NCBI GenBank assembly: GCA_041167675.1
Contig: JBEEIB010000146.1
Span: forward strand, 2,935-66,934
Reading direction: 5' to 3'
DNA from: Verrucomicrobiota bacterium
GTDB taxonomy: Bacteria > Verrucomicrobiota > Verrucomicrobiia > Chthoniobacterales > JAFAMB01
Length of the DNA stretch: 64,000 nt
Made by a program: the position numbers and the translations under genes. The notes under the pieces are model-generated. The model was not told the origin of the DNA. It did not search any database and was given only the letters and a program-made list of their open reading frames with translations. Of this stretch, positions 1 to 64,000 are shown in pieces. Position 1 is the first letter of the stretch, and the number at the start of each line of letters is the position of its first letter.

Positions 1-2660
1 GCCGGCGGTCGCGGCTGGTTTGCAGTTCGAGATCCATCCCGAAACCAAACAATTCCTGGACGAACGGCTGGGTGATGCTGCCACTCGTAATCCGGAGGCG
101 CTGCCGCTCTTGCAATTTTGCTTGGAAGCTTTGTACCAAGCTCAGGCGAAACGGGGCGACGGATTGCTCATTCATGTGGATTACGATGCGATCGGCGGAG
201 TGGAAGGCGCCCTTGCCAATCGCGCGGAGGAAACCTTTGGCGGTTTGCAGCCGGTCGAACAGGACGAGTTCGACCGGGTCATGCGAGCGGTGACAACGGC
301 GGACGATAACGAAACATTCACTCGTCGCTGGGCCGATCGAGATGAGCTTGGCCGGGTCCCGGCGACGAAAGCTTTCATGGATGCGTTTTTGGCGCCCGCA
401 GCGCGCTTGTTTGTGGTCGATCGGAATTTGGCGGGTCGCGTCGTAGTGAGTGTTACCCATGAAGCACTGCTCACACGGTGGGAGCGCTTGCATCAATGGT
501 TGCTGACCAATTTGGAAAATTTGCGTACACGGGCCCAAGTAAGCGCCGATGCCCTCCGCTGGCGGGAGAGTGGGCGCAACGAGATTATCTTTATGCCGGC
601 GCATTGCCGCTGGCGAAAGCCCAGGACTTGGCGGAGCGCGACTTTCTCGACGACGCCGAGCGGGAATTTGTTGCCGCTTCGGTGGGAGTCGTTCGATCCG
701 CTTCGGAAAAGAAGCGGCGTGATTTGCAACGAATGATCGCCGGAGTAAGCGTAGTTGCCGTTGTTGCGCTGGCGCTCGCCATCACAAGTTTCGTGCAATA
801 CTCGCGGGCTCAATCGGCCAGGAGAGAGGCGAATCAAGCCGCCCAACGGGCTAAGCTCGCGCGCTCGGAAGCTGAAAAATTGATTAACTTTCTCGTGGGA
901 GACCTCCATGACAAACTGAAGCCGATCGGGAAGCTCGATCTGTTGGCCGAAATCAGTAATCGGGTCCGCGCATATTATCAAAACTTTGCCGACCGAGAAA
1001 GAAGCCCGGAGGCGCTCAAGCAGTGGAGCACCGCATTAATAAATCAGGGTGATGTGTTCACCGATCAAGGCGACCTGGACGCTGCGCTGAAATGTTATCA
1101 AGAGTCACTCTCGATCAGGCAAAATCTGTTTCAGCAAAACTCCCAAAGCACGGAATCGCAACGAAATGTTAGCATGGCCCTCTCTAAAATCGCAGGGAAC
1201 CGGCATGCGCGGGGCAACTTTGCGAATGAACTGACCAATTACGAGCAATCGTTAGCAATCCGCAGAGGAGTCGTAAAAACTAAGCCCGAGAATCAAGATT
1301 TTCGCCATGATCTTTCAACCGCGCTGAGGGACGTAGGAAAAGCGGCCCATAATATGGGCGATGAAGCCAAGGCGCTGCAGAACTTACTTGCGGGAAGCGA
1401 TTACCGTTGACCGATCGATCATCGACGCGGAGAGCGCGCCGGCCGCTTGGCAGAATGACTTGTCCTATGCGCTGCTTCTCGCTGGAGACGTTTTAACGGA
1501 ACTAAACAATTCGTCCGAGGCGCTGCAAGATTATAAGGATTCACTTGCCATTCGCGAGAGGCTAGCGAAGGCGCAACCTGACAACTCAGATCGCCAAAGA
1601 GATTTGGCGGTAAGCTTGGAGAAAGTTGGCTATGCGCTGGTTGATGAAGAAGATGAAACGACGGCGTTGGAGAAACAACGGGCAGCTCTCGCTATCCGAG
1701 AGAGCCTAGTGGGTCGGGATCCCAAAAATGCTGATTGGCAACAGGGATTGGCAGCGAGTTATCAAAATATTGGGAGAATTCTAGCCGACCAAGGTGATCT
1801 CACGGCCGCACTGGCTAGCTATCAGAGTTGTACACGAATTCGAGAAAAATTGGCGGCAGATGATCCGTCGAATGGTCTGACTCGACGCTATCTCGCCATC
1901 GCGGATGAGGAGATTGGAGATATTTTGTTGCTCAAGGGCGACACGGTTGGCGGGCTGGAAAAGCTTCGATTGGCAGTGGCTCGCTTTCGCACGCTGGCAA
2001 CCAAAAACCCGGAGAATCTCCTTCTAAGGGGCGATCTGGGTGGTGCACTAAAGGAACTGGGGGATGCTGAGAGACTCAATAACGAATTTGAGTCTGGCTT
2101 GATCAATCTGAACGAAGCACTCTCCATTTTTGGACCGCTGACCAAGAAGGATCCCAATAACTTGTTTTGGCAATATCTGACCGCACTTACCAAGCGGAAT
2201 CTAGGAGTTCTCACTGCGTCCCAGAAGCGTTGGGCCGAAGCCACCAGACTGGAAGAAGTCGCCGAGGAGACGCTCCTTAACCTTCTCACGGCAAGATCCC
2301 TCCTCGGTTTCCTTTATCCAGGACCTGGCTATCTGTGATATTCGAATCGGCCAAGCTGCGGAAGCGAGCGGGGATGAAGAAAAAGCGATTGGACGATTCA
2401 GGGCAGCGTCCAATCTACTTGAACCCCTGGCGAACAAAAAGTCGCCGCGGCGGGAATGGATCGGCCAGTTTGCTCGCGCTGCCTATCTGTTAGGCGTGAC
2501 TTTACATTCCCCGGCGGAGAGCCAGATCGTCCTGCAGAAGGGTCGCGACGCATTGCTTACACTGGAACAAAAGAATTTCCTCAGTGCGGTCGACAAAACG
2601 ACGCTGACCGATATTCAGAACCCCCTTAATAGAAATAAAGGGCAGGGCGCGCAGAATTAA
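1..2660 (+). pseudogene. STAND-type NTPase C-terminal region, TM helix and TPR-repeat protein. It is 5' partial at the window edge and interrupted by three frameshifts.
   Basis: Frame 2 (2 to about 580) reads LPLLQFCLEALYQ...VSVTHEALLTRWERLHQWL, typical of the helical end of NACHT/nSTAND NTPases. The reading continues in frame 1 from about 580 (DYLYAGALPLAKAQDL, TM helix IAGVSVVAVVALALAI, then TPR-like repeats). It moves to frame 2 at about 1381 and frame 3 at about 2286, with stop TAA at 2658-2660. ORF-track pieces 20..736, 478..1410 and 1361..2338 are fragments of one gene. Confidence 0.7.
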
Positions 2661-2677
2661 ATTCGCGCGCCTTTTTG
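2645..2677. terminator. Bidirectional rho-independent terminator between convergent genes
   Basis: GGCGCGC(A)GAATT-A-AATTCGCGCGCC forms a hairpin. It is followed by TTTTTG on the + strand and preceded by an A-rich run that gives a T-tract on the - strand. Confidence 0.6.
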
Positions 2678-2704
2678 TTAGCACCTACTCTAACCGGGCA
2701 GATA

Positions 2705-2905
2705 TCACTGTTTCGGACTCACATTGCCGGCTGGGTGCGAGCTCGACATCGCTTTCGGCATACCGGCCGAGGACTTCTTCGGTTTGTGCTTTTTCGACTT
2801 ACTCTTCGAACTAGCCGAAGACTTCGGCGAAGGACTCGAATCGGCTGCTTGGATTGCAGCGCTGCAGCTAAAGGCAATAACCAACAGAAGAATCAACTTT
2901 TTCAT
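2705..2905 (-). CDS. Small secreted Ser/Lys/Pro-rich protein (66 aa)
   Basis: An internal ATG at 2905 gives MKKLILLLVIAFSCSAAIQA (signal peptide) followed by DSSPSPKSSASSKSKSKKHKPKKSSAGMPKAMSSSHPAGNVSPKQ. A paralog lies at 3358..3566. Confidence 0.5.
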   Translation of the reverse strand: MKKLILLLVIAFSCSAAIQAADSSPSPKSSASSKSKSKKHKPKKSSAGMPKAMSSSHPAGNVSPKQ

Positions 2906-2961
2906 GAGTAGACTGCAGGGGAGGCTAATCAGCTCTTTAGGGAAGGGCAATCCCTTAGACG

Positions 2962-2997
2962 CAAAAGGCGCGTCGACTTCAATTCACGCGCCTTTTG
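2962..2997 (-). terminator. Hairpin terminator downstream of the small lipoprotein gene
   Basis: CAAAAGGCGCG...CGCGCCTTTTG is a palindromic stem with flanking A and T tracts. Confidence 0.5.
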
Positions 2998-3073
2998 CCG
3001 CGCTCGGAACGATAAGACCGAGCGCTCCATAGGTTATTTCTTAGCCCATTTGAACCGGATTAGCGGTGCAGTA

Positions 3074-3235
3074 TTACTTCCCTACCGGCTCTTTGCCCGT
3101 CACTGGGGGCGGCGCCGGTTTCGTTTCGGAGCAACAGCCCGCGAAACTGAGGCTGATCAAAGCCGAGCAGAGTAACGCGATTATCGCTAAATTACGTGTC
3201 TTTAATCCTTTTTTTCTACTTTCCTGATTCATCAT
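3074..3235 (-). CDS. Small lipoprotein (53 aa), below the ORF-track length cut-off
   Basis: My own translation gives MMNQESRKKGLKTRNLAIIALLCSALISLSFAGCCSETKPAPPPVTGKEPVGK. It has a positively charged N-terminus, a hydrophobic core and the lipobox SFAG|C. Confidence 0.5.
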   Translation of the reverse strand: MMNQESRKKGLKTRNLAIIALLCSALISLSFAGCCSETKPAPPPVTGKEPVGK

Positions 3236-3357
3236 CGTCTTTCGTTTTTCGTTGTTACTTTGTTAGTACCTACCTGGTTGCCATTGGCGAGAGGGGGGAG
3301 ACTCTATAGGTTGGTCAGGGCCTTTTTACTTCGTTCTGATTCTAGCCCGGCATGGCC

Positions 3358-3566
3358 TCAATACTTTGGATTTGGGCTTGTTCTGCCGCCAACTGGAGGA
3401 TGCTGGCTTGCCATCGCTTTGGGCATTCCCTTTTTCGGCTTGTGCTTTTCCATTCTACTCCTTGCAGCGGCCGACATGGCAGCAAATGGCGATGGGCTAG
3501 GATGGCTGCCTGGCTAACAGCGGTAAAGCCGCAGACAGTAACCACTAGAATAAAGATCTCGTTCAT
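3358..3566 (-). pseudogene. Frameshifted paralog of the 2705..2905 small secreted protein
   Basis: The signal peptide MNEIFILVVTVCGFTAVSQA is in one frame. The homologous mature part SHPSPSPFAAMSAAARSRMEKHKPKKGMPKAMASQHPPVGGRTSPNPKY (stop 3358-3360) is in another frame. The junction is near 3498-3512. Confidence 0.45.
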
Positions 3567-3664
3567 GGACGTAGGTTGCTGGTGAGGCTAATAAACTCTC
3601 GGGGGAAACGCAATACCAACTCGTGGAGGGTTCTTCCAGCCAAAAAAAGAGCCGAAAAATGCAA

Positions 3665-3688
3665 GAGCGCCCCCTTTTGGGGACGCTC
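3665..3688 (-). terminator. Rho-independent terminator after the 940-aa gene
   Basis: On the - strand, the hairpin GAGCGTCCCC-AAAA-GGGGGCGCTC is followed by T-rich sequence (TTGCATTTTTCGGCTCTTTTTTT). Confidence 0.55.
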
Positions 3689-3715
3689 CTCATTTACTTC
3701 AGCTTCGGTCACTCT

Positions 3716-6538
3716 TTACTTCGAAGCCACATCGGCTTTCTTCAATAGCAGGGAACGGTGGCGGCGCAGGTCGAGTCCGCTGCGGACAGCCGGATATGGC
3801 TTATCGCCGTGCAGACCTTCCCAGACGATTCGATTAAACTTGTCCGGATTGACATTATCCTCACGTGTAAAATCGAGGTCCTTGGTCTTTTCCGCCCAGT
3901 AAACCGCGTCATGGGTCGGCTTCGGAATCGTCTTATTCTTTGCGAACCGTGGCGGCAATGGCAGTTGAGTGTTGTACAGGTATATCGACGGCACGGCGTC
4001 GAAAGTCCATTGCCGTTGGTTGAGGTCGAAGACTTTGGTCATCGGCTTTTCTGAAGCTGTAAGCACGTCCACATGGTCGACGTTGAGGATATCTTCAATC
4101 GTTCTAAGCATGTTGACGGTGGTGTACTTCTCCGATATCACGGCACCGTGCTTGACATACGGTCCAACGACATAACCGGTCGACCGATGCGAATCGACGT
4201 GGTCTGCACCGTCCTGGGAGTCATCTTCCAGAATGAAGATCAACGTATCGGATTTATAGGGGCTCTTCGCCACTTTTTCGATCAACTTTGCTACTGCATA
4301 ATCATTGTCAGCTTGCTGGATCTCCGGAGTGTTCACGCCGTCAAGCGCTGAACTGAATGACCCCATGTGATCTTCCATCAGGCGGACCATCGAGAGTGCC
4401 GGGAGATTGCCTTTTTTGACGTAATTATCAAATTCACGCTCCCATTCTTTCTCGCGCCAGAAATCTGGGAAGGCGGTATCGAAGCTGCGAAAGTAGAGGT
4501 CGGTGGTGTCGCGCAGAGCAACCCGAGACGGGAACCCGACTTGGATATGATCGTGGTACGGATCCCGATCACGCGGTGTTGCTTGGCCGTTTGGCAAGAA
4601 ATACTCGGTTTGATCGCAATGATAGCCGTAGTTGCGGAACGTCTTACCCGCCCGGGTGACGGCGTCCCAGATATAGCCTTGCTGCACATCATCGTCGCTG
4701 GGACCATCGAGCGCTCCGACGTCGGCAGTACCGGGCAGGATATCCGGATCACTCGGGCTGATCGGATTGATTTTCTGCCGTTGTTGGACAGTGGCAAAAC
4801 CGACATTGATGTCGCGGTTCTGGCCTTCCGAATCATAAGCCACACCTCGACTGGAGTAATTCTGCGGGATTCCAATTGTTGTCAGATTGTTCTCACGTCC
4901 GCCGAAGCTCCAGACGTGGCCGTCACCACTGACGTCGGCCGTGTTATAAAAGTTGTCCAGATCGACAAATTGCTGCGCGATCGCATGGTAGTTTGGGGTA
5001 ATCGCTTGCCCGAAATCCACCAACGTAGGATCGCCATTACCCCGATCCAAGTCACCGAGCACCTGGTCGTACGTCCGGTTTTCCTTAACCAAGTAAATCA
5101 CGTGTTTGATTCGATGCTGCAGCTCCTTAATCAAATTCGCGTCTGCCCCGTCCAGTTTAGCAGTGAACCCATTGTTTTCTGCAACTTGCTTGGTGAGGCC
5201 ATTAAGCTCCTGCTGGCTCGGCACTGGGAAGCTCTGCAGATAGGATTTCTGTAGCTCTTCGACATATTGGTTGGGATCCTTCTGGTTGAAGTAGGTCAAA
5301 CCCGGATTCGGGCCAGTTACCCCTTTGCCGTCGGCAACATAAGCATACTTTCCATCGTTGCTCAGTGTTACGGCGTTCGGTTGGAAGCCGGCCGGAATTA
5401 AGCCAATCACTTCCGGATGAAAAGGGATGCCTTTGATGACCGAAACCGCGTTGGTTCCGCCCAGGGTAACATAGAGGGTGCTGCCGTCCGGTGATAACGC
5501 GGCACTGTTAGGAGCGCTTCCACGGTAGGTCAGGACCTTGTCGAATCTGAGCTCATCCGGCGCACTCGCGATAACGCTCTGGAACAATTCATCGTTACTT
5601 GTAGTGATGATGTCGACCAGATCGCTGTTGTCCTCGGTGACGTAGAGATAGCGCTGTGTCTTGTCCAGGATCGTCTTAAGCGGGTTGCCGGCAACTTCAA
5701 TGCGAGTGACGATTTTTGGGGCCGCAATCGTAGTGAAATCGACAACGACAATCTCGCGATCGCGCGCGCTAGAGACATAGGCGGTATTGTTTCCTTTCAC
5801 TGTAACCCAGAACGGATATTCCCCGCCGGGTTTGCCTGAGTCCGCCGAATTATTCTTACCCGGGCGAAGATCGAGCTCTTTCACCACGCTGCGGCTTTGC
5901 ACGTCGATAAACGAAATCGATTCATTATTGTAATTGGCAACGACTAACGTTTGGCCGTCTTGCGTAAGGTCGATCCCGCCGGCAACGCCCGGCAAATCAC
6001 CGGGAAAGAGCGCGACACCAGAGCTATGACCGAGTTTGATCGGGGTACCCGACTCAGCCCATTGACCGTTTTGAATGCTAAATGTGTGGATGTTGTCGTC
6101 GCCACCGCCTGCGGCGTAGAAGGTCTGCCCAGTCGGATCAAACGTGATTCCGACAAAAGCGTTCGGGACCTGGAGGACCTGTTTCTTGACCGGTTTGCCT
6201 CCGCTGATGTCGAAGACAAAGATATATTCGTTGTTGAACGACTTACCTTTGGTGTCGGTCAGGTTGTTGTGACCGCCGGTCAACACGAGCAAGATTTTTC
6301 CGTCCGGACTCTTGGCTGTGCTGAGAGCGCCTCCCGCGATGAAGTTTGGAAATTCTGGAAGCTCAGGATTTAGAGCTTCATAGGTGGATTGGGGGGCAGC
6401 TGTGGGAGTAATCGTCAATCCCGAAGGTAAGAAAATACCTTGGCTGGCGATCGCCGGCGAGAGGGCCGCCAGCGAAGAGAGAGCAACCGCGCTGGACCAA
6501 GCCAAGCGGAGCAGGGGTTTCTTTTTGGGCATGAACAT
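3716..6538 (-). CDS. Secreted bifunctional-type protein with an N-terminal YncE/YVTN-like beta-propeller and a C-terminal phosphoesterase (phospholipase C / acid phosphatase family) domain
   Basis: A 940-aa intact ORF with signal peptide MFMPKKKPLLRLAWSSAVALSSLAALSPAIAS. Propeller-type repeats are present (SPDGKILLV, TQDGQTLVVANYNNESISFIDV, SPDGSTLYVT, SNDGKYAYVADG). The phosphoesterase signature is IKHVIYLVKENRTYDQVLGDL. A paralog lies at 19170..22049. Confidence 0.9.
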   Translation of the reverse strand: MFMPKKKPLLRLAWSSAVALSSLAALSPAIASQGIFLPSGLTITPTAAPQSTYEALNPELPEFPNFIAGGALSTAKSPDGKILLVLTGGHNNLTDTKGKSFNNEYIFVFDISGGKPVKKQVLQVPNAFVGITFDPTGQTFYAAGGGDDNIHTFSIQNGQWAESGTPIKLGHSSGVALFPGDLPGVAGGIDLTQDGQTLVVANYNNESISFIDVQSRSVVKELDLRPGKNNSADSGKPGGEYPFWVTVKGNNTAYVSSARDREIVVVDFTTIAAPKIVTRIEVAGNPLKTILDKTQRYLYVTEDNSDLVDIITTSNDELFQSVIASAPDELRFDKVLTYRGSAPNSAALSPDGSTLYVTLGGTNAVSVIKGIPFHPEVIGLIPAGFQPNAVTLSNDGKYAYVADGKGVTGPNPGLTYFNQKDPNQYVEELQKSYLQSFPVPSQQELNGLTKQVAENNGFTAKLDGADANLIKELQHRIKHVIYLVKENRTYDQVLGDLDRGNGDPTLVDFGQAITPNYHAIAQQFVDLDNFYNTADVSGDGHVWSFGGRENNLTTIGIPQNYSSRGVAYDSEGQNRDINVGFATVQQRQKINPISPSDPDILPGTADVGALDGPSDDDVQQGYIWDAVTRAGKTFRNYGYHCDQTEYFLPNGQATPRDRDPYHDHIQVGFPSRVALRDTTDLYFRSFDTAFPDFWREKEWEREFDNYVKKGNLPALSMVRLMEDHMGSFSSALDGVNTPEIQQADNDYAVAKLIEKVAKSPYKSDTLIFILEDDSQDGADHVDSHRSTGYVVGPYVKHGAVISEKYTTVNMLRTIEDILNVDHVDVLTASEKPMTKVFDLNQRQWTFDAVPSIYLYNTQLPLPPRFAKNKTIPKPTHDAVYWAEKTKDLDFTREDNVNPDKFNRIVWEGLHGDKPYPAVRSGLDLRRHRSLLLKKADVASK

Positions 6539-6946
6539 ATGAATTCTTCCATGATGGCGAAACGCGTGCCTTTCGAGCGGTTAACTCCAACGCCAAACTT
6601 AGAGCGATTGAGTAGCTCAAAAGGCAGAGCGGCCGCCTTCCTAACCAAATCCATGGGGTGGAAGAATTCCGGCTGGTTATTGTAAATTTTCAGTAACATT
6701 CGAACGAGACTATGGCAGGATTGTCATTTTTTGGTTTGGACGGAACCCAAACAACCACAGAATGTTTATTTATAGCAACACAGAATGAAGAAGTTGTGAG
6801 TATCTTTCAGCGCAAGAAAATGTACTTCTGAGCGGCTAGGTTGAGCTACGGCGGTTAAAGCCGGATGCGCCGCTGGAAGGTGTGCTGGTTGCGGCGCCCG
6901 GGCACAATCCAGAATTTTCCGAGGAATCCACCCGACTGTTATTGAG

Positions 6947-8445
6947 TCATGGACCGTTCCCGGGAGGCGCAAGCACCTCCCCTCGGGCGTCAGCGAGTTG
7001 TTTTCCAAGGCTCAGATTCGGTTCATTCGACTGAACGGGAAACCGAAGAATAACCGTCGTACCTTTTTCGAGTTCGCTGGTGACTTCGACGGTTCCGTGA
7101 TGCAGGCTCATAATGCTTTTGACAATCGATAAGCCCAGGCCCACGCCGTTGCGCGAATTTTGTCCGCGATAGAATCGGTCAAATAGCTTGGGCAGATCGC
7201 TTGGCGCCACGCCACTACCGTCGTCTTTCACTGCAACGATTACCTCGGCCGGCTCGCTTCTCGCTTCGATCATGACCGTACCCCCGGGTGACACATGGCG
7301 TAGTGCGTTAGAAAGGAGATTGCTAATAACCCTACGAAAGAGTGGCTCGTCCCCGCGAACCCTGACTTTACCTGTACTTGCAAGTTCGATCTGCGATTCT
7401 TTCGCTAGTGGTTCATAAAATTCCATTACCGCGGATATCGACTCATCCGCGGCGAAATTTGATTGATGAATTTCGATGTTCGCTGTCTCAGCTCTTGCCA
7501 GAAAAAGCAGACTATCGATGAGGTGAGAGAGGCGCTGATATTCTTCCAGATTGGATGCGAGAACCTCTCGATATTGTTGGGCCGTCAAGGAGCGTCCGAG
7601 AGCCACCTCCGTTCCACCCATTAGGTTACTTATCGGCGTGCGGAGCTCATGCGCAATGTTAGAGGAGAATCGAGATAGGCGTTCAAACGAGTCTTCCAAT
7701 CGTTCGAGCATTCGATCAAACTCGGCCGCTAGAGTTGCTAGTTCACGGGGCCAAATCTGTGTACTAATCCGCTCGCTTAAAGCACTCGCGGTAATCGCCT
7801 GGGCAGCTGAAGTAATCTCTCTGATTGGCCGAACACCACGATGTGCGATCCAGGTGCTCAGCAATGCCGAGATCGCGGCGGCCAGGCTAAAGCGATGAAC
7901 AGTTTTCCTTTATAATCAGCGAGGAGCCTCTGTTCATTCGAAACATCGAGCGCGATTTCGTAACGGTATTTCTCGTTTGGTGGTGCTCCGTTTACGTCCG
8001 CTGCAGTTAAGAGAAATGTATCGCCTTGCGAGGTTTGGAATTCGGTAATTTTGCCAATCGATTGGTCCAAGGATCCCGCTGGTGGAAAAACGGCATTGGA
8101 GGGCAGCAGGGAGCGAAAACCGGGTGATTCGACAATTGTTCTTCCGCGGAGGATCAGACGGGCATAGTACACGGCTTGCCGGCGCGCCGCGCTTTCCCAT
8201 TCGATTTCTTCCTCCAGGGCATTGCGATCCTCTGGGCGTTCTCGCAGGATCCGGCGAAGCACCGCGATCTTGTCGGCCAAAGTGCTTTGCTCTTCCGAGC
8301 GCAAGCTCTGGACGAGGGTCCAATATAAGAAGAACCCGGCGGCGCAGAGTACAACCGTCGACAAAACGGTATACAGCAGTGCCAGTCGAGCGACGATTGA
8401 CCAAGATCGATAAGATTCAGCGCTGCTCGAGGACATAACCCGCAC
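6947..8445 (-). pseudogene. CusS/CzcS-like heavy-metal-type sensor histidine kinase with one frameshift in the HAMP/TM2 region
   Basis: The N-terminal sensor ORF 7858..8445 ends ...LFIALAWPPRSRHC*. The C-terminal ORF 6947..7864 carries the H-box HELRTPISNLMGG and the HATPase motifs DDGSGV and GVGLGLSIV. Reading AAAISALLSTWIAHRG in the other frame joins the two parts, which implies a 1-nt indel at about 7880-7888. Confidence 0.8.
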
Positions 8446-9148
8446 CGTATACCGAGTGAATCAACGGCTTAGGAAAGGGATAATCGACCTTCCGACGCAG
8501 CCGGCGAATCGCGACGTCGACGATATTTGAATCTCCCTCGCCATCCATGTTCCAAATCTCCTTAGCAATGAATTTGCGGCCAAGGATTTCACCTGTGTTG
8601 CGAGCTAAAAGTACCAGGAGCGCGAATTCCTTTTGGGTGAGTTCCAACTGCTTGGGCCCACGAGTGACGAGATGTGTCACCAAGTTAATTTCAAGTTCCG
8701 CGACTCTGATGTTGGTCGGCAGCCGATCCGGGCCGCGTCGCAGAACCGAGCGGACGCGGGCAAGCAGCTCAGAGAAGGCGAAAGGCTTAACCAGATAATC
8801 ATCAGCACCGAGATCGAGTCCTTTGATTCGATCGCTTACTTCATCCCGAGCGGTCAAAAAGATCACAGCTGGCTGGCGACCTTCGACTCGAACCCCGCGG
8901 AGGACTGTCCAACCATCCAGACTTGGAAGCATGACATCGAGCAGCAAGAGATCGTAGTCATTTTTGAGCGCCAGCCGCAAACCATCTGAGCCATCCTTGG
9001 CTACATCAACCGACCAGCCGTGATCCTGCAATCCGTCACGCAGGAAAGCCGCGGTTTTCGCTTCGTCCTCAACAACAAGCGCTCGCTTTGGCTGCTCGAA
9101 CACAGCAGCGCATAGCTTAGGGTTTAGCCAAACGCAACGGACCAGCAA
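8417..9148 (-). CDS. OmpR-family response regulator (CusR-like heavy-metal response regulator)
   Basis: ALVVEDEAKTAAFLRDGL...LLLLDVMLPSLDGW...FLTARDEVSDRIKGLDLGADDYLVKPFAFSELLARV, followed by a winged-helix C-terminus. The true start is probably the GTG at 9103. Confidence 0.9.
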   Translation of the reverse strand: MLVRCVWLNPKLCAAVFEQPKRALVVEDEAKTAAFLRDGLQDHGWSVDVAKDGSDGLRLALKNDYDLLLLDVMLPSLDGWTVLRGVRVEGRQPAVIFLTARDEVSDRIKGLDLGADDYLVKPFAFSELLARVRSVLRRGPDRLPTNIRVAELEINLVTHLVTRGPKQLELTQKEFALLVLLARNTGEILGRKFIAKEIWNMDGEGDSNIVDVAIRRLRRKVDYPFPKPLIHSVYGAGYVLEQR

Positions 9149-9257
9149 TCAATTTTTTCGTGTAGAATCTGTCTACGGCTATCGACGCTGGTTTGCGTGT
9201 CCCGTATTCCTTAATCTGTATTCTGTGTTCCGCATTCGGTATCCCGCATTCTACCGC

Positions 9258-10733
9258 TCACCCCAGATACTCCTCCAACGTCGCCGGTGTTCCCTTGTCG
9301 TAGAAACTCGCCAGTGCTTCCTCAAGCTGCTTCACGAATCGTTGATTCCTAGCGAGCTCCTCGCTGAATAGCTGCCGCATCGCCAATAGTCGCCCAGGGT
9401 CTTTGCCGGCCGCGTTGGCCGCCTCCCGAAGTTGATCCAACATCGGATCATTCATCGGCATCGGTTTTCCGGCGTCGTCTTTTCCGGAGAGGTAGCGGAA
9501 CCAGCTCGCAACGGTTAGAGTGAGTAACTTGATCGGACCACCCCGTTGAAGTTGATCAATTATCGACGGCAAAACGAATTTCGGGATCCTAGCCGATCCT
9601 TCCGTGCCGAGACGGCCCAACTGGTCTCGGATTGCCGGATTGGCGAATCGTTCGATCAGCGTGTTTTTATACTCACCAAGATCGATTCCCGGGACTTCCG
9701 GCAATATCGGAGTCACTTCGATATCCATCATGTTGCGCATGAGCTTGGTGATTCGCTGATCAGCCATCGCTTCATGGGCGAACTCATAACCCTGCAGCAT
9801 GCCAACATAACAAATCGCTTGATGACTCGCGTTCAACAGGCGGAGTTTCATCTTTTCGTAGGGGAGAACGTCGGATGTGAACTGTGCGCCAACCCGCTCC
9901 CAAGATGGGCGTCCATGCACGAAATGATCCTCGATCACCCATTGGTGAAACGACTCGGTCATTACTGGCCATCCATCTTCAATTCCAAACTGTTCTCGGA
10001 CTAGTGCGCGATGGTCGTCAGTAGTAGCCGGAGTGATGCGGTCTACCATGCTATTCGGAAATGTCCCGTTCTGCTCGAGCCAATTTCTCAGCTTCGGATC
10101 ACGCAACTCGACGAAAGCGAGCAGCATCTTCTTCGCTATCTCCCCATTGCCCTGCAAGTTGTCACACGACATGATCGTAAACGGCACGAGTCCCCGATCC
10201 CGGCGTCGCTCAAGTGCTTCCGCGAGGTAACCGAAGGCGCATTTGGGTTGGTGCGGATCGGCCAGGTCACGCTGAATGTCAGGGTTTTCTGCATCAAATT
10301 CGCCTGTACCTTGATGCACATAATAGCCACCCTCCGTGATCGTGAGGGAGACAATCGCGGTATCCGGGGACGCCAGCTTTTCTAGAACCGCGTTTGGGTC
10401 GCTCGGCGCATGCAAAAAGTTTTGAATTGACCCAATGACCCGAGCTTTGTCGCCTGACGCGCTTCGTTCGACGACCGTATACAGGTAATCTTGCGAGCGA
10501 AGAACTTCGCCGATCCGCGAGTCGGCGGGAAGCAGTCCAATCCCGCACAGCCCCCACTCGGACGGCCCGTTCTGCTGGAATAAATCGTCATTATAAACGC
10601 CTTGATGGGCGCGATGAAATCCGCCGACTCCGATGTGCGCTATTCTTTGGCCAACCCGGCGACGGTCATAGGTCGGAACGCGAACGTTTGCTGGTAAAGA
10701 GCTAAGACTGGCATTGGAAAGTTTTATCGGCAT
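9258..10733 (-). CDS. Mannitol 2-dehydrogenase family (long-chain polyol dehydrogenase)
   Basis: A 491-aa ORF. IAHIGVGGFHRAHQGVY, SLTITEGGY, MSCDNLQGNG, NSMVDRITP and MKLRLLNASH match the MtlK/UxuB family layout. Confidence 0.9.
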   Translation of the reverse strand: MPIKLSNASLSSLPANVRVPTYDRRRVGQRIAHIGVGGFHRAHQGVYNDDLFQQNGPSEWGLCGIGLLPADSRIGEVLRSQDYLYTVVERSASGDKARVIGSIQNFLHAPSDPNAVLEKLASPDTAIVSLTITEGGYYVHQGTGEFDAENPDIQRDLADPHQPKCAFGYLAEALERRRDRGLVPFTIMSCDNLQGNGEIAKKMLLAFVELRDPKLRNWLEQNGTFPNSMVDRITPATTDDHRALVREQFGIEDGWPVMTESFHQWVIEDHFVHGRPSWERVGAQFTSDVLPYEKMKLRLLNASHQAICYVGMLQGYEFAHEAMADQRITKLMRNMMDIEVTPILPEVPGIDLGEYKNTLIERFANPAIRDQLGRLGTEGSARIPKFVLPSIIDQLQRGGPIKLLTLTVASWFRYLSGKDDAGKPMPMNDPMLDQLREAANAAGKDPGRLLAMRQLFSEELARNQRFVKQLEEALASFYDKGTPATLEEYLG

Positions 10734-10808
10734 AGGGAAATTGGGGGGTGTTACAGGTTACGGGTTAGCAATGTAGCGGCGTATCGCCAAACACGCGTGT
10801 CGGCATAA

Positions 10809-10898
10809 GCCGCCGAAGACGCGTTTCACGATAGCCTAGGGGGAAGCCCTAGGAAATCGAATTCCCCCAAATGGTCATGCACTGAAAGTGTGTTTCAG
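10809..10898 (+). repeat. Roughly 90-bp intergenic repeat (family GCCGAAGRCG..AGCCTAG..CCCTAGGA..GCACTGAARGTGYGTTTCA), copy 1
   Basis: It aligns by eye with 31686..31784 (+) and 31859..31947 (-). Confidence 0.6.
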
Positions 10899-11016
10899 CC
10901 GGACCGGATTGTGCACCGGATCGGAACATCTCGCCAGTTGATTGCTGTCGGGCGTTTTCAGCGCTAATCGCCTGTTTTCCGGAGTTTCAGGCGCCGGGGC
11001 GGAGCCGGATACTCTG

Positions 11017-12342
11017 TCAGGTCAAATACCCCAGCCACTCCTCCTGCGCGACTAACAGCTCGTCCACCATTTGATGAATTTGCGGGAGGGTACAAACCGC
11101 TGCGGTCAATGGATCGAGCGCAACGGCATGATAAATCGCGTCTTTATTCCGCTTAACCGCTGCCTCCACGATCATTTCCTGCACATTAATGTTTGTTCGA
11201 TTGAGCGCGGCGAGCTGCGGAGGGAGAGGGCCGAAACGCGTTGGCTGCACACCGTTTCGATCGACCAGACAGGGCACTTCCACACAGCAACCGCTTGGCA
11301 AGTTGTCAATGAGCTCGTGGTTTGGGACATTCCCATTGATCCGAATCGGTCGATTCGTCTCCATTGCCTCAATGATAGAGGAGCCGTATTCATGGGTCCG
11401 GTCCGTTCGGACGGGGTCCACCATGATCTGTTTGAACTCCTGACGAAAACTCTCGAGTCGTTCATAACTGTGCTGCAGGTACCCGCCCGTCCGGCCAAAT
11501 TGAAACCAATAATTCACCTTGTCGGTGAAACGAGGCACCAGGTCTTTTTCCACCATCTGAGCGTTTTTTCGAAAATAGGGCACGTACTCGCTGGCGTGGC
11601 CGCTCGATTCCGTTACGAAATAGCCAAAATGTTTCATCAAATCGATTCGTACCGGCTCTTGGCCATAGACTTCTTCTCGATCGATGATCTCGCGCAGACG
11701 AGGATAAAGATCTTCGGCGCCGCGACGAAATTCCAGGAAGAAAGCCTGATGGTTAATACCTCCGCAGCGGAAATTCACCTGCTCGTACGGCACCTCTAAC
11801 CACTTGGCTAGCATCTCGCTGGTGCCCTGGACGCTATGGCATAGGCCGACATGCGGGCGACCAATTGCTGCCTCAACTGCCCAACAGTTCGCGGCCATCG
11901 GGTTCACATAGTTCAGCAAGAGCGCGTTTGGCGCGTGCTGGTCTAACTCGTGGCAGAGATCGATTAGCACGGGAATGGTGCGTAATGCTCGGAAGACGCC
12001 ACCTGGTCCGAGCGTGTCCCCTACACATTGTTCGACCCCATATTTCTTGGGAATTTCGATGTCTTGGGCATACGCGGCCAATCCTCCTTGCTGAAAGGTA
12101 GTGATGACATAATCGGCGTTGCCAACCGATTCGGCCCGATCCGTTGATGCAGTAATCCGGGCGGTTAGCTTGCGTTCGTCGGCTATTTTTTGCACGATCC
12201 GCCGAGACTCTTCCAATCGCTGTGGATCGATATCCATCAGTGAGATCTCACTGTCCTGCAGGCAAGGAGCCAGTAAAATGTCGCTGCACAAATTGCGGGT
12301 AAAGACGAGGCTGCCCGCACCAATCAAAGCTATCTTAGGCAT
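11017..12342 (-). CDS. Glycoside hydrolase family 4 (NAD/Mn-dependent alpha-galactosidase/alpha-glucosidase)
   Basis: A 441-aa ORF with N-terminal Rossmann motif MPKIALIGAGSLVFTRNL and the GH4 core motifs NYVNPMA and GLCHSVQGT. Confidence 0.9.
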   Translation of the reverse strand: MPKIALIGAGSLVFTRNLCSDILLAPCLQDSEISLMDIDPQRLEESRRIVQKIADERKLTARITASTDRAESVGNADYVITTFQQGGLAAYAQDIEIPKKYGVEQCVGDTLGPGGVFRALRTIPVLIDLCHELDQHAPNALLLNYVNPMAANCWAVEAAIGRPHVGLCHSVQGTSEMLAKWLEVPYEQVNFRCGGINHQAFFLEFRRGAEDLYPRLREIIDREEVYGQEPVRIDLMKHFGYFVTESSGHASEYVPYFRKNAQMVEKDLVPRFTDKVNYWFQFGRTGGYLQHSYERLESFRQEFKQIMVDPVRTDRTHEYGSSIIEAMETNRPIRINGNVPNHELIDNLPSGCCVEVPCLVDRNGVQPTRFGPLPPQLAALNRTNINVQEMIVEAAVKRNKDAIYHAVALDPLTAAVCTLPQIHQMVDELLVAQEEWLGYLT

Positions 12343-12379
12343 AATAGTCGTTTCGAGAAATAATGGTTCATATTTGGAG

Positions 12380-13210
12380 TTAATTTTTTACTGCTCCGGC
12401 GGTAAGTCCGGCCACTAATCGTCGCTGAACGAGGCTAAAAAACAGAATGGTGGGCAGAATCGCCACAACCGTTCCGGCCGTGATCATCCCCCACTTCACC
12501 TGCAGACTGTTCATGAAAGACTGGAGGGCGATCGGAAGAGTCTGCGTGCTCTCGCTTTGCGACAAGATGGATACAAAGAGGTAATCCCCCCACGAGACGA
12601 CGAAGGCAAAAAAACCAGCCACCACTAGTCCCGGCAACGCAGTGGGATAAATGATACGGAACAAAACGCCGAGCCGGCTACATCCGTCAATCAATGCTGC
12701 TTGATCCAATTCTCTGGGAATTGCGTTGAAGTACCCAGTCAGCATCCAAATGGCGAATGGCAGAGTGATGGAAGTGTGAGTTAAGATGAGCCCGATATGA
12801 GTATCGACCAGCCCCAGATTGGACATCAGCACATAGAACGGGATCAAAATCAGAACGTAGGGAAAGAATTGCGGGAGTAGGGTTGACATCATCAACAGAT
12901 TCTTCCCACGAAGTGTAAACCGGCTCAGGGCGTAGGCGCCGAGACTGCCAAACATCACGACGAGAAGCATCACCGAGGTCGCTATTACCACCGAATTAAC
13001 CAAAAAGGTGAAGACATTATTGATCGCGAAGACCTCGACATAGTTGGTGAGGGTTAATTCGGATAGAGCTGGAACGAGTTTGCCCGTTTGAATCGAATCG
13101 TTGCTCCGAAAACTCGAGACAATTAGCCAACCAATGGGCAGAAGGAGAATCGCAAAGGTGATGAGCAATCCCGTGTAGGTGAGCAACAGTTCGAGCGAAC
13201 GGCGTTTCAT
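12380..13210 (-). CDS. Carbohydrate ABC transporter permease (MalG/AraQ-like)
   Basis: The start is the ATG at 13210 (MKRRSLELLLTYTG...), which overlaps the upstream gene stop by 4 nt. It has six TM segments and the EAA-type loop IPRELDQAALIDGCSRLGVLFRIIYP. The 403-aa ORF-track version is an artefactual N-terminal extension. Confidence 0.9.
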   Translation of the reverse strand: MKRRSLELLLTYTGLLITFAILLLPIGWLIVSSFRSNDSIQTGKLVPALSELTLTNYVEVFAINNVFTFLVNSVVIATSVMLLVVMFGSLGAYALSRFTLRGKNLLMMSTLLPQFFPYVLILIPFYVLMSNLGLVDTHIGLILTHTSITLPFAIWMLTGYFNAIPRELDQAALIDGCSRLGVLFRIIYPTALPGLVVAGFFAFVVSWGDYLFVSILSQSESTQTLPIALQSFMNSLQVKWGMITAGTVVAILPTILFFSLVQRRLVAGLTAGAVKN

Positions 13211-14154
13211 TTCTCCGCGAAACCTCCGATTAATTTTCGCGACAAAATGACCAGAAGCACGAGTATCACGAGCATGATGACGCCGCCAGCGCTGGCGTAT
13301 CCCAGCATATAACCACTCCAAGCCTGCTTGTAGATGTAGGTGGCCAGCACTTCGGTAGCGTCCACCGGTCCGCCGCCGGTCGATAGATAGACGAAATCGA
13401 AATTGTTCAAAGTGAAAGTGACGTGGAGCACGACCATCACCAGTATGATGTAGCGTAGATTCGGTAACGTGATATGCCAGAATCTCTTCCAGGAGGACGC
13501 TCCATCGATGGTCGCGGCTTCGTAGAGGTCTTGCGGGATCGCCTGCATCGCAGCCATAAAAGCGATGCCGTAAAATGGAACATTGCGCCACAGATGCATC
13601 ACTAGGATCAGCAGGAATGCGAAAGCGGGGTCACCAAACCAGTTGCGGGCAAGCGATCCGAGCCCAAGCGTTGCAAGTATAATGTTAATGAGCCCAATGT
13701 TTGGCAATGTGAGAAAGCGGAATATGACCACCGCGGTAATAATCGGCAGGACCCAAGTCACCATGGCAATGCTGCGAAACCAGTGAATGCCGGGAACCTT
13801 GCGGACCAACAGATGCGCCATCCCTAGCCCGAGAATGACCTGCAAAGTGACCGCAGAAAAGGTCAGAACCAGCGAATGGATAAACGAAACGCGGAAGACT
13901 GGATCGTTGAGAAGTCGCTGATAGTTTTGCCATCCGATGGCGCGCCACGTGTTAGGATTAAGCAACGATTGGTCGGTGAAAGAGGTAAAGATACCGTTAA
14001 GGGTAGGATACAGATTTAATCCGAGGATCACGCAAATTGCCGGTGCCAGCAGGGCATATCCGAATGCGGCATGACGAATTTCAGCCGATCGCAAACGAGG
14101 AACTTTAGGTGATCTAACGCTTGGCCGCTGACCGGAGTGAACTATCTGAAACAT
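13207..14154 (-). CDS. Carbohydrate ABC transporter permease (MalF/AraP-like)
   Basis: A polytopic membrane ORF with the loop IPQDLYEAATIDGASSWKRFWHITLP. Confidence 0.85.
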   Translation of the reverse strand: MFQIVHSGQRPSVRSPKVPRLRSAEIRHAAFGYALLAPAICVILGLNLYPTLNGIFTSFTDQSLLNPNTWRAIGWQNYQRLLNDPVFRVSFIHSLVLTFSAVTLQVILGLGMAHLLVRKVPGIHWFRSIAMVTWVLPIITAVVIFRFLTLPNIGLINIILATLGLGSLARNWFGDPAFAFLLILVMHLWRNVPFYGIAFMAAMQAIPQDLYEAATIDGASSWKRFWHITLPNLRYIILVMVVLHVTFTLNNFDFVYLSTGGGPVDATEVLATYIYKQAWSGYMLGYASAGGVIMLVILVLLVILSRKLIGGFAEK

Positions 14155-14156
14155 AG

Positions 14157-14218
14157 AGTAGACGCACCTTCCAGGTGCGGAACATCACACCTGTCGCAGC
14201 TGGAAGCTGCGGCTACTT
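14157..14218 (+). repeat. Two-hairpin 62-bp element, copy 1
   Basis: AGTAGACGCACCTTCCAGGTGCGGAACATC...TCGCAGCTGGAAGCTGCGGCTACTT contains the stems CGCACCT/AGGTGCG and CGCAGC/GCTGCG. A second copy lies at 56873..56935. Confidence 0.6.
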
Positions 14219-14262
14219 TGCCGCTTCCCCCTATAGTTCCCCCGATTATGCGAGAGTGTCTC

Positions 14263-15569
14263 CTACAATTGATCGTTCTGCGCGCGTTCCTGCAGGGTTT
14301 TATACAATTCCTGGCCAGTTTTATCGGCTGCATTGTTTTGATAAATCACTTTCTGTAGCGCTTCCGTGATATCATTTACCACTAGCCCCCAGTTGATCGG
14401 AGCAAGCGCTACCCCGGTTGAGATTTGCTGAGTAAACGCTTGTTGCCACCAGTCGCTTTTGAAATCCGGTAGATCGGCGACGTCTTGGCGCGGAGGGTTA
14501 ATTCCTTCGAGCTTGGCGTCCATGGCAACAAAGTCCTTGCTACAAAGAAGTTTGATTAGCTCCCAGCCATCCGATTTATCCTTAGTCGCCGCATTGATCA
14601 TGATCGGCTTAACCTCCAGATAGGTGGCCTGGGTGCCGCCGGGTGGGAGCGGGAGAGCAACAACCCCGGTATTTTCTTCTAGAATTTTGCGCGCGGTATC
14701 GCCGGTCTTGCGATAGCTGTAGATCCAAGGGCCCATCGGAACCATCGCGCTTTTGCCAGCAACGTAATCGGCGTCAGTAGCCTGATAGTCGTTACCACGC
14801 GTATTCTGATTGGCGGCGGACGGATTAGCTTTGAAGAACGCGTCGTGGTAGAGAGCTAAGACCTGAGCTAGTTTTTCCGGAGTAGTATTAATCGACCATT
14901 TCTGGGTGGCCTCATCATACTTAAACGGATTTTGGCCCCGTTTACCTGGAAGAAAAACGAAATGAATTCCTGGAATGTCCGAACGCTGCCTGCCTTGGTG
15001 GTTAGCCCGAGTCCGGCAACCCCCGTTTCTTTCGTCGAGATCATAGCGGCGTCATCCAGCATTTCTTCCCAGGTCTTGGGAGGCTGCAAATTATACTTCT
15101 GCAGAATGTCCTTTCGGTAGAGTAAGACCCGAACATTGGTGTTGTAGGGCACTCCATAAAGCTTCCCATTAATGGTGAGTGCTTTGATCGTGCTGGGGAT
15201 AAACTTATCCTTGTCCGGCCACTGGCTAAATAAGTCATCGATTGGAGCAATCAGGCCGGCCTTTTGGTAGGCAATCATGCCTTCAAGCACGCCTTCGATC
15301 ACATCCGGTTTGCCGCGGCGACCCTGCACGATGAACTTCTGCTGAGCGTCCTGGTAAATGGGAGGCCCGTAGTTACCCGGTACAGTGACACCTTTGGGCA
15401 GATCTTTGGGAAAATGTTCTTTGATCCAAGCCAAAAGACCAGGTGTTTGCGGCCCTTCTTGCGACATCGGGACAAACCAAAGGTCAATTTCTTTGCTGAA
15501 AACCAGGCCGGTCGACAAAAAAAGGCTGGCAGCTACCAATAGGATGCGATGGGGGGGACGGATAAACAT
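14263..15569 (-). pseudogene. Sugar ABC transporter substrate-binding protein with a single frameshift
   Basis: ORFs 14868..15569 (signal peptide and N-lobe) and 14263..14745 (C-lobe) are parts of one gene. The frame of the C-terminal ORF reads back through GQNPFKYDEATQKWSINTTPEKLAQVLALYHDAFFKANP... up to a C4/G4 run at 14936-14939, where the frames switch. Confidence 0.85.
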
Positions 15570-15640
15570 AGAGGGAAAACGTTTGAGGTGGAGCGTTAGG
15601 GTAGGGACGCAATAAATCTTGCTGGATCAAGGGCGGTCGC

Positions 15641-15668
15641 AATAGTCATAACTTTCCAATAATAGTCA
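15641..15668. promoter_or_regulatory. Candidate AraC-type operator: direct repeat AATAGTCA with 20-bp spacing in the divergent promoter region
   Basis: AATAGTCA occurs at 15641-15648 and 15661-15668, between the binding-protein gene start (15569, -) and the AraC-family gene start (15673/15703, +). Confidence 0.3.
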
Positions 15669-15672
15669 ATTT

Positions 15673-16635
15673 GTGACAAACCAATCAGACTGTTCTGTAA
15701 CCATGGATGCAGATCGCGAGTGTCAAATTTTGTATCGCACTTTGTGTTCGCTGCGCTGCCGCCCCGAAGGGCTAATGCCCTATCCGGCTCATGTAATCAG
15801 CGGCCTGGAAACCCAAACCGATCCGAGCGTCTACGCCTGGCACGGTCGTAAACGTCTCGGTGATGAAAAGAAACCATTTATGGTTTGGCAATATACGCTC
15901 GCCGGCTTTGGTACCTTTCGGTCCGGCACAACCGGCGAGCGAATCGAGATGTCGCCGGGCTATGCTTTCACGACGCTCGTTCCAAGCGACGACTTCTATT
16001 ATTTACCGCCGGAATCTGAAAGTTGGACCTTTTTTTGGCTGATTATCGATCATCCTTATGTTGTCCGACGGGTCAGAGACCGGATTCGGCTGACCGGTCC
16101 CACTTGGCGGGTGGCGTCGCGCAGTCCCCTGATCGAACGTGCGCTTAACCTGTTTGATCTGGTTCGCGCAGCATCGTTACCCGATGAATTTGCCGAAGAA
16201 GCGGATCTTTTCGCCTTTCTCACCGAATTTGAACGCCTGGGACATCAAATCCTTTACCCGCCGCTGCCGCGGGAGCGGATTTTGGCCGAAGTCCGCAAGG
16301 AAATCATCAGCCGCCTTCCGACCGGCTTGCCAAGCGTCGCCGAGTTGGCCGACGAGCGTGGCATGAGCCGAACCGGCTTCACTCACTATTTTCGGAGAAC
16401 AACCGGCTTGAGTCCGGCTCGTTTCATCAATCAAGTTCGCTTGGCAGAGGTAGCCAAGTTATTGGTCTCTTCTTCTCTCAAGTTGTCCGCGATTGCCGAA
16501 GTTACCGGATTTGCCGATGCCACTCATCTTGGGAAAGTGTTCCGTCGGCACTATTACCTCACTCCGGACAAATATCGTCATGTGATGGGTAGCGAACTGC
16601 CCGATCAGTTAAAGGGCAGCTCGTCACCAAATTGA
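15673..16635 (+). CDS. AraC-family transcriptional regulator
   Basis: The C-terminal double HTH reads SVAELADERGMSRTGFTHYFRRTTGLSPARFINQVRLAEVAKLL...IAEVTGFADATHLGKVFRRHY. The start may instead be the ATG at 15703. Confidence 0.85.
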   Translation: MTNQSDCSVTMDADRECQILYRTLCSLRCRPEGLMPYPAHVISGLETQTDPSVYAWHGRKRLGDEKKPFMVWQYTLAGFGTFRSGTTGERIEMSPGYAFTTLVPSDDFYYLPPESESWTFFWLIIDHPYVVRRVRDRIRLTGPTWRVASRSPLIERALNLFDLVRAASLPDEFAEEADLFAFLTEFERLGHQILYPPLPRERILAEVRKEIISRLPTGLPSVAELADERGMSRTGFTHYFRRTTGLSPARFINQVRLAEVAKLLVSSSLKLSAIAEVTGFADATHLGKVFRRHYYLTPDKYRHVMGSELPDQLKGSSSPN

Positions 16636-16689
16636 ACTTTTCGCCGGCCAAACCAACGATCGCCACATCAAAATGCGGAAATCAGTGTG

Positions 16690-16884
16690 AAGGTACCCAG
16701 AGGCATATTGGAAGCCGCTCGCATCGACGGAGCCGATGTGTGGAAAGAGCTTTGGTATTTGTTACGGCCAATGACAATGCCGGGGCTGGTCTCAACCGCT
16801 CTGCTCCTCATCATCTTTTCTTGGAACGAGGCGTTCTGGAGTATCAATCTCTCGAACGCCAATGCGCAGCCGTTGACCATGTGA
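16690..16884 (+). pseudogene. Remnant (about 65 aa) of a MalG-like ABC permease
   Basis: VPRGILEAARIDGADVWKELWYLLRPMTMPGLVSTALLLIIFSWNEAFW is the EAA loop and following helix of a sugar permease. No N-terminal 200 aa precede it, and it abuts the AraC stop codon. Confidence 0.7.
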
Positions 16885-16897
16885 TTTTGGTGGCGGT

Positions 16898-17045
16898 AGG
16901 TAGGGCGCGTCTCTCCGAGACCGCAGGACCGAGGACGTAGCTATACCCTGTTCCGCCGAGAACCGTTGCGAGAGCCAAGAGCATTGGGCCTAACGGGGCG
17001 ATGGATTGCCGGTGATCCTGCGGTCTCGGAGAGACGCGCCCTACC
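16898..17045. repeat. MITE-like palindromic element with perfect 31-bp terminal inverted repeats
   Basis: AGGTAGGGCGCGTCTCTCCGAGACCGCAGGA at 16898-16928 is the exact reverse complement of 17015-17045. The spacer is 86 bp, and each arm holds a small GTCTC-TCC-GAGAC hairpin. Confidence 0.85.
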
Positions 17046-17115
17046 TGCGCACTCGACCGACCGCCACCAATGTTGACGCGCATTCTGGCAGCCGCCTGGC
17101 TTTCGCCGACCGAGC

Positions 17116-17394
17116 CTAATAATAATGCCAATGACCGTAGCGATAATAGCGGTACCGATACCTACCGCCGCGATAATGGTAATAGCCGTGGTACCGATAT
17201 GGATAGCCGTAGTAGGGGCGTCCACCAATGTTGACGCGCACATACGTAGCGGCCTGCAGATCGGTGCTCCCTAAAAATCCGGCAACGAACAGCGCAACGG
17301 CAACGATGGGAGCGAAAGTTTTGGCCCGGCGGCGGAAAGAGACTGCCAAGGACCGCTCTGGCGGGGGTAACATGCGGACTTGATTATCGTTCAT
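17116..17394 (-). CDS. Small secreted Tyr/Arg/Gly/His-rich protein
   Basis: A start at 17394 (MNDNQ..) or 17373 (MLPPP..) is followed by signal peptide RRRAKTFAPIVAVALFVAGFLGSTDLQAA. The mature sequence is TYVRVNIGGRPYYGYPYRYHGYYHYRGGRYRYRYYRYGHWHYY. The 153-aa ORF-track version is probably over-extended. Confidence 0.5.
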   Translation of the reverse strand: MNDNQVRMLPPPERSLAVSFRRRAKTFAPIVAVALFVAGFLGSTDLQAATYVRVNIGGRPYYGYPYRYHGYYHYRGGRYRYRYYRYGHWHYY

Positions 17395-17637
17395 CTGTTT
17401 CAACGGGAGAGATTCGGTCCGCCCACCTGGATAGCAAAAGAAATGCCGGCCGACAAGAAGATCGGGAGCTGCGGAAAGCGGACGGTGTTCGGCCACTCGC
17501 TTTAGATAGGATCTCATTCCGGCCTTCGGTACGATGCTGGAACATCTGAACTTCTTGTCCTGCAATTCTAAAGCCACATTTCTAAAGAACCGAGAGGAGC
17601 GTCCGTATAGAGAAAGCAGATCTCTGATACGCCAAAC

Positions 17638-18549
17638 ATGCGAAAATTAGCCCAACCGAAGGTAGTTGTGGTCGGAGGGTATAACGCTGATCTGGTGATC
17701 ACTTGTGAAACACTGCCGGTGGAAGGAGAAAGCATGGTGGGCGGCCCCCTGCAGATCTTTGGCGGCGGCCGAGGCGCTAATTGTGCCGTGGCTGCGGCGC
17801 GAGCTGGAGCCGAAGTTTCGTTTATCGGGGCGCACGGCCACGATGCTTTCGGCGGCATGGCGCAGGGTCAACTCAATCATGAAGGGATCGACATCACTGA
17901 TTTTCGGGAGATTCCCTCCGTCAGTACGGGTGTTTCCTTGAGCATGGTGGAAGCGTCCACCGGGAGAAACTTTCTGGTGTGCGCCGAGTCCGCGAATATC
18001 CGTCTAACACCAGAAATGGTGCGGGCGTCGCGGAATATCCTGCATTCGGCCGATCTGGTTATCTCTGAGCTCGAAATTCCTCCCGATACCGTCTGGGAGG
18101 CGATGAAGATCTGCGAGGAGCGTGATATACCGTTCCTTCTCGATGTGTCACCAATCAAGCGGATCAAACAAATTCCGAAAAACAACGTGCTAGCAGTTGT
18201 CGCCGAGTCGGTGGAGGAAGCCATGATAATCACCGGTACATTTCGTGTTGCCGATGCGATTGTAGCTCTCCATCGAACCGGAGCTCGAAATGTAGTGTTA
18301 GTGGAACGCAGTCGTGAGATTATCTACTCGGACGGACAAACGGTCGGAACTTTAAAAGTGCCGATTAGGCGGGTTTTCGACCGCTGTGGAGCGACCGAGT
18401 GCCTGGAGACCTGGATCGGTTTGGCGCTTATTCGCAATATCAAATTATCAGAAGCCTGCCGGGAAGCGTCTTTCGCAATGGCGCACAGCCTCAGCCACAT
18501 GGGAGGACACCAGGGAATGCCGTATCGTTCCGAGATCCAACAATCGTAG
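17638..18549 (+). CDS. PfkB-family carbohydrate kinase (ribokinase-like) with an atypical C-terminal motif
   Basis: VVVVGGYNADLVI...GGGRGANCAVAAARAGAEVSFIG is a ribokinase-type N-terminus. The usual DTxGAGD motif reads FDRCGATE. Confidence 0.85.
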   Translation: MRKLAQPKVVVVGGYNADLVITCETLPVEGESMVGGPLQIFGGGRGANCAVAAARAGAEVSFIGAHGHDAFGGMAQGQLNHEGIDITDFREIPSVSTGVSLSMVEASTGRNFLVCAESANIRLTPEMVRASRNILHSADLVISELEIPPDTVWEAMKICEERDIPFLLDVSPIKRIKQIPKNNVLAVVAESVEEAMIITGTFRVADAIVALHRTGARNVVLVERSREIIYSDGQTVGTLKVPIRRVFDRCGATECLETWIGLALIRNIKLSEACREASFAMAHSLSHMGGHQGMPYRSEIQQS

Positions 18550-18703
18550 GAATTGAAGCACTCGGGAGAGCATCCCAAGGTCTGCCCGGGGCCTGTCCTT
18601 TTTGAACCGCATCCCAGCATAGTGCTGTTGCCAGAATTGGTAAGCAAGCAGCTGCGTCCGTTTAGGCGTTGAACAATCTCGACGTGTCCGCACCAGCCCC
18701 AAT

Positions 18704-18783
18704 GGCAGGGCGAAAACCTCGGCGCTTTAGGTGGCCGTGCTCTAGTCGTCTCGTACGCTCATGCGCCGGGTTTGAGCCATTGG
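18704..18783 (+). repeat. Roughly 80-bp hairpin repeat (family GCGAAAACCTCGGCGC..N..GCGYCGRGTTTGAGCCAT), copy A
   Basis: It shares both conserved ends with 18901..18971 (-) and 55629..55703 (+). Confidence 0.6.
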
Positions 18784-18900
18784 TGCCGGTCCGCGGTTTC
18801 CGAACCACCAATGCTCAGTTCTGCCAATTCTGAGATCCTGTACTCGCAAATCGAGATCGTCGGAATTCGAACATTTTTCATCAAGAGGTTGAGCCCGACA

Positions 18901-18971
18901 AATGGCTCAAACCTCGGCGCATGGGCATGCAAAACGAAAGGCCGCAACAACCCATTGCGCCGAGGTTTTCG
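18901..18971 (-). repeat. Same family, copy B, inverted relative to copy A
   Basis: The reverse complement reads CGAAAACCTCGGCGCAATGG...CATGCGCCGAGGTTTGAGCCATT. The stem AAACCTCGGCGC/GCGCCGAGGTTT is perfect. Confidence 0.6.
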
Positions 18972-19169
18972 TATACCATTATGAGTTATCTCTGCGCAAT
19001 GACTTCGGCGCCGTCGCACTCTGTGACAAAAAAGTAACAATAATTCCACGGAATTTCGGACGTCATCTTCACTATTATCGTCCCTGTCGCCAGTCCTTTG
19101 TTCTGCATGGATGCGGAGAGTACAACCGCAATTCGATCAGCCGTTATCCCTGGCGACTTGGAGAAGGAA

Positions 19170-22049
19170 ATGATTGCTCAGAAAAAGAACCCCCTCTTTT
19201 ATAAGACGTTTTTTGGCGCGGCGATTTTCGCTTCGCTGGCATCGTTTACGGTGGCGAGAGCTCTCGACGACGATGACTCTTCGTTCGTCTCGAGCGGACA
19301 AAAAATCACACCAACTGCTGCACCAAGTGCCAACTTCCAGCTGCTCAATCCTGGACTAACCGATTTTCCTAACTTCGTCGCCTCCGGAGCGCTAAGCAGC
19401 GTACTTAGTCCGGATCAGCACACTTTGCTGATTCTGATCAGCGGTCACAATCGCCTCGATAACGCTGCGAGCAAAGTAGTTCCGGCTGATTCGGAGCAAT
19501 ACATCTTCGTTTTCGATGTGAGTACAGGCAAGCCAGTCAAGAAACAGGTTATCAACGTTCCTAATACATTCGCAGGTATCGCCTTCAATCCCAATGGTAA
19601 TAGCTTCTATGTTGGCGGAGGATCCGACGATAACATCCACATTTACGGAATCCAAGGAGACGGAACTTGGGCGGAAATCGGTACCCCGATTGCGCTGGGG
19701 CACACGACCGGCAACGGAATGCCGAATCCGTCGACGTTCGTGACCGGCGGGCTGGCCGTTACTGCAGACGGCACCAAGATCGTCATTGCCAATGTTTATA
19801 ACGATTCCATTTCCATCGTCGATGTAGCTGGCCGAAGTGTCATCAAAGAAATCGACCTGCGACCTGGAGTTATCGATCCGGCGCAGAATGGAGTGCCGGG
19901 TGGAGAGTATCCATTTTGGGTAGCAATCAGAGACAACGACACGGCCTATGTTTCGAGCTTACGTGATCGCGAGATTGTCGTTGTCGATTTCAATAGTACT
20001 CCGGGTGTGATCAGCCGAATCAAGGCGAAGGGGAATCCGAACAAAATGATTTTGAACCGCGCGCAAAATCTCCTCTTCGCGGCAGAAGATAACAGTGACT
20101 TGGTAGAAGTGGTCAATACTCAGACCAACCAAGTCGTGCAGAGCTTTTCAACCACCGGACCACAGTGGATCTTGTGGAACGTGGGCCGGTATCACGGGAG
20201 CATTCCAAACAGTCTGGCGCTCTCTCCGGACGAAAGAGTTTTGTATGTGACCAACGGTGGAACTAATTCGGTTGCCGTGGTGCAACTTTCTGCTGCTCGG
20301 TCCGAAGTTGTTGGTCTATTGCCGACCGGGTTTTATCCGACCTCGGTGAATGTTAGTGCCGATGGCCGGACACTGTATGTGGTGAATGGAAAAAGCCCGA
20401 CCGGCCCCAACCCAGGCTGGTACGCCGAGAATCACGCGAGCAATCAATATATCGAAGAGTTAGAGCAATCAGGATTGTTGAGTTTTCCCGTACCGGATTT
20501 CCTTACATCATTTCGGTTGACGCTGACGGTAGCAAACAATGATTCCTTTTTCGCGCTTCCGCAGATAAAGGACGAAATAGTAATTAGCCAGCTGCGCAGG
20601 CGAATTAAGCATGTCATCTATATTGTGAAGGAGAACCGGACGTATGATCAGATTCTGGGAGATCTTGATCGTGGCAATGGCGATCCGTCCCTCGCTCTGT
20701 TCGGCGAAGCAACCACACCCAATTTCCATCAGATCTCTCAACAATTTGTCGATCTCGACAATTTCTACTGCTCCGGTGATGTAAGCGCGAATGGTTGGCC
20801 TTGGAGCGTGGGAGCCAGGGAAACCGATTTCGGAATAAAAGCGGTGCCGCTGAATTACTCGAGTCGCGGCACCAGCTACGAGTACGAGGGTACCGACCGA
20901 AATGTGAACGTCGGATTGCCCACGGTGCAGCAGCGACAAGCCGCCGATGGGTTGACTCCGTCTGATCCAAATTTATTGCCCGGCACTGCTGACGTCGGTG
21001 CCTTCGATGGCCCGGAAGGAACGCCGCCGGAGCAAGGCTATATTTGGGATGCCGTGGCCCGAGCTGGGCTTAGCTTACGCGAATATGGATTCTTCTGTGA
21101 TCTGACCCGTTACTCAGCGGCTCCGCCCAATAACATTCCGTTGGAGCGCCATCCGTTCGCTGCGAAAATCCAAGTATCGTATCCAACCAAGCCGGTCCTG
21201 ATCGCTAACAACGATATCTACTTCCGTGCTTATGATAATGCTTTCCCCGATTTCTGGCGGGAAGACGAGTGGGCTCGCGAGTTCGACGGTTACGTGGCAA
21301 ATGGGAACCTTCCGCAAGTTGAGCTAGTGCGGTTCATGCACGATCATACCGGAAGTTTTGGCACTTCCATCGACGGGGTGAATACTGTCGAGCTCGACCA
21401 TGCGGACAACGACTATGCGGTTGGACTCCTTGTCGATAAGGTGGCGCACAGCCCGTACAAGTATGACACGTTGATCTTCGTCCTCGAAGATGACGCCCAA
21501 GCGGGCGCCGATCATGTCGACGCTCATCGATCGACGGCTTATATAGTCGGACCTTACGTCAAACAAGGTCAAGTCGTATCGGAGCGTTACACCACCGTGA
21601 ACATGCTCAGAACGATTGAGGACATTCTCGGCCTCGATCATCTGGATATTAACACGGCGACCCAGCGCCCAATGACCGAGGTATTCGATCTCAGCCAACG
21701 CGAATGGACTTATACTGCGACTGCCTCGGACTTCCTGAAGAGTACGCAATTGCCTATTCCGGCGAACGCGTTCGCTTCCACGGACAAAACGCCCAAGCCG
21801 TTGCACGATTCCGCTTATTGGGCGGAGAAAACCGCGGAATTTGATTTCAGTATCGAGGATAACCTCAAGGACGCGGAGAAATTCAATCGTATTACCTGGG
21901 AAGGCGTTATGGGTGACATTCCGTATCCGAGTAAGCGCAACGGAGCAGATCTCCGAAAAAACCGCGCCGAGCTACTGAGGAAGTACAAGCTAGCTCGCCT
22001 TCCGTTAGTTCTGGCGCAGGATCAGGCGAAAGACGCCGCCGAGCGATAG
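19170..22049 (+). CDS. Secreted beta-propeller/phosphoesterase protein, paralog of 3716..6538
   Basis: The ATG at 19170 is preceded by GAGAAGGAA. The signal-like N-terminus is MIAQKKNPLFYKTFFGAAIFASLASFTVARA. It shares long identical stretches with the paralog (IKHVIYIVKENRTYDQILGDLDRGNGDP, QQFVDLDNFY, YTTVNMLRTIEDIL). Confidence 0.9.
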   Translation: MIAQKKNPLFYKTFFGAAIFASLASFTVARALDDDDSSFVSSGQKITPTAAPSANFQLLNPGLTDFPNFVASGALSSVLSPDQHTLLILISGHNRLDNAASKVVPADSEQYIFVFDVSTGKPVKKQVINVPNTFAGIAFNPNGNSFYVGGGSDDNIHIYGIQGDGTWAEIGTPIALGHTTGNGMPNPSTFVTGGLAVTADGTKIVIANVYNDSISIVDVAGRSVIKEIDLRPGVIDPAQNGVPGGEYPFWVAIRDNDTAYVSSLRDREIVVVDFNSTPGVISRIKAKGNPNKMILNRAQNLLFAAEDNSDLVEVVNTQTNQVVQSFSTTGPQWILWNVGRYHGSIPNSLALSPDERVLYVTNGGTNSVAVVQLSAARSEVVGLLPTGFYPTSVNVSADGRTLYVVNGKSPTGPNPGWYAENHASNQYIEELEQSGLLSFPVPDFLTSFRLTLTVANNDSFFALPQIKDEIVISQLRRRIKHVIYIVKENRTYDQILGDLDRGNGDPSLALFGEATTPNFHQISQQFVDLDNFYCSGDVSANGWPWSVGARETDFGIKAVPLNYSSRGTSYEYEGTDRNVNVGLPTVQQRQAADGLTPSDPNLLPGTADVGAFDGPEGTPPEQGYIWDAVARAGLSLREYGFFCDLTRYSAAPPNNIPLERHPFAAKIQVSYPTKPVLIANNDIYFRAYDNAFPDFWREDEWAREFDGYVANGNLPQVELVRFMHDHTGSFGTSIDGVNTVELDHADNDYAVGLLVDKVAHSPYKYDTLIFVLEDDAQAGADHVDAHRSTAYIVGPYVKQGQVVSERYTTVNMLRTIEDILGLDHLDINTATQRPMTEVFDLSQREWTYTATASDFLKSTQLPIPANAFASTDKTPKPLHDSAYWAEKTAEFDFSIEDNLKDAEKFNRITWEGVMGDIPYPSKRNGADLRKNRAELLRKYKLARLPLVLAQDQAKDAAER

Positions 22050-22078
22050 CGAGGTAGGCGTGTGAGCTGATCGAATTC

Positions 22079-22130
22079 GGTAGGGCTGAGCTCCTGCTCG
22101 GCCGTCTTTAGGCGGCCGAGCGTCCCTACC
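22079..22130. repeat. Imperfect GGTAGGG...CCCTACC hairpin just after the stop codon
   Basis: GGTAGGG/CCCTACC and CTCGGCCG/CGGCCGAG pair, with an asymmetric internal loop. It begins with the same GGTAGGG head as the elements at 16898, 27845 and 42481. Confidence 0.5.
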
Positions 22131-22176
22131 GGACTTGTTTCTCGTCCCTTCTCCTACTGTGCCGATTCTGGATTCC

Positions 22177-22213
22177 CTCTCTTTGCGATCCCTGCGTTCT
22201 TTTGCGGCTATTC
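22177..22213 (+). repeat. Short repeat CTCTTTGCGATCCYTGCGTTCTTTTGCGGCTATTC, copy 1
   Basis: It is nearly identical to 23176..23214 (+), and its 3' half is inverted at 22802..22835. Confidence 0.7.
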
Positions 22214-22289
22214 TCCGCACCGATAGCGTCCATTTGCTATCTGCTATTTGCTATTTGCGATTCTTCACTGCCTCTCTTTTCGCTATTCT

Positions 22290-22790
22290 CTCGGCGTAAT
22301 TTCATCCATCATTTTGCGGTTGATAAAACTGTGGATCGAATCGAGATCTGAGACCTCAATCTCTCTCTCCCGGAAGGAGTGAGCATCCGCCCAGCTGGGC
22401 CGCGCGGTCTGGCCCACTCGGGAGGTACTCGCGCGTTTGCTGAGAGATGAATCGGGCTTGATCGCCGAAAAAACGAAGCCCTTTCTCCGTGACTGCCTCG
22501 ACCACGTCCTAGCTATTGTGGATCTGCTTGAGACCTACCGCGATATCACAAGCAGTTTCATGGATCTGTACGTCTCGAGTCTGAGCATGCGGACCAACGA
22601 CATCATGCGCGTACTCACCATCATTTCTTCGATTTTCATTCCACTCACTTTTATCGTTGGATTGTACGGGATGAACTTTACCAACATGCCCGAACTGCAC
22701 TGGCGCTTCGGTTATCCGAGTGTCATTCTCATCATGTTGGCCGTAGCCAGCGGCATGATCCTGTTCTTCAAGCGAAAGAACTGGTTGTGA
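22290..22790 (+). pseudogene. corA: CorA magnesium/cobalt transporter remnant (C-terminal third plus degraded upstream part)
   Basis: ORF 22437..22790 ends with the CorA TM hairpin VLTIISSIFIPLTFIVGLYGMNFTNMPEL...FFKRKNWL. In-frame upstream sequence (LGRAVWPTREVLARLL) stops at a TGA at 22380. Further upstream, only frame-broken traces remain (AVDKTVDRIE). The N-terminal 180 aa or so are absent. Confidence 0.75.
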
Positions 22791-22801
22791 ACCACACAGA
22801 A

Positions 22802-22835
22802 GAATAGCCGCAAAGAAACGCAAAGAACGCAAAAG
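22802..22835 (-). repeat. Inverted partial copy of the 22177 repeat, immediately after the corA remnant stop
   Basis: The reverse complement is CTTTTGCGTTCTTTGCGTTTCTTTGCGGCTATTC. Confidence 0.6.
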
Positions 22836-23175
22836 TAAAGAAGTTGGGCGTCGGAATTGCATGCGCTGTACATCAAGCCATTGCGATGGCTATTCCCATC
22901 GTCGGTACAAGGGCGAAACCCGACTCCGCCGAGCTACGTCGCGGCTAGCTCTATTGTTTTCTCAACCGCACAGCTGGGGGCGCGCCCAAGCGCAGCGACG
23001 GCGGCAGGCCGCTGCGATCGCGAGGCCAGGCCTGTTGAGCCAAACGATCGCGCGTCGCAAAAGCTCACAATCCGGCACTTAAGGGCGTCGTGCATTTAGA
23101 GGTTGCTTGCCCGGACTGTGTCGTCCTATCCACGATAGGTCACCCTCACGATTCAATCTCTGTCACCTTTTTTCT

Positions 23176-23214
23176 CTCTCTCTTTGCGATCCTTGCGTTC
23201 TTTTGCGGCTATTC
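23176..23214 (+). repeat. Copy 3 of the 22177 repeat
   Basis: CTCTCTCTTTGCGATCCTTGCGTTCTTTTGCGGCTATTC. Confidence 0.7.
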
Positions 23215-23220
23215 CAAAAC

Positions 23221-23844
23221 CTATTTCTCGGTCGTTAAGAAGCAGGATGGAAACTTTTCCCTTACGTTCTTGATATACCGCACCCGGCTAGGAAGGCTTC
23301 CGAAGCGCGCCGTGTCGCACGGTGCAAACTCTCGTTCTATACCGTCCAAGCGGGTTACCCAGTTCCGGAGAGCCGCCGACCAATCAGCATCGCTTGGATT
23401 GGGCGTTGCCAGAAGCTCCTGGATTTTCGCTATCGCAAATTCCTTCAGAAAGATGGTCTCCGGTGATAAGAATCGAAGACAAACGGCATATTCGCCGCTC
23501 AAATAAGAAGTATATTCGCTCGCAATGCGATCTTCCGAGGGAGAGTCCCCGTAGACTTTCGCTGCTCTCACATAGCGCGCGCTGAACTCCTCCTTCATCC
23601 GGGCTCCAAGACTGCCTACCGAATCCGGAAACAGGAAAAAATCGGCGGGATACATTTCGATTCCATCCACGACGTAAGCTGGTCGAGGGAGGAGACCTTC
23701 TCGGATTTCGGACCTGTATTCCGCGGGAGTCCCTGTACGGCCGAGACAGAGCTCTTCGAGGGTATAGAAGTTGTCCTGAATGTATGTTCGATCCTCATTG
23801 GCGAGGACCGGCAAAGGGCTGTGAGTGGCAATGAAATCGGTCAT
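23221..23844 (-). CDS. Hypothetical protein, possibly DUF6058-like (a family annotated as natural-product associated)
   Basis: A 207-aa intact ORF. SYLSGEYAVCLRFLSPETI, EREFAPCDTARFGSLPSR and VREKFP resemble what I recall of DUF6058 proteins. This is unverified. Confidence 0.6.
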   Translation of the reverse strand: MTDFIATHSPLPVLANEDRTYIQDNFYTLEELCLGRTGTPAEYRSEIREGLLPRPAYVVDGIEMYPADFFLFPDSVGSLGARMKEEFSARYVRAAKVYGDSPSEDRIASEYTSYLSGEYAVCLRFLSPETIFLKEFAIAKIQELLATPNPSDADWSAALRNWVTRLDGIEREFAPCDTARFGSLPSRVRYIKNVREKFPSCFLTTEK

Positions 23845-24108
23845 AGCAGAACCAGATACAGAAGTCAGAATCTAGAATCTAGGAGGCAGAAGGCAAGAGG
23901 CAGCAAAATGACGATGCGAAACGTTTCTCGTCAATCACGCACTACTTCAGCTTGTTCGCCCCTTCTTTTGTCCTCAAGCCTTGACAGGGGATGCGGCTTC
24001 CCTGTAGCAATCGTTTAAATCGATCAGCTCTCGCTCTCTTTTGAAAATTTCGCTAGCAATTTTCCATCGCTCACGGGGTCGCACGAGCAGATCACCAGAT
24101 AACTAACT

Positions 24109-24456
24109 ATGCCAGGCTTAAACGACTTTCTTTCGCGCATACAGACCGATCACGCGTTCTATTTGCAGTTTCGAAAGAACCCGCAGGAAGCATTGACGCC
24201 TTACGAATTAAGCTCGGAAGAGCGAGCCGCTCTGATGGACTCTGGATCACAACTGTCCGCCCGCCTGGGAGAGGTGGTCTTCACTTTGACCGGGACCAAG
24301 AATTTTGTGTCGCTTGGGTCAGCCGATTGGCAGTTCGATCCTGCGGCTGCACTCAGGCGGCCTGAAATTCAGGAGAGCATCGCTCAAATTCGGAACGTGA
24401 CGACCAATGCGGATAGATTGACTCCAGTATTAGCGCTGATTGAACAGGTTGGATAA
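24109..24456 (+). CDS. Candidate split-borosin precursor peptide (115 aa) with an N-terminal borosin-binding-domain-like helix bundle
   Basis: MPGLNDFLSRIQTDHAFYLQFRKNPQEALTPYELSSEERAALMDSG resembles the region preceding the core in OphMA (..LDPKALADYKADHRAFAQSVPDLTPQERAALELGD..) and the N-terminus of stand-alone SonA-type precursors. The stop codon overlaps the ATG of the next gene (TAATG). Confidence 0.65.
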   Translation: MPGLNDFLSRIQTDHAFYLQFRKNPQEALTPYELSSEERAALMDSGSQLSARLGEVVFTLTGTKNFVSLGSADWQFDPAAALRRPEIQESIAQIRNVTTNADRLTPVLALIEQVG

Positions 24457-25268
24457 TGAGCCCGACCTACCAGACTGAGGACTCTTTGCCATTTGATATA
24501 GCCATCGTGGGGCTGGGGATTGTTGGAATCCATCAGATCACCCGGGAGGTCGAAGAGACCATTCGCCGGTGCCGGCATACCTTTGTTATCGATTCGGGAT
24601 TTGGTGTTGTCCCCTATCTTGAGGGTATCTGCCCTGAGGTGACGAGCCTCTTCTCCTTTTATGAGAAGGGCAAGCAGCGGCTGCCCACCTATCGCAGGAT
24701 GGCCGCTGAAGTGATTAATGCGGCAATTACCTGCTCGCCGGTCTGTTTTGCCACCTACGGTCATCCGCTGGTCTATTGCTATCCGGCGGTGCTTATTCAA
24801 AGAGCTGCCAAACTCCTCGATCTCCAAGTGGAGACTTTTCCAGGCATCTCTTCGTTGGACACATTGTTCGTGGATCTCGGCATCGATGTCGCCGCCGACG
24901 GATTGCAAATGTACGAAGTCACCGATCTGCTTCTACGCCGCAGGCCAATCCAAAATGATGTCCCCTGCGTTCTTTGGCAGCTTATTGCGATTGGTGAGCC
25001 GAACTACCAGACGGATCGCATCTCGGCCGAACGGTTTTTGCCTCTGCAAGACTATTTGCTCGAATTCTATCCCCCCGAACATCCGATTATTCTAGTAACC
25101 TCAAAAACGTTTCCATTGCTTCAGTCGACGGTTAAAAAGTATCGGTTGGGGACGCTAGCGGCCGATCTGGAGCATGGTCCACAAGTGGGTAATCTTTACA
25201 TCCCTGCTGTGCGCAGCCGGGAGGTTCGAGATCACAAGCTCCTGGAAAAGTTGACCGCCCGGATTTAA
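24456..25268 (+). CDS. SAM-dependent methyltransferase of the tetrapyrrole-methylase fold, borosin alpha-N-methyltransferase-like (OphMA/SonM type)
   Basis: FDIAIVGLGIVGIHQIT, FYEKGKQRLPTYRRM, ATYGHPLVY, FPGISSLDTLFVDLGID, VLWQLIAIGE and LYIPA line up with OphMA. The recalled OphMA motifs are YYDNGKSRLNTYTQM, FYGHPGVF, LPGVSAEDCLFADLCID, VLFQVGCVG and FYIPP. Confidence 0.8.
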   Translation: MSPTYQTEDSLPFDIAIVGLGIVGIHQITREVEETIRRCRHTFVIDSGFGVVPYLEGICPEVTSLFSFYEKGKQRLPTYRRMAAEVINAAITCSPVCFATYGHPLVYCYPAVLIQRAAKLLDLQVETFPGISSLDTLFVDLGIDVAADGLQMYEVTDLLLRRRPIQNDVPCVLWQLIAIGEPNYQTDRISAERFLPLQDYLLEFYPPEHPIILVTSKTFPLLQSTVKKYRLGTLAADLEHGPQVGNLYIPAVRSREVRDHKLLEKLTARI

Positions 25269-25402
25269 CAAGTTGGGCGCGACTTCCCTCGCGGAGGTAC
25301 CACAGCGTTCGCCGTAGCATTCAACCAATAAGCATCCCCCGCGCTAGGCAACATGGAATGCTTGCCATCGGGTAAGTCTTGTGATCGCTTGCCGATCGAT
25401 CA

Positions 25403-27682
25403 CTAGTGTGGCGCTAGCGCTGCCAACAATTTGTCGTAGCGCGGATCCTTACGGAGCGGGTCGAAATAAGGTTCGAGTTTGAGATGGTTGTAGAAAAGGC
25501 CGTACGGTACCTTCGATAAGATGTCCAACTGTTGAAAGGCGAGATCCGGATGGTCAGCCCACGCGTAAACGACAGCAAGATTCATCGCTACGAGGGGACC
25601 ATCCACGGCATCTTTAGAGACGGGTAACAGCTCAACGGCGCGCTCGCCTTCGGAGATGGCATCGTCTTTGTGCCCGAGCAACGCATCGACTACGGCCAAG
25701 TTGCTGAGCAGGATAGCATTTGTCGGTGAAGTCTCGACTTTCTGATTCAATAGCCGCCTTGTCCCGGAACCAACTTGTTCATCGGGCACTTGTCCCTGGA
25801 GCCGAGCGAGCAAGATGGAGTAACAATCAGCCGGAGCCGCAATGTCTCCGTAACGAAATAGCAAACCGTCCTCGCCTCTCACCTTATCAAGTAACTGTCT
25901 CGCTTGCTGCCAATCGCGACGACCAAGCGCTAGATTGAGGCGTTCAGCAAGAACAAGCTTGTCATCCGGTGTGGATGCAGAGAGCGATTCGAGTTGCGGG
26001 AGGTACGCCGTATCGTCTCCCGTTTTTACGACGTTCACATAATATTCCTTCCTCGCCTTCGCCATAGGCGCGTCTGGAACCCGAGCGATCAGTTGATCCC
26101 AGGCCCGCTCAGCTAGCGGGAACTGTCGAGTATTCGAGAGCGTTTCCGCTAAATCTGAAAGCGGTAGAGGATCGTGTGGATCGAGCTTGATTGCTTCGTT
26201 GAAAGAGTGAATTGCGCTCTCAAATCTGCCTTGTCGGCGAGCTATTAGCGCTTCGAGATAGTCCGTTTCGGCATTATTTGGCAAGCCTCGACGAGCGATC
26301 GCTAGCTCCGCCCGCGCGCGTTCATAGTCACGCCGGCTTCGGTAGAGGTGATTAGCGTGGGCTAACCGAACCTCTGGAAGATCGGGTTGCAGACGCAACG
26401 CGTCGTTGATTGCTTGATCTCCCAGAGTGCGCTGCGCAGAGCTCGGATCCCAAACAAGGTCCAAAGCGTCATGGGTATAGGCCATCAAACAATATGCACT
26501 CGCAAAATTCGGGTCGAGTTCCACGGCTTTCTGGAGCAGACTCAGAGCATCGCGCATGGGCCTCTCCTGGTGTCCGCTCACAGCGGACTGCGCACTTGTA
26601 ACTTTTTCTTTAGCCTTAAGATACATGTCGTATGCCTCTAAATTCTCGGTTGGTTTTTGTTCGATCCGCTTTTTTTCTTCTGGAGAGAGTGCAGCTGATA
26701 GTTTGCCCGCAATAGTTTGAGCAACCTCGCTCTGAATTGTAAAGATATCAGTGAGATCCCGGTCGTAGCTATCAGCCCAGACTGCGTTATCACTACGAGC
26801 GTCGACCAACTGAGCACTCACCCGAACGCGGTTTCCGTCCCGGCGCACCGTTCCTTCCAGTACGTTCGCGACACCCAACGCATAGGCAATCTGGCGCATA
26901 TCACGCTTGGTGTCGGCCCGATACTGCATGACCGAGGTGCGGCTGATGACTTTGAGTTGGGCGATCTTGGCCAGGTTATTGAGAATTTCGTCCTGAACTC
27001 CGTCCGCGAAATAGCCATCATCCTTAGCCGCACTGATGCTCTCGAAGGGAAGGACGGCAACGCTCTTAGCCGAAATCTCGGCGAGCAAACCGTTGGCAAT
27101 GGACTTTTGTTGTGCGGCCCGATCCGCTGCGATGTAGAACCACGCAGCTGTCAGGATTGCTGCGGCTGCGACGGCCAGGCCGCCTCCAACTAGCCAGTTG
27201 CGACGCTTCAGTGGGACAGCCAGGCCCGGGTAAGCAGTTGCTGACAGCGCGGCGGGATCCGGGTTGTTGATTGAGTCGCCGTTGGCCAACAGCTTTTTCA
27301 CCCGTTCAGTTAACGAGTTGAGATGCTTTTCCAGCGGAGCTGAGACCGCATCTAACCAGTGTACTGTCTCCAGGAAATAGCTCAGGCTGGTCTGCGGCAG
27401 CGTATCTTCGATGCGAAAAGGAATGACCTGCAGTCCCAGTGAGAAAGCTTTAGCAACTTCCCGTCGAACATGGCCCGAACCGTTCGCGTTTTCGGAAAAC
27501 ACGAGAACGAATACTCGACAAGCGGTGATCCCTCGCATGATCCCTTCGGTCCAATCGGACCCGTATTCAATGTTCCGAGGGGCCATCCAGCACGGGATCT
27601 CGGCAGACTCCAGCTGATGGCAAATAGCATCTGCTATTTCCTTGTCCTTACTCGAATGGCTAATAAAGACCTGTGGCGTCAT
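25403..27682 (-). CDS. TIR domain, TM helix, TolB-N-like periplasmic module and TPR-repeat protein
   Basis: A 759-aa intact ORF. The N-terminal TIR_2-like sequence is VFISHSSKDKEIADAICHQLESAEIPCWMAPRNIEYGSDW...VFVLVFSENANGSGHVRREV. The TM helix is WLVGGGLAVAAAAILTAAWFYIA. It is followed by SVAVLPFESISAAKDDGYFADGVQDEILNNLAKI...VLEGTVRRDGNRVRVSAQLVD and then multiple TPR units. Confidence 0.9.
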   Translation of the reverse strand: MTPQVFISHSSKDKEIADAICHQLESAEIPCWMAPRNIEYGSDWTEGIMRGITACRVFVLVFSENANGSGHVRREVAKAFSLGLQVIPFRIEDTLPQTSLSYFLETVHWLDAVSAPLEKHLNSLTERVKKLLANGDSINNPDPAALSATAYPGLAVPLKRRNWLVGGGLAVAAAAILTAAWFYIAADRAAQQKSIANGLLAEISAKSVAVLPFESISAAKDDGYFADGVQDEILNNLAKIAQLKVISRTSVMQYRADTKRDMRQIAYALGVANVLEGTVRRDGNRVRVSAQLVDARSDNAVWADSYDRDLTDIFTIQSEVAQTIAGKLSAALSPEEKKRIEQKPTENLEAYDMYLKAKEKVTSAQSAVSGHQERPMRDALSLLQKAVELDPNFASAYCLMAYTHDALDLVWDPSSAQRTLGDQAINDALRLQPDLPEVRLAHANHLYRSRRDYERARAELAIARRGLPNNAETDYLEALIARRQGRFESAIHSFNEAIKLDPHDPLPLSDLAETLSNTRQFPLAERAWDQLIARVPDAPMAKARKEYYVNVVKTGDDTAYLPQLESLSASTPDDKLVLAERLNLALGRRDWQQARQLLDKVRGEDGLLFRYGDIAAPADCYSILLARLQGQVPDEQVGSGTRRLLNQKVETSPTNAILLSNLAVVDALLGHKDDAISEGERAVELLPVSKDAVDGPLVAMNLAVVYAWADHPDLAFQQLDILSKVPYGLFYNHLKLEPYFDPLRKDPRYDKLLAALAPH

Positions 27683-27855
27683 GGCGTGCCTCCAGTGCGC
27701 ACGGCTCTATAGATAGATGGTTTGATCGACAATTGCTTGCAGAAAATTTATGGAGGATACGGGTGGGCCTCTCATTCGCGAGAGGGAGAAGGAGCGCGGA
27801 ATACACAATACGGAAGACGGTACATGGGAGCAGATTACCCACGGGTAGGAGGGCG

Positions 27856-27964
27856 CGTCGCTTGCGACGCCCGGAAATAACCCCTGACATAAACACGCCA
27901 TGCGGACCTCTAGGCCCGATTCCTCGGGTGCCCGTTGGGTGATCGGCGGGCGTCGCAAGCGACG
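27856..27964. repeat. Palindromic intergenic element with 18-bp inverted repeats
   Basis: CGTCGCTTGCGACGCCCG (27856-27873) is the reverse complement of 27947-27964. Each arm is itself a GTCGC-NN-GCGAC hairpin. It is preceded by GGTAGGAGGGCG. Confidence 0.6.
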
Positions 27965-28108
27965 AACACTCCGAGGTTAGGGATAGGTCGCAAGACGGTC
28001 GGGAAGGGCTGTTAGCTAAAAAAGCCCCTGGCCATGGTCAAGAGCGTTGACTCCGGTTGATCCGTTCTCGGCGGTACCGGCGGTGTCGGCGCTCCCGGCG
28101 TTCCTTCG

Positions 28109-28960
28109 CTAATTCGTGGCTCCAGCCGTCAATCCCCCACGCCAATATTTCCCAAGGAGGATAAACGCCGCGATGAGCGGCAAAACGCTGATGAGCGAGC
28201 CCAGCGCAATCAGGTGATAGGATGGTTTTCCGCCGCCGGCGGCGTTGATGACGCTGTTCCAAATGTTCAAGCCTAGCGTTAACGGGTATAGATCGTCGTT
28301 GCTGAGGACGATCAAAGGCAGAAAGAAGTTGTTCCAGGCACCGACAAAACTGAGCAACGCCACTGTGACCAAGCCGGACTGCATGAGGGGCATTCCGAGA
28401 TACCAAAAGATCCGCAGCTCACCGGCGCCATCCAGGCGCGCGGCTTCGATCAGATCGTTGGGAAATGAGGCGTTCCAGAAAACCCGCATCAGATAGAGAC
28501 CAAAGGGATTCACCAGGCTCGGCAAGATGACCCCCCAGATGCTGTTCACCAAGCCGAGCCGATAAAGCATGAGAAATAAGGGCAGAACCAGGGCGGTCGA
28601 AGGCACCATGATGGTACCGAGAATGAAGTTAAAAAGAAAGTGTTTACCGGGGAAGTCGTATTTGGCAAAGGCGTAGCCGCCCAACGCGCAAATCAATGTG
28701 CTTCCCACTGAAATCGATCCGGCGTAAAGGGGCGAATTGCCAAACCAACGGACAAAAATCCCGTCTCGAAAAGCGAACAGGTCTACGATGTTTTCAAAGA
28801 AGTGAGGCGGATTGGCGAACCAGAACCCGAAAGTCGTGAAAATCTGACTACTATCCTTGGTCACGGCCGCCAGGATCCAAGTCGCCGGCAGGATGCAATA
28901 GAGAAGGAAGATCGCGAGGACGGCATGACGAAGTGCTCCGGGGAGGGAACGTGCGCCAAT
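28109..28960 (-). pseudogene. MalG-like sugar ABC permease lacking a start codon (5' truncated)
   Basis: The ORF-track version starts at the GTG at 28864, inside TM1. The frame stays open upstream (IGARSLPGALRHAVLAIFLLYCILPATWILAA) to a TGA, with no ATG/GTG/TTG. The EAA loop is FPNDLIEAARLDGAGELRIFWYLGMP. Confidence 0.75.
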
Positions 28961-28987
28961 ATGGGCGGTAGGGACCGGCTCCTGCCG

Positions 28988-29434
28988 GTCCCATTGAAGC
29001 GAGCCGACCTCTCACCTGGGCCGATGTGTGAAGGGGATTGGAGTGCGAAAAGCGGTTATCTCGCCGCACTCGAATTAATCCGCCATCACCGAGGTAATTT
29101 CACCGCGCTGGTGACCGCCAACGATCATAGGGCGCTGGGCGCATTGAGTGCTTTTCACAAGAACGGAATCGCAGTCCCCGATGAAATATCGGTCATTGGA
29201 TACGACGGCATGCCGGAGTCTGAGTTTTATCAGCCCTCGCTGACCACCATTTACCAGGATTTCGCGGCTCTCGGAGAGATGAGTGTTGAGTTTCTTCTAA
29301 GAATGATCAACCAGCCTGGTACTTCGCCTCAACGTTTCATTTTGAAGCCGGTCCTGGTCCCCAGAAGGAGCACCGCGCCGCAGAACCACAAAAGAAAATA
29401 TAAACCACGAATGGACGCTAATGGACGCGAATAA
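28988..29434 (+). pseudogene. C-terminal half of a LacI-family regulator (no HTH and no N-terminal sugar-binding subdomain)
   Basis: GDWSAKSGYLAALELIRHHRGNFTALVTANDHRALGALSAFHKNGIAVPDEISVIGYDGMPESEFYQPSLTTIYQDFAALGEMSVEFLL is typical LacI/GalR C-terminal sequence. The upstream in-frame residues are non-homologous and overlap the permease remnant on the other strand. Confidence 0.7.
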
Positions 29435-29690
29435 ACGAACTTAATTCGTGTTCATTCGTGTCGATTCGCGGTTGAAAAAACCTCGACCAAACAGCGAAAA
29501 GCAAAAACTAACCACGAGTAGACGCTAATGGACGCGAATCAACGGATCTAATGCGTGTTCATTCGCGTCGATTCGCGGTTGAAAAAGCCTCGACCAAACA
29601 GCGAAAAGCAAAAACTAACCACGAATAGACACTAATGGACGCGAATCAACGGATCTAATGCGTGTTCATTCGTGTCGATTCGCGGTTGGA
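29403..29690. repeat. Tandem repeat with a 107-bp unit in about 2.7 copies
   Basis: Units start at 29403, 29510 and 29617 (AACCACGARTRGACRCTAATGGACGCGAAT...GTGTTCATTCGYGTCGATTCGCGGTTGAAAAA.CCTCGACCAAACAGCGAAAAGCAAAAACT). Each unit contains the hairpin GACGCGAAT...ATTCGCGTC. Confidence 0.9.
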
Positions 29691-29700
29691 AAACAACGAA

Positions 29701-31665
29701 ATGACGTCACGAACGCTACTCTCTACACCAAGCCTTGGTGTTTGTTATTATCCGGAACATTTGCTCACGGATTATTGGGCTACCGATTTTGATTCCATGC
29801 GTGAAATCGGAATACGCATCGTTCGCGTAGGTGAGTTCGCGTGGAGTAGGCTTGAGCCGGAGCCAAGCGAATACCGATTCTCCTGGTTGGAGCAACTTCT
29901 GGATTTGGCCGAATCGAAGAGTTTGTCCATTGTCCTTGGTACCCCAACGTCCGCGCGCCGAAGTGGCTGGTGGATCGGATGCCTGACATGGTTGCGGTCG
30001 ATGCATGGACAACGGAAAGGATTCGGTTCGCGGCGCCATTACTGTTTTTCGCATCTCGGTTACCGAAAGGAATGTGTGCGCATTGTAACTAAATTGGCCC
30101 AAGCCTTCGGCGAACACCCGGCGGTTATTGCCTGGCAGACGGACAACGAATTTGGTTGCCACGATACCGTACTGAGCTATTCCGACGCCGATCGCTCCGC
30201 CTTTCGAGCCTGGTTGCGAAACCGCTATCTATCAATTGAACAGTTAAACCAGGCTTGGGGAAATGTTTTCTGGAGCATGGAGTACAGGAGCTTCGACGAG
30301 ATCGAGCTTCCGAATCTTACGGTTACAGATCCAAATCCAGCTCATGAGCTCGATTATCGCCGCTTCTCCTCGGACGAGGTCGACAGCTTCAATCGGTTAC
30401 AAGTGGACCTTATTCGTCAGTATTCGCCGGGGCGAGCGGTTCTTCACAATTTCATGGCGACCTTTCTGGACTTCGACCATTTCAAAGTTTCCAAATCGCG
30501 GATGCGGCGAGTTGGGATTCTTATCCGTTGGGGGCGCTCACGCTGCTGAAGGCGCCCGAAGCGTACAAAGCCCGCCACCTTCGACTGGGTGATCCCGATC
30601 TCAGTGCCTTTCATCATGACCTTTATCGAGCCTGCGGCAGAGGTCGATTCTGGATTATGGAGCAGCAACCCGGGCCAGTGAACTGGGCGGCCTACAACCC
30701 TGCTCCGCACCCTGGCGCGGTTCGCCTTTGGACCTTCGAGGCGATCGCCCACGGGGCCGAAGTCGTCAGTTATTTCTGTTGGCGACAAGCGCCTTTTGCT
30801 CAGGAACAGATGCACTCCGGGTTGAATCTGCCCGATCGACAACCTGACGTCGGTGCATTCGAAGTTCGTCAAACTGCGAATGAACTTTCCCAGCTCGATC
30901 TAGCGTCGTTAGTGCCGGCAGAGACCGCACTGGTGTACGACTACGAAGCCGCATGGACGCTCGCTATTCAGCCGCAAAGGGAGGACTTTGATTACTTTGC
31001 GGTAGCCATCAGCTTCTATCGAGCGCTCAGACGATTCGGTCTGAATATCGATATTCTTCCACCGGGCGCTCCATTAGATGGTTACAAATTGGTAATGATT
31101 CCTCCGCTCCCAATCGTGTCTGCGAGCTTGATGCAATCCCTCACGCGATTTAATGGTCAGGTTCTCATCGGTCCGCGTACTGGATCCAAAACGCCAAATT
31201 TTCAAATCCCGGCCGAACTCCCGCCCGGTCCACTCCAAGAGGTGATGCCGATAAAAATCGTTCGGGTGGAGTCTTTACCGGATTTTGTTTCCTTCCCCTT
31301 GGTGTGGGAATCGGCCCAGTACCAATGCAATTTATGGCTCGAACACGTGCGAACTGATCTGGTGCCATTCATCCGGCTCGCAGATGGACACGGAATCGGC
31401 TATCGGAACGGCAACATCACCTATCTGGCGACGTTGCCGGAGCAATTTTTGCTGGGCGAAATTGTTGAAGATCTTCTAAACGCCGAAGGGTTCAAATTGA
31501 GCGAAATACCACCAGGCATTCGCGTCCGCACCCGCGGGAAGCATCGGTTTTTCTTTAACTATAATCCCGAACCGGTGAAGTTGAATCTGCCGCCTGAAAT
31601 TCGTAATGGGTGTCGCGGAGATGCCGGCCGCTGGTGTGACAATTGTGGAAGTGGCTCCGCTTTAA
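29701..31665 (+). pseudogene. GH42 beta-galactosidase with at least four frame disruptions
   Basis: GVCYYPEH, WQTDNEFGCH, ASWDSYPLG and FWIMEQQPGPVNW match Thermus-type GH42. The expected PPKWLVDRMPDMVAVDA is out of frame between about 29955 and 30010. There is a frame switch at the AAA run 30493-30495. The C-terminus FVMGVAEMPAAGVTIVEVAPL* is only reached after a shift at the AAA run 31597-31599. Confidence 0.85.
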
Positions 31666-31685
31666 GGTGAGCGATGATTCGAAGA

Positions 31686-31947
31686 GCGCCGAAGGCGCGT
31701 TTCAAGAAAGCCTAGGGCTTCGCCCTGGGCGCAGCCCTAGGAACAGGAATTTGGAGCGATCGAGCGCTGAAAGCGCGTGCCAACTACATACGCGCATCAT
31801 GCCGTACATTGTCAGGGGTGTTGCATTTGATAAACGATACCTTCGGGACCAGTAGCGTGTTGAAACGCACCTTCAGTGCGTGCTATTGGGGGGGACGAAT
31901 CCTAGGGCTGCGCCCTCTAGGCTTTCTTGAAAACACGCCTTCGGCGC
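31686..31947. repeat. Inverted pair of the roughly 90-bp repeat family (copies 2 and 3) forming a 262-bp palindromic structure
   Basis: 31686..31784 (+) and 31859..31947 (-). The outer arms are GCGCCGAAGGCGCGTTTCAAGAAAGCCTAGGG and CCTCTAGGCTTTCTTGAAAACACGCCTTCGGCGC. Confidence 0.75.
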
Positions 31948-32141
31948 TCGGCAATAATCCCGTGCCCACAAGAAAATCGAGGCGAGGATCCGGCGTGTTT
32001 GTTCTCTTTCAAAACGTCCAGAATTACGGACAACGAAAGAGCGGAGAGCTGCCGACAGTGGCTGAACTTTCTTCTAAATTTCTAAATTCCGGATTCTAAC
32101 TTCTCAAATTACGGCACATCCTCTGCTAAGAATTTTTCGAG

Positions 32142-33470
32142 ATGAGTACGCAAGTGATAGGTCGAACCCTGGATGAAATCCCTCTGTATCGTGAAGGCGT
32201 CTCAGACGACGAATCCGTTCTGAGATTTCAGGAGGATCCTATCGGTTTTCATCTCCGTGCTTTTCGACAGCTAGGGCCAATCTACGCCACTTATTTTCGC
32301 AAACGAACATGGGTCGTGCTAGCCGGTCTGGAAGCCAACGACTTTGTCTGGCGTAACTGGAAGATTTGGGACTATTCAGAAGCGAATGCTCCGTTCCTGG
32401 ACGAGATGGGGACCGACCACGTTACTGCGCTGGACGGTGAACATCACCGAGACAAGCGTACGATTCTTAAGCCTGCTTTTGATCAAGCACCCGCAATCCG
32501 TTTCTTGCCGGAATTTCATCGTCTACTGGAAGACGAGCTGCGTAAAGTAAGCCAAGAACGAATCGAATTGACCAAGTTTTGGGCGAAAGTCATCACCAAG
32601 ATCAATAGTCGAACTGTCGCTTGCGCGGAGATTCCCGACGATGTCATCGAACGAATGGCGGAATGGGAATACCAGATGTTGCCAGGGTTGTTCTTGGATG
32701 ATGGCAGGACCTCATACATCGAACGCGAGCGGTATCGGGCTCTCAAAGCGGAGACGTTCACCTGGCTGCGCAAGATCGTCGATGAGCGCCTGGCGAATCC
32801 CGGCCTTTACGACGATAACTTTGCCGCAACACTCAAAGCGAGAGCAATTCATGAAGGGGGCAGTCCGGATCGCGATCGATTAGTCAACGATCTTTATCTG
32901 ATCTTGCTGGCTGGAACTGACAACACTTCGAGCCTTATCAATTCGGCGCTCATCCTGGTCGCGGCCTATCCGGAATGGTTGGGCGCCTTACGCGAGGAAC
33001 TGGATTTATGGGATGGACGCGATATCAGAGCCTTAGCGCAAATGCCGAGACTGAAAGCGTCAATTTTAGAAACTCAACGGATACGGCCAGGGATCTTCGC
33101 GCTCGGTAAGCACGCGGGAGAAGATTTCGAATTTGAGGGTTATCGGGTACCGGCCGGAACGGATGTGTTGCATGTCAATACTCTTGGCCATTTCTTGGAA
33201 GAGGTGTACGAAGAGCCCTTTCGATTTAAGCCAGAGCGATTCTTGGAACAGGATAAATTCGTGCCTAAGACGTTTGGCTTATTTGGCGGTGGACCTCACG
33301 TCTGTCTGGGAAGAAATCACAGCCTGATGCAAACGCCCATTGCAGTGGCGCAGGCGATTCGAAATTACGATGTCATGTTTGAGGAGCCGCCGGAAAAACA
33401 TGTCCGGGTAGCCTATGCCGGATCCCGCGTCCATGAGGAGCTTTGGGTGAAATTAGTACCTCGGCGGTGA
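32142..33470 (+). CDS. Cytochrome P450
   Basis: A 442-aa ORF with heme-binding loop FGLFGGGPHVCLGRNHS, an ExxR-like ETQRIRP and an I-helix-like LAGTDNTS. Confidence 0.9.
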   Translation: MSTQVIGRTLDEIPLYREGVSDDESVLRFQEDPIGFHLRAFRQLGPIYATYFRKRTWVVLAGLEANDFVWRNWKIWDYSEANAPFLDEMGTDHVTALDGEHHRDKRTILKPAFDQAPAIRFLPEFHRLLEDELRKVSQERIELTKFWAKVITKINSRTVACAEIPDDVIERMAEWEYQMLPGLFLDDGRTSYIERERYRALKAETFTWLRKIVDERLANPGLYDDNFAATLKARAIHEGGSPDRDRLVNDLYLILLAGTDNTSSLINSALILVAAYPEWLGALREELDLWDGRDIRALAQMPRLKASILETQRIRPGIFALGKHAGEDFEFEGYRVPAGTDVLHVNTLGHFLEEVYEEPFRFKPERFLEQDKFVPKTFGLFGGGPHVCLGRNHSLMQTPIAVAQAIRNYDVMFEEPPEKHVRVAYAGSRVHEELWVKLVPRR

Positions 33471-33903
33471 AGGAGCGGTAATCGACGGAGTCAGTAATCG
33501 TGATTAGTACATCAAATAGCGTCCCGCTAGTCGGTGGAGATAGGAAAGCGTTCGGCGTTTGGCGGTCGGCGTTTTCCGTTCCCGGCGCTCGCGGCGATGT
33601 CGGCGTTCTCGGCGTTTCCTGGAGAGTGATTCGTGATTGGTGGCAATACCAGCACGAAGCGCAGCGAGATTTTAGCCCGGGCTAGGTTTTCGCAGCTCTT
33701 CGGGCCGCATATTAGTCACAGCCGAGGTACGCCAAACGCTGATACGACTGTCCCGGCGCTACTGGCTTTTGGCTCCTTCCACTTTGTCATCCGCCTCCTC
33801 TCACTTTTCACCTCTCACCTTTCACCGTCTGCAGTTCGCGGCGCTCCCGTCGTTATTAATTTGACGGTCAGGCTCGCGAGTATATCCTTTTGACCTTCCG
33901 TCT

Positions 33904-33990
33904 GGTGAGGTGGCTGAGCGGTCGAAAGCGGCGCTTTGCTAAAGCGTTATACTGGCAACGGTATCCAGGGTTCGAATCCCTGCCTCACCG
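33904..33990 (+). tRNA. tRNA-Ser (anticodon GCT)
   Basis: Folded by hand. The acceptor stem is GGTGAGG/CCTCACC and the D stem is GCT/AGC. The anticodon stem GCGCT/AGCGT carries the loop TTGCTAA. It has a long variable arm, the T arm CAGGG-TTCGAAT-CCCTG and discriminator G. No CCA is encoded. Confidence 0.9.
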
Positions 33991-34116
33991 CTCTATTTTA
34001 GCGCTTTCGCGACTCGATACGAGCGAGTTACGCGCAGAGCGTCACAGCTTCTCGAATGTTACGATAGTGCGCAAAAATGAGCGGAAATGAGTCTTTTATG
34101 AAAACTTTTGATAACT

Positions 34117-34442
34117 TTCCGTTCCGACGAAAAGCGCGGAGTGGAGCTTTTCCGGCTCGCGAAGGAAAAGGGGTTGGAAGGAATCATCGCGAAACGTAAG
34201 AGGAGCACGTATCAGCCTGGCCGGCGCTCACTGGATGGCTAAAGATTAAGGCACGATCGCAGCAAGAGTTCGTTGTCGGCTCCACCGAAGGCAAAGGAAG
34301 CCGAAAACATTTAGGCGCCCTATTATTGGGTGCGTACCGAAACGGAAAGCTTCGCTATTTCGGCCACTCCGGCGCAGGCTTCAGTGAAAAGGGAATAAGC
34401 GAAACGATTGAGCGACTAAAGCCGCCTTTCATCGCCGACTGA
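34117..34442 (+). pseudogene. Remnant of an ATP-dependent DNA ligase (LigD-type OB-fold region), frameshifted and truncated
   Basis: GVELFRLAKEKGLEGIIAKRKRSTYQPGRRSLD is followed, after a 1-nt shift at about 34234, by WLKIKARSQQEFVVGSTEGKGSRKHLGALLLGAYRNGKLRYFGHSGAGFSEKG. The adenylation domain is absent. Confidence 0.7.
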
Positions 34443-34487
34443 TGAAATCGTACGGGTTGCGCGACTCTAGCCCGAGCAAGTGTCGCC

Positions 34488-35705
34488 CTAGAGCCAGAGA
34501 ACAAAGAGAGCCGTAGCGGAGAGCACGATTCCGCTGCAACAGACTCCAGGCCATCCGGCCAGCAGCCATGCTTGGGCTCCAATCAAGGATCCGAATGCGC
34601 CACCCAGGAAGTAGATCACCATGTAAACGGAATTGATTCTGCTGTGCAGCGAGCGTTCCAGAGAATAGATCCGCGTTTGATTGGCAATTTGGTTTCCTTG
34701 CACCCCCGCGTCCAACAGCAGAACGCCTGCACCCAGCACCAGCAGAGTATACTGATGGCTGAAAAGCATCGTAACGAAGGCCAGTAAGACCAGGAACAAG
34801 AAGAGTCCGTTGATCTGCCGAGGCTCGTGTCTTTCCGCGAGATGACCGGCCAAAGGGGCAACTAAAGCGCCAGTGATGGCGACCAGGCCGAATATTCCGG
34901 TCACATCGGAGCCGTAATGCTCTGGCCGCGAGTGAAGGTAGAAAGCAAGCGTGGTCCAGAAAGCGCCAAAGGCCCCGAACGCAAGGGCGCCAATCGCGCT
35001 GTGACGCCGAATGATTGGTTCAGACCGCAAGAGTTGCGGTAGCGACCTCAGCAAGCGTCCGTACGATGTGGTGCCGTGGGCCGGCTGTGAAGGAAGAGCA
35101 ATGCAGAGGACTCCGCTCAGCAAAAGCATGACTCCCGCAGCCAGCCAAAAAACGGTATGCCATGACAGCCGGCTTCCGATCAATCCACTCAAACTTCGCG
35201 AGGCGAGAATCCCAATCAGCAAGCCGCTCATCACCAATCCAACCACCTTTCCGCGGCCGGGTCCGATAACCAGGCTCGCGGCATAGGGTATGACGAGCTG
35301 AGGAGTGATCGAAGTGATTCCGACGGCGAAGCTGGAGAACAGCATGACGGCTAAATTCGGTGATAACGGAATCGCAATAAGAGCCAGCGAAGACAACAAC
35401 GTGGTCAACGCGATCAACCACTTCCGGTCGACGCTGTCACCGATCGGCAGCAAAAAAAGCAGACCGGTCGCGTACCCGAGTTGGGTCGCAGTCGAAACCC
35501 AGGCGACAGCCGCCGAGTTGATGTTGAGCGAAACCGCAATCGCATTCAAGACCGGCTGATTGTAATAGATATTCATCACCACCAGTCCAGCGGTCGTAGC
35601 CAAGAGAAAGATCAACGCGCGGGAGGGCGCTTTGGCGCTTTCGGGCACCCGACGAGCCGGGGCTGCTGGGGACGAATCAACGGCAGTCGTCAAAGACGAA
35701 TCCAT
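34488..35705 (-). CDS. MFS transporter
   Basis: A 405-aa ORF with about 12 predicted TM segments and the loop motif LPIGDSVDRKW between TM2 and TM3. Confidence 0.85.
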   Translation of the reverse strand: MDSSLTTAVDSSPAAPARRVPESAKAPSRALIFLLATTAGLVVMNIYYNQPVLNAIAVSLNINSAAVAWVSTATQLGYATGLLFLLPIGDSVDRKWLIALTTLLSSLALIAIPLSPNLAVMLFSSFAVGITSITPQLVIPYAASLVIGPGRGKVVGLVMSGLLIGILASRSLSGLIGSRLSWHTVFWLAAGVMLLLSGVLCIALPSQPAHGTTSYGRLLRSLPQLLRSEPIIRRHSAIGALAFGAFGAFWTTLAFYLHSRPEHYGSDVTGIFGLVAITGALVAPLAGHLAERHEPRQINGLFLFLVLLAFVTMLFSHQYTLLVLGAGVLLLDAGVQGNQIANQTRIYSLERSLHSRINSVYMVIYFLGGAFGSLIGAQAWLLAGWPGVCCSGIVLSATALFVLWL

Positions 35706-36029
35706 CAGGGCCGACGCCGAGCAATTCTGGGCGATATTTGATAGACAAAACGCCGGGCGAACTGGAGGAGGCTCTTAACTTGCGCTCGATCTCGAGGTAT
35801 TTGGCGGATTCGCTGAAGTAAACGAGGAGAAGACCCTAAGTCCATGTTTGACCGGGCGGTTAACCGGCTTACCCTAGCAATAAATTGTGCTCGCTGGAAA
35901 GTCAAAGTGAAATTGTACCGATAGGTCAACCGGAACAATCGAGCGATTAGACGCGGGTTTAGACGACGAGAGGGTAAGGAACCGAGCGATCTCCTTTACA
36001 AATACGGGCTTCGCTGAAATTTGAACAAG

Positions 36030-38594
36030 ATGCGTCACCAGACAGGTTTTGAGGGATCGTTCTTTCGAACGAAAACGCATCGTCATTTAGTGCGACGAAA
36101 TATCGGTGGATTGATGGTGTTGGCCACTCTCGCGCTATTCGGAATAAAGGACGTCAGCGCCGACTCGGTCGAAGACCGCGTGAACGATCTGCTGGGTCGA
36201 ATGACCTTGCAAGAGAAGTTGGAGTACATCGGAGGCATCCACGCCATGTCGATCCGGCCAATTCCGCGGCTCGGGCTGCCTGAGATTCGGATGAGTGATG
36301 GCCCGGTAGGTGTGCGCCAGGATCGCCCGAGCACTCGTTATCCTGCTGGCATCGCTTTGGCGGCGACTTGGAATCCACTGCTGGCGGCAAGGGAGGGTAC
36401 TTCCATGGGCCGCGACTGTCGTGCGCGGGGCATCCACATACTACTCGCCCCCGGACTCAACATTAATCGGGTCCCAGTTTGCGGTAGGAACTCCGAATAT
36501 CTCTCCGGTGAAGATCCGTATCTCGCGAGCCAAATGGTCGTACCGTTTGTCCGTGGAGTACAGAGCCAAGGGGTGGTTGCCACGGTTAAACATTTCGCGG
36601 CGAATAACCAGGAATTCAATCGCATGGAGATCAGTGCCGACGTAGGAGAGCGCGCTCTTCGGGAAATTTATTTGCCGGCGTTCGAAGCCGCGGTCAAAGA
36701 CGGCAAAGCTGGAGCGGTGATGGACGCTTACAATCAGGTGAACGGCTCATTTTGCACCGAAAACCGGTTCCTCAATCTCCAGGTTCTTAAGACCGAATGG
36801 GGTTTCTCTGGCGTGCTGATGTCAGATTGGGGCGCCACTCATCATACATTGGCGGCGGCCACTGGCGGCCTTGATCTGGAGATGCCATCGGGGACTTATT
36901 TCAATCCCGCCGTACTTTCCTCCCTGCTAAAGAAACACCAGATCTCCGAGAGCCAAATTGATGATAAGGTCCGCAGAATACTTCAATTAATCGTCCGCAA
37001 CGGCTTTCTCGATCGTCCGCAGCTGGATTCGGATATTCCAGAGAATGATCCAACGAGTGCGTCGACGGCGCTAGCTATAGCGCAGGAAGGAGTCGTTCTG
37101 TTGAAGAATGAAGGGAAGCTTCTGCCGCTTGATCGCAAAAATATCCGCAGGGTGGCAGTCTTCGGTCCGGATGCGCGTCCCGGAGTCCCAACGGGTTGGG
37201 GAAGCTCGTTTGTCCACCCAATAAACTCGGTAAGCTTAGTCGATGGCTTACGCGATTTGCTCGGTTCGGATGTAAAGATAGACTATTTTGGTGTTGGAGT
37301 TGGTTCGTTTGAGTCGGCTCAGTTTCTTCATTCTGCGGAAGACGGAAAATTAGAGCCCGGACTCAAAGTCGAATTCTTCGATAATCCGATTCTGTCTGGG
37401 CAACCGATTCATACCCGAGTCGATTCGCACATCAACTTTGATTGGCCGGCCGGCAGGCCGTTACCCGAACTATCCTCCGATCGATTTTCTGCTCGTTGGA
37501 CCGGGCTGATCCGTGCCTCGGATTCCGGTCCCCATGCTTTTCGAGCGGGTTCCGATGATGGCATTCGCGTCTTTCTGAACGGCGAATTGATCATCGACGA
37601 CTGGCGGGACCACGCACCTAGGACAGTGACGGCCATACGTTCTTTGGAAGCGGGTAAAACCTACTCGCTCCGTATCGATTATCACAACCACGGTGGTGGA
37701 TCGGCGCTCGCTCAATTCGGGTGGGCTTCGTTCGCGGTACCGGACACGATTGGCGACTATGACGTCGCAATTATTGGTGCCGGCTTCGATGATGGAACCG
37801 AGGGCGAAGGTACAGACCGGACGTTCGCACTGCCCGATCTGCAGGATCGATTAATTCAGAACGTAGCAGAAAAAAATCCACGGACTGTAGTGATCTTATT
37901 TTCCGGCGGTAACGTTGATATGAATTCCTGGCTGGATAAGGTCCCGGTTTTGTTGCACGCCTGGTACCCGGGCCAGGAGGGAGGACACGCTCTGGCGACG
38001 CTGCTGGTTGGCGACATAAATCCTTCGGGCAAATTGCCGGTTAGCTTCGAGAGAGCTTTTGCTGACAATCCAGCGGCCACCAACTATCCGTCTAGGGATG
38101 GAGGGAAGACGGTAAACTACGCGGAAGGCATTTTTGTGGGCTATCGAGGCTACGATCATTCCGCGATCGAACCCCGGTTTCCGTTTGGATTTGGTCTGTC
38201 GTACACCGACTTCGAGTATTCCGACATACAGGTCGCCCCGTCTGCCGCCTCGGCTGGAGAGCCGATTCAAGTGAAATGTCAGATCAAGAACATCGGTACG
38301 CGGCCGGGCGCGGAGATCGCGCAACTTTACGTACACCCGATTGACCCGGTGGTGGAACGGCCGGTGCGCGAACTCAAAGGCTTCATCAAAGTTTGGTTAA
38401 ACCCAGGCGAAAAAAAAGAGGTGAGTCTCGCATTGAGTCAGAATGCGTTCCAGTACTTCGATTCGATAACTCACCAATTCAAGACAGAGGCCGGCCGATA
38501 TCAGCTTGAGGTAGGCTCCTCGTCGCGACATATTCGGTTAACCCAGCCATTTGAGCTGAAACAAGAAATGCCGCACTCCGATGCTGCTCACTGA
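36030..38594 (+). CDS. GH3 beta-glucosidase with an inserted PA14 domain
   Basis: The sequence contains RMTLQEKLEYIGG, GPVGVR, KHFAANNQE and GVLMSDWGA (the nucleophile region). The PA14-like segment is GLKVEFFDN...FSARWTGLI...DDGIRVFLNGELIIDDW. The C-terminal Fn3-like domain contains GKLPVSFE. The ATG at 36030 is preferred over the TTG at 36021. Confidence 0.9.
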   Translation: MRHQTGFEGSFFRTKTHRHLVRRNIGGLMVLATLALFGIKDVSADSVEDRVNDLLGRMTLQEKLEYIGGIHAMSIRPIPRLGLPEIRMSDGPVGVRQDRPSTRYPAGIALAATWNPLLAAREGTSMGRDCRARGIHILLAPGLNINRVPVCGRNSEYLSGEDPYLASQMVVPFVRGVQSQGVVATVKHFAANNQEFNRMEISADVGERALREIYLPAFEAAVKDGKAGAVMDAYNQVNGSFCTENRFLNLQVLKTEWGFSGVLMSDWGATHHTLAAATGGLDLEMPSGTYFNPAVLSSLLKKHQISESQIDDKVRRILQLIVRNGFLDRPQLDSDIPENDPTSASTALAIAQEGVVLLKNEGKLLPLDRKNIRRVAVFGPDARPGVPTGWGSSFVHPINSVSLVDGLRDLLGSDVKIDYFGVGVGSFESAQFLHSAEDGKLEPGLKVEFFDNPILSGQPIHTRVDSHINFDWPAGRPLPELSSDRFSARWTGLIRASDSGPHAFRAGSDDGIRVFLNGELIIDDWRDHAPRTVTAIRSLEAGKTYSLRIDYHNHGGGSALAQFGWASFAVPDTIGDYDVAIIGAGFDDGTEGEGTDRTFALPDLQDRLIQNVAEKNPRTVVILFSGGNVDMNSWLDKVPVLLHAWYPGQEGGHALATLLVGDINPSGKLPVSFERAFADNPAATNYPSRDGGKTVNYAEGIFVGYRGYDHSAIEPRFPFGFGLSYTDFEYSDIQVAPSAASAGEPIQVKCQIKNIGTRPGAEIAQLYVHPIDPVVERPVRELKGFIKVWLNPGEKKEVSLALSQNAFQYFDSITHQFKTEAGRYQLEVGSSSRHIRLTQPFELKQEMPHSDAAH

Positions 38595-39759
38595 GCAAGA
38601 AACCTTACGGCGCATTCTGGATGCGACCGAGACGCTCGCCTCTGAAGAAGTACCGATTGCCGAGGCGGGAGATCGCGTGTTGGCCAACACTCTCTTTGCT
38701 CGGATTGCACTGCCTGCATTCACCAATTCGGCGATGGATGGCTACGCGGTGATTGCGCGCGAAGTTGGGCCAGGAACGCGACTAGCCGTAGTGGGCGAAC
38801 AATCGGCAGGCGCCGACCAGCAACTCCAAGTGAAGTCCGGTACCACCGTCCGAATTTTCACGGGAGCGCCTTTACCGGAAGGCGCTGACGCCGTGTTGAT
38901 GCAGGAAGAAGCCGAGCGATCCGGTGACGAAATTATCGTCCGGGCGGAGCTGCAGCCGGCCGAAAACGTTCGATTGCGCGGCGGCGATCTCTGCGAGGGA
39001 CAAAAAATCGGGGAGCCAGGTATGCGCTTGAACGCTCAACGATTGGCATTGGTGGCTTCCCAGGGATTGAGTCGAGTTACCGCTTATCGTCGCCCACGGG
39101 TGAGCGTGGTGGTAACCGGAAGCGAATTACGCAAACCGGCTGCATCACTGGGACCAGGAGAAATCTATGAGACCAACGGAATCATGCTGTCCGAGTTGGT
39201 TCGCGGAAGCGGTGGGCTACCAGTTCATTTTGACCCGGTTCCGGACGAGGAAGAGGCCCATATCCGGACCTTGAGTGAAGCGTTGCAATCCGATGTAGCC
39301 ATAGTCGCCGGTGGAGTTTCAGTGGGCGAAAAAGACCTGGTCAAACCGGTTCTCCGAAAGTTAGGAGCGGAGATTGCGCTGTGGAGGGTTGCGATCCGTC
39401 CAGGGAAACCATTCCTGTTTGGCCGGCTTGGTCGTAAATTGATTTTCGGTTTACCAGGTAACCCAGTTTCCGCTTACGTGACTTTCGTCGTTTTTGTTCG
39501 ACCTGCGCTGCTTTGTCTTCAAGGTGCGAGCGGGGAATCGAGCGTGCGAACGAAAGTAATAGCGGCCCATCCGTTGCGGAACCCTGGGGAGCGTCCACAC
39601 TATTTGCGGGGAAAGCTGAGGGGCGATTCCTTCGCCTTGGTCGGTCCACAAGAATCGCACGCGCTCTTTGCGCTCTCCCAGGCAGACGCCCTCGTTCGGT
39701 TGGAACCGAACCAGGAGGTGACGGAGGGGGAAACGCTGGAAGCGTTGCTGATTAGCTGA
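38581..39759 (+). CDS. moeA: Molybdopterin molybdenumtransferase MoeA
   Basis: PAFTNSAMDGYAV, IFTGAPLPEGADAV, GGVSVGEKD and GLPGNPVSAYVTF are present. Confidence 0.9.
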   Translation: MLLTEQETLRRILDATETLASEEVPIAEAGDRVLANTLFARIALPAFTNSAMDGYAVIAREVGPGTRLAVVGEQSAGADQQLQVKSGTTVRIFTGAPLPEGADAVLMQEEAERSGDEIIVRAELQPAENVRLRGGDLCEGQKIGEPGMRLNAQRLALVASQGLSRVTAYRRPRVSVVVTGSELRKPAASLGPGEIYETNGIMLSELVRGSGGLPVHFDPVPDEEEAHIRTLSEALQSDVAIVAGGVSVGEKDLVKPVLRKLGAEIALWRVAIRPGKPFLFGRLGRKLIFGLPGNPVSAYVTFVVFVRPALLCLQGASGESSVRTKVIAAHPLRNPGERPHYLRGKLRGDSFALVGPQESHALFALSQADALVRLEPNQEVTEGETLEALLIS

Positions 39760-39824
39760 CCGAGAAAACGAGATTGAACCCTCGAAGGTCGAAACGATAT
39801 TGTAGTCATTATTAGATTCATTAC

Positions 39825-40769
39825 ATGGTTGCATTAAAAGAAGGGTACGACCTGGCATCCGAGGTCAGAAGACTGAAAGTCGAACGAAGAGCTGTTATTC
39901 TGGCGCATAATTATCAAGTGCCCGAAGTTCAGGACGTCGCCGACTTTGTAGGTGACTCGCTGGGGCTGAGTTATCGAGCGAAAGAGGCCGATGCAGATGT
40001 CATCGTATTTTGTGGTGTGCATTTCATGGCGGAGACGGCGAAAATCATTAATCCGACCAAGAAAGTGATCCTGCCGGATTTAGAGGCTGGCTGCTCGCTG
40101 TCCGATTCGTGTCCGGCCGACCAACTAGAAGCTTTTTTGCAAAAGCATTTGGACAAGAACTACTACGTCATTGCGTACATCAACTGCAGTGCCGGGGTGA
40201 AAGCTCTTTCGGATATCATTTGTACCAGTGGTAACGCCGTGAAAGTGGTTGAGCACGCCCCCGCAGATCGCAACATCCTCTTCGTTCCCGATCAAAACCT
40301 TGGCTCCTGGGTTATGGAGAAGACGGGGCGCAAAATGGATTTGTGGCGAGGAGCTTGCTACGTGCACGTAGAGTTTACTCAAAACAGCATCAATGCGATC
40401 CGCGAAGTCTATCCGGATGCTCCGGTGGTTGCGCACCCGGAATGTACCTACGCAGTCCGAATGTTAGCGGACGAAGTTTGTTCGACCGAAAAGATGGTCA
40501 GCTTCTGCCGGTCCTCCAGTGCCGACACGTTCATCATTGTCACGGAATCGGGGATGCTCCACCGCCTCAAAAAGGAAGTTCCTAACAAGACGTTTATTCC
40601 GGGTCCAACCGACAACTGCTCTTGCGCGAACTGCCGGTACATGAAGCGGAATACCCTTGAAAAACTTCGGGATGCTCTCGATTTTCTCCAACCGGAAATC
40701 GAAGTGGCGGAGACGATCCGACAGCGGGCTGTCCTACCAATAGAACGAATGCTGGATTTGAGTCGGTGA
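39825..40769 (+). CDS. nadA: Quinolinate synthase NadA
   Basis: AHNYQVPEVQDVADFVGDSL, CGVHFMAETAKI, VAHPEC and the C-terminal CANCRYMK are present. Confidence 0.9.
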   Translation: MVALKEGYDLASEVRRLKVERRAVILAHNYQVPEVQDVADFVGDSLGLSYRAKEADADVIVFCGVHFMAETAKIINPTKKVILPDLEAGCSLSDSCPADQLEAFLQKHLDKNYYVIAYINCSAGVKALSDIICTSGNAVKVVEHAPADRNILFVPDQNLGSWVMEKTGRKMDLWRGACYVHVEFTQNSINAIREVYPDAPVVAHPECTYAVRMLADEVCSTEKMVSFCRSSSADTFIIVTESGMLHRLKKEVPNKTFIPGPTDNCSCANCRYMKRNTLEKLRDALDFLQPEIEVAETIRQRAVLPIERMLDLSR

Positions 40770-41950
40770 ATCAACACGGAGCCTTGGTAATCGGGGCGGG
40801 TCCTGCTGGTCTACGGGCGGCTGAGATTTTGGCAGCCGCCGGGATAGAGACGCGAATCTTTGAACAAAAGCCTTCGCTCGGGCGTAAGTTTCTAGTGGCA
40901 GGCCGGGGCGGTCTCAACATCACGCATTCCGAAAGATACGATCTCTTCGTCACCCGGTATGACTCGCCCGCCCGCTGGCAGCGATTGCTCCAATCGTTCC
41001 GTCCGGAAGAACTTCGTGCTTGGTTTGAAAGACTGGGAGTTCCAACCTTTGTCGGGACTAGCGGACGGATATTTCCGAAGTCACAGAGAGCCCCGGAAAT
41101 TCTGGAACGTTGGTTAGAACGGCTCTACAAGCTCGGTTGTGATATTCGCACTGGTTACAAATTTCATCATCTTCTGGGTCAAAGCCCATTCGATGTAGTC
41201 TTTCAGAGAGGCTCTGAATTTGCGTTTGAAAGCGGCGGCGTCGTCGTATTCGCGTGCGGAGGCGCTTCCTGGCCGCAGACTGGGTCGGACGGAGCATGGG
41301 TCGAGCAGTTCAAGTCGATGGGAATTTCTGTTGCTCCATTTACTCCATCGAACGTGGGATGGGAGTGTCCTTGGTCTGCAAAGTTCCTGGCAATTGCGGA
41401 TGGTAGGCCTCTCAAAAACGTGGCGGCGACGTGCGCCGGAAAAACGGTTCGAGGCGAACTGTTGATCACGAAGTACGGGTTAGAGGGTGGAGTCATTTAT
41501 CAGCTCACCCGAGAGTTGCGGGAGGACCATAGCATCACAATTGATCTTAAGCCTGATTTGGACCAAGCAGAACTTCGCCGGCGGTGGCGAGAGGGTGAGT
41601 CACTCAAAGAGTCGGCCGCGAAAAGCTGGCGGTTGAGCACCGCGGTCATTGCTCTGCTGGAAGAGAAGGGATTTCTCTCCGATTTTTCGACGCTGTTAGC
41701 CGGCATAAAGAAATGTCAACTGAAGGTGGTGGAGCCACGGCCGGTAGAGGAAGCGATATCCTCGGCCGGAGGGGTTACTTGGGAAGAGCTTAACGATGAT
41801 CTGATGCTAAAAAAATATCCCGGAATGTTTTGTGCCGGCGAAATGATCGATTGGGATGCTCCGACCGGGGGATATTTGCTACAGGGCTGCTTTGCCACCG
41901 GAACGATCGCCGGACAAGGTGCAGTGAAGTGGATTGCGCAGGATCGGTAA
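40766..41950 (+). CDS. HI0933/YhiN-like flavoprotein (TIGR03862-type NAD(P)/FAD-dependent oxidoreductase)
   Basis: VIGAGPAGLRAAEILAAAGIETRIFEQKPSLGRKFLVAGRGGLNITHSE is present, and the C-terminus contains GEMIDWDAPTGGYLLQ. Confidence 0.85.
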   Translation: MNQHGALVIGAGPAGLRAAEILAAAGIETRIFEQKPSLGRKFLVAGRGGLNITHSERYDLFVTRYDSPARWQRLLQSFRPEELRAWFERLGVPTFVGTSGRIFPKSQRAPEILERWLERLYKLGCDIRTGYKFHHLLGQSPFDVVFQRGSEFAFESGGVVVFACGGASWPQTGSDGAWVEQFKSMGISVAPFTPSNVGWECPWSAKFLAIADGRPLKNVAATCAGKTVRGELLITKYGLEGGVIYQLTRELREDHSITIDLKPDLDQAELRRRWREGESLKESAAKSWRLSTAVIALLEEKGFLSDFSTLLAGIKKCQLKVVEPRPVEEAISSAGGVTWEELNDDLMLKKYPGMFCAGEMIDWDAPTGGYLLQGCFATGTIAGQGAVKWIAQDR

Positions 41951-41973
41951 GCGTGACAGCTTCCTTTCCGTTT

Positions 41974-42459
41974 ATGGAACTTCAGATTGGTGATCCAGCT
42001 CCGAATTTTCAAGCAGTGGCAGTCGGAGGCATTTATGGTGCCGGCCAGCCGGTGAAGTTGGCCGATTTTAAGGGATCGACGCTGGTCCTTTATTTCTATC
42101 CCAAAGACGGTACTCCCGGATGCACTCAGCAAGCGTGCGACATTCGCGACGCCTGGTCCGATATTCAGTCGAGGGCAGAATTATTTGGCGTGAGCGTCGA
42201 TACCGTCGAAAGCCACCAGAAATTCATTAAAAAAAATGGCCTTCCTTTCCCGCTCCTGAGCGACGCGGAAAAGGCTTTGGCAGATGCCTACCATGTCTGG
42301 GTGGAAAAAAGCATGTACGGCAAAAAATACTTCGGATCGGAAAGGACTACGTTCATCATCGGCCCAGATCAGCGTATTGTTCAGATTCTCAAGAAAGTTA
42401 AGCCTTCCGAACATATTAAGGCGCTTCGTCACGCATTGTTCGTCGGTGAAGCGGTGTGA
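41974..42459 (+). CDS. bcp: Thiol peroxidase Bcp (peroxiredoxin)
   Basis: MELQIGDPAPNF...LVLYFYPKDGTPGCTQQACDIRD carries the peroxidatic PxxxTxxC motif. The longer ORF-track start at 41830 overlaps the upstream gene. Confidence 0.85.
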   Translation: MELQIGDPAPNFQAVAVGGIYGAGQPVKLADFKGSTLVLYFYPKDGTPGCTQQACDIRDAWSDIQSRAELFGVSVDTVESHQKFIKKNGLPFPLLSDAEKALADAYHVWVEKSMYGKKYFGSERTTFIIGPDQRIVQILKKVKPSEHIKALRHALFVGEAV

Positions 42460-42475
42460 CGCGCTAAAGTTTGGA

Positions 42476-42627
42476 GCGAAGGTAGGGCGATCCGTCCCGG
42501 ATCGCCGATCCAGGTGAGCCATCGTTCCACTTGGCCTGGTAATGAGGCAATGAGAAATTCTTCGGTGACGGCATGAGGGCTAACTGGTTTCGATTCGGCG
42601 GTCCGGGACGGACCGCCCTACCTTCGC
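42476..42627. repeat. MITE-like palindromic element with 31-bp terminal inverted repeats, same class as 16898..17045
   Basis: GCGAAGGTAGGGCGATCCGTCCCGGATCGCC (42476-42506) pairs with 42597-42627 apart from two positions. Those two positions are compensatory within each arm hairpin (GGCGATCCG/CGGATCGCC versus GGCGGTCCG/CGGACCGCC). The spacer is 90 bp. Confidence 0.85.
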
Positions 42628-42710
42628 TTCGTGCCTCGATAACAAAACTGACTCTATCGGCCGCGCCAAGGATGAGACGCAGAAAGCGTGAATTTAGATA
42701 ACTCCAAAAG

Positions 42711-43901
42711 ATGAATCAGCAGACGCTACTTGGCATCTATGAAAAGATCGAAGCGCTGATTGCCCGTCTGCCTGGTCCGTTGCAAAAAGCGATTCTGCAA
42801 GAGTTGCGACCGATCAAGCAAATCTTTCTGGCGCAGCGTCCGGCCCGTCTGGCATTGCTAGGCGACGCGAACGCGAATGCCTCTTCGGTAGTATCGGCGC
42901 TGCTTGGCTCTGAATTGACTTTGATTGCGCCCCTGACCGATCCCGGCTGGATCAACTATGAGCAACGGCTCAAAGGAGGATTTCGTGTTCTCGATGCTCG
43001 CCGCCTCAATCAGACCTCTTTGTCGTGGAGCGATCTGGCCCGGGCCTTGTCAGAAGAGGACCCTGACGTGATCCTGTTTTTAGTTAGTGGGATTGCTTCG
43101 ACCGACCTCAGCTTTGAATGTGAGCAAGCTACTCGGGTGCTTGATTTCCTCCATCAGCGATTCCAAAAACGAGTGCCACTGATCGGAGTGGTTGATCTCC
43201 CTGCCAGCACCAGTCCCGAGGTTGCCGAAAAGCGTCGAACAGAATTGCAGGGCTGGCTGAGCAGCCAGCCGGAATTGGCTTCGCATTTTGTGCGCGCGAT
43301 CGCTGTTTCCTCGTTTGTGCGATTTCGGTTGGATGGTTCCCTCGATTTAGAGCGGGACGAACGGCGCAACATTCGCGAGCTAGCTGAATTGATGACTCGG
43401 GAGCTTCCGGACGATGCCCAGGTCGAGATGGCTCGACTCTTCGGCGCGAAAGAGGTCCAGAAAGACCTCAGCAATCGGTTGATTCGCGCGGTGACTGCGA
43501 TGTCCGCTGCGATTGGAGCACAGCCAATTCCACTCGCGGATTTTCCAATTTTGACTGCGCTTCAGTTCATGATGGTGGCCGGCGTCATGCATATCAGTGG
43601 TCGGGAATTGAGCCTGAAGGCTGCAGGCGAATTTATTGGTGCACTCGGAATGAATATCGGCGTCGGAATGGCCTTTCGCGAGGGCGCACGCGCGGCAGTA
43701 AAGCTTCTTCCCGGCTGGGGAAATGCGATTTCCGGGGGCGTGGCCGCTGCTGGAACTTACGGGATCGGTCGAGCTGCCAGCGCTTATTTCATCGAAGGAA
43801 TCTCCCTGGGAGAGGTCCGCAAATTATTTCGACGAAAAAGGCGAGATGAGATCCGGCAGCTGAAAAGCGAGAAAAAAAGTCAAGCTGATTCCGGCAAGTA
43901 A
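42711..43901 (+). CDS. GTPase-like protein with a degenerate P-loop fused to a DUF697 (YcjF-like) membrane domain
   Basis: The G1 position reads LLGDANANASS instead of GxxxxGK[ST]. The C-terminal PIPLADFPILTALQFMMVAGV...LLPGWGNAISGGVAAAGTYGIGRAASAYF is DUF697-like. Confidence 0.8.
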   Translation: MNQQTLLGIYEKIEALIARLPGPLQKAILQELRPIKQIFLAQRPARLALLGDANANASSVVSALLGSELTLIAPLTDPGWINYEQRLKGGFRVLDARRLNQTSLSWSDLARALSEEDPDVILFLVSGIASTDLSFECEQATRVLDFLHQRFQKRVPLIGVVDLPASTSPEVAEKRRTELQGWLSSQPELASHFVRAIAVSSFVRFRLDGSLDLERDERRNIRELAELMTRELPDDAQVEMARLFGAKEVQKDLSNRLIRAVTAMSAAIGAQPIPLADFPILTALQFMMVAGVMHISGRELSLKAAGEFIGALGMNIGVGMAFREGARAAVKLLPGWGNAISGGVAAAGTYGIGRAASAYFIEGISLGEVRKLFRRKRRDEIRQLKSEKKSQADSGK

Positions 43902-43982
43902 ACGCTGTGAATAACTTGTTCAAAACTGCGGGTTTGTGGAGAAAAACCTGCTAGCAAGTTCCACCTGCAGCGCCCTTGGTGA

Positions 43983-45317
43983 ATGAGCATCAGAAGCATA
44001 GTGTCAACCTTGGAGCAGTTGGGAGCGTCTCCTCGTAAGTCGTTCGGGCAGAATTTCTTGCATGACAAAAACATGGCCAAATGGATCGTGGGTCAACTCG
44101 CTATTCAGGTCGGCGACCATATCGTGGAAATTGGTCCTGGCTTGGGGGCTTTGACGGCAAATTTTAGCCAATCAGGGGTGTCGGCAACTCTGCTGGAAAA
44201 AGACAAGCTTTTTGCGGAATTCGTTGAGAACACCTTCTCCGGCGACCGGATTCGGGTGGTAAAAGGAGATGCGCTTGAATGCGATGTCCGCGACTTTTTC
44301 CCTCTCGGAACGGTGAAAGCGGTCGGGAATCTGCCGTACTACGCCTCTACGCCGATCCTATTTCATTTTACTGCCGATCCTTCGCCTTTCGAGCGTCTGG
44401 TTTTTACGCTCCAACGAGAGGTGGCTGACCGCCTGGTCGCCACTCCCGAGACTAAAGAGTACGGAGCAATCAGCGTTTTGTTGCAAGCCAGGTGGAATAT
44501 CACCCGGCTTCGAGTGCTTGCTCCTGCACTTTTTTTCCCGCGCCCCCAAGTCGATTCGGCGGTTATCCGGCTCCTGCGCAAACCCGCACATGAAATGCCG
44601 GAAATAGATTGGCCGCGCTTCAGCCGATTAGTAAAAACCGGGTTCGGAGAACGGAGAAAACAGCTGCGAAAGAATCTAACTAAGCTCTTTCCGATCGATG
44701 CATTAGAGAACGCATTCACCGTCACCGGTTTGAGTTCGTCTTGCCGAGCAGAGGAGCTCTCGGGAAGGAAATGGTTTGAACTGGCGCATGAACTATTCCC
44801 CTCATTTGGGGAAGGATCTCATCCCACAGAAAAGCTGGTCTTAGTTGATGATTCTGACCGACCGATGGGAGCTGCAGATCGTCAAGCGATTCACAATCAA
44901 GGGTTACGGCATCGAGCTGTGCACTTGTTCATTGTCAATCGGGATCACGAGCTATTCTTGCAAAAACGTTCCTGGCGCAAAGATCAACATGCTCGTATTT
45001 GGGATTCGAGTGCGGCCGGCCACGTTGACGCCGGAGAGTCTTATGATGACTGCGCCAGTCGAGAATTATCCGAAGAGCTAGGCATATCTGCTGATCTCGA
45101 GCGAATTGGAGCCATTGCCGCATCTGACAAGACCGGCCAAGAATTCATCTCGATTTATCGAGGAAGCCATGACGGACCGATTCGGTACAACGCTCTGGAA
45201 ATTGAAACCGGTGGTTTTTTTAGACTGGGAACGATCGATGTCTGGATAGAGAAACGGCCGGAGGATTTTGCGCCAGGATTCCTCGAGTGTTATCGCACGG
45301 TTCGGGCAAGCTTGTAG
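43983..45317 (+). CDS. rsmA: Fusion of the 16S rRNA dimethyladenosine transferase RsmA/KsgA with a C-terminal Nudix (Idi-like) hydrolase domain
   Basis: The N-terminal 270 aa or so read KSFGQNFLHD...VEIGPGLGALT...GNLPYYASTPILF...RAEELS. After a short linker comes VLVDDSDRPMG...LRHRAVHLFIVN with the intact Nudix box GHVDAGESYDDCASRELSEELGI. It is a single uninterrupted 444-aa ORF. Confidence 0.85.
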   Translation: MSIRSIVSTLEQLGASPRKSFGQNFLHDKNMAKWIVGQLAIQVGDHIVEIGPGLGALTANFSQSGVSATLLEKDKLFAEFVENTFSGDRIRVVKGDALECDVRDFFPLGTVKAVGNLPYYASTPILFHFTADPSPFERLVFTLQREVADRLVATPETKEYGAISVLLQARWNITRLRVLAPALFFPRPQVDSAVIRLLRKPAHEMPEIDWPRFSRLVKTGFGERRKQLRKNLTKLFPIDALENAFTVTGLSSSCRAEELSGRKWFELAHELFPSFGEGSHPTEKLVLVDDSDRPMGAADRQAIHNQGLRHRAVHLFIVNRDHELFLQKRSWRKDQHARIWDSSAAGHVDAGESYDDCASRELSEELGISADLERIGAIAASDKTGQEFISIYRGSHDGPIRYNALEIETGGFFRLGTIDVWIEKRPEDFAPGFLECYRTVRASL

Positions 45318-45396
45318 AACGCCGGTAGCGCCGAGAACTGCAGATGGTAAGAACTGAGAGGTGATTAGTGAGAGGGAGGTGGATGATAGATTGGAG

Positions 45397-45432
45397 CGCC
45401 GACACGCCGACACGCCGACAACGCCGACACGC
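45397..45432. repeat. Tandem octamer-type microrepeat (CGCCGACA)n abutting the xfp stop codon
   Basis: The sequence is CGCCGACACGCCGACACGCCGACAACGCCGACACGCC. Confidence 0.6.
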
Positions 45433-47859
45433 CTAGCACGGCCACTTCCAGTCTACGATCTCCGGTTTATCGGTACCGTATTCGTAGGCGTAATTGCGGC
45501 AGGCGATCTGTTCGTTTCTGAAATTATCCTTGGCATGCGCCCCGGCCACCTTAAGGCTCGGCACCCGATCAATCGCTTCGATTGCGATACTGAAGCGGTC
45601 GATTCCGTTGCGAATCGCCAGCTCGAAAGGTGTGTCGATGCTGCCCTTTTCCTGATAACCCCGCACGTGCAGATTGTCGTGATTATGGCGGCGGTAAGTG
45701 AGGCGATGAATCATCCAAGGATAGGCGTGGAAATTAAAGATGACTGGCTTATCGAGGGTGAACAAGCTATCAAAGTCGCGATCAGATAAACCGTGGGGAT
45801 GGTCGGTCTCCGGCTGCAGCCGGAAGAGATCCACTACGTTGATGAATCGGATTTTCAAAGCTGAAAACTCGTTCCGCAACAAAGCAGTCGCGGCCAGACC
45901 TTCCTGAGTCGGAATATCTCCGGCGGTTGCGATCACGACATCGGGTTCTGCGCCTTGGTCATTGCTAGCCCAGTCCCACAGTCCAATCCCTTTGGTGCAG
46001 TGCATGATGGCCGCCTCCATGTTCAGATACTGGAGATGGAGCTGTTTGTCGCAAACGATCACATTGATGTAATTCTTACTTCGCAGGCAATGATCAGCGA
46101 CAGATAACAAGGTATTGGCGTCAGGTGGCAGGTAGATGCGGGTTACGGCCGGACTTTTGTTGGCGACGATATCGAGAAAGCCGGGATCTTGATGAGTAAA
46201 GCCGTTATGGTCCTGCCGCCAGACGGTGGAGGTGATCAGCAGATTTAGCGATGGAATCGGCGCGCGCCACGAGAGCCCGTTACATTTCTCCAGCCACTTG
46301 GCGTGTTGGTTAACCATCGAGTCAATCACATGGACGAATGATTCGTAAGTGGCGAAGAAGCCGTGGCGCCCGCTGAGAAGGTAACCTTCCAACCAACCCT
46401 CGAGAGTATGTTCGCTGAGCATTTCCATGACCCGTCCATCCGGTCCCAGCTCTCCGCCATCGAGGTCTTCCGGAAGATATTCTTCCAGCCAAGTCTTCTT
46501 AGCTGCTTCATAAATCGCAGCCAGCTTGTTTGAGGTGGTCTCGTCAGGACCAAAAACTCGAAACTTGTCCGCATTTTCCTTCATCACATCGCGGAGGAAA
46601 ACTCCCAAAATAGATGTGTTGGATACTTCTATTTGAGCGGGCTTCGAAATTTCGACCCGATGATCACGGAAATCCGGCAGACGCAGACTAAGTCTAAAGA
46701 CTCCTCCGTTGGCATGTGGGTTGGAGCCCATGCGGCGATTGCCGTGCGGACTTAGCTCTCTCAATTGGGGTATCAGCTGACCGTTCTCGTCAAAAAGCTC
46801 TTCCGGTCGATAGCTCCGCATCCATTGCTCCAGCAACTGCAAGTGTTTGGGGTTCTTTGCTATATCCTCGATCGGAATCTGGTGGGCGCGCCAGAAGCCT
46901 TCCAATTTGTGTCCATCGACTTCCGCGGGTGCCGTCCAGCCTTTTGGCGAGCGTAGAATAACTACCGGCCAGCGAGAAAAGGTAGCTACTCCCGTGGTCC
47001 GAGTCTTCCGCTGAATGTCTCGGATTTCTTCAACGCATTCGTCCAATGTCGCTGCCATCGCTTGGTGCATGCTGTCGTGCTCCGAGCCTTCGACAAAGTA
47101 CGGTTTGTAACCGTAGCCAACAAAGAGTTGCTCAAGGTCCTCGTGCTTGATTCGCGCCAGGATCGTCGGGTTGTTTATCTTGTAGCCGTTCAGGTGAAGA
47201 ATTGGTAGGACCGCTCCATCCCTAATCGGATTGAGAAACTTGTTGGAATGCCAGGAAGTAGCCAAGGGTCCAGTTTCAGATTCACCGTCCCCCACCACGC
47301 AAGCGGTGATCAGATCCGGATTGTCAAACACCGTTCCGAAAGCATGGGAGAGACTATAACCTAACTCGCCTCCTTCGTGAATAGAGCCGGGTGTTTCTGG
47401 GGTACAATGGCTGCCGATGCCTCCGGGGAACGAAAACTGTCGGAAGAACTTTTTCATCCCTTCTGCGTCTTCGCTCTTATCTGGGTAGATTTCAGAATAG
47501 CTTCCGTCGAGATATACCGGCGCGAGGACCCCGGGCGCGCCATGTCCGGGACCCGACACATACATCATGTTCAAATCGTATTTCCTGATCACGCGATTCA
47601 GATGTGTCCAGATAAAGGATTGCCCCGGACTCGATCCCCAATGGCCCAATAAGCGGCGCTTAATATGCTCGATCTGGAGCGGTTCTCTGAGCAACGGGTT
47701 ACTTCGCAGATAAAGCATTCCAAGGATAAGATAACAACAAGCCCGCCAATACGCGTGCATGTTGTGGAGTTCTTCTGGGCTTAGAGGAGTTCCTTGAGCG
47801 GTGGCTCTCGCAGGACCGAATGCGCTAATGGTGTCTAAGTTGGGTGTGGCGGTAACCAT
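45433..47859 (-). CDS. xfp: Phosphoketolase (xylulose-5-P/fructose-6-P phosphoketolase)
   Basis: An 808-aa intact [54 protein letters not shown] and [12 protein letters not shown] are diagnostic XFP motifs. Confidence 0.9.
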
Positions 47860-47956
47860 AGTTTCGCTTTCACAGGAATTTGATATTCGGTAGCGAGGAA
47901 AAACTCCGTAGCCAGGTTCGCATTGGAGCGCTAATTCGCTTGTGCAAATATGTCGG

Positions 47957-48634
47957 TTAGGACGAGATCATCTCTCCGTGACCGCCGATTGCGATCGAAG
48001 CCCTTGGTTCGGCTTTGCGGTGGTCCTGCGTGGAGTCCGTCCAATCGGACTTCAGCAGGCTGTAGACTTCCAAATCGACAAATCGATCGCCGAGCCATTC
48101 CGCCTCGCGAAGAATTCCCTCGTGGCGGAACTGCAACCGAATACAAACGGCGCGGCTGGCCTGATTTTCCGGCGCGATGCGGACCTCAATCCGATTGAGA
48201 TTCAAGTACTTGAAGCCCAATTGAATCAAGGCGCGAACAGCGCCAGTCATATAACCATTTCCGGTGTGGGTTTGTGCTAACCAATAGCCGACCGTACTGC
48301 TGCGGTGGAAGTGATCAATGGCATTAAACGCAATAACGCCGATGATTTCCTTCCGAAGCGTGATAGTACAGTGAACCGCCCGCAGCGACGCCTGTTCTTC
48401 AATTGCGTGTCGGATGAACAAAGAGGAATCGTTCGGTGTGCGAGTAGCGTCTACCCATGGCAACCATCGTACGAGATGCGCGCGGTTGCGGTCGGTCACC
48501 GCGAAGAGCTCTTCCGCGTCTTGTTCTTGGAGGGTGCGAAGCAGGAGATCCGGGAACTCAGTCGGATACGGCCATAAACCGGAAGGCTCATTTGATGCAG
48601 GCGTCACAGTTGGATGAGAGGAGCCAAGAAACAT
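47957..48634 (-). CDS. GNAT N-acetyltransferase (RimJ/RimL-like)
   Basis: [14 protein letters not shown]...[27 protein letters not shown]...[33 protein letters not shown] is present. Confidence 0.8.
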
Positions 48635-48755
48635 GGCTCCTTTTTAGCGGAAGCAAAGAATTTCCGTAGCGAAATCTGCGTCGATTGGGCTGAAGCGAAG
48701 CGGCGCTAGAATTGGCGGAGCCCATGACAGTTGACTCATCTGAGATCCGAGCGAT

Positions 48756-49495
48756 TTGAATCGCGATCCCTTTTGGTGCCTCTATGCTTTGGGTGATCTC
48801 GACCCGCACGAATATCCGCTCTGTGATTGGCGGGTAAAAGGCGGACCGCAGGAGGCGGTAGTGCTGTTGTATCACGGGTTTAGCGTTCCAGTGCTTTTCG
48901 CCGTTGGTCAGCCGGCCGATGTGGAAGCGCTTCTACGCGCGGGACCGATACCGGCTAAGGTCTATCGCCATGTCCGGCCGGATGTCACTTCAATTGTTCG
49001 CGCTCATTACGAGCTGCTGGAGACTCACCCGATGGCACGAATGATTTTTCGGGGCAAGATTAATAGTAAATCGAACAATGTGCACCGGCTGACTGAACTC
49101 GACGTCCGAGGTTGATCAAACTGTACCCTGAACGGCGGGCCGGTATAGACGGCGGCGTGTTTTTTGACCCGATCATGGTTCGTCGTGGATGTTATTACGG
49201 GGTTTGAGAGAGCGGCCATTTAGTTGCGGCCGCCGGTACTCATTTGGTCAATGAGTTGCAGGGTGTCGCTGGTGTCGGCAACGTTTTTTGCCATCCTTCT
49301 CACCGTGGCAAGGGAATGGGACGCGCAGTCTTTGCCGCGGTAGTGAAGGAACTTTCCGACCGCGGCATCACGACTATCGGATTGAATGTTGGCCCCGACA
49401 ACGAAGCCGCTCGTGGTCTCTATCAAAGCTTAGGGTTCGTGGATTACTGCATCTACGAAGAAGGTCCGGCCACCAGGCTAATGATTAGAGGGTGA
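48756..49495 (+). pseudogene. GNAT acetyltransferase (FR47-like) disrupted by one frameshift and one in-frame TGA
   Basis: The 48756..49115 frame ends at ..LTELDVRG*. A shift at the TT at 49112-49113 gives LIKLYPERRAGIDGGVFFDPIMVRRGCYYGV, followed by a TGA at 49205-49207. In the same frame it continues ESGHLVAAAGTHLVNELQGVAGVGNVFCHPSHRGKGMG... to 49495. Confidence 0.75.
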
Positions 49496-49574
49496 TCGGT
49501 GAACACCTATCGACAAACCTCTCTCCGTCTCCCTCACTACGCCTCTCACCAGGCACGTTCGCTGGATCGCTGGA

Positions 49575-50270
49575 CTACTCATTGATCATGATCCCGAAAT
49601 GCCTCTTGAAGGCCATTCTGCCGTTTCCGGTGATTGTCACGACGCGAGAACCAACTTCTTGCTTGATCCACTCCCGCTTGCGAAAAAGATCAAGCAGAGC
49701 TGCTCCGGCGGTTCCGGCGACATGGAATTTGCGTTCGGTCCAATCGAGACACTTGCGCACAAGGGGTCGCTTACGGTTGGCGCTCAAACTATTCAAATCG
49801 ATCCCCAGGTCCTCGAACCAACGCTCTCCTCGGGGCGTGACACGAAAGCTATCGTCTACCGGCGCAAAGAGCTTACGTTCCTGCAGTGACTCACAAATCT
49901 GCACCCCCACCTTGCCGGCGAGATGATCGTAGCATGTCCGCGCCATACGAATGGGAACAATTGAACCGTCCGCTGGTGGTTGAAGCGGTCGAAGCGCATT
50001 ACACAATGTACCCATTGCCTCAAGGGCAGCCGCCACGTCAGGACCGGCCAAACTGTAGTAACGGTGCCGTCCGAACCGACTCATCGTGACCAGACGCCCG
50101 CCCAAAAGCTTTCCCAGATGCATGCTTGCCGCCTGGGCGGAGACTCTGGCTCTGAAGGCCAGCTCCGAGGCGGGAAGACTTCGGCCATCCAGCAGCGCTA
50201 CGAGGATGGCGACTCTCGTTGGATCGGCGAATAAAGAGGCGGTTTCGGCGATTGGATATTTGCCTTCCAT
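49575..50270 (-). CDS. ArsR/SmtB-family winged-helix regulator with an extended C-terminal domain
   Basis: LFADPTRVAILVALLDGRSLPASELAFRARVSAQAASMHLGKLLGGRLV...GRHRYYSL is present. Confidence 0.8.
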   Translation of the reverse strand: MEGKYPIAETASLFADPTRVAILVALLDGRSLPASELAFRARVSAQAASMHLGKLLGGRLVTMSRFGRHRYYSLAGPDVAAALEAMGTLCNALRPLQPPADGSIVPIRMARTCYDHLAGKVGVQICESLQERKLFAPVDDSFRVTPRGERWFEDLGIDLNSLSANRKRPLVRKCLDWTERKFHVAGTAGAALLDLFRKREWIKQEVGSRVVTITGNGRMAFKRHFGIMINE

Positions 50271-50389
50271 ATTTCAACTAATGCTGAAATATGAATCGTT
50301 GCCAGGCAAATGCAAATAGCAGGATGGCAGCGGAGACAATCCGGATGCACACCCAGTTTCCCGGCGATGGCGGTGTTCTCGGCGTTGTT

Positions 50390-50863
50390 TCAGTCGAAAA
50401 CAAATTCGATCCAATCGCCGATCGAGTCATAGCCGGTCTCGCCTGAGCGCCAGCCGAGGTGCCTATAAAACTCGCACGCGTTCCGGTTTCGTCGCTGGCA
50501 CTTTAGTCTTGCCGGACGGCCAATTTGAGCCAACGCGTGGTTGAGCAAGGCTTTTCCAATGCCGCGACGATGTCGTTCCGGCAAAACATATAAGTGGTGG
50601 ATGAAATGCTCAGGGAACCAGATTCCGATGAATCCCACGATCCCGCGATTGAGTTCCTCTGCAACCGCCACGAATTCTCCCTTGATGTCGGCCGAAAAAT
50701 CTTTCGGGCGGAACTTTTTGGGATCGATCCAATAAAAAGCGGTCGCTCGAGTAATCTGATAAATCATTTGGCAGATCTCGAGATCCGAAGTTGGATCGAA
50801 ACTGCGAATGTGAACTTGAGCACGTTGGCTGGCATCCACATCGAGCTGACCAGAATCGCTCAT
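50390..50863 (-). CDS. GNAT N-acetyltransferase
   Basis: HHLYVLPERHRRGIGKALLNHAL...NACEFYRHLGW is the acetyl-CoA binding motif A. Confidence 0.8.
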   Translation of the reverse strand: MSDSGQLDVDASQRAQVHIRSFDPTSDLEICQMIYQITRATAFYWIDPKKFRPKDFSADIKGEFVAVAEELNRGIVGFIGIWFPEHFIHHLYVLPERHRRGIGKALLNHALAQIGRPARLKCQRRNRNACEFYRHLGWRSGETGYDSIGDWIEFVFD

Positions 50864-51120
50864 GTCTGAGACCTATCCCTGCTCGCGCCCGGGACGCAAG
50901 GACTAGCACACGAAGAAAAGATGCAATCGTGGAGCGTGCCGGCGTCTCATCCGCAGAATCTGACCGTGAATACGATGTCTGCTCCGTTTTACCGGATTGT
51001 TTGGTGGTTGGCGATTGCGCTCTTCGTTTCGTTTTTTCTCAGTGTCAGTATCGGACGAAGCCTCGCCTGAGGATTCCGCGAAAATCGACTCCGCTGAATG
51101 ATATTTCCTCGCTCAGCGAT

Positions 51121-51145
51121 GAGTGCGCAGCGTGGCTGCGCACTC
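51121..51145 (-). terminator. Perfect 11-bp hairpin downstream of the RRM gene (possible terminator or stabiliser, no T-tract)
   Basis: The sequence is GAGTGCGCAGC-GTG-GCTGCGCACTC. Confidence 0.35.
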
Positions 51146-51161
51146 AGATTGATGGTGTGAA

Positions 51162-51458
51162 TTAGCGTCGGGGACGGCTGAAGGTATTCTGCCGAGAACC
51201 CGATCGTGGGGCATCCGTTTTCGGACGGGCTTCATTGACCGCAATATTGCGACCGGCAAAATCCTTTCCGTCAAGAGCGGTTATAGCCGCTTGCGCTTCG
51301 CTAGCATTACCCATGGTAACGAATGCGAATCCGCGCGACCGGCCAGTAGCTCGATCGGTGACGAGGCCTACTTCGGCCACGGTACCGTACTGAGAGAACA
51401 AATCTTCAAGGTCGTTTTCCGTGGTAGAGAACGAGAGATTTCCTACAAACAATTTCAT
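51162..51458 (-). CDS. RRM-type RNA-binding protein
   Basis: MKLFVGNLSF (RNP2) and RGFAFVTM (RNP1) are present, with a basic Arg/Ser-rich tail. Confidence 0.9.
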   Translation of the reverse strand: MKLFVGNLSFSTTENDLEDLFSQYGTVAEVGLVTDRATGRSRGFAFVTMGNASEAQAAITALDGKDFAGRNIAVNEARPKTDAPRSGSRQNTFSRPRR

Positions 51459-51768
51459 AACAATTGAGAACGAATGTCAGGGTCAGAGCCGTACCCGCTC
51501 ATCGGGCTTCAAATCACCACTGAGTTATCTCAACTGACGATCTTCCGTGCTACGATCAAAACAAACGCGCAGGACCTAATCGGAGAAAAACGACTATGAT
51601 GCAACCGAAAAAGTCGGAATTGGTTGGTGGGGTCGCAATATTCTGGAAGCCGAAAGTCATTCCTTACGCTCGGCAGATTAAAAGCGTTTATGCTTCTATT
51701 CGAGTTACTTACGACGAATGGGCAAATATGTTTGAATATGATCGGGCAAAGGCCCGTCTCACTCGCCA

Positions 51769-52236
51769 ATGACTACGAAAGCTAAATTCCTAGTTGTAGC
51801 TGGAGCCTTGGGTTTGAGTGGAATGGTAGCGGCTTTGGCAGATGATGTTCAGTTTGTCACATTGCCAGAGACAGTCAGAACTGCAGTGATTCGGGAAACT
51901 CGAATCCCCGACGTCTCACGGGTAACCAGGGTCGTGCGCGACGAGAATGGCTTGTATGAAGTCACTGTCCGTCGCGAATCCGATAACGACGTGGTTTATG
52001 TGGATCCGTACGGACGGGTCGTCCGCCAGCAAGCCGTTGGTTTTACCCAACCAGTGAATCGGCAGGTCGTAACCGAGACAGTGACGGAAGATGCTGAATA
52101 TCCGACCGTCGACACATTTGTTCGTTCCTTGGATACCGCTCGATTCCAACTGATCGAGAAGAAGGAGAACAAAGAGGTTTACCTTGATCGACGAACTGGG
52201 AAAAAATGGAAGGTGAAGGTCGAAAGCGACGATTAA
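51769..52236 (+). CDS. Secreted hypothetical protein (PepSY-like repeat pattern)
   Basis: The signal peptide is MTTKAKFLVVAGALGLSGMVAALA. Beta-rich segments end ..YEVTVRRESDNDVVYVDPYGRVV. The gene is followed by a strong terminator. Confidence 0.65.
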   Translation: MTTKAKFLVVAGALGLSGMVAALADDVQFVTLPETVRTAVIRETRIPDVSRVTRVVRDENGLYEVTVRRESDNDVVYVDPYGRVVRQQAVGFTQPVNRQVVTETVTEDAEYPTVDTFVRSLDTARFQLIEKKENKEVYLDRRTGKKWKVKVESDD

Positions 52237-52263
52237 AGCGAGAATTCTTCAAGTTTCTTACCC

Positions 52264-52292
52264 GAGGCAGGCAATTAGCCTGCCTCTTTTTT
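52264..52292 (+). terminator. Rho-independent terminator
   Basis: The sequence is GAGGCAGGC-AATTA-GCCTGCCTC followed by TTTTTT. Confidence 0.8.
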
Positions 52293-52440
52293 GGAAGTAG
52301 GGCGAAACAGTCCGGACGGCTTTGCGTCGTGCGCCGCACAACCCGGTGTTGCATGCCGGGCTGTGAGCCTTCCTGAGTTTTGGCACGCCCACCCTAGCGG
52401 CTCACAGGTCTTCTCGCTGCACTCTACGACCTGTTTCGCC

Positions 52441-52491
52441 CTACCCCCGCTGGCTGGCTACCCCCGCTGGCTGGCTACCCCCGCTGGCTGG
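52441..52491. repeat. Perfect tandem repeat, 17 bp x 3
   Basis: CTACCCCCGCTGGCTGG is repeated three times without mismatch. Confidence 0.9.
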
Positions 52492-52558
52492 CTCGCATCA
52501 ACCGATCTGACGCCAATTCCTCTCTTGCGTGTCCGAGCGCTTGTACGGAAGGTTACCC

Positions 52559-52864
52559 ATGTTCATCGTCCATGTTTTTGCACAGGTAAAACCGGACTGC
52601 ATGGCGGCTTTTTGTGAAGCAACCATTGAAAACGCCCGCCATAGCGTTCAGGAGCCGGGCGTGGTCCGGTTCGATTTTATCCAGCAACGGGACGATCCGT
52701 CGCAGTTTGTACTTGTCGAAGTCTATCGGACCGAAGCAGATACCGTCTCTCATAAGCGGACGGCTCACTACGCGAAGTGGCAGACCACAGTCGAAGAGCT
52801 ATTGGCGCAGCCGCGATCACGCATCTTCTACCAAAATATCTTTCCGGAAGATGAGAATTGGTAA
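52559..52864 (+). CDS. Antibiotic-biosynthesis-monooxygenase (ABM) family protein / putative quinol monooxygenase
   Basis: MFIVHVFAQVKPDCMAAFCEATIENARHSVQEPGVVRFDFIQQRDDPSQFVLVEVYR..HKRTAHY is present. The ATG at 52559 is preceded by GGAAGG. Confidence 0.8.
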   Translation: MFIVHVFAQVKPDCMAAFCEATIENARHSVQEPGVVRFDFIQQRDDPSQFVLVEVYRTEADTVSHKRTAHYAKWQTTVEELLAQPRSRIFYQNIFPEDENW

Positions 52865-52866
52865 AT

Positions 52867-54021
52867 ATGCAGTTTGAATTCGCTACCAGTAGCCGGATTG
52901 CATTTGGCGCCGGTATTCTCCAGCGAGTTAGCGAGTTTCTCGGCGATTTCGGCCCGAGACTTTTGGTAATCGGAGGAAAGGATCGCGACCGGTCTAAACC
53001 GCTGACTGAACAGCTCGACAAGCTAGGAGTCGAGCAGATCGGGTTTCAAGTGGCTGGCGAACCTACCGTCGACTTAATCGATCGCGGAGTTCGCTTGGCG
53101 AGAAATTCTGGTGCGACTGGTGTGGTTGGTTTCGGTGGCGGAAGTGTAATCGATTCCGCTAAGGCGATTGCTGGTCTGGCCACGAACCGGGGCGAAATCG
53201 GCGATTACCTGGAGGTGATCGGTAAGGCGAAGCCGCTCGAAACACCTGCTCTTCCGCTCTGCGCAATTCCGACGACGGCCGGGACAGGAGCGGAGGTGAC
53301 TAAGAACGCCGTCCTCGGTGCCCCGGAACATCGGGTGAAAGTGAGCTTGCGTAGCGCCATTCTATTGCCACGCATTGTTTTGATCGATCCGGAAACGACC
53401 CTACTACTCCCACCGCAAGTAACCGCCTCAACCGGGCTCGACACGCTGACACAGCTGATTGAGCCCTACGTTTCAATTCGTGCGAATCCGATCACTGATA
53501 CATTCTGCCTGTCGGGGATACCCCGGGTTGCGCGGGGGTTGTCTCAGGCGTTTTTTGACGGGCACGATCTTTCCGCGCGCAGCGATATGTCATTGGCGAG
53601 CCTATTTGGCGGTATGGCTTTGGCAAATGCCGGGCTAGGAGCAGTGCATGGATTCGCAGGGCCGATCGGCGGCATGTTTGATGCCCCGCATGGAGCAGTC
53701 TGCGCAGCGTTGCTACCAGACGTCATGGAGATGAACATCCGCGCCTTGCGGCGCCGGATGCCTCAGAGCGACGCTCTTCGCCGTTACGATGCTTTGGGAC
53801 CTTTGCTCTCGAACAAACCAACGGCAAAAGCAGATGATGCCGTAAAGTGGGTGCGTGATCTTTGCCGAACCTTGAACGTTGCGTCGTTAGGTAAGTTTGG
53901 GATCCGGGACGAACACATCAAGGAGTTGGTCGAAAAAGCGCAGCGGGCAAGCAGTATGAAAGCAAATCCCATTTTGCTCGAGGCCGATGAGCTGGCAGAG
54001 ATTCTCAGAGCTGCTCTGTGA
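52867..54021 (+). CDS. Iron-containing alcohol dehydrogenase
   Basis: GFGGGSVIDSAKAIA, IPTTAGTGAEVT and GAVHGFAGPIGGMFDAPHGAVCA are present. Confidence 0.9.
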   Translation: MQFEFATSSRIAFGAGILQRVSEFLGDFGPRLLVIGGKDRDRSKPLTEQLDKLGVEQIGFQVAGEPTVDLIDRGVRLARNSGATGVVGFGGGSVIDSAKAIAGLATNRGEIGDYLEVIGKAKPLETPALPLCAIPTTAGTGAEVTKNAVLGAPEHRVKVSLRSAILLPRIVLIDPETTLLLPPQVTASTGLDTLTQLIEPYVSIRANPITDTFCLSGIPRVARGLSQAFFDGHDLSARSDMSLASLFGGMALANAGLGAVHGFAGPIGGMFDAPHGAVCAALLPDVMEMNIRALRRRMPQSDALRRYDALGPLLSNKPTAKADDAVKWVRDLCRTLNVASLGKFGIRDEHIKELVEKAQRASSMKANPILLEADELAEILRAAL

Positions 54022-54076
54022 AAGAGCGACGAAGGACGCAGGGGACGATCGATAGCTGCTGAGCGATTGTTTGCCA

Positions 54077-55510
54077 TCACTGGATCATGGCCGTCAGCAC
54101 CGTCCGTGGACCAAGATCAACGGACAGCACACCATGCGAATACTTCGCCTGATGCGACGCCTTTTCGTTCATCGGTCCATTCGAATCGAAGCCGCGAATC
54201 GCGGAAATTTTTCCCCGGACTGCACCATCAAATTCGATCTGAAGCGTTCGAGTTGTCGACGTCAGATTCGCTAACGCTACGACCAGCGTTCTCGATGTTT
54301 GAAATGCGGCTCCGGCAAATCCAAAAGGGCTCCTATCCGGATGCGCTACCCGAACATCTTTAGATAATAGCTGAAGAAAAGATTGAAGAGCGCTCGCGAC
54401 GGGCTTCCGTTGGCCGGTTTCGTCCAGCAACCCGAATGCATCATGGCCCCAGGAAGGATCCTCTGCTTGCCAAAAAGAAACCTGGTTCGCACCATCGGCA
54501 ATCAGCTTCAGTGCTTCGCCAGCCACCGAGACGCCAAAATCGGCGGAGCTGGCTGCATTATTCTCGCTGCGCGCTTCGGGTCCGGCGTCGTACGGTGTTC
54601 GGCTCCAGCGCGGACTTTCGCTAGTGAACTCGGTAACAACAATGGGCAATCCGTGAGCCTGGCTTAGTAAGTTGAGCGGCACACCGGCGAAACCGGCTGG
54701 TTCTGGACGCTTGGTTGTGTCGTAGTCGTGCCATGAGAGCTGTTGGAGTATCGAAATGTGTCCGGTTCGTTCCAGCTCTTGCAGGTATGCGCCGATGGTG
54801 AACCCCGTGCTGACGCCCGGTCCTTCGATCCCGGCCTTGATTGCACGTTCCTCAAAGTTCGCTTTTACGTTGCAGAGTAGGGAATCGTATTCCTCGGGAG
54901 TGTAGTTGGTGTTCGAGGCTCCGTCCGGCTCGTTGATTAATTCGACCGCAACTGGACCGATCCCAAATCGCTTGAGATAAAGCAGGTGGGCCACAATCCA
55001 ATTCGAAAAATCCTGAATATGGCCCGGCTCGACATGGCTGCGTTCCTTGCCGTCGCTTCCATGAACCGAGACGCACCAAGGGGGCGGCATCTGCCAGAAA
55101 ACTAAATGGCTCTGGACTTTCAAGGCGCCGAGTTCTTGTTGAAACTGGCGTAGCATTTCGGCCTGCTGCTGGTCCTCGTGTTTCGTAATGACATTGAGAA
55201 TCTCGTTAACCGACATGTGATCTTTAAGTTCGTCCTCAGGGATCTCAGGTGTGACGCTGAACCGCACCCAGCTGACATTTAGATCGCGAATCAAAGCGTC
55301 TCGTTCTGCTCGATGATCCGTCTGCGGCCATACTTGAAGACCGAACCCGGCGAATTGGTGGGAAGCTTTGAAGCTAAAGAGGATGTGATCCTGTGCGAGC
55401 CCAACGGTCGGACCAATCAAAATATTTGCGAGAAAAAATAAACTCCCAAAAATCGCCTGACGAATACAACACATGAGGAAGCCAAAGGTGCGCGAAAGAA
55501 CGATATACAC
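54077..55510 (-). CDS. Secreted clan GH-A glycoside hydrolase (GH30/GH5-like TIM barrel)
   Basis: It has a signal-like N-terminus. The candidate acid/base motif is VELINEPD and the candidate nucleophile motif is IVVTEFT. The C-terminal domain is beta-rich. Confidence 0.75.
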   Translation of the reverse strand: MYIVLSRTFGFLMCCIRQAIFGSLFFLANILIGPTVGLAQDHILFSFKASHQFAGFGLQVWPQTDHRAERDALIRDLNVSWVRFSVTPEIPEDELKDHMSVNEILNVITKHEDQQQAEMLRQFQQELGALKVQSHLVFWQMPPPWCVSVHGSDGKERSHVEPGHIQDFSNWIVAHLLYLKRFGIGPVAVELINEPDGASNTNYTPEEYDSLLCNVKANFEERAIKAGIEGPGVSTGFTIGAYLQELERTGHISILQQLSWHDYDTTKRPEPAGFAGVPLNLLSQAHGLPIVVTEFTSESPRWSRTPYDAGPEARSENNAASSADFGVSVAGEALKLIADGANQVSFWQAEDPSWGHDAFGLLDETGQRKPVASALQSFLQLLSKDVRVAHPDRSPFGFAGAAFQTSRTLVVALANLTSTTRTLQIEFDGAVRGKISAIRGFDSNGPMNEKASHQAKYSHGVLSVDLGPRTVLTAMIQ

Positions 55511-55600
55511 AAGCGGCAGGGATGGGCTCTCGACTTCGTCGGGCGCTGCCCATACGCGTCAATATAAGGAGGCGACACCCAGGAAAGGGCGAGTGGACGA

Positions 55601-55754
55601 AGGGCTCTGTCGGCGTGATCTGCCCATAGCAGGGCGAAAACCTCGGCGCGCTTAGTAGGCACGCCTTTTCGTTACGCTTCCCCGATGCGTCGGGTTTGAG
55701 CCATTTCGTTGCCCGCCGATTAGAGTAGTGGGCAGATCACGCCGACAGATCCCT
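55601..55754. repeat. MITE-like element: 26-bp terminal inverted repeats (one mismatch) enclosing copy C of the GAAAACCTCGGCGC family
   Basis: AGGGCTCTGTCGGCGTGATCTGCCCA (55601-55626) pairs with TGGGCAGATCACGCCGACAGATCCCT (55729-55754). The core is GCAGGGCGAAAACCTCGGCGC...GTCGGGTTTGAGCCAT. Confidence 0.8.
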
Positions 55755-55834
55755 TCGTCCGTCCGGTTCATTCACCACAGTCGTTCAAACAGAACCGGAC
55801 CGGACGCGCAGGAGCGCATTCCTACCGTTATCGC

Positions 55835-56545
55835 TCACGGCTCATTCTCCGTTACACCCGGAGAATCAATAAATGGCAACGGTTGCTTTTTGAGGCCAAG
55901 TTCCGCATCCAACAGGTTCCGCGATTGCTCCACACTTGTTTTCAATGATTGATAGGTGGCGACAAGCGCAAAGGCACCGGCGTGTCTGGCGTAGGTGGTA
56001 TCCGCGGGAATGCCGAGCGGCTGCGACGCGCGTACAGTCATTTTGTCTTCGATTCGATTATAGTTTTGATATTGATCGATCAAGCGCTTGGCCAGCATGA
56101 AGGTCCGCACCAGACTGGTACGAAGTGTTTCATTTTCGATCAGGCCAATTTGCGCAGCGTTAGAATCGAAGATGCTGAAATAACTCTGGTAGCAGGGCCA
56201 ATACGGTAGAAGCTTTTTCTTTGGATCGAGAGTCTCGATCGGTCGGGCGATGTCCTCGGCCATCATCAACCAAAGTTGAATCAACTCTTCTCGGATGGCG
56301 TGTAAAACACCTAGAATCCGCTCCCGCTCCGCGGCGCGTTCTCGCAAACGATGAAGTTCTGCTTCTTCGAACTGAATTTTACTCGCGTTCCGGTAGGCGA
56401 ATCGCGCCGCCAATAGTGCTCCAGTTATTGCAATGAAGGCCGCAAACGCGGAAGTCACGGACAGAAGCCAGGCGGAAGGAGAAAACTGGGAACAAAAATC
56501 GGAGATGGCGTGAAGCAATTGTTTCAGCAAGAAGCCCGCATCCAT
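55835..56545 (-). CDS. Hypothetical membrane-anchored protein
   Basis: A 236-aa ORF with one TM helix (WLLSVTSAFAAFIAITGALLAA) followed by helical, charged sequence. I recognise no family. Confidence 0.55.
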   Translation of the reverse strand: MDAGFLLKQLLHAISDFCSQFSPSAWLLSVTSAFAAFIAITGALLAARFAYRNASKIQFEEAELHRLRERAAERERILGVLHAIREELIQLWLMMAEDIARPIETLDPKKKLLPYWPCYQSYFSIFDSNAAQIGLIENETLRTSLVRTFMLAKRLIDQYQNYNRIEDKMTVRASQPLGIPADTTYARHAGAFALVATYQSLKTSVEQSRNLLDAELGLKKQPLPFIDSPGVTENEP

Positions 56546-56872
56546 TTTGATAGCAGATTCGATAGAGGACCTTTCATCTCAACTAAACATTCTGGTTCAG
56601 TTTAGCCGGATAGCGGCACGCCGCCTCTCCATCTAATTAACCAAAGAAACGCTCGGGACCAGCCCAAAGTTTCCGCTTGCGTCGAATTTCCCGCTAGGCG
56701 CCCCCTGCCAGGTCAGACGTGACTGCCATTTTCCTACGACGATTTTCGCTGGCCGATTTCACTCGGCATCGCATTACTCTGGCCGGGATTCTGCGAGATG
56801 CCGTTGACGGTGAAGCGGGGTTAGTTTTATCGCACCATTGGCAGTAGAAACCGCCAATCGCTATACGAGATA

Positions 56873-56935
56873 GTAGACGCACCTTCTAGGTGCGGAATAT
56901 CGGCAACTTTCGCAGCTGGAAGCTGCGGCTACTTC
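56873..56935 (+). repeat. Two-hairpin element, copy 2
   Basis: AGTAGACGCACCTTCTAGGTGCGGAATATC...TCGCAGCTGGAAGCTGCGGCTACTT matches 14157..14218. Confidence 0.6.
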
Positions 56936-57086
56936 ACCGATACGCTACGCGCCTGCCCGTTGGCAAGCCTCCTACTTGTGAGACGATGCAATAGAGAAGG
57001 CAAAGTACTTGTTACAGGCGATTAATCCGTTGACGTCGCTCACCGCTCTCGGCGTTGCCACCGCTCCCAGCGTTATTCCAAGTTGA

Positions 57087-57980
57087 GTGACCGACCGATC
57101 CGTGCATCGTCTACCCATGCAAGGGACCCAGGAGTTCAACGAAGACGATGTCAAATACCAACGCTCGATCAGGCGCAGGATCATCTGGCGGCTGATTATT
57201 TATCTCGGCGGCGGCGCGCTCGTCCTTTTTTTGGTCATACTTTTTATTACCAATCCGGGACTGCTTTCCGGTCCAATGGAGTATCTGCAGTCCCTAAGCC
57301 AGGGAAAATCGGCGCAGTCGCGAACTCAGGCTGGCGCTTCCGCTTCCCCGGTTGCGACCAAGACTCTTAACACACCTGAGGATTACCTGGATCTGGTATT
57401 AACCGATGCTTCAAAGTTGTCGAAGGACCAATATGAGTTGGTTCAGATTTTCAACGGCGCTCTGAATCGGCTTACTATGGTGGACAAAAGCGAAGCAAAT
57501 GCCAAAGCCACCGCCGGACCTATCATTTTGCAAAATGTTTCGTCGGCGCAAAGCAAAGAAGACTTCGACAAGATCCGAGCGGCCGCTGATTCTTTGAAAA
57601 CCACGGCCACCAGAGATTTAAACTCTCTCCAATCATTCGAAAAGGATATCACCGTTCCTCTACAAGGGGCCGGAGTTAAGCCTCCGATGGATGCGCAGGT
57701 GGCCAGCGCTCTTGCCAACAAGACAAATGTTCCCGATAAGATTCAGAAAGCGGATAACGCGATTAAATTCGGAGACGCCTCCACGGCCTATTGCGATTTC
57801 CTCGAGAAAAACCGCGCGGACTGGTCATTTAAGGGGCAGGGTCGCGCATTTAAGGACAGAAAAATCCTCGACGAGGCCGTTGCGCTCGGGAAACAGTTCA
57901 CCCAATCCGCCGTTGATGCAGGCTTCCAGTTTAACGTCGCAGAAGGTTCCGCTTCTCCCTCCGCGTCGAAAACGCCGTGA
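57087..57980 (+). CDS. Hypothetical membrane-anchored protein
   Basis: The ORF has one TM helix (IIWRLIIYLGGGALVLFLVILFI) and a long helical domain. The start may be the ATG at 57117. Confidence 0.55.
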   Translation: MTDRSVHRLPMQGTQEFNEDDVKYQRSIRRRIIWRLIIYLGGGALVLFLVILFITNPGLLSGPMEYLQSLSQGKSAQSRTQAGASASPVATKTLNTPEDYLDLVLTDASKLSKDQYELVQIFNGALNRLTMVDKSEANAKATAGPIILQNVSSAQSKEDFDKIRAAADSLKTTATRDLNSLQSFEKDITVPLQGAGVKPPMDAQVASALANKTNVPDKIQKADNAIKFGDASTAYCDFLEKNRADWSFKGQGRAFKDRKILDEAVALGKQFTQSAVDAGFQFNVAEGSASPSASKTP

Positions 57981-57987
57981 GCGGCGG

Positions 57988-58118
57988 GAGAAGTGACTGG
58001 TGATTGGTGAAAAGCAAAACAAAACAAACTTGCCTTGTTTGATCGAGCAAGGAAAGCCAGGCGAAGTACTTGTTGCGCGCCCCTAATCCGTTGCCCCTTG
58101 TCACCAATCACACTTCTC
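57988..58118. repeat. Imperfect inverted repeat (GAGAAGTG..TGATTGGTGA / TCACCAATCACACTTCTC) enclosing a 35-bp motif shared with 57009..57043
   Basis: The left arm is 57988-58010 and the right arm is 58101-58118. The internal GGCGAAGTACTTGTTGCGCGCCCCTAATCCGTTGC matches GGCAAAGTACTTGTTACAGGCGATTAATCCGTTGA. Confidence 0.5.
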
Positions 58119-58166
58119 ACTTCTCACCGCGCTACCGGCGTTCTCATCCGCTATCGGCTATTCGCG

Positions 58167-60101
58167 TTAGCGATCCAGCCAAGCCGGGGCCCGGTCCCAA
58201 GGTTCCATGCGATGACGCCCACGGACCTTTAACTGACAATTCAGATGCCACGGCACATCCATGATCAGAATCCGGTTTCGCCCCTTCAACAACAATACGG
58301 TACGTAAAATTGCCGCTCGCTGATTATGCAAAAAGCTGTAATACCAATGCGACTCGACCAATTGCGGGATCAGAACGACGATTGAATTGTCCGGATTCTC
58401 TCGCTCCAACTTCCAGATATAATCCAAAGTCGGAGCGACTACTTGCCGATAGGGCGATTTCAAAACGACAACTTCGGGCGCAGGTAAGCGGCTCTGTTTG
58501 ATTGCCGGCTTGACGTATTTATTCCAATCGCCCGCAAAATCTTCTTCACTATCCTCATGTTCGACATGAACCACATGCACTTTTTTGGTGACAGCAAACG
58601 CTGTTTGGAGCGCTCGAGCCGATACTGAGTTGAGATGATCGAGCGGTACGACCGCGATTAACGGGCTCGGTTCGCGCAGCGAGATTGGCCCCGAGATAGC
58701 AATCTCCTCGGCCACATCACGGTAGTGCCACTCGATCGCCTGCATGATCAGAAACAACAGGGGAAGCACAATCAAGACGATCCAGGCTCCCTCGGCGAAT
58801 TTCGTTACGATCACAATGAGGAGTGTTACGCCGGTCGCAAACGCGCCAACGCCGTTGATGATCGCGCTCAAGTACGCGTTTGGTTCCTGCGACTTTAGCC
58901 AATGCATAACCATTCCCGCTTGGGAGAGCGTAAACGCCAAAAAGGCGCCAACCGCGAACAAAGGGATGAGTCGATCAGTGACTCCGTTGAATACGAAAAG
59001 CAGTATTCCGGCTAGTGCAGTGAGCAGGACAATGCCCTGGGTGTAGACCAGGCGACGGCCGCGAACTCCGAATGAGGACGGTAGAAATCCATCGATCGAA
59101 ACCGTCCGGCAAACGCGCGGAAAATCCGCGAAGGAGGTGTTCGCCGACAAGCAGAGTACGAGCAGGACTGCGACCATCGTAACGTAGTAAAAAACGCCGC
59201 GTCCAGCGACTGCAGCGGTAACCAGGGAAAGAATGCTTTGGTAATTGGCGGAGCCTGGTTCGGTGGCGGTAATTTGATACGCAGATACCAGGTAAGCGAT
59301 CCCGAGCAGCAGGATGATCAGGATCGCTACGATAAAGGTCAGAGTCAATCGAGCCGATTTCACCGCCGGTTCTTTGAATACCGGAACGCCGTTGCTGACC
59401 GCCTCGACACCGGTCATAGCGGTGCAACCCGCGGCGAAGGCCTTCAGGAAGAGCCACAGGCTAATGGTTGTCTGTGGTGGGGGTGGGGAGGGCAGCTCGG
59501 CCAGCGGTTGTGGATGGCCACCGCTCAAGATCGTTTTAACAATCCCGATCAGACAGACGAGCATTAGACAGCCGATGAAGAGATAGGTAGGCGGCATGAA
59601 GGCCAGCCCGGCCTCGCGCAATCCACGTAAATTCATGAACGCTAATAGAGCGAGCACGGTCAAGCAGAGAACCAGGGTATGCGGTTGCAAGGCTGGGAAG
59701 GCGGAAACTAAGGCACCGATTCCCGCCGAAATCCCCACCGCTACGTTGAGCGTGTAATCAACCATCAACGCCACGGCGGCGCCCAATCCTGCGTGTTTTC
59801 CTAGATTCTGTTTTGCAACGGTATAGGACCCGGCGCCTTGAGGATAGGCGGCGATAGTTTGGCGATAGCTAAAATAAACGATGACGAGGATGGCAGAAAC
59901 CGCGACGGTAATCGGAATTCCTAAGCCGACTCCGGCCAGTCCGAGCGGGATCAAGATGGTAAGAGCCGCCTCCGGCCCGTAAGCAGCGGAGCTGAGGGCG
60001 TCCAATCCAAAAACGGAAACTCCGGCGAACGATCCGATGCGTTCTTGTTGATCTTCGCTGGAGGCCAGAGGGCGCCCAAGAATGAAGTCGAGCAAAGCCA
60101 T
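58167..60101 (-). CDS. APC-superfamily amino acid/polyamine permease with a C-terminal cytoplasmic domain
   Basis: A 644-aa ORF. It has about 12 TM segments starting SVFGLDALSSAAYGPEAAL, followed by a roughly 170-aa soluble tail. Confidence 0.85.
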   Translation of the reverse strand: MALLDFILGRPLASSEDQQERIGSFAGVSVFGLDALSSAAYGPEAALTILIPLGLAGVGLGIPITVAVSAILVIVYFSYRQTIAAYPQGAGSYTVAKQNLGKHAGLGAAVALMVDYTLNVAVGISAGIGALVSAFPALQPHTLVLCLTVLALLAFMNLRGLREAGLAFMPPTYLFIGCLMLVCLIGIVKTILSGGHPQPLAELPSPPPPQTTISLWLFLKAFAAGCTAMTGVEAVSNGVPVFKEPAVKSARLTLTFIVAILIILLLGIAYLVSAYQITATEPGSANYQSILSLVTAAVAGRGVFYYVTMVAVLLVLCLSANTSFADFPRVCRTVSIDGFLPSSFGVRGRRLVYTQGIVLLTALAGILLFVFNGVTDRLIPLFAVGAFLAFTLSQAGMVMHWLKSQEPNAYLSAIINGVGAFATGVTLLIVIVTKFAEGAWIVLIVLPLLFLIMQAIEWHYRDVAEEIAISGPISLREPSPLIAVVPLDHLNSVSARALQTAFAVTKKVHVVHVEHEDSEEDFAGDWNKYVKPAIKQSRLPAPEVVVLKSPYRQVVAPTLDYIWKLERENPDNSIVVLIPQLVESHWYYSFLHNQRAAILRTVLLLKGRNRILIMDVPWHLNCQLKVRGRHRMEPWDRAPAWLDR

Positions 60102-60297
60102 AGGCCGACAGTCCGTTAAGTTCGTGGTACGTCAAACTTTCGGTCTCGGACGGTCGCCCGAAGACTTCTCACCTTCTGGGAACAAAAGGAATGTGGGCCG
60201 GCCAGTTGGTTGATCGATTTAGCCGGAAAGATCATCGAGGACAGTTGGCGGTCCGACGCAGTGGGTATAGCTTAAAAAAGTACGATGGAGGTGTGTC

Positions 60298-60783
60298 ATG
60301 GAAATACCGAACAAACTGATTAACTATTTGAACGAAAAAGAAGTCGGCTACGAAATACTGCATCATCCAGAAGCCTTTACCGCTCAAACCATTGCGGCGG
60401 CAGAGCATATCAAGGGTCGTCACCATGCCAAGGTGGTCATGGTAAAATCGGGAGGCGAGCACTTGATGACTGTGTTGCCAGCGGATAGTCGAGTGGATCT
60501 CGAAAAACTTGAGAAGTTAACCGGAAAACCTGCTTCACTGGAAAGCGAAGCAGAATTCAAAGATCTGTTTCCCGACTGTGCGCCTGGTACGATGCCTCCA
60601 TTTGGCGACCTTTATGGAGTACCGACCTATGTCGACAGCAATTTGACCAATGAGGATTACATCGTTTTCGAAGCTGGTACTCACACCGACGCCATACGGC
60701 TGGCCTATAGTGATTACGAACGGACGGCAAAGCCGCGAGTTGAAGAGTTTGCCGTGAAGCTTCAATCCGTTAAGCGAGCATAG
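60298..60783 (+). CDS. YbaK/EbsC-type aminoacyl-tRNA deacylase domain protein
   Basis: HAKVVMVKSGGEHLMTVLPADSRVDLEKLEKLTG... and PGTMPPFGDLYGVPTYVD are present. Confidence 0.8.
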   Translation: MEIPNKLINYLNEKEVGYEILHHPEAFTAQTIAAAEHIKGRHHAKVVMVKSGGEHLMTVLPADSRVDLEKLEKLTGKPASLESEAEFKDLFPDCAPGTMPPFGDLYGVPTYVDSNLTNEDYIVFEAGTHTDAIRLAYSDYERTAKPRVEEFAVKLQSVKRA

Positions 60784-60849
60784 CCGATAGCAAAATTGGG
60801 CGATCAGAACGATAATGGTCGTTCAGGTAAAAAGTAGAAAGGCAATTTT

Positions 60850-61581
60850 ATGCGAGGTGCACCTTTGCAAGCATTTAGCAGCTACCTTTCATCGCAGGCA
60901 GCTGCCCAGGAAAAAGCCTATCAGACGCAGCAACCGTCAATCACCATCTCTCGCGAGACGGGGTCGGGAGCGGTTACCATCGCGCAGATGTTAGTTGAGC
61001 AGTTGAATGCGGCTTCGAAGTCATCCGGTAACCCGGCCGGCTGGATGGTCTTTGATAGGAACTTGGCGAAACAAGTTTTATCCGATCATGAACTTCCACA
61101 GAACTTAGAACGATTCGTGGTCGAAGATGCGCGGTTGCCAGTCGAGGCGATCGTCGAGGAATTGCTCGGTCTTCATCCGACCCAGTGGACTCTCGTCCAA
61201 CACACAACGAAAACGATTCTTCGCCTGGCGAGTTTAGGTCGTGCGATTCTGGTAGGCCGTGGGGCGGAAGCTATTACGAGCCGTCTGCCGTTTGTTTTCC
61301 ATGTTCGCTTGGTTGCGCCGTTAGAGAACCGGATTCAGCATGCCAGTCGCTATTATAATCTCACGGAAGAGAACGCAGCTAAAATGATCAAGGAGGCGGA
61401 TCATGCACGACGTCGCTACCTCCGACGCTATTTCGATGCCGATGTCGATGACCCATTGCTCTACGACGTCGTACTCAATACCGGAAGATTGGGTTTCGTT
61501 CGGACGGCGGAACTTATCGCCCAGGCGGCAATGAGACATTACGCTGAATTTCTCGAGACGCGGCCTAGCTACACCGGCTAG
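60850..61581 (+). CDS. Cytidylate-kinase-like family protein
   Basis: ITISRETGSGAVTIAQML is a P-loop-like motif, and the C-terminus contains ARRRYLRRYF, as in the cytidylate kinase-like family. Confidence 0.75.
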   Translation: MRGAPLQAFSSYLSSQAAAQEKAYQTQQPSITISRETGSGAVTIAQMLVEQLNAASKSSGNPAGWMVFDRNLAKQVLSDHELPQNLERFVVEDARLPVEAIVEELLGLHPTQWTLVQHTTKTILRLASLGRAILVGRGAEAITSRLPFVFHVRLVAPLENRIQHASRYYNLTEENAAKMIKEADHARRRYLRRYFDADVDDPLLYDVVLNTGRLGFVRTAELIAQAAMRHYAEFLETRPSYTG

Positions 61582-61656
61582 CGCAGCAAACTGATGCTAT
61601 TTGGGCTTTGAACCGTCGGGCGTCATTGCACGCCGGCGCCGATTCGTGGCAAGCTG

Positions 61657-62034
61657 GTGCCCATGAAACGAATGCGGTGGTTTCGAATACCCGATATGAA
61701 TTGTCGAGCAAATGGGAGCTACGGTGCCAAGGTCGCCGCTTTGCTGGCAGGTACCGAGGCAGCAAGATCTCGCGCTACAATCGCGGAAGCCGCGGGGGCC
61801 AAGGCGACGGCCGCTGTAGCAATGGGTACGTTAGCGGTCGGGGCGTTGGCGGTCGGCTTCTTTGTCATCGGGCGTCTGATTATTCGGGAACTGCTGGTAA
61901 AGCGAGTTCATCTGGGCCATCTCAAGATCGATCAGCTTGACGTGGAAGACTTGCGGGTAAGCAGACTAACCGTGCTGGAGGAGCAACGTTCGGCCGGCGG
62001 TCCGGCGCATCCATCTAATGAGCCGGGTCCTTAA
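61657..62034 (+). CDS. Small hypothetical membrane protein
   Basis: An Ala/Gly-rich TM segment AMGTLAVGALAVGFFVIGRLII is followed by VKRVHLGHLKIDQLDVEDLRV. The start is uncertain. Confidence 0.45.
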   Translation: MPMKRMRWFRIPDMNCRANGSYGAKVAALLAGTEAARSRATIAEAAGAKATAAVAMGTLAVGALAVGFFVIGRLIIRELLVKRVHLGHLKIDQLDVEDLRVSRLTVLEEQRSAGGPAHPSNEPGP

Positions 62035-62069
62035 GCTGGAGCTTTTCGCGACCTCTCCCTTCACCTATT

Positions 62070-63278
62070 ATGGTCACCGTGACAACCGGTGTGCACCACA
62101 TTCTCGTTATCAACAGTGGTAGTTCATCGCTGAAGTTCTCGCTTCTGGATGTTCAATCGGAATCCGTGATTGCAAGTGGGATCGCGGAGCGCTTAGGAAC
62201 GAAGGAAGCTTCACTGAACTTCAGCGCCAACGGTGCCGAAAAGATTGGAGAACCTCTGCCAAATGCGGATCATCGAGCGGCCTTGCGTCGGGTGGTCGAT
62301 CACATCTTGGCTTTGGTGCCTCATGAGGTCGACGCGCTCGGTCACCGCATCGTTCACGGCGGCGAGTATTTTCGGGACGCGGTGATTGTCGACGACGAAG
62401 TGATTAAGCGGATCGAGGAATTGAGTGACTTGGCGCCCCTCCACAACCCGCCGGGTGCTCAGGGCATCCGCGTCGCATCGGAGCTATTTCCCCAGAAGCC
62501 CCAGGTCGCCGTGTTTGACACCGCTTTCCACCAAACGCTTCCACCGCACGCGTTCCATTATGCGATTCCGCCGGAATTCTACTCGAAGCATCGCATCCGC
62601 CGGTACGGATTTCACGGGACAAGCAACCAGTATATAACTCAGGAACTGGCAAGACGGCTTGGCCGGCCCCTGACCGAACTCCAGGTTCTGACTGCCCACT
62701 TAGGCAATGGCTGCAGCGCCACCGCCGTGAAACAGGGCAAAAGCGTGGATACTACCATGGGATTGACTCCACTGGAGGGCGTGGTCATGGGGACGCGCAG
62801 CGGAGATGTCGACCCGAGTCTTCACCTTTTCTTGCAGGAACGAGAGGGATTTAGCCTAGGAGCGATCACTGATATTCTGACCCGGAAAAGCGGTCTTCTT
62901 GGTGTCTCCGGGGTGAGCCAGGACATGCGATCGATTCTCCAGGCAATCGACTCCGGGAACGATCGGGCCCATCTTGCGGTTGATCTTTTCTGCTACCGGC
63001 TCGCCCGTGCGCTGCTCGGATTGGCGGCCGGTTTGCAAAGGATTGACGGGCTTATCTTCACGGGCGGCATCGGCGAGAACAGCGCAATCATTCGGGCGCG
63101 AACGCTAAAGCACTTACAAATTCTCCGGCCGGAGATCAACGAGACCTGGAATCAGCAACATGGCCGAGAAAGCAACGGGCGGATCACGGAGGAAACGGGA
63201 TTGGCTTGTTTTGTTGTCCCGACAAACGAAGAACTGATGATTGCTCGGCAAACCGCCGCTTTGGCGCTGAGACGCTAA
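62070..63278 (+). CDS. ackA: Acetate kinase
   Basis: ILVINSGSSSLKFSL, GHRIVHGG, AFHQTLP, RYGFHGTS, AHLGNGCS and FTGGIGENS are present. Confidence 0.95.
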   Translation: MVTVTTGVHHILVINSGSSSLKFSLLDVQSESVIASGIAERLGTKEASLNFSANGAEKIGEPLPNADHRAALRRVVDHILALVPHEVDALGHRIVHGGEYFRDAVIVDDEVIKRIEELSDLAPLHNPPGAQGIRVASELFPQKPQVAVFDTAFHQTLPPHAFHYAIPPEFYSKHRIRRYGFHGTSNQYITQELARRLGRPLTELQVLTAHLGNGCSATAVKQGKSVDTTMGLTPLEGVVMGTRSGDVDPSLHLFLQEREGFSLGAITDILTRKSGLLGVSGVSQDMRSILQAIDSGNDRAHLAVDLFCYRLARALLGLAAGLQRIDGLIFTGGIGENSAIIRARTLKHLQILRPEINETWNQQHGRESNGRITEETGLACFVVPTNEELMIARQTAALALRR

Positions 63279-63388
63279 AGCGGATGACAGATGACAAAGG
63301 CTGCGGCTCAGATGCGAATTTTTCCGTTTGCGCTCTCATTGTTTGAATTTGTGATCTGTCATTTGGCATCTGCCATATTTCACTGGCC

Positions 63389-64000
63389 ATGAAATCCGCG
63401 TTCTTTCTTGCTCCCGCCGGTCGAGGCCAGGGCTTAACTACTGTTGCGCTTGGCTTGGTCGTGGCCCTTGATCGCCGTGGCGTTCGGGTCTCGTTCTACA
63501 AGCCAATCAGTGAGGACACTGGCAACGAATCCCGGCCGGAGCGCTCCACCCATTTTTTGCGGTCCACGACGACGCTTACGCCCCCGGACCCGCTTCCGTT
63601 AGCAGAGGCAACCAAACTCATCTCGAGTGGTCGCCTTGATGAACTTCTCGGAAAGGTTATTGCGACCTATGAGAAATCGACCCAGGACGCAGATATCGTC
63701 GTGGTCGAAGGCCTTCTGCCGTCAATGGATGATTCCTATCGGGGGAGTTTGAATCAGGAACTGGTCAAGACACTGAACGGGCAAGTCATTTTGGTGGTTG
63801 GAATGGCGGAGAAGTCGATTACCGATCTGGATGACCAGATCGAGTACGCGGCAAAGATTTACGGCGGCCTGGATAAGATCGTCGGTTTGATTGTCAATCG
63901 CTACCCAAGCGAGGCTCGCGATGGGATATCAAATTACCTACGCGATAGCCGTCTTTTTCGGCGGGGAAATTTGCAATTGATCGGGGTGATCCCTTCCAAT
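63389..64000 (+). CDS. pta: Phosphate acetyltransferase, long form (N-terminal AAA_26/DRTGG-type region), 3' partial at the window edge
   Basis: MKSAFFLAPAGRGQGLTTVALGLVVALDRRGVRVSFYKPI... follows directly after ackA. The ORF is open to the end of the window. Confidence 0.85.
   Translation, partial: MKSAFFLAPAGRGQGLTTVALGLVVALDRRGVRVSFYKPISEDTGNESRPERSTHFLRSTTTLTPPDPLPLAEATKLISSGRLDELLGKVIATYEKSTQDADIVVVEGLLPSMDDSYRGSLNQELVKTLNGQVILVVGMAEKSITDLDDQIEYAAKIYGGLDKIVGLIVNRYPSEARDGISNYLRDSRLFRRGNLQLIGVIPSN

Follow-up and report, generated by a model that had tools for sequence, protein, structure and literature searches.

Gene content of the window

The window is a 64 kb stretch of DNA from an uncultured, free-living soil verrucomicrobium that is widely distributed. 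Its closest reference genomes are Chthoniobacterales MAGs (GC content 53-54%), and one sister MAG includes a contig of 5.04 Mb. Wild strains that are 98.6-100% identical to the window are found in soil metagenomes from many studies; the assemblies compared were MEGAHIT/SPAdes-type contigs from ENA and JGI, together with Logan contigs. The genes and features considered below are these:

1-2660, + strand: nSTAND1 NTPase-TM-TPR pseudogene (STAND-TPR), its N-terminal ~1.5 kb lying left of the window
3716-6538, - strand: long ORF, 2823 nt, intact 940-aa beta-propeller/phosphoesterase
6947-8436, - strand: sensor histidine kinase, 1-bp deletion (A) after 7885, polymorphic
14263-15569, - strand: ABC-transporter sugar-binding protein, T deleted after 14937, polymorphic
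16636-16881, + strand: ABC permease remnant, internal piece only, matching BPD_transp_1 at profile positions 78-129 of 184
17116-17577, - strand: small secreted gene, intact
19170-22049, + strand: long ORF, 2880 nt, intact 959-aa paralogue of the 940-aa phosphoesterase, 54.5% identical
22383-22790, + strand: CorA remnant, CorA profile positions 162-292 of 292, flanked by 40-nt repeats
25403-27682, - strand: long ORF, 2280 nt
28112-28990, - strand: ABC permease without N-terminus and start codon, by comparison with L002
28994-29434, + strand: LacI-family repressor remnant, Peripla_BP_3 from profile position 51
29662-31670, + strand: GH42 beta-galactosidase pseudogene, four indels
32142-33470, + strand: cytochrome P450, intact in the window
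33904-33991: tRNA-Ser, adjoining the LigD remnant
34200-34439, + strand: remnant of a LigD-type ATP-dependent DNA ligase, DNA_ligase_A_C positions 2-42 of 94 (E = 3.4e-8)
36030-38594, + strand: long ORF, 2565 nt
45433-47859, - strand: long ORF, 2427 nt
48723-49495, + strand: GNAT acetyltransferase pseudogene, TGA at 49205-49207, -T at 48754 and -T at 49104

Intact coding sequence makes up 67.5% of the window, pseudogene remnants 16.3% and other sequence 16.2%, with 39 protein genes intact and 10 present as pseudogenes or remnants; the right-hand 14 kb is clean. Repeats include several MITE/REP-like families and one 107-nt tandem repeat, and both rearrangement breakpoints and MITE/REP-like repeats are frequent. 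Expansion of IS elements was not seen within the 64 kb, where only short MITE/REP-like repeats are present.

The five longest ORFs are uninterrupted, with the lengths that a first-pass annotation of this DNA had given them. That annotation also described them as untouched, which holds for the strain of the window but not for the population: the 940-aa phosphoesterase ORF carries a -2 at 4711 in the X2 strain and the 959-aa paralogue a -2 at 20594 in L135. The P450 gene is frameshifted independently in two other strains (L124 has a -1 at 32804, L128 a -4 at 33300).

Lesions in the STAND-TPR, kinase and GNAT genes

The STAND-TPR gene is broken by three frameshifts, namely a -1 at ~582, a +4 ACTT tandem duplication at ~1382-1388 and a +1 at ~2285, and its Pfam matches lie in three successive frames. 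The orthologues in the sister MAGs L102 (1382 aa, 79% identical), L100 and L115 are single ORFs, which align to four frame segments of the window. The N-terminal ORF retains a complete NTPase domain. Among the sampled strains we found no indel differences at this gene.

The kinase lesion changes CAGAGC to CAGGC. The intact allele (+A), which encodes a 496-aa HAMP/HisKA/HATPase protein, is present in L001, L083, L084, L134, X2 and X5, and the broken allele in the window, X1/L082, L086 and X4.

In the GNAT gene the TGA falls within the Acetyltransf_1/FR47 domain of the 257-aa read-through, so that the Pfam domain spans the stop codon, and all ten contigs from the region carry it. The -T at 48754 shortens a run from T4 to T3 and uncouples the ATG at 48723, which accounts for the start codon previously reported as missing; the T3 allele occurs in 6/10 independent contigs and the +T allele in 4/10. 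The other frameshift (GTTC to GTC), formerly placed at 49112-49113, is real and maps to 49104, where +T is found in 2/10 contigs. A further -G at 49433 is likewise found in 2/10.

Lesions in the sugar-uptake, LacI and GH42 genes

The lesion in the sugar-binding protein gene changes CCTCC to CCCC, leaving the C4 at 14936-14939 in the window. The intact allele (+T), encoding a 435-aa protein, is present in L083, L085 and X5, while the -T of the window is common only to run X1. This run, almost identical in sequence to the window, may represent the same or a neighbouring sample. The region is damaged differently in other strains: X4 has a -2 at 15375, and a JGI contig of 70.7 kb has lost 2.7 kb (13820-16546) of the binding-protein/AraC region. 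The nearby permease piece at 16636-16881 is 43% identical to the permease at 28112-29011.

That second permease lies at the edge of a larger loss. L002 has the full gene, together with a second permease and a binding protein. A deletion of ~2.3 kb removed the binding protein, half of the LacI gene and the permease start, and its junction at 28982/28994 is spanned by contigs of X1-X4. The LacI remnant aligns to L002 4754-5190, part of a 367-aa LacI gene, and consists of the C-terminal ~157 residues, that is, the ligand-binding half without the DNA-binding domain.

The four GH42 indels are a -1 at ~29955, a -2 at ~30004, a -1 at ~30499 and a -5 at ~31596-31598; the first two jointly shift the conserved PPKWLVDxMPDM motif out of frame. 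GH42 is intact in L003-L005 and L120 over the gene parts that their contigs cover, and in L002 it is in frame up to the contig end. A 2047-nt X2 contig covers all four lesions with 0 gaps, the lesions at 29955, 30004 and 30499 are absent in X26 or X27, and extra indels are found in X3, X4, L124 and X27.

CorA, LigD and the small secreted gene

The CorA remnant comprises the C-terminal 135 residues (226-360 of 360), the N-terminal half being gone; a sister species (L120) has the full 360-aa protein. The LigD remnant retains ~40 residues of the ligase C-terminal domain and is itself polymorphic, with a -1 at 34275 in L128 and L131. Next to the small secreted gene we found only a 35-nt repeat (17064-17098 and 17222-17256), along with a match that contains an internal stop and falls short of significance (E = 0.13). 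Compared with intact orthologues or alleles, 10 of the 11 frame breaks listed in the first-pass annotation were thus verified, as were the nonsense codon and all five remnants; the frameshifted small secreted paralogue was not confirmed.

The lesions recur in independent assemblies

The same lesions occur in independent soil-metagenome assemblies, so they are real, and the broken genes represent real decay rather than assembly error, as had been proposed from the sequence. Each of the verified lesions is seen again in one or more other assemblies, and most in several, from different studies, assemblers and soil samples. Sister species have intact STAND-TPR and CorA genes and, over the parts covered by their contigs, GH42 in frame. 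Over 8.4 kb, L001 (ENA, MEGAHIT) is 99.69% identical to the window and shows no indel across the STAND region, and an X1 contig of 16.2 kb differs by 1 mismatch and 0 gaps. Identical lesions in sister genomes, which had been named beforehand as evidence against decay, are found in none of them. The sister reference MAGs are probably long-read assemblies, judging from their names; false breaks could therefore arise in them, but not the intact ORFs that we observed.

The remaining possibility, that the window's assembly introduced the frame breaks as consensus errors (e.g. long-read indel errors) into genes that are intact in the organism, is extremely improbable. Some lesions do lie in or beside short base runs (C4 at 14936-14939, T3 versus T4 at 48754), and several 1-bp intergenic indels separate the window from one JGI contig. 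Yet besides recurring elsewhere, the lesions are of several kinds, among them +4, -2 and -5 indels, one nonsense codon and deletions on the kb scale. Clustering in 5 genes and avoidance of the intact ones would not be expected of random errors: in a simulation that placed eleven events at random on 41.9 kb of coding sequence, these fell in at most five genes in 0.1% of trials (P = 0.001) and missed the five long ORFs in 1.7%, which places the reported clustering beyond chance. The earlier concern about sequencing error at short runs is largely moot: only the lesion at 48754 (T4 to T3) changes the length of a run of at least three identical bases, and its T3 allele occurs in 6/10 independent contigs.

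The lesions differ in age

By their distribution among strains, the lesions fall into nested age groups. Every sampled strain that covers the respective site has the 2.3 kb deletion, the TGA in GNAT and the three frameshifts of STAND-TPR. Segregating within the population are the kinase -A at 7885, the binding-protein -T at 14937, the GNAT -T at 48754 and 49104 and three or more of the four GH42 indels. A further group is private to other strains and comprises the two P450 frameshifts, those in two of the long ORFs and the 2.7 kb deletion of the binding-protein/AraC region. Since both states of 7885, 14937, 48754 and 49104 occur in nature, one could regard such 1-bp polymorphic indels as reversible phase-variation switches. 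We give this almost no credence: the sites lack simple-sequence tracts, apart from the T4/T3 run at 48754, and the same genes bear irreversible lesions in other strains.

Selection and residual function

The intact genes are under purifying selection, with pN/pS of 0.18 as compared with 1.4-1.6 in shifted frames. The two multi-hit pseudogenes, GH42 and GNAT, look as if they evolve neutrally: together they show 3 synonymous and 15 non-synonymous changes between strains, versus 174 and 100 in intact genes (Fisher P = 2e-4). Within coding DNA, strains differ by 9 indels over 9.8 kb of pseudogene (0.92 per kb) versus 3 frameshifting ones over 37.8 kb of intact genes (0.08 per kb; P = 8e-5), and 28 more lie in intergenic DNA. 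Small deletions outnumber small insertions 9 to 2, and kb-scale deletions come in addition.

On sequence grounds, the broken genes are most likely non-functional. Some split genes might nevertheless still work through separately translated fragments, programmed frameshifting or read-through of the TGA; candidates are the STAND NTPase N-terminal ORF, the two-piece kinase and GNAT. In line with this, the STAND-TPR gene (6 synonymous, 4 non-synonymous) and the permease remnant (9 and 7) show more synonymous change than neutral decay predicts, all of these being small counts, and the STAND N-terminal ORF has kept its whole NTPase domain. In addition, a soil metatranscriptome (X25) yielded contigs that match the permease remnant and the 5' end of GH42, suggesting that some pseudogene loci may still be transcribed, DNA carry-over being an alternative source of these contigs. 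Still, GH42 has lost a conserved core motif, alleles with differing combinations of lesions coexist, the same genes keep gaining indels, the frameshift sites have no slippery or repeat motif, and the remnants lack start codons and essential domains such as the LacI DNA-binding domain and the CorA N-terminal half. We therefore hold residual function to be very unlikely.

Discussion

The reading that we favour, at a probability of about 0.88, is that accessory genes in this population are lost stepwise by ongoing decay once selection has stopped keeping them. The genes no longer kept would be three sugar ABC-uptake systems, the GH42 galactosidase with its LacI repressor, the two-component kinase, the STAND-TPR NTPase, GNAT, CorA and LigD. 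Each gene would first be disabled by a small indel, a nonsense codon or a deletion/rearrangement breakpoint. More small indels, mostly deletions, would then accumulate at approximately the rate of coding pseudogene DNA generally, and larger deletions, several of which adjoin short repeats, would finally trim the gene to a remnant.

As for what drives the losses, relaxed selection or drift with deletion bias fits the data better than niche-specific streamlining, and we infer that selection for a smaller genome is not the cause. Streamlining had been offered as the explanation when the sequence was first read, and here we depart from it: coding density is low, debris and repeats are present, and the genes affected include STAND, GNAT, P450, the phosphoesterases, LigD and CorA, none of them carbohydrate genes. 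The dense coding and scarcity of pseudogenes and repeats that characterise a streamlined genome are not found in the 64 kb window. It could be argued that the losses are adaptive, with selection favouring knockouts of uptake, hydrolase and sensor genes (true streamlining or 'less is more'). The same loci have been struck repeatedly and independently (the binding-protein operon in three ways, P450 twice, GH42 stepwise), and broken kinase and binding-protein alleles occur in samples from different studies. Selection for streamlining has also been proposed in a related soil lineage, Ca. Udaeobacter copiosus (bioRxiv 10.1101/053942). Repeated hits, however, are also predicted by simple loss of constraint, and broken and intact alleles coexist. 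With 67.5% intact coding, 16% pseudogene debris left in place, many repeats and a sister MAG contig of 5.04 Mb, which makes the clade not obviously small-genomed, we regard adaptive loss as unlikely.

Events of the kind recorded in the window are known; what is unusual is how clearly they can be followed across a population. In the classical erosion of bacterial pseudogenes under deletion bias, as reportedly described by Mira, Ochman and Moran in 2001 and by Kuo and Ochman in 2010, small indels, predominantly deletions, likewise accumulate after a first disabling event, and the gene is then trimmed to a remnant; lesions cluster in dead genes, and the pseudogenes are mostly strain-specific or young. 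The difference is that here the strains are metagenome-derived and belong to an uncultured free-living soil bacterium, and that intermediate GH42 alleles coexist. Mycobacterium leprae, Shigella and Sodalis exemplify the reductive evolution of recently host-restricted bacteria. The window resembles them in that its pseudogene load is locally high, repeat elements occur, truncated genes coincide with rearrangement breakpoints, and genes for carbohydrate use and sensing are lost, but the organism comes from bulk soil metagenomes with no sign of host association, and IS elements have not expanded in the 64 kb.

Genome streamlining has been proposed for marine SAR11, and in streamlined genomes coding is dense and pseudogenes are nearly absent. 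Ca. Udaeobacter copiosus, a cosmopolitan and abundant soil verrucomicrobium with a GC content of 54%, is a further proposed case (bioRxiv 10.1101/053942). The organism studied here shares its order-level neighbourhood, has a similar GC (53-54%) and has also lost catabolic and uptake functions; in intact coding, debris and repeats the window differs from both.

For annotation, the ten loci need pseudogene or remnant labels, and should be neither 'repaired' nor blamed on the assembler. Public metagenomes contain intact alleles of the same genes side by side with alleles hit once or several times, so that the succession of events is legible and drift or relaxed selection can be tested against selection for loss as the cause. 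Before gene loss in such lineages is called streamlining, coding density and the load of pseudogenes should be checked. Many loss-of-function alleles segregate in a population that is ~99% identical, the same loci have been lost independently and repeatedly, and debris and repeat-associated rearrangements are retained; these would be signs of drift-like erosion. We raise only tentatively the possibility that a cosmopolitan, abundant soil verrucomicrobium, possibly Udaeobacter-like, is undergoing messy, drift-like erosion rather than streamlining. If this were true genome-wide, streamlining versus drift in soil bacteria would become testable with public metagenomes.

Lesions of the broken genes

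The window holds 39 intact protein genes and 10 other loci that are broken or remnant, as judged by Pfam scans of the main ORFs. Intact coding sequence accounts for 67.5% of the window and pseudogene remnants for 16.3% (21% of 1-49495), and the rightmost 14 kb contains solely intact genes, mainly housekeeping. G+C is 53-54% throughout; one tRNA gene (tRNA-Ser) is present, and no rRNA was found within the 64 kb.

Genes broken by small lesions (bases lost or gained relative to the intact allele or orthologue)
1 to ~2660: STAND-TPR; -1 at ~582, +4 (ACTT tandem duplication) at ~1382-1388, +1 at ~2285, from DNA alignment
6947-8436: sensor kinase; A missing after 7885, alleles with the A encoding a 496-aa HAMP-HisKA-HATPase protein
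14263-15569: sugar-binding protein; T missing after 14937, alleles with the T encoding a 435-aa protein
29662-31670: GH42; -1 at ~29955, -2 at ~30004, -1 at ~30499, 5-nt deletion at ~31596-31598
48723-49495: GNAT; ATG at 48723, T missing at 48754 (uncouples the start codon), T missing at 49104 (shifts the frame), TGA at 49205-49207

In sister MAGs the STAND-TPR gene is a single ORF of 1363-1417 aa, whose alignment with the window is split over four successive frame segments; the first ~1.5 kb of the broken gene falls left of the window and is visible in the conspecific contig L001. The GH42 ORF stays open through its first two lesions, but the conserved PPKWLVDxMPDM stretch is no longer in frame; the third lesion closes the ORF and the fourth shifts the last ~20 codons. 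The GNAT stop codon sits within the acetyltransferase domain of a 257-aa read-through. CorA, LigD, LacI and two permeases survive as the remnants that the first-pass annotation had described. The LacI and permease remnants are the product of a single ~2.3 kb deletion (junction 28982/28994) that also took out one entire binding-protein gene; the second permease of the same operon is likewise absent.

All lesions listed by the first-pass annotation were recovered except one, a frameshift in a "small secreted paralog", for which self-BLAST, repeat finding and tblastn gave nothing beyond a 35-nt repeat and a match short of significance. A second candidate paralog pair (2724-3032 and 3206-3514) has the appearance of a low-complexity repeat. 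The clustering of lesions in particular genes also held: 11 events placed randomly on 41.9 kb of coding DNA reach five or fewer genes in 0.1% of trials.

Lesions recur in independent assemblies

The reading of these lesions as decay rather than assembly error is supported, because independent assemblies carry the same lesions. Logan contigs of four soil runs were aligned to the window and compared at contig level. A 16.2 kb contig of run X1 matches 723-16000, continuing to 16927, without gaps and with a single mismatch; a contig of run X2 (2047 nt) crosses all four GH42 lesions gap-free; and contigs from X1-X4 cross the junction of the 2.3 kb deletion. L001, an ENA contig assembled with MEGAHIT, shares 99.69% identity with the window over 8.4 kb and has no indel in the STAND region, yet carries the extra A in the kinase. 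Most of the sequence contexts are not runs of one base (CAGAGC to CAGGC, CCTCC to CCCC, the ACTT duplication, the -2 and -5 deletions), and run length changes at one lesion only (48754, T4 to T3). From these comparisons, assembly error appears excluded, for practical purposes, as the source of the lesions.

The host population and its alleles

Near-identical DNA is present in 20 or more soil metagenome runs, drawn from many studies, and 38 JGI, ENA and Logan contigs match the window at 98.6-100% identity; the host bacterium thus has a wide distribution in soil and a tight population. Its closest reference genomes are MAGs of uncultured Chthoniobacterales/Verrucomicrobiae. The relative L002 has a GH42 80% identical to that of the window, STAND-TPR and P450 are 79% and 84% identical to those of MFD00964.bin.1.196 (one contig of 5.04 Mb), and the MFS transporter is 88% identical to that of another Chthoniobacterales MAG. 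An exact-protein look-up with the P450 sequence gave no match.

Across this population the lesions sort into three age classes. The three STAND frameshifts, the GNAT TGA (10/10 contigs covering the region) and the 2.3 kb deletion are carried by all sampled strains with coverage of the site. Others segregate. Intact kinase alleles occur in L001, L083, L084, L134, X2 and X5, and the broken allele in the window, X1/L082, L086 and X4; L083, L085 and X5 have an intact binding protein; and GNAT has the T at 48754 in 4/10 contigs and at 49104 in 2/10. GH42 decay is also within-species: sites 29955 and 30004 are intact in run X26, and sites 30004 and 30499 in run X27, which has three other 1-bp deletions; X3, X4 and L124 carry additional GH42 indels. 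The third class is private to other strains. Two phosphoesterases intact in the window are frameshifted elsewhere, one of 940 aa in X2 (-2 at 4711) and a 959-aa paralogue in L135 (-2 at 20594). The P450, intact in the window, has lost 1 base at 32804 and 4 at 33300, in one strain each. The binding protein has a -2 at 15375 in X4, and a 70.7 kb JGI contig has a 2.7 kb deletion (13820-16546) in which the binding protein, AraC and part of a permease are gone.

The five longest ORFs have the lengths in the window that were first reported, and they are indeed untouched in this strain; the frameshifts at 4711 and 20594 make "longest ORFs untouched" a description of the strain and not of the population. 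At 18973 the window differs from X1/X2/X5 by 2 bp. This difference was first suspected of truncating the 2880-nt ORF but is harmless, as it falls upstream of ATG 19170, a start with both a ribosome-binding site and a signal peptide. GH3 gene calls that are shorter in some strains have no underlying sequence difference, and the XFP call of L097, also shorter, coincides with three SNPs close to the XFP start, none of them creating a stop codon.

The two phosphoesterases, 3716-6538 (-) and 19170-22049 (+), are large secreted-looking beta-propeller/phosphoesterase paralogues, 54.5% identical, lying 12.6 kb apart in opposite orientation and each frameshifted in some other strain. Further loci of note are these:
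3235-3650: between the STAND pseudogene and the phosphoesterase gene, kept in sister MAGs L100 and L102 (tblastx ~50-70%, both strands), no Pfam match; could be a small gene or an RNA
17116-17577 (-): small protein, a signal-peptide-like segment plus an unusual tail rich in Tyr, Arg and Gly (…RPYYGYPYRYHGYYHYRGGRYRYRYYRYGHWHYY), present in all sampled strains, without Pfam family
25403-27682 (-): intact TIR-domain protein with TPR repeats, 759 aa, kept in sister species; like the STAND NTPase, of defence- or signalling-like architecture
43983-45317 (+): 444-aa ORF, a KsgA-type rRNA adenine dimethylase-NUDIX fusion, fused in all strains

Selection and indel spectrum

Comparison of the population contigs gave 174 synonymous and 100 non-synonymous differences in intact genes, a pN/pS of 0.18, as opposed to 1.4-1.6 for the same genes in shifted frames. 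GH42 and GNAT together have 3 synonymous and 15 non-synonymous differences (Fisher P = 2e-4). STAND-TPR (6/4) and the permease remnant (9/7) show an apparent synonymous excess over the neutral prediction, on small counts. The strains differ by 41 distinct indels: 28 intergenic, 9 in 9.8 kb of pseudogenes and 4 in 37.8 kb of intact genes, three of these last being frameshifting (coding contrast, P = 8e-5). The small lesions, polarised by outgroup or population, comprise 9 deletions and 2 insertions, the kb-scale deletions coming in addition.

Between-strain nucleotide diversity over 27700-28990 is several-fold above the window average and synonymous-rich, with 16 SNPs in the 879 nt of the permease remnant; imported or older alleles may account for it.

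Rearrangements and repeats

Gene order in the sister genome is GH42 - lyase - CorA - ... - TIR-TPR - P450, and in the window CorA remnant - ... - TIR-TPR - permease remnant - LacI remnant - GH42 pseudogene - P450; the rearrangement breakpoints thus fall at truncated genes. Beyond the MFS gene, the sister species showed no synteny by which to polarise the LigD remnant or the breakpoint at 33500. At 33500, contigs L125-L127 and L133 and a loose end in the metatranscriptome X25 join a sigma-70/RDD/peptidase-S9 block and not P450. X2 had no contigs of at least 96% identity over ~19.7-27 kb. Short multi-copy repeats are present at many places of breakpoints and structural variation.

Repeats and RNA motifs
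16898-17046, 27848-27972, 42475-42628, 55595-55760: MITE/REP-like elements, inverted arms 31-36 nt, overall 125-166 nt
29390-29710: tandem repeat, three 107-nt units, between the LacI remnant and the GH42 pseudogene
22174-22213, 23175-23214, 22801-22833: 40-nt repeat, two direct copies and one inverted, bracketing the CorA remnant
14157-14223, 56872-56939: 67-nt two-hairpin element downstream of genes, copies 89-93% identical
31685-31741 (-): Acido-Lenti-1 RNA motif RF01687, Rfam 42.1 bits (gathering score 37)

Many metagenome unitigs end at or near the MITE/REP-like elements, so these are probably multi-copy in the genome. Two of the four share the motif AGGTAGGGCG, and at 16897 L083 and L141 have 13 additional bases. 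X3 forms of the 107-nt repeat region skip 106 or 236 nt, indicating that its copy number varies. The 40-nt repeat was possibly involved in the truncation or rearrangement; unitigs branch at 22213-22265 in several runs. The Acido-Lenti-1 motif lies directly after the GH42 pseudogene within a repeat that also matches 10811-10863 and is tandem in the sister MAG L121 (1-714).

Probable gene erosion in a natural population

The evidence best fits ordinary pseudogenisation: dispensable accessory genes are eroding, with a bias towards deletions, in a natural population where loss-of-function alleles are numerous. The functions hit are chiefly carbohydrate uptake or use and sensing, as first proposed, and also include the STAND NTPase, GNAT, CorA and LigD and, in other strains, P450 and the two phosphoesterases. 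The proposal of niche-specific streamlining is not supported: there is no sign of a particular niche or of selection for small size, and a low coding density, with debris and repeats left in place, is the reverse of what defines a streamlined genome in SAR11 or has been proposed for Ca. Udaeobacter copiosus (bioRxiv 10.1101/053942). A literature search for pseudogenes in Udaeobacter gave no relevant paper. Loss of the affected genes could be adaptive, given that the same loci were hit repeatedly and independently, but such hits are equally expected once constraint ends. Contigs of a soil metatranscriptome cover some of the pseudogenes, which fits young pseudogenes that are still transcribed; DNA carry-over is another candidate source of these contigs. 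Gene erosion of this kind is well known, and the value of the present case lies in a clean population-level allele series from an uncultured, widespread soil bacterium.

Follow-up and report, generated by a model that had tools for sequence, protein, structure and literature searches.

The two genes described here probably form a RiPP module, a split borosin with the Type IV layout, in which a predicted precursor peptide is encoded directly ahead of a predicted peptide alpha-N-methyltransferase (NMT; Table 1). The observed parts of this reading are homology, active-site conservation, synteny and the pattern of conservation among homologs. Both genes lie in the window, the whole stretch of 64,000 nucleotides that was analysed, and the guess of a PVC-type host made in the original prediction is supported because the nearest genomic loci belong to Verrucomicrobiae/Chthoniobacterales MAGs.

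The precursor and NMT ORFs are real genes. Their extents are as originally claimed, and reading of the sequence bears out the one-base overlap (TAATG) between the TAA stop of the precursor and the ATG start of the NMT, within ...GTTGGATAATGAGC.... All of the NMT motifs quoted in that prediction (FYEKGKQRLPTYRRM, ATYGHPLVY, FPGISSLDTLFVDLGID, VLWQLIAIGE and LYIPA) occur in the 270-aa translation, and the quoted peptide N-terminus and GEVVFTLTGTKNFVSLG occur in the 115-aa translation. A scan of positions 23700–25500 for promoters and terminators gave no signal exceeding shuffled expectation.

Table 1. Features of the locus, in window positions
Feature	Position	Strand	Basis and remarks
DUF6058 protein, 207 aa	23221..23844	-	Pfam PF19531 1.2e-20; divergent from precursor gene
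Predicted borosin precursor gene	24109..24456	+	ORF, 115 aa, stop included; tripartite architecture
BBD-like leader, residues 1-52	24109..24264	+	Collinear SonA match, Foldseek, low column entropy
Hypervariable segment, putative core, residues 53-75 (LGEVVFTLTGTKNFVSLGSADWQ)	24265..24333	+	Entropy, disorder
Conserved C-terminal helical module, residues 76-115	24334..24453	+	Homolog alignment, AF2
Predicted borosin-type peptide alpha-N-methyltransferase (NMT) gene	24456..25268	+	ORF, 270 aa
NMT key residues	Y69 24660-24662, R75 24678-24680, Y79 24690-24692, Y101 24756-24758	+	SonM alignment
TIR - single TM - TolB-N/FlgO-like - TPR protein, 759 aa	25403..27682	-	Pfam; convergent with NMT gene

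The predicted methyltransferase

The tetrapyrrole-methylase fold anticipated for the 270-aa ORF is confirmed by a Pfam match (PF00590, 1.2e-13) and by an AF2 model (pLDDT 80.7). Profile and structure searches led from the NMT to OphMA, dbOphMA, SonM and MroMA and from the peptide to SonA; by sequence, profile and fold alike, the best PDB matches of the NMT are exclusively OphMA, dbOphMA, SonM or MroMA. As a single sequence, the protein matches dbOphMA at 5e-24, OphMA at 1e-22, SonM at 5e-18 and MroMA at 5e-15, whereas its best corrin-type PDB match is a cobalamin-related protein with E 1.6. The clade profile reaches 3e-34 to 2e-25 for borosin NMTs against 0.05 for a precorrin-2 methyltransferase, and corrin methylases score about 100 bits below borosin NMTs among the PDB matches. 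When the AF2 model was submitted to Foldseek, the top 50 matches were all borosin NMTs (OphA, dbOphMA, SonM and MroMA; TM 0.80–0.85). The assignment to borosin enzymes rather than to corrin or siroheme methylases is therefore upheld by the distance between 5e-24 to 5e-15 and 1.6 in the PDB, and neither PDB, profile nor Foldseek comparison places CbiF/CobI/SUMT-type enzymes as the closest homologs.

The NMT is a standalone domain with no fused borosin-binding domain (BBD) or core; its residues 10–263 align to NMT domains only. SonM residues Y58/R67/Y71/Y93, the mutation of which lowers or abolishes activity (PMC8429565), align with Y69/R75/Y79/Y101 of the window NMT, SonM W166-Q167 aligns with W174-Q175, and OphMA Y66, R72, Y76 and Y98 are conserved as well. 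Y69, R75, Y79, Y101 and Q175 are invariant among 38 clade members and W174 is nearly so (90% or more); the position of OphMA Y63 is F66 in the window NMT and is variable in the clade. YGHP and DCLFAD, the borosin-detection motifs of the antiSMASH BorosinMT rule, have a counterpart in TYGHP and a putative one in the variant LDTLFVDLGID, as read from the translation. Identity to any characterised borosin NMT is 24–28%. Homology, alignment and model together support the prediction of a borosin-type peptide alpha-N-methyltransferase.

Architecture of the predicted precursor

The leader is predicted to form helices at residues 4–13, 15–23, 25–29 and 36–59, and its column entropy is low (0.05–1.0 bit). 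Searched against the PDB, the precursor family profile matches SonA variants only (1–57 to 1–58, E 0.024), aligning start to start from residue 1 (SonA residues 1–46/58), and SonA chains are the best Foldseek matches (prob 0.63, 42 columns at 1.5 A). The SonA-like helical N-terminus that was originally proposed is thus recovered as the sole PDB match, collinear and with a weak E value. This similarity is statistically weak (E 0.02–0.2; Foldseek E about 1), and the kinship with SonA, weak at the level of sequence, leans on the specificity and the collinearity of the match.

The leader also gives weak matches to Pfam LigA and NCBIfam NF038399, which genuine SonA gives too. Its scores with the NHLP-clan models lie below the curated cutoffs (NF038399, 4.6e-8, 33 bits, cutoff 40; TIGR04509, 9e-4, 19 bits, cutoff 34), and because genuine SonA matches equally weakly, the NHLP-clan match reflects a common leader fold. 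An NHLP-clan leader was rejected as a rival identity, since the sub-threshold match recurs in genuine SonA and in all three precursor subfamilies. Of NHLP/Nif11-type features, neither a Gly-Gly cleavage site in the precursor nor a C39 transporter near the locus was found. The locus resembles the NHLP/Nif11-clan systems (NF038399, TIGR04509; TIGR04510 partners) in the weak matches of its leader and of its neighbour's periplasmic region, but this neighbour carries a TIR rather than a nucleotide cyclase domain.

Column entropy peaks in the middle segment at 2.3–2.4 bits, with insertions and deletions among homologs, and the AF2 pLDDT is <50 over residues 48–74. The core suggested originally, GEVVFTLTGTKNFVSLG, coincides with the entropy maximum, with the AF2-disordered stretch 48–74 and, once the BBDs are aligned, with the place that the core occupies in SonA; we infer that residues 53–75 serve as the core for backbone N-methylation. 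In sister subfamilies, the same position is occupied by Val/Ile/Gly/Thr-rich segments (ITIKISG; GVGVIGV; GIVVRTPITFLGM). The middle segment of subfamily B is conserved (ITIKISGTHDWVNR), not hypervariable.

A tail of about 45 aa had been noted as unusual. The tail does follow the putative core, but it is a module conserved throughout the clade and not an oddity of this locus. Its consensus in subfamily A is FD..AAL.RPE[IV]Q..I.QIR....DRL..VLAL[IM]EQ[IV]G, and a tail of the type [IV]..[IV]..IR.A.T..[DE]R..A...LME.[IL]G closes the precursors of subfamilies B and C and of Streptomyces. AF2 places helices at residues 78–82, 85–96 and 100–114 (pLDDT about 70–77). Apart from the rest of the precursor, the module was found solely as short fragments in a search of 1.84 billion representatives. 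The putative core is therefore not at the C-terminal end of the precursor; the conserved helical module of about 40 aa comes after it and is possibly a follower or a second docking element. Published borosin type definitions go by the placement of the BBD, not by a core position at the precursor end.

Distribution, genomic context and known systems

Homologs of the precursor number 49 in a database of 5.8 billion proteins, and the exhaustive search of the 1.84 billion representatives yielded 124 clusters. At 77 loci from at least five phyla, a BBD-type precursor lies directly upstream of an NMT homolog and ends at the NMT start, so that the small ORF does have conserved homologs beside such methylases; these paired loci were found in Verrucomicrobiota, Actinomycetota, Myxococcota, Alphaproteobacteria and Acidobacteriota. 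Six loci with at least 400 bp of upstream sequence had no tblastn precursor match; reading of the ORFs revealed a diverged or SonA-like precursor at L008, L009, L013 and L015, and at L011 and L090 neither tblastn nor ORF reading found one. Two precursor genes are present at several loci. One sister subfamily has the pair in an operon that also encodes a TIGR03975 'RiPP maturation radical SAM C-methyltransferase', which scores 667 bits and exceeds the cutoff.

The clade is a deep branch of NMTs, none of whose members has been characterised. By its architecture, as deduced from sequence, the locus belongs to the Type IV split borosins, a class already known, for which thousands of members have been predicted. 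A precursor of subfamily B, MBD0324551.1 of Aldersonia sp. (NMT, MBD0324550.1), is listed in the accessible part of Dataset 2 of the 2024 preprint by Lee et al., where RODEO scores it as a valid borosin precursor, a prediction only. Like the window precursor, it has a BBD, ...RITISGTHDWVNR... and a tail ending ...AAVRLMELVD, and it stands beside an NMT of 246 aa; unlike it, its middle is conserved rather than hypervariable, its NMT is about 60% identical to that of the window, and the neighbours in subfamily B of this type include a squalene-hopene-cyclase-like protein, not a TIR-TPR protein. The accessible text of the preprint does not discuss this C-terminal tail. The characterised Streptomyces pair SspM/SspA was considered as a clade member and rejected, as SspA has 81 aa and lacks the conserved tail.

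The closest characterised counterpart in layout is SonM/SonA of Shewanella oneidensis (PDB 7LTC and related; PMC8429565, PMC10549244), which likewise consists of a discrete NMT of about 265 aa with no fused BBD and a separate precursor, the helical N-terminal BBD of which is collinear with window residues 1–57. The catalytic Y/R/Y/Y and the W-Q 'bottom lock' residues of SonM are kept in the window NMT, the core of SonA follows just after its BBD, as the putative core does here, and the two genes are adjacent and co-directional in both systems. In contrast, the window NMT is only about 24–25% identical to SonM, the NMT gene comes first in Shewanella whereas the precursor gene comes first in the window, and SonA ends a few residues past its core whereas the window precursor adds the conserved 40-aa helical module. 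The window locus also differs in having no aspartic peptidase nearby.

The fungal fused Type I enzymes OphMA and dbOphMA provide the best NMT matches (5e-24, TM up to 0.85), and the putative core of the window, hydrophobic and Val/Gly/Thr-rich, recalls omphalotin-type cores. These enzymes are, however, eukaryotic, fused and autocatalytic, and they carry BBD and core on the C-terminal side of the NMT; identity is 26–28%, and a Phe stands at the OphMA Y63 position. The Type 0 fused borosins FpeAM and SkoAM share the DNA order of BBD, core and NMT but are single polypeptides, whereas the window genes are parted by a TAA stop. A split version of Type 0 was rejected: the NMT is 25–27% identical to FpeAM/SkoAM, and the peptide does not resemble the N-terminal region of either.

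Pfam annotation of the identical contig agrees with the original prediction that the pair has no adjacent protease or exporter and no cobalamin- or heme-biosynthesis genes nearby, none being annotated within 10 kb on either side. Siroheme and corrinoid gene context was sought over the same range and not found, nor are phage or mobile-element genes annotated there. The system is not orphaned, because the 759-aa neighbour (Pfam TIR_2 5.7e-22 plus TPR families; TM at about 161–185, with KRR just before) is a conserved one. In 29 of the 33 loci of the verrucomicrobial subfamily A, such a TIR-TM-TPR gene adjoins the pair, sometimes upstream or duplicated, with the other neighbours differing; it is not present in the other subfamilies. 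The protein is possibly a sensor or partner of the pair. Over residues 242–601 it matches TIGR04510, 'putative peptide modification system cyclase', below threshold (3e-9). The DUF6058 gene is a doubtful member of the system because only a subset of the related loci searched by tblastn carries it (L002, as a fragment, L029–L031 and L120). A P450 gene about 8 kb downstream was rejected as a tailoring enzyme, being missing from the other subfamily-A loci. A limited literature search on verrucomicrobial borosins, TIR partners and TIGR04509/TIGR04510 returned nothing relevant.

Mechanism, alternatives and meaning

In the mechanism that we propose, the 115-aa precursor would dock by its N-terminal helical BBD (about residues 1–52) onto the 270-aa SAM-dependent NMT, which would then methylate at least one backbone amide N within the hypervariable and flexible stretch of about residues 53–75, using the Tyr/Arg/Tyr/Tyr active site as characterised in OphMA and SonM. 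Translational coupling through TAATG may favour the assembly of both products into a stoichiometric complex. The 40 conserved residues at the C-terminus would most likely act as a follower or a second recognition element, serving either the NMT or an unlinked protease, and the product would be released by proteolysis.

Several other readings need to be weighed. That the methylase belongs to the corrin or siroheme pathway, as an enzyme of the CbiF/CobI/SUMT type, is effectively refuted at the level of sequence: Pfam gives a generic TP_methylase only, and the NCBIfam cobI and cobJ models do match weakly (E 3e-5; 23.7 bits, cutoff 163, and 23.1 bits, cutoff 246), but these scores lie 140–220 bits under the cutoffs, PDB corrin methylases reach E 0.05–1.6 only, and corrinoid genes are absent within 10 kb on either side. 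It is very unlikely that the substrate is not a peptide, the protein being YabN-like or another enzyme of the tetrapyrrole-methylase fold and the small ORF an unrelated conserved hypothetical. YabN is the best NCBIfam model (4e-18, 65.6 bits, a full-length alignment that covers the model's N-domain only), ahead of the weak precorrin methylase models, homologs are labelled 'YabN' or 'precorrin-3B methylase' in source annotations, and some predicted type IV NMTs have been placed between characterised borosins and the TP-methylase outgroup. The score is nevertheless far under the cutoff of 525, borosin NMTs score higher (88–122 bits), and the protein ends at residue 270 with no MazG domain. R75, Y101, W174 and two loops are common to the window NMT and SonM, whereas in a true YabN domain these three residues are replaced by F, P and T and both loops are lacking; the strict pairing with a SonA-like ORF abutting the NMT start in at least five phyla, and the lack of cobalamin or siroheme genes nearby, also speak against this assignment.

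The pair may be genuinely of borosin type with a variable segment that is not released, the precursor being an intact methylated adaptor or regulator, or leader methylation marking it for a protease, with an unmethylated C-terminal module released or functional. We regard this as unlikely. It would accord with the lack of a protease or exporter within 10 kb on either side, with the conservation of the C-terminal 40 aa from phylum to phylum, more than a dispensable follower would usually show, with the conserved middle segment of subfamily B and with the precedent of SamA1 and shewasin A, in which the leader is methylated and an unmethylated C-terminal peptide is released (10.1101/2024.01.09.574750). 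Yet the middle segment of subfamily A is hypervariable with indels, the usual signature of a RiPP core, and a sister subfamily has around it several tailoring enzymes of the kind typically found in natural-product maturation. Moreover, RiPP proteases are frequently encoded elsewhere in the genome, away from the cluster. A further proposal, that peptide, methyltransferase and TIR-TPR protein form an anti-phage defence system with the TIR domain as NAD+-depleting effector, appears highly improbable. The TIR domain weakly matches the PADLOC models PDC-S66 (3e-7), SAVED_TIR and ThsB and a retron TIR model, its conserved Glu in HVRREVAKAF is invariant, and one subfamily-B locus has a patatin-like protein as the corresponding neighbour; but these matches are low-scoring and concern the generic TIR domain only, peptide and NMT match no PADLOC model, a TM segment combined with a periplasmic TolB-N/TPR region is what envelope sensors typically have, the locus is not flanked by phage or mobile-element genes, and the TIR-TPR partner is missing in the other subfamilies. 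Counted against the reading as a borosin module were the statistical weakness of the match between peptide and SonA, the low identity of the NMT, the 65.6 bits with YabN, the Phe at the OphMA Y63 position, the lack of a nearby protease or exporter, and the 40-aa module after the putative core, foreign to the SonA paradigm.

The neighbour in Shewanella is a TPR-TM-GGDEF protein and that in the window a TIR-TM-TPR protein; both are membrane proteins whose TPR region is periplasmic and whose signalling domain is cytoplasmic. The parallel is purely architectural, because no sequence similarity between the two was detected (best E 0.14). GGDEF-TPR proteins, themselves unexplained, occur in 56% of known split-borosin clusters. 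We can imagine, as a speculative and rather doubtful extension, that precursor, NMT and TIR-TM-TPR protein make up a three-gene peptide-signalling circuit in Chthoniobacterales, in which the methylated peptide or precursor would be the ligand of the periplasmic TolB-N/TPR region and would control a cytoplasmic, NAD+-cleaving TIR output; the C-terminal module could then be a second docking element, with the core looped between two anchors. If this were true, the neighbour would be a TIR counterpart of the GGDEF-TPR proteins, and the role of borosins would seem to be that of signalling molecules rather than antibiotics.

To our knowledge, borosins are the sole ribosomal route to backbone N-methylated peptides, and backbone N-methylation is prized for protease resistance and membrane permeability; only a handful of borosin natural products and some two dozen of the enzymes have been studied so far. 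The predicted split borosin module described here is a useful and unsurprising find, since the class was known and had been covered by large-scale mining, and a published dataset already includes a sister subfamily. It joins a deep NMT clade that is about 25% identical to any studied enzyme and is spread over soil Verrucomicrobia and other phyla. The precursors of this clade have an extra conserved C-terminal module, and the locus therefore offers a minimal two-gene system for probing the function of that module, while the lineage-specific TIR-TM-TPR neighbour gives a second, independent handle on the purpose of bacterial borosins.

The gene pair and its methyltransferase

The precursor ORF and the ORF of the borosin-type peptide alpha-N-methyltransferase (NMT) are real genes. 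They lie on the forward strand where the original prediction had placed them, with the precursor stop overlapping the NMT start by one base (GGA TAA TG), and every motif quoted in that prediction was found in their translations. A homolog search recovered 49 peptide homologs of conserved length (40-97% identity), an HMM search run exhaustively over 1.84 billion representative proteins yielded 124 peptide clusters at E <= 0.001, and 488 NMT relatives were found at E <= 1e-10 among the candidates from a word-indexed search. The same pair occurs, identical, on soil-metagenome contigs of up to 70 kb.

Positions of the gene pair and of its neighbors in the window
Feature	Position	Strand	Length	Remarks
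DUF6058 protein	23221-23844	-		PF19531, 1.2e-20; weak MerR-DNA-bind-like match; divergent from precursor gene
Precursor gene	24109-24456	+	115 aa	ORF
NMT gene	24456-25268	+	270 aa	ORF
TIR-TM-TolB-N/FlgO-like-TPR protein	25403-27682	-	759 aa	convergent, downstream of NMT

In Pfam, the NMT matches the generic TP_methylase alone (1.2e-13), and in NCBIfam it falls far below threshold for both YabN (65.6 bits, cutoff 525) and the precorrin methylases (~23 bits, cutoffs 163-246). When every PDB sequence was searched, the best 25 matches were all borosin alpha-N-methyltransferases (dbOphMA 5e-24, OphMA ~1e-22, SonM 5e-18, MroMA 5e-15); the first match outside this group, with E 1.6, was a cobalamin-related protein. 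The gap grew when a profile built from 38 clade NMTs was used, with borosin NMTs at 3e-34 to 2e-25 and 0.05 beyond them, and the top 50 Foldseek matches of the AF2 model (pLDDT 80.7) were borosin NMTs only (TM 0.80-0.85). In an explicit alignment with SonM, the Shewanella NMT, for which a sequence from a Shewanella locus retrieved in the analysis served as reference, Y69, R75, Y79 and Y101 align with SonM Y58, R67, Y71 and Y93, mutation of which lowers or abolishes activity (PMC8429565), and W174-Q175 align with the W166-Q167 "bottom lock". Y69, R75, Y79, Y101 and Q175 are invariant among the 38 clade members and W174 nearly so; the equivalent of OphMA Y63 is Phe. A genuine YabN N-domain (locus L016) carries Phe, Pro and Thr at the positions of R75, Y101 and W174 and lacks two loops. 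Because borosin NMTs head the sequence, profile and fold rankings and the active site is kept, CbiF/CobI/SUMT-type enzymes are ruled out as nearest homologs, and the borosin assignment originally made for this ORF survives: the enzyme is homologous to peptide backbone N-methyltransferases and its active site is intact.

The precursor and its subfamilies

The small protein adjacent to the NMT, translationally coupled to it, carries a docking domain like that of SonA, the precursor acted on by SonM, in its helical leader (borosin-binding domain, BBD; ~residues 1-52). In sequence comparison this likeness is specific, if statistically weak: the peptide alone aligns from its first residue with SonA residues 1-46 (E ~0.2), and a profile of 26 sequences had seven SonA variants as its sole PDB matches at E <= 10 (E 0.024, residues 1-57 to 1-58). 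The AF2 model (pLDDT 66) places helices at 4-13, 15-23, 25-29, 36-59, 78-82, 85-96 and 100-114, with residues 48-74 disordered (pLDDT <50); its best Foldseek matches were SonA chains (prob 0.63; 42 columns at 1.5 A), none at E <= 0.001. A weak Pfam LigA match and a sub-threshold NCBIfam match to the NHLP clan (NF038399, 4.6e-8) would favor a competing assignment of the peptide, which we rejected since genuine SonA, like all sister subfamilies, gives the same matches; they belong to the leader fold.

The precursor follows the pattern of a conserved leader and a variable core. Entropy per alignment column stays at 0.05-1.0 bit for residues 1-40 and reaches its peak, 2.3-2.4 bits, at residues 56-70, a stretch in which insertions of as many as ~30 residues also set homologs apart; in the tail it is back down to 0.9-1.7 bits. 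Given this peak and the modeled disorder after the BBD, the candidate core first proposed, GEVVFTLTGTKNFVSLG, is indeed the hypervariable, disordered segment directly after the BBD, where the SonA core also sits. The tail of ~45 aa described in the original prediction is present, but it is no oddity: an amphipathic tail, [IV]..[IV]..IR.A.T..[DE]R..A...LME.[IL]G, closes the precursors of subfamilies A, B and C, which makes it a conserved module that defines the clade.

Scanning JGI metagenomes and a set with one genome for each species gave 96 NMT loci. In 77 of them tblastn found a BBD-type ORF with a stop that adjoins the NMT start or overlaps it, so that the small ORF has conserved homologs beside such methylases in other genomes. 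Where at least 400 bp of upstream sequence was present, only L011 and L090 had no BBD-type ORF upstream of the NMT; a diverged copy in Streptomyces and Actinocorallia was recognized by ORF reading. Three precursor subfamilies track NMT identity. Subfamily A, which includes the window (NMT >=68% identical; Verrucomicrobiae/Chthoniobacterales), has precursors of 113-143 aa with a hypervariable middle; several loci (L027, L028, L039, L040/L042, L048 and L121) have two precursor genes with differing variable segments, arranged either as a tandem ahead of the NMT or flanking it. Subfamily B (NMT 55-65% identical) has precursors of ~113-127 aa with a conserved middle, ITIKISGTHDWVNR (L023, L052, L055, L066, L067, L070, L071, L089, L092). 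In subfamily C (NMT 51-56% identical; Actinomycetota, Nannocystis, Microvirga, Acidobacteriota), precursors of 170-310 aa contain a long poly-proline spacer, ~40 to >100 residues in L003, L004, L005, L007 (1224-6034), L012, L103 and L105, followed by GIGIGPVPP...GVGVIGVGHHDFFNSF or GIFITPTPPIDIGVTPSV...GIVVRTPITFLGM.

Three long proteins from the exhaustive search, P0259 (628 aa), P0224 (451 aa) and P0251 (336 aa), contain internal or repeated BBD-like stretches, five in P0259, and may represent fused or multi-BBD borosin architectures. Locus L015 (2725-5004) is a different borosin cluster type: its NMT, from Myxococcales, is only distantly related (26% identical), is preceded by a 69-aa precursor of the classical SonA kind and is immediately followed by a gene for a 409-aa protein.

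Neighboring genes

No protease, exporter, cobalamin or heme-biosynthesis genes lie within +/-10 kb of the pair, in agreement with the initial description of its surroundings. The 759-aa neighbor begins with a TIR domain (5.7e-22), followed by a single TM helix (~161-185), a TolB-N/FlgO-like region and TPR repeats, and it matches TIGR04510 ("putative peptide modification system cyclase") below threshold. The KRR ahead of the TM helix makes the TIR domain cytoplasmic; the TPR repeats would be periplasmic. By tblastn, 29 of the 33 subfamily-A loci have this gene next to the pair; in the other four, <1 kb of flank is left, and in two of these a second precursor gene fills it. The gene accompanies the pair in the window, L001, L002, L021, L024, L026-L050 and L121. 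Its position varies, being upstream in some loci, and two paralogs flank the pair in L021, L032, L035 and L045; other neighbors also vary (CorA and a lyase; TonB receptors; sugar genes). Each of the three TIR-TPR homologs with 74% identity in reference genomes adjoins a pair, which a 45%-identical paralog does not. The TIR domain, with the Glu of HVRREVAKAF, and the membrane-proximal domain are ~91% conserved, the TPR region ~64%.

Subfamily B and C loci lack the TIR-TPR gene. Subfamily B partners are a squalene-hopene-cyclase/prenyltransferase-like alpha/alpha-toroid protein (346-393 aa) and a convergent protein of ~370-400 aa with no Pfam or NCBIfam match, in whose place L023 has a patatin/DUF3376 protein. 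In subfamily C, the NMT is followed by a co-directional operon encoding an Stf0 sulfotransferase, an uncharacterized 252-aa protein, a 2OG-Fe(II) oxygenase, an SDR and a protein matching TIGR03975 "RiPP maturation radical SAM C-methyltransferase" (667 bits); this context independently marks the precursor family as RiPP precursors. Subfamily C looks like a much larger uncharacterized borosin-containing RiPP cluster.

The DUF6058 protein is probably outside the system, because its gene is found in only a subset of related loci (L029-L031; a fragment in L002/L120). Compared with near-identical contigs L018 and L019, genes at ~28109-30549 of the window and downstream (L017 13654-19017) look fragmented: the BPD_transp_1 permease is in pieces of 58-138 aa, glycoside hydrolase 42 is broken into 295 + 266 aa, and the P450 has 188 aa in L017 where L018 has 452 aa. 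Either the genes are pseudogenes or the breaks are assembly/frameshift errors.

Proposed mechanism and classification

If the pair works as SonM/SonA does (PMC8429565), the BBD would dock onto the NMT dimer, the cleft separating the two NMT domains would take up residues ~53-75, and at least one backbone amide would be methylated SAM-dependently in the N-to-C direction; the tail may act as a follower or second anchor, and the product would be released by a protease encoded elsewhere. The TIR-TM-TPR neighbor recalls the GGDEF proteins with a periplasmic TPR domain that are reported to be encoded alongside split borosins more often than any other protein (56% of clusters), such a TPR, TM, GGDEF protein directly following sonA in the Shewanella locus. 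That protein has no sequence similarity to the TIR-TPR protein, and we therefore put forward a signaling role for the peptide only as an improbable hypothesis.

With a standalone NMT and a BBD-bearing precursor, the pair is a Type IV split borosin in the architecture-based scheme of the field (10.1101/2021.12.24.474128; 10.1101/2024.01.09.574750). Type IV NMTs number in the hundreds in published mining, which predicted >2,600 borosin clusters in all, and Aldersonia MBD0324551.1, a subfamily-B precursor, appears as a valid borosin precursor in the published RODEO dataset; the locus therefore belongs to a known class. No mention of a Verrucomicrobium host or a TIR-TPR partner was found in the literature searched, and, unlike the window precursor, SonA and SspA lack a conserved C-terminal module. 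The window NMT is 24-28% identical to every studied NMT, type 0 (fused BBD-core-NMT) included, and its clade is deep and uncharacterized. What distinguishes the locus is this deep clade, together with the C-terminal module of the precursor, the Verrucomicrobium host and the TIR-TPR partner.

Follow-up and report, generated by a model that had tools for sequence, protein, structure and literature searches.

The locus described here raises the question of whether a bacterial TIR domain can be controlled from outside the cytoplasm by a membrane-spanning receptor, in the manner of animal Toll-like receptors (TLRs). To our knowledge, the characterised bacterial TIR systems all sense intracellular events. 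According to a recent survey of E. coli TIR systems, bacterial TIR systems do not seem to possess TLR-like features, i.e. a transmembrane (TM) segment and an ectodomain of repeats (PMC11350192). The 759-aa protein examined in the present study, together with its relatives, suggests otherwise.

Within the window, i.e. the whole stretch of 64,000 nucleotides that was analysed, the protein is encoded by an open reading frame (ORF) at 25403..27682 on the minus strand, with an ATG start and an intact frame of 759 aa. The best 120 database matches were all relatives of this protein (identity 49-99%), and 113 of them shared the same architecture at full length, indicating that the ORF is real rather than a chance frame. 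A pseudogene was similarly ruled out, given the intact frame, a 99%-identical database protein and strong domain-specific conservation. No further copies of the TIR gene were found within the window, and a promoter and terminator scan of the locus gave no signal above shuffled controls. Profiles, hydropathy and AF2 models together recovered every element of the layout claimed in an earlier note on this DNA (TIR, linker, TM, module and TPRs), followed by a C-terminal cap:

27278..27682, minus strand: predicted cytoplasmic TIR domain, residues 1-135 (TIR_2, AF2, Foldseek)
27656-27661, 27560-27562, 27476-27478 and 27458-27460, minus strand: key TIR residues S8/H9, BB-loop G41, S69 and putative catalytic E75, respectively
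27200..27277, minus strand: flexible, predicted cytoplasmic linker, residues 136-161, with KRR at its end (pLDDT, low family identity)
27125..27199, minus strand: single transmembrane helix, approximately residues 162-186 (hydropathy)
26693..27124, minus strand: juxtamembrane stretch (residues 187-203) and TolB-N/CadC-like alpha/beta domain (residues 204-330), predicted extracytoplasmic (NCBIfam, AF2 and Foldseek)
25586..26692, minus strand: TPR superhelix, residues 331-699 (Pfam TPR families, PDB sequence matches)
25403..25585, minus strand: C-terminal 'TPR end-of-group' cap, residues 700-759, and stop codon (NF047558)

The N-terminal domain was identified by Pfam as TIR_2 (PF13676; residues 5-114, E=5.7e-22, 78.9 bits vs a cut-off of 28). 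An AF2 model of residues 1-150 (pLDDT 89.2, pTM 0.83) displayed the alternating strands and helices of the flavodoxin-like alpha/beta TIR fold, and Foldseek searches with this model returned 145 PDB matches at E<=1e-3, with TIR domains accounting for 50 of the 50 matches listed. Many of these solved TIRs were matched at a Foldseek probability of 1.00, with TM-scores reaching 0.76. The model resembles the TIRs of SPARTA, SARM1, Cat1, AbTir and TRR-2, such that the fold proposed from the sequence is borne out by its matches to AbTir and SARM1, and proven NADases are represented among the best fold matches by SPARTA, SARM1, Cat1, AbTir, BtpA and RPP1. The top match was the TIR of a Hydra Toll-related receptor, with MAL and MyD88 also matched.

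For TIR activity a conserved catalytic Glu is necessary, but not sufficient; in known enzymatic TIRs the active site forms only upon TIR-TIR assembly, and the activities of both Cat1 and SARM1 depend on TIR oligomerisation. The closest solved sequence relative of the domain was Cat1 (profile E=7.5e-8), a CRISPR-associated CARF-TIR NADase, whose active-site residues S7, H8 and S68 correspond to S8, H9 and S69 of the 759-aa protein, while its active-site D33 is replaced by A34. By sequence alignment, without 3D superposition, E75 coincides with Cat1 E74 and SARM1 E642, and G41 was aligned with G601, the BB-loop Gly of SARM1. In the earlier note the catalytic Glu appeared to be retained within SENANGSGHVRREV, and of the two Glu in this string it is E75 (codon 27458-27460), not E64, that occupies the catalytic position. 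The corresponding E74A mutant of Cat1 is inactive (PMC12162218). Cat1 and SARM1 differ from the present protein in their inputs, which are a soluble CARF domain and ARM/SAM domains, respectively, rather than a transmembrane receptor.

A TIR-only homology search returned mostly short fragments (a candidate selection effect), and was retained as a TIR alignment, with architectures taken instead from a genome scan. Both in alignment A1 (52 TIR sequences) and across phyla (alignment A3), E75, S69 and W32 were invariant, and E75 was also invariant in the 120-sequence family, amounting to >200 relatives. S8 and H9 were, like S69, invariant in A1, with S8 at least 90% conserved across phyla. The BB loop reads PRNIEYG in the 759-aa protein vs PRDIEPG in the consensus of the wider TIR subtype. 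Judged from these residues, the TIR domain appears enzyme-competent, with NAD+ cleavage as its putative reaction. The domain might instead act as a non-enzymatic scaffold like vertebrate TLR/MyD88 TIRs, and after ligand binding it would recruit cytosolic proteins with a TIR of the same subtype (e.g. TIR-NACHT, TIR-NB-ARC STAND) by homotypic contacts and without NAD+ chemistry. Such a role would be in keeping with the Hydra, MAL and MyD88 fold matches, and with the presence in the subtype consensus of the TLR 'Box 2' motif RDxxPG, which is reported to occur in few TIRs of prokaryotes (PMC7075850). However, we consider it improbable, since the invariance of E75, S69 and G41 across phyla is difficult to explain without catalysis, and even the TIRs of animal TLRs were reported in 2026 to make cADPR (preprint 10.64898/2026.04.20.719644).

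Following the TIR domain, the linker is modelled at pLDDT <50 from residue 137 and shows a family identity of only 33%. Only one 19-aa hydropathy window reached a value of at least 1.6 (approximately residues 162-186, value 1.94), and this segment is immediately preceded by KRR, a positive-inside flank. Across the family, the TM has a mean hydropathy of 2.09, with a K+R content of 3.9 on the TIR-side flank vs 1.95 on the far side, which agrees with the proposed placement of the TIR domain in the cytoplasm. The 759-aa protein is thus predicted to be a bitopic inner-membrane protein of N-in/C-out orientation.

The region beyond the membrane begins with residues 204-330, which contain the motif SVAVLPFE..DGYFADG..LEGTVRR..VRVSAQLVD and gave weak NCBIfam matches to TolB (4.6e-5), CadC (2e-4) and HilA (4e-7). 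By Foldseek, the AF2 model of this domain matched the N-domain of TolB (4pwz, 2.3e-7) and the periplasmic domain of CadC (3ly8, 1.7e-6), the latter over both subdomains; matches to 3ly8, 3lya and 3ly7 span ~230 columns at E ~2e-6, but with a low TM-score of ~0.36. Further fold neighbours included PelC, LpoB and FlgT. TPRs occupy approximately residues 331-699 (~370 aa; many Pfam TPR families, and PDB sequence matches to TPR proteins), and are capped by a 'TPR end-of-group' motif at 700-754 (NF047558, E=1.6e-15; NCBIfam). The TolB-N-like module and TPRs described in the earlier note are thereby confirmed. Among the 113 homologs, identity is highest in the TolB-N domain (88%), followed by the TIR domain (79%), with the TPR region (54-59%) representing the most variable folded part of the family.

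Comparison with other carriers of the TolB-N+TPR module, which is abundant (83,279 clusters at 50% identity), revealed its combination with a range of outputs. Among the 42 carriers scanned, 12 had nucleotide cyclases and 9 had Ser/Thr kinases, and a carrier with BTAD (P0050) was seen among the database matches, in line with the reuse of the module by CadC/BTAD-type regulators, cyclases and kinases proposed from the sequence. On rhizobial plasmids, 563 records were found to contain the module, those annotated among the ten listed being cyclases. In receptor Ser/Thr kinases and class III cyclases (COG5616-type module), the TolB-N-like segment is up to 80% identical to that of the 759-aa protein, and in the kinases a TM lies ~35 aa ahead of the module, although the output domain differs and some carriers lack a TM, placing the module in the cytoplasm. 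The view of the module as an extracytoplasmic sensor therefore holds in part: a TM precedes it in kinases, but several two-module carriers lack one, indicating that the module is not exclusively periplasmic. CadC/ToxR-type regulators share with the 759-aa protein an N-terminal cytoplasmic output, a single TM and a periplasmic sensor, and the start of the ectodomain is modelled with the CadC periplasmic-domain fold. They differ in that their output is a winged-helix DNA-binding domain, for which the N-terminal domain of the 759-aa protein gave no Pfam match (Trans_reg_C), and in that the present ectodomain is longer by ~370 aa of TPRs. With TolB itself only the N-domain fold is shared (TIGR02800 score 22.5 vs a cut-off of 343), TPRs being found in place of the six-bladed beta-propeller. 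By analogy with these proteins, the ectodomain would behave as an input module, given that the module follows a TM in kinases, is fused to cyclases and adopts a CadC-sensor fold.

The same fold neighbours allow for a structural or envelope-biogenesis role of the ectodomain, comparable to the interaction domains of TolB, LpoB and PelC, in which case the TIR domain might perform other chemistry (2',3'-cNMP synthetase, NAD-cap removal or base release) or be purely regulatory. The resemblance of residues 204-330 to the envelope machinery components TolB, PelC, LpoB and FlgT, the FlgO and FlgT_M Pfam matches found in module carriers, and the general use of TPRs as protein-binding scaffolds are all compatible with this role. 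It nevertheless seems very unlikely: signalling outputs (kinase, cyclase, BTAD) are regular fusion partners of the module, the likeness to the CadC sensor extends across both subdomains, and a single structural function would not be expected where a genome holds many paralogs.

We instead favour, at an approximately even chance, a one-component receptor of the envelope, with ligand-driven clustering as the switch that would activate NAD+ cleavage by the TIR domain. The periplasmic TolB-N/CadC-like domain and TPR superhelix would serve as input, and the cytoplasmic TIR, tethered through the ~25 aa linker, as output. A ligand or envelope state would alter the oligomeric state of the ectodomains, bringing the TIR domains together as in known enzymatic TIRs, and the assembled TIRs would cleave NAD+ at the E75 site. 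The cleavage could produce a nucleotide signal of the ADPR or cADPR type for an unlinked receptor to sense, or else exhaust NAD+ and halt growth. Architecture, folds, topology signals and active-site conservation are directly supported, as are the reuse of each half as a module and the occurrence of nucleotide-sensing effectors beside the TIR subtype in other lineages; we infer the enzymatic activity and its product, clustering as the trigger, the ligand, and the role in the cell, be it in conflict or stress responses or in ordinary environmental sensing.

Linkage to effectors emerged from 80 reference-genome loci carrying the same TIR subtype, as identified by the genome scan. In ~68/80 loci, spread across many phyla, the TIR precedes a TM and an ectodomain of varying type (TPR, Sel1, DUF4185, DUF4189, Tll0287-like and others). 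The adjacent gene was a clear SLOG-SLATT or RyR-TPR-S-SLOG-cyclase gene in 18/80 loci, comprising 14 with SLATT/DUF4231 neighbours possessing a SLOG-like N-terminal region and four with RyR+TPR-S+SLOG-like+cyclase neighbours, with weaker matches at additional loci. These neighbours lie mostly on the same strand as, and closely spaced to, the TIR gene, and the partnered relatives themselves carry a TM and ectodomain, forming two-gene operons with the effectors, e.g. TIR-TM-DUF4185 with SLOG-SLATT at locus L030 and TIR-TM-TPR with RyR-TPR-S-cyclase at locus L072. Aside from the TIR gene, no broadly shared gene was found across the 80 loci, SLATT and RyR-TPR-S being present in only a minority. 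A TIR combined with SLATT is what defines the layout of type VII Thoeris, a system with a cADPR signal (preprint 10.64898/2025.12.03.692087), and by their gene content the 18 loci appear to encode Thoeris-like pairs.

Consequently, the separation of this layout from soluble Thoeris, STING and CBASS TIR proteins, as drawn in the earlier note, stands with respect to membrane anchoring, but is less clean than proposed in view of the Thoeris-type neighbours. The likeness to Thoeris ThsB, and especially to type VII with its TIR and SLATT effector ThsH, consists of the conserved catalytic Glu and the SLOG-SLATT proteins adjoining subtype members in 14/80 loci. Conversely, the 759-aa protein is membrane-anchored with a 570-aa extracytoplasmic domain, has no adjacent effector and, judged from its metabolic neighbours, appears to lie outside a defence island. 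In the literature searched we found no description of ThsB proteins with a TM and ectodomain, nor of any bacterial TIR so arranged, although such descriptions may exist elsewhere. Soluble STAND proteins of the NACHT and NB-ARC kinds also begin with this TIR subtype, and output in this protein class depends on oligomerisation. Their presence in the same lineages, along with AAA_16 fusions of the subtype, would suit the scaffold role considered above. Against that role, the genes next to the TIR in other lineages encode receptors of nucleotide signals (SLOG, TPR-S, SLATT), not TIR adaptors. Taken together, these findings suggest a widespread TIR clade, typically membrane-anchored with a modular ectodomain, of which some members are paired with Thoeris-type effectors.

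The TolB-N+TPR subfamily, found in Chthoniobacterales, is characterised by many paralogs and tandem duplicates (e.g. loci L002 and L093-L097), with at least four membrane TIRs in one MAG. In the window the TIR gene is flanked by ordinary metabolic and fragmented sugar genes, with no defence genes seen. No SLOG/SLATT-type effector partner was found beside the gene, or in a total of ~400 kb of flanking DNA around 48 subfamily loci; a signalling role would hence need an unlinked partner, and the Thoeris-type partnership revealed by surveying homologs was seen in a minority of loci of the wider subtype but not in the subfamily. Across the 48 loci, recurrent neighbours were limited to a convergent TP_methylase with a small ORF and to sugar-ABC/LacI genes, all confined to orthologs at least 69% identical. 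We take this recurrence as narrow-clade synteny, a functional partnership with these genes being the less likely reading. PADLOC produced only weak, generic TIR matches (PDC-S66, SAVED-TIR, ThsB), on which basis no known defence system was assigned.

These observations also bear on a reading that shares the molecular mechanism of the receptor model but commits to immunity as its role, making the protein a sensor dedicated to phage defence by abortive infection. As an 'orphan' ThsB-like TIR anchored in the membrane, it would detect phage attack at the envelope and either kill by NAD+ depletion or pass a signal to an effector of the SLOG, SLATT or TPR-S type whose gene lies elsewhere in the genome. 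The operons joining TM and ectodomain relatives with SLOG-SLATT or RyR-TPR-S-cyclase genes, which match the type VII Thoeris layout, are consistent with this role, as are the weak PADLOC matches and the expansion into paralogs coupled with variability of the TPRs, reminiscent of immune receptor families. We nonetheless regard it as rather unlikely: the window neighbourhood lacks defence genes, no effector was found in the ~400 kb of subfamily flanks, the synteny is stable and chromosomal (sugar-ABC/LacI cluster and methylase) rather than that of a variable island, and ordinary kinases and cyclases use the same ectodomain module.

For the receptor model itself, we counted in its favour the conserved TolB-N (88%) and TIR (79%) domains vs the variable TPR region (54-59%), the tandem paralogs, the linkage of the TIR subtype to nucleotide-signal receptors, the STAND fusions and the reuse of the input module. 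Counted against it were the absence of an adjacent effector, the change of D33 to A34, the PRNIEYG BB loop, the metabolic neighbourhood and the weak PADLOC matches. Should the TIR domain be active and controlled by its ectodomain, NAD-derived signalling would reach the envelope and surveillance of the cell exterior. It would also supply a first output logic for the abundant TolB-N+TPR input module, and a bacterial counterpart for studying how receptor clustering turns on TIR catalysis, a question shared with animal TLRs. Going further, and only tentatively, these proteins might constitute a large unrecognised bacterial class of TLR-style single-pass receptors, combining variable extracytoplasmic sensors with a catalytic TIR and extending transmembrane TIR signalling beyond eukaryotes. 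Through such receptors, events at the envelope (contact with phage, toxins, cues from other cells or from the environment) would be translated into second messengers derived from NAD, with some branches wired to SLOG-SLATT or TPR-S-cyclase effectors, and the Chthoniobacterales TolB-N+TPR expansion feeding an unlinked or wholly new downstream pathway.

Like the 759-aa protein, animal TLRs cross the membrane once, between an ectodomain built of solenoid repeats and a TIR in the cytoplasm; further points of likeness are the Hydra fold match and the RDxxPG motif of the subtype consensus. The polarity is inverted, however, with the TIR at the N-terminus (type II topology) instead of the C-terminus, TPRs take the place of LRRs, and Box 2 is degenerate (N37 and Y40 in PRNIEYG). 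We regard the resemblance as an analogous one of layout. Nor is this layout a one-off, the TIR subtype being usually membrane-anchored with a variable ectodomain.

The open reading frame at 25403..27682 (-) of the window is intact and codes for a 759-aa protein. All of the elements that the earlier note had listed for 25403-27682 (TIR, TM, TolB-N-like module and TPR) were recovered with Pfam, NF047558, hydropathy, and TolB, CadC and HilA models:

Residues 5-114: TIR domain (Pfam TIR_2, E=5.7e-22)
Residues ~162-186: single candidate TM segment by hydropathy, with KRR on its N-terminal flank
Residues 204-330: TolB-N-like module, matched weakly but consistently by TolB, CadC and HilA/EilA models
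About residues 331-699: TPRs (TPR profiles)
Residues 700-754: 'TPR end-of-group' model NF047558

Relatives make up all 120 best database matches (49-99% identity), labelled 'TIR domain-containing protein [Chthoniobacterales bacterium]' by NCBI and 'TolB-like protein/TadD' by JGI, and 113 of the 120 share the same full-length architecture. On these grounds the window probably derives from a soil member of the Verrucomicrobiota (Chthoniobacterales). Identity across these 113 homologs is 88% in TolB-N, 79% in the TIR, 54-59% in the TPRs and 33-43% in the linker and TM. The TM has strong hydrophobicity (mean 2.09) in 112 full-length family members, the 15 residues on its TIR side carry a mean of 3.9 K+R versus 1.95 on the far side, and no signal-like segment was found at the N-terminus. 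These TM and flank features support a cytoplasmic TIR and an external C-terminus, in agreement with the topology proposed earlier.

From a natural alignment of 52 TIR-only sequences, AF2 gave a confident model of residues 1-150 (pLDDT 89.2, pTM 0.83). Foldseek searches of the PDB with this model returned only TIR domains among the 50 matches listed. These comprised scaffold TIRs (Hydra TRR-2, the top match, MAL and MyD88) as well as TIRs with proven NADase activity or signal production (SPARTA TIR-APAZ, SARM1, Cat1, RPP1, RUN1, BtpA and AbTir), including AbTir and SARM1, two of the three TIRs with which comparison had been proposed. The NADase site of Cat1 is lined by S7, H8, N9, N10, D33, S68 and E74, and its E74A mutant is inactive (PMC12162218). 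Phmmer and profile alignments pair Cat1 E74 with E75 of the window protein, and the lining residues S7/H8/N9/N10/D33/S68/E74 correspond to S8/H9/S10/S11/A34/S69/E75. Independently, hmmalign to the human SARM1 TIR (sequence validated by the known G601 and E642 positions) placed E75 on E642 and G41 on G601. E75 is invariant in 120 family members, 52 TIR sequences and 48 cross-phylum subtype members; S69, W32, G41 and R90 are likewise invariant in the latter two alignments. Both the alignments and this invariance support retention of the catalytic Glu, as the earlier note had suggested, with the caveats that Ala replaces Cat1 D33 and that the BB loop reads PRNIEYG versus PRDIEPG in the broad subtype consensus. 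N37 is present in 47/113 TolB-TPR subfamily members. The broad subtype consensus includes the TLR 'Box 2' motif RDxxPG; according to a TIR survey, prokaryotic TIRs typically lack this motif (PMC7075850). In one solved structure (PDB 9m0n/9umd), an 824-aa 'tetratricopeptide repeat protein' that is probably a TIR-STAND-TPR defence protein, the N-terminal TIR aligns with residues 4-79, Glu included (…SEWVKKEI…).

The main new result of this analysis is the wider, typically membrane-anchored clade to which this TIR belongs. Scanning one genome per species with the TIR profile confirmed at least 563 loci, distributed among Verrucomicrobiota, Acidobacteriota, Planctomycetota, Alpha- and Deltaproteobacteria, Myxococcota, Chloroflexota, Actinomycetota and an archaeal MAG. 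In the best 80 loci, ~68 ORFs possess an N-terminal TIR and one TM at about residues 150-250, followed by 150-500 aa of C-terminal sequence. These C-terminal regions form 36 sequence clusters, including TPR, Sel1, Tll0287-like, DUF4185, DUF4189, SH3_3 and PDZ domains, many of them without a Pfam match; the TolB-N-like module occurs in only two of the best 80 loci, both from Chthoniobacterales. A few clade members are soluble TIR-NACHT-TPR or TIR-NB-ARC-TPR STAND proteins. One protein, at L003:6001-7812 (L numbers denote loci bearing relatives of the TIR gene) and encoded in the same MAG as database match P0008, combines a TIR with two TMs, a Tll0287-like (PAS-like) ectodomain between them and DUF4326 at its C-terminus.

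Clustering of all neighbours in the best 80 loci revealed two recurrent partner types sharing a SLOG-like segment: proteins of ~500-640 aa with Pfam DUF4231/SLATT_1 domains (14/80 loci), and proteins of ~765 aa with Pfam RyR, TPR-S and Guanylate_cyc domains (4/80 loci, with weaker relatives in several more). Partner genes mostly share the strand of the TIR gene and are separated from it by short gaps (for example at L022, L030, L036, L042, L051, L072 and L076), and every TIR at these loci carries a TM and an ectodomain. This pairing of membrane TIRs with SLATT and RyR-TPR-S proteins ties the clade to nucleotide signalling. TIR+SLATT pairing is also the arrangement of type VII Thoeris, whose TIR makes canonical cADPR; the same preprint mentions an earlier prediction by the Aravind group that a TPR domain in a Thoeris effector acts in TIR-mediated signalling (preprint 10.64898/2025.12.03.692087). 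In our own reading, TPR-S (Pfam 'Tetratricopeptide Repeats-Sensor') is here that kind of effector domain. The layout was rightly set apart from soluble Thoeris-type TIRs as regards the TM and ectodomain, but the separation is incomplete, since subtype relatives pair with SLOG-SLATT or RyR-TPR-S genes. The gene arrangements were as follows:

L022:1860-6923, L036:2224-7302, L030:6001-9556; also L043, L045, L042, L015, L025, L035: two- or three-gene operons of a TM-TIR (ectodomain DUF4189, DUF4185, SH3_3 or unassigned) with one or two SLOG-like + DUF4231/SLATT proteins
L049:7463-9790, L051:7633-9930, L072:2350-4644, L076:3606-5900: ~765-aa RyR + TPR-S + SLOG-like + class III cyclase proteins, directly adjoining TIR-TM-Sel1 or TIR-TM-TPR genes

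The former, hosted by Dadabacteria, Thermodesulfobacteriota, Terriglobia, Planctomycetota and others, resemble type VII-like Thoeris systems whose TIR component is a membrane receptor; the latter suggest a relay from TIR signal to cNMP.

The reading best supported for the window protein is that of a one-component transmembrane receptor, in which clustering driven by the ectodomain would assemble the cytoplasmic TIRs. These would then cleave NAD+ at E75, yielding either an ADPR- or cADPR-type signal to an unlinked receptor or NAD+ depletion. Scaffold TIRs are among its structural matches, but the invariance of the catalytic residues and the kind of partners seen in other lineages make a purely scaffolding role less likely. 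The TIR fold, the TolB-N+TPR module and TIR-SLATT pairing are already known, and databases label the protein 'TIR domain-containing'. What appears new is the combination, in which a single-pass receptor has a catalytic-type TIR for its cytoplasmic output, and of which our literature search found no description; an E. coli TIR survey states that TLR-like features of this sort seem absent in bacteria (PMC11350192).

For the proposed ectodomain, residues 195-420 were modelled with AF2 (pLDDT 75.7), and in Foldseek this model matched the TolB N-terminal domain of several species (best 2.3e-7), the CadC periplasmic sensor domain (3ly8, 3lya, 3ly7; ~2e-6 over ~230 columns, with a TM-score of only ~0.36), PelC, LpoB, GNA1162 and FlgT, all of them envelope proteins. 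Searched exhaustively, residues 195-345 matched 83,279 clusters at 50% identity (E<=1e-3). Outputs in 42 diverse carriers include Guanylate_cyc (12/42) and Pkinase (9/42), and BTAD is joined to the module in P0050. Matches to the module extend to 563 rhizobial plasmid records, none with the TIR covered; the annotated ones among ten matches listed are adenylate/guanylate cyclases. Carriers of the BTAD, cyclase and kinase types named in the earlier note were therefore found. Its description of the module as extracytoplasmic holds for only part of them: single-module kinases have a TM ~35 aa ahead of the module, whereas several two-module carriers lack one, so the module is not confined to the periplasm. 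The 3-7 copies of the segment in proteins of 1,800-2,800 aa (P0241-P0249 and others) may reflect a true multi-module make-up or the fusion of tandem paralogs in gene calling.

The proposed survey of homolog neighbourhoods, which revealed partners in the wider clade, gave no SLATT or RyR/TPR-S/SLOG profile matches in 48 loci (~400 kb) of the window's TolB-N+TPR subfamily. The window gene is flanked by DUF6058, a convergent small ORF and TP_methylase, ABC permease and LacI fragments, a split GH42 and a P450. The only neighbours that recur in the 48 loci are the methylase (18 loci), the small ORF (17 loci) and sugar-ABC/LacI genes, all limited to orthologs with 69% identity or more. The convergent pair is kept at ortholog loci L001 and L083, and paralog loci L002 and L085-L087 have unrelated contexts. 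Full-length paralogs occur in tandem at L002 and L093-L097, and in one MAG the membrane TIRs number at least four. The role may be immunity or general sensing: immunity is favoured by the Thoeris-like relatives, the expansion of paralogs and the variable TPR region, general sensing by the stable metabolic context and a module common to kinases and cyclases.

Many of P0121-P0240 are short TIR-only or TIR+TM proteins with 60-90% identity to the window TIR. Several resemble truncated or internally deleted copies (in P0143 the TM leads straight to the C-terminal end motif), which points to frequent paralog decay or assembly frameshifts. At 24109-25268 (+), the small ORF (115 aa) is translationally coupled to the 270-aa TP_methylase-family gene through an ATGA overlap, and its N-terminus resembles an NHLP/Nif11 leader (MPGLNDFLSRIQTDHAFYLQFRKNPQEAL...). 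Kept in 17-18 related loci, the pair may represent a small cassette of RiPP-like or modification type. A run of sugar-utilisation genes at 28109-31670 is apparently broken:

28109-28864 (-): ABC permease fragment
28802-29434 (+): C-terminal fragment of a LacI-type regulator
29662-30549 and 30528-31670 (+): GH42 beta-galactosidase, split in two overlapping ORFs

This suggests frameshifts or pseudogenes, or sequencing errors; LacI, permease and SBP genes look intact at related loci.
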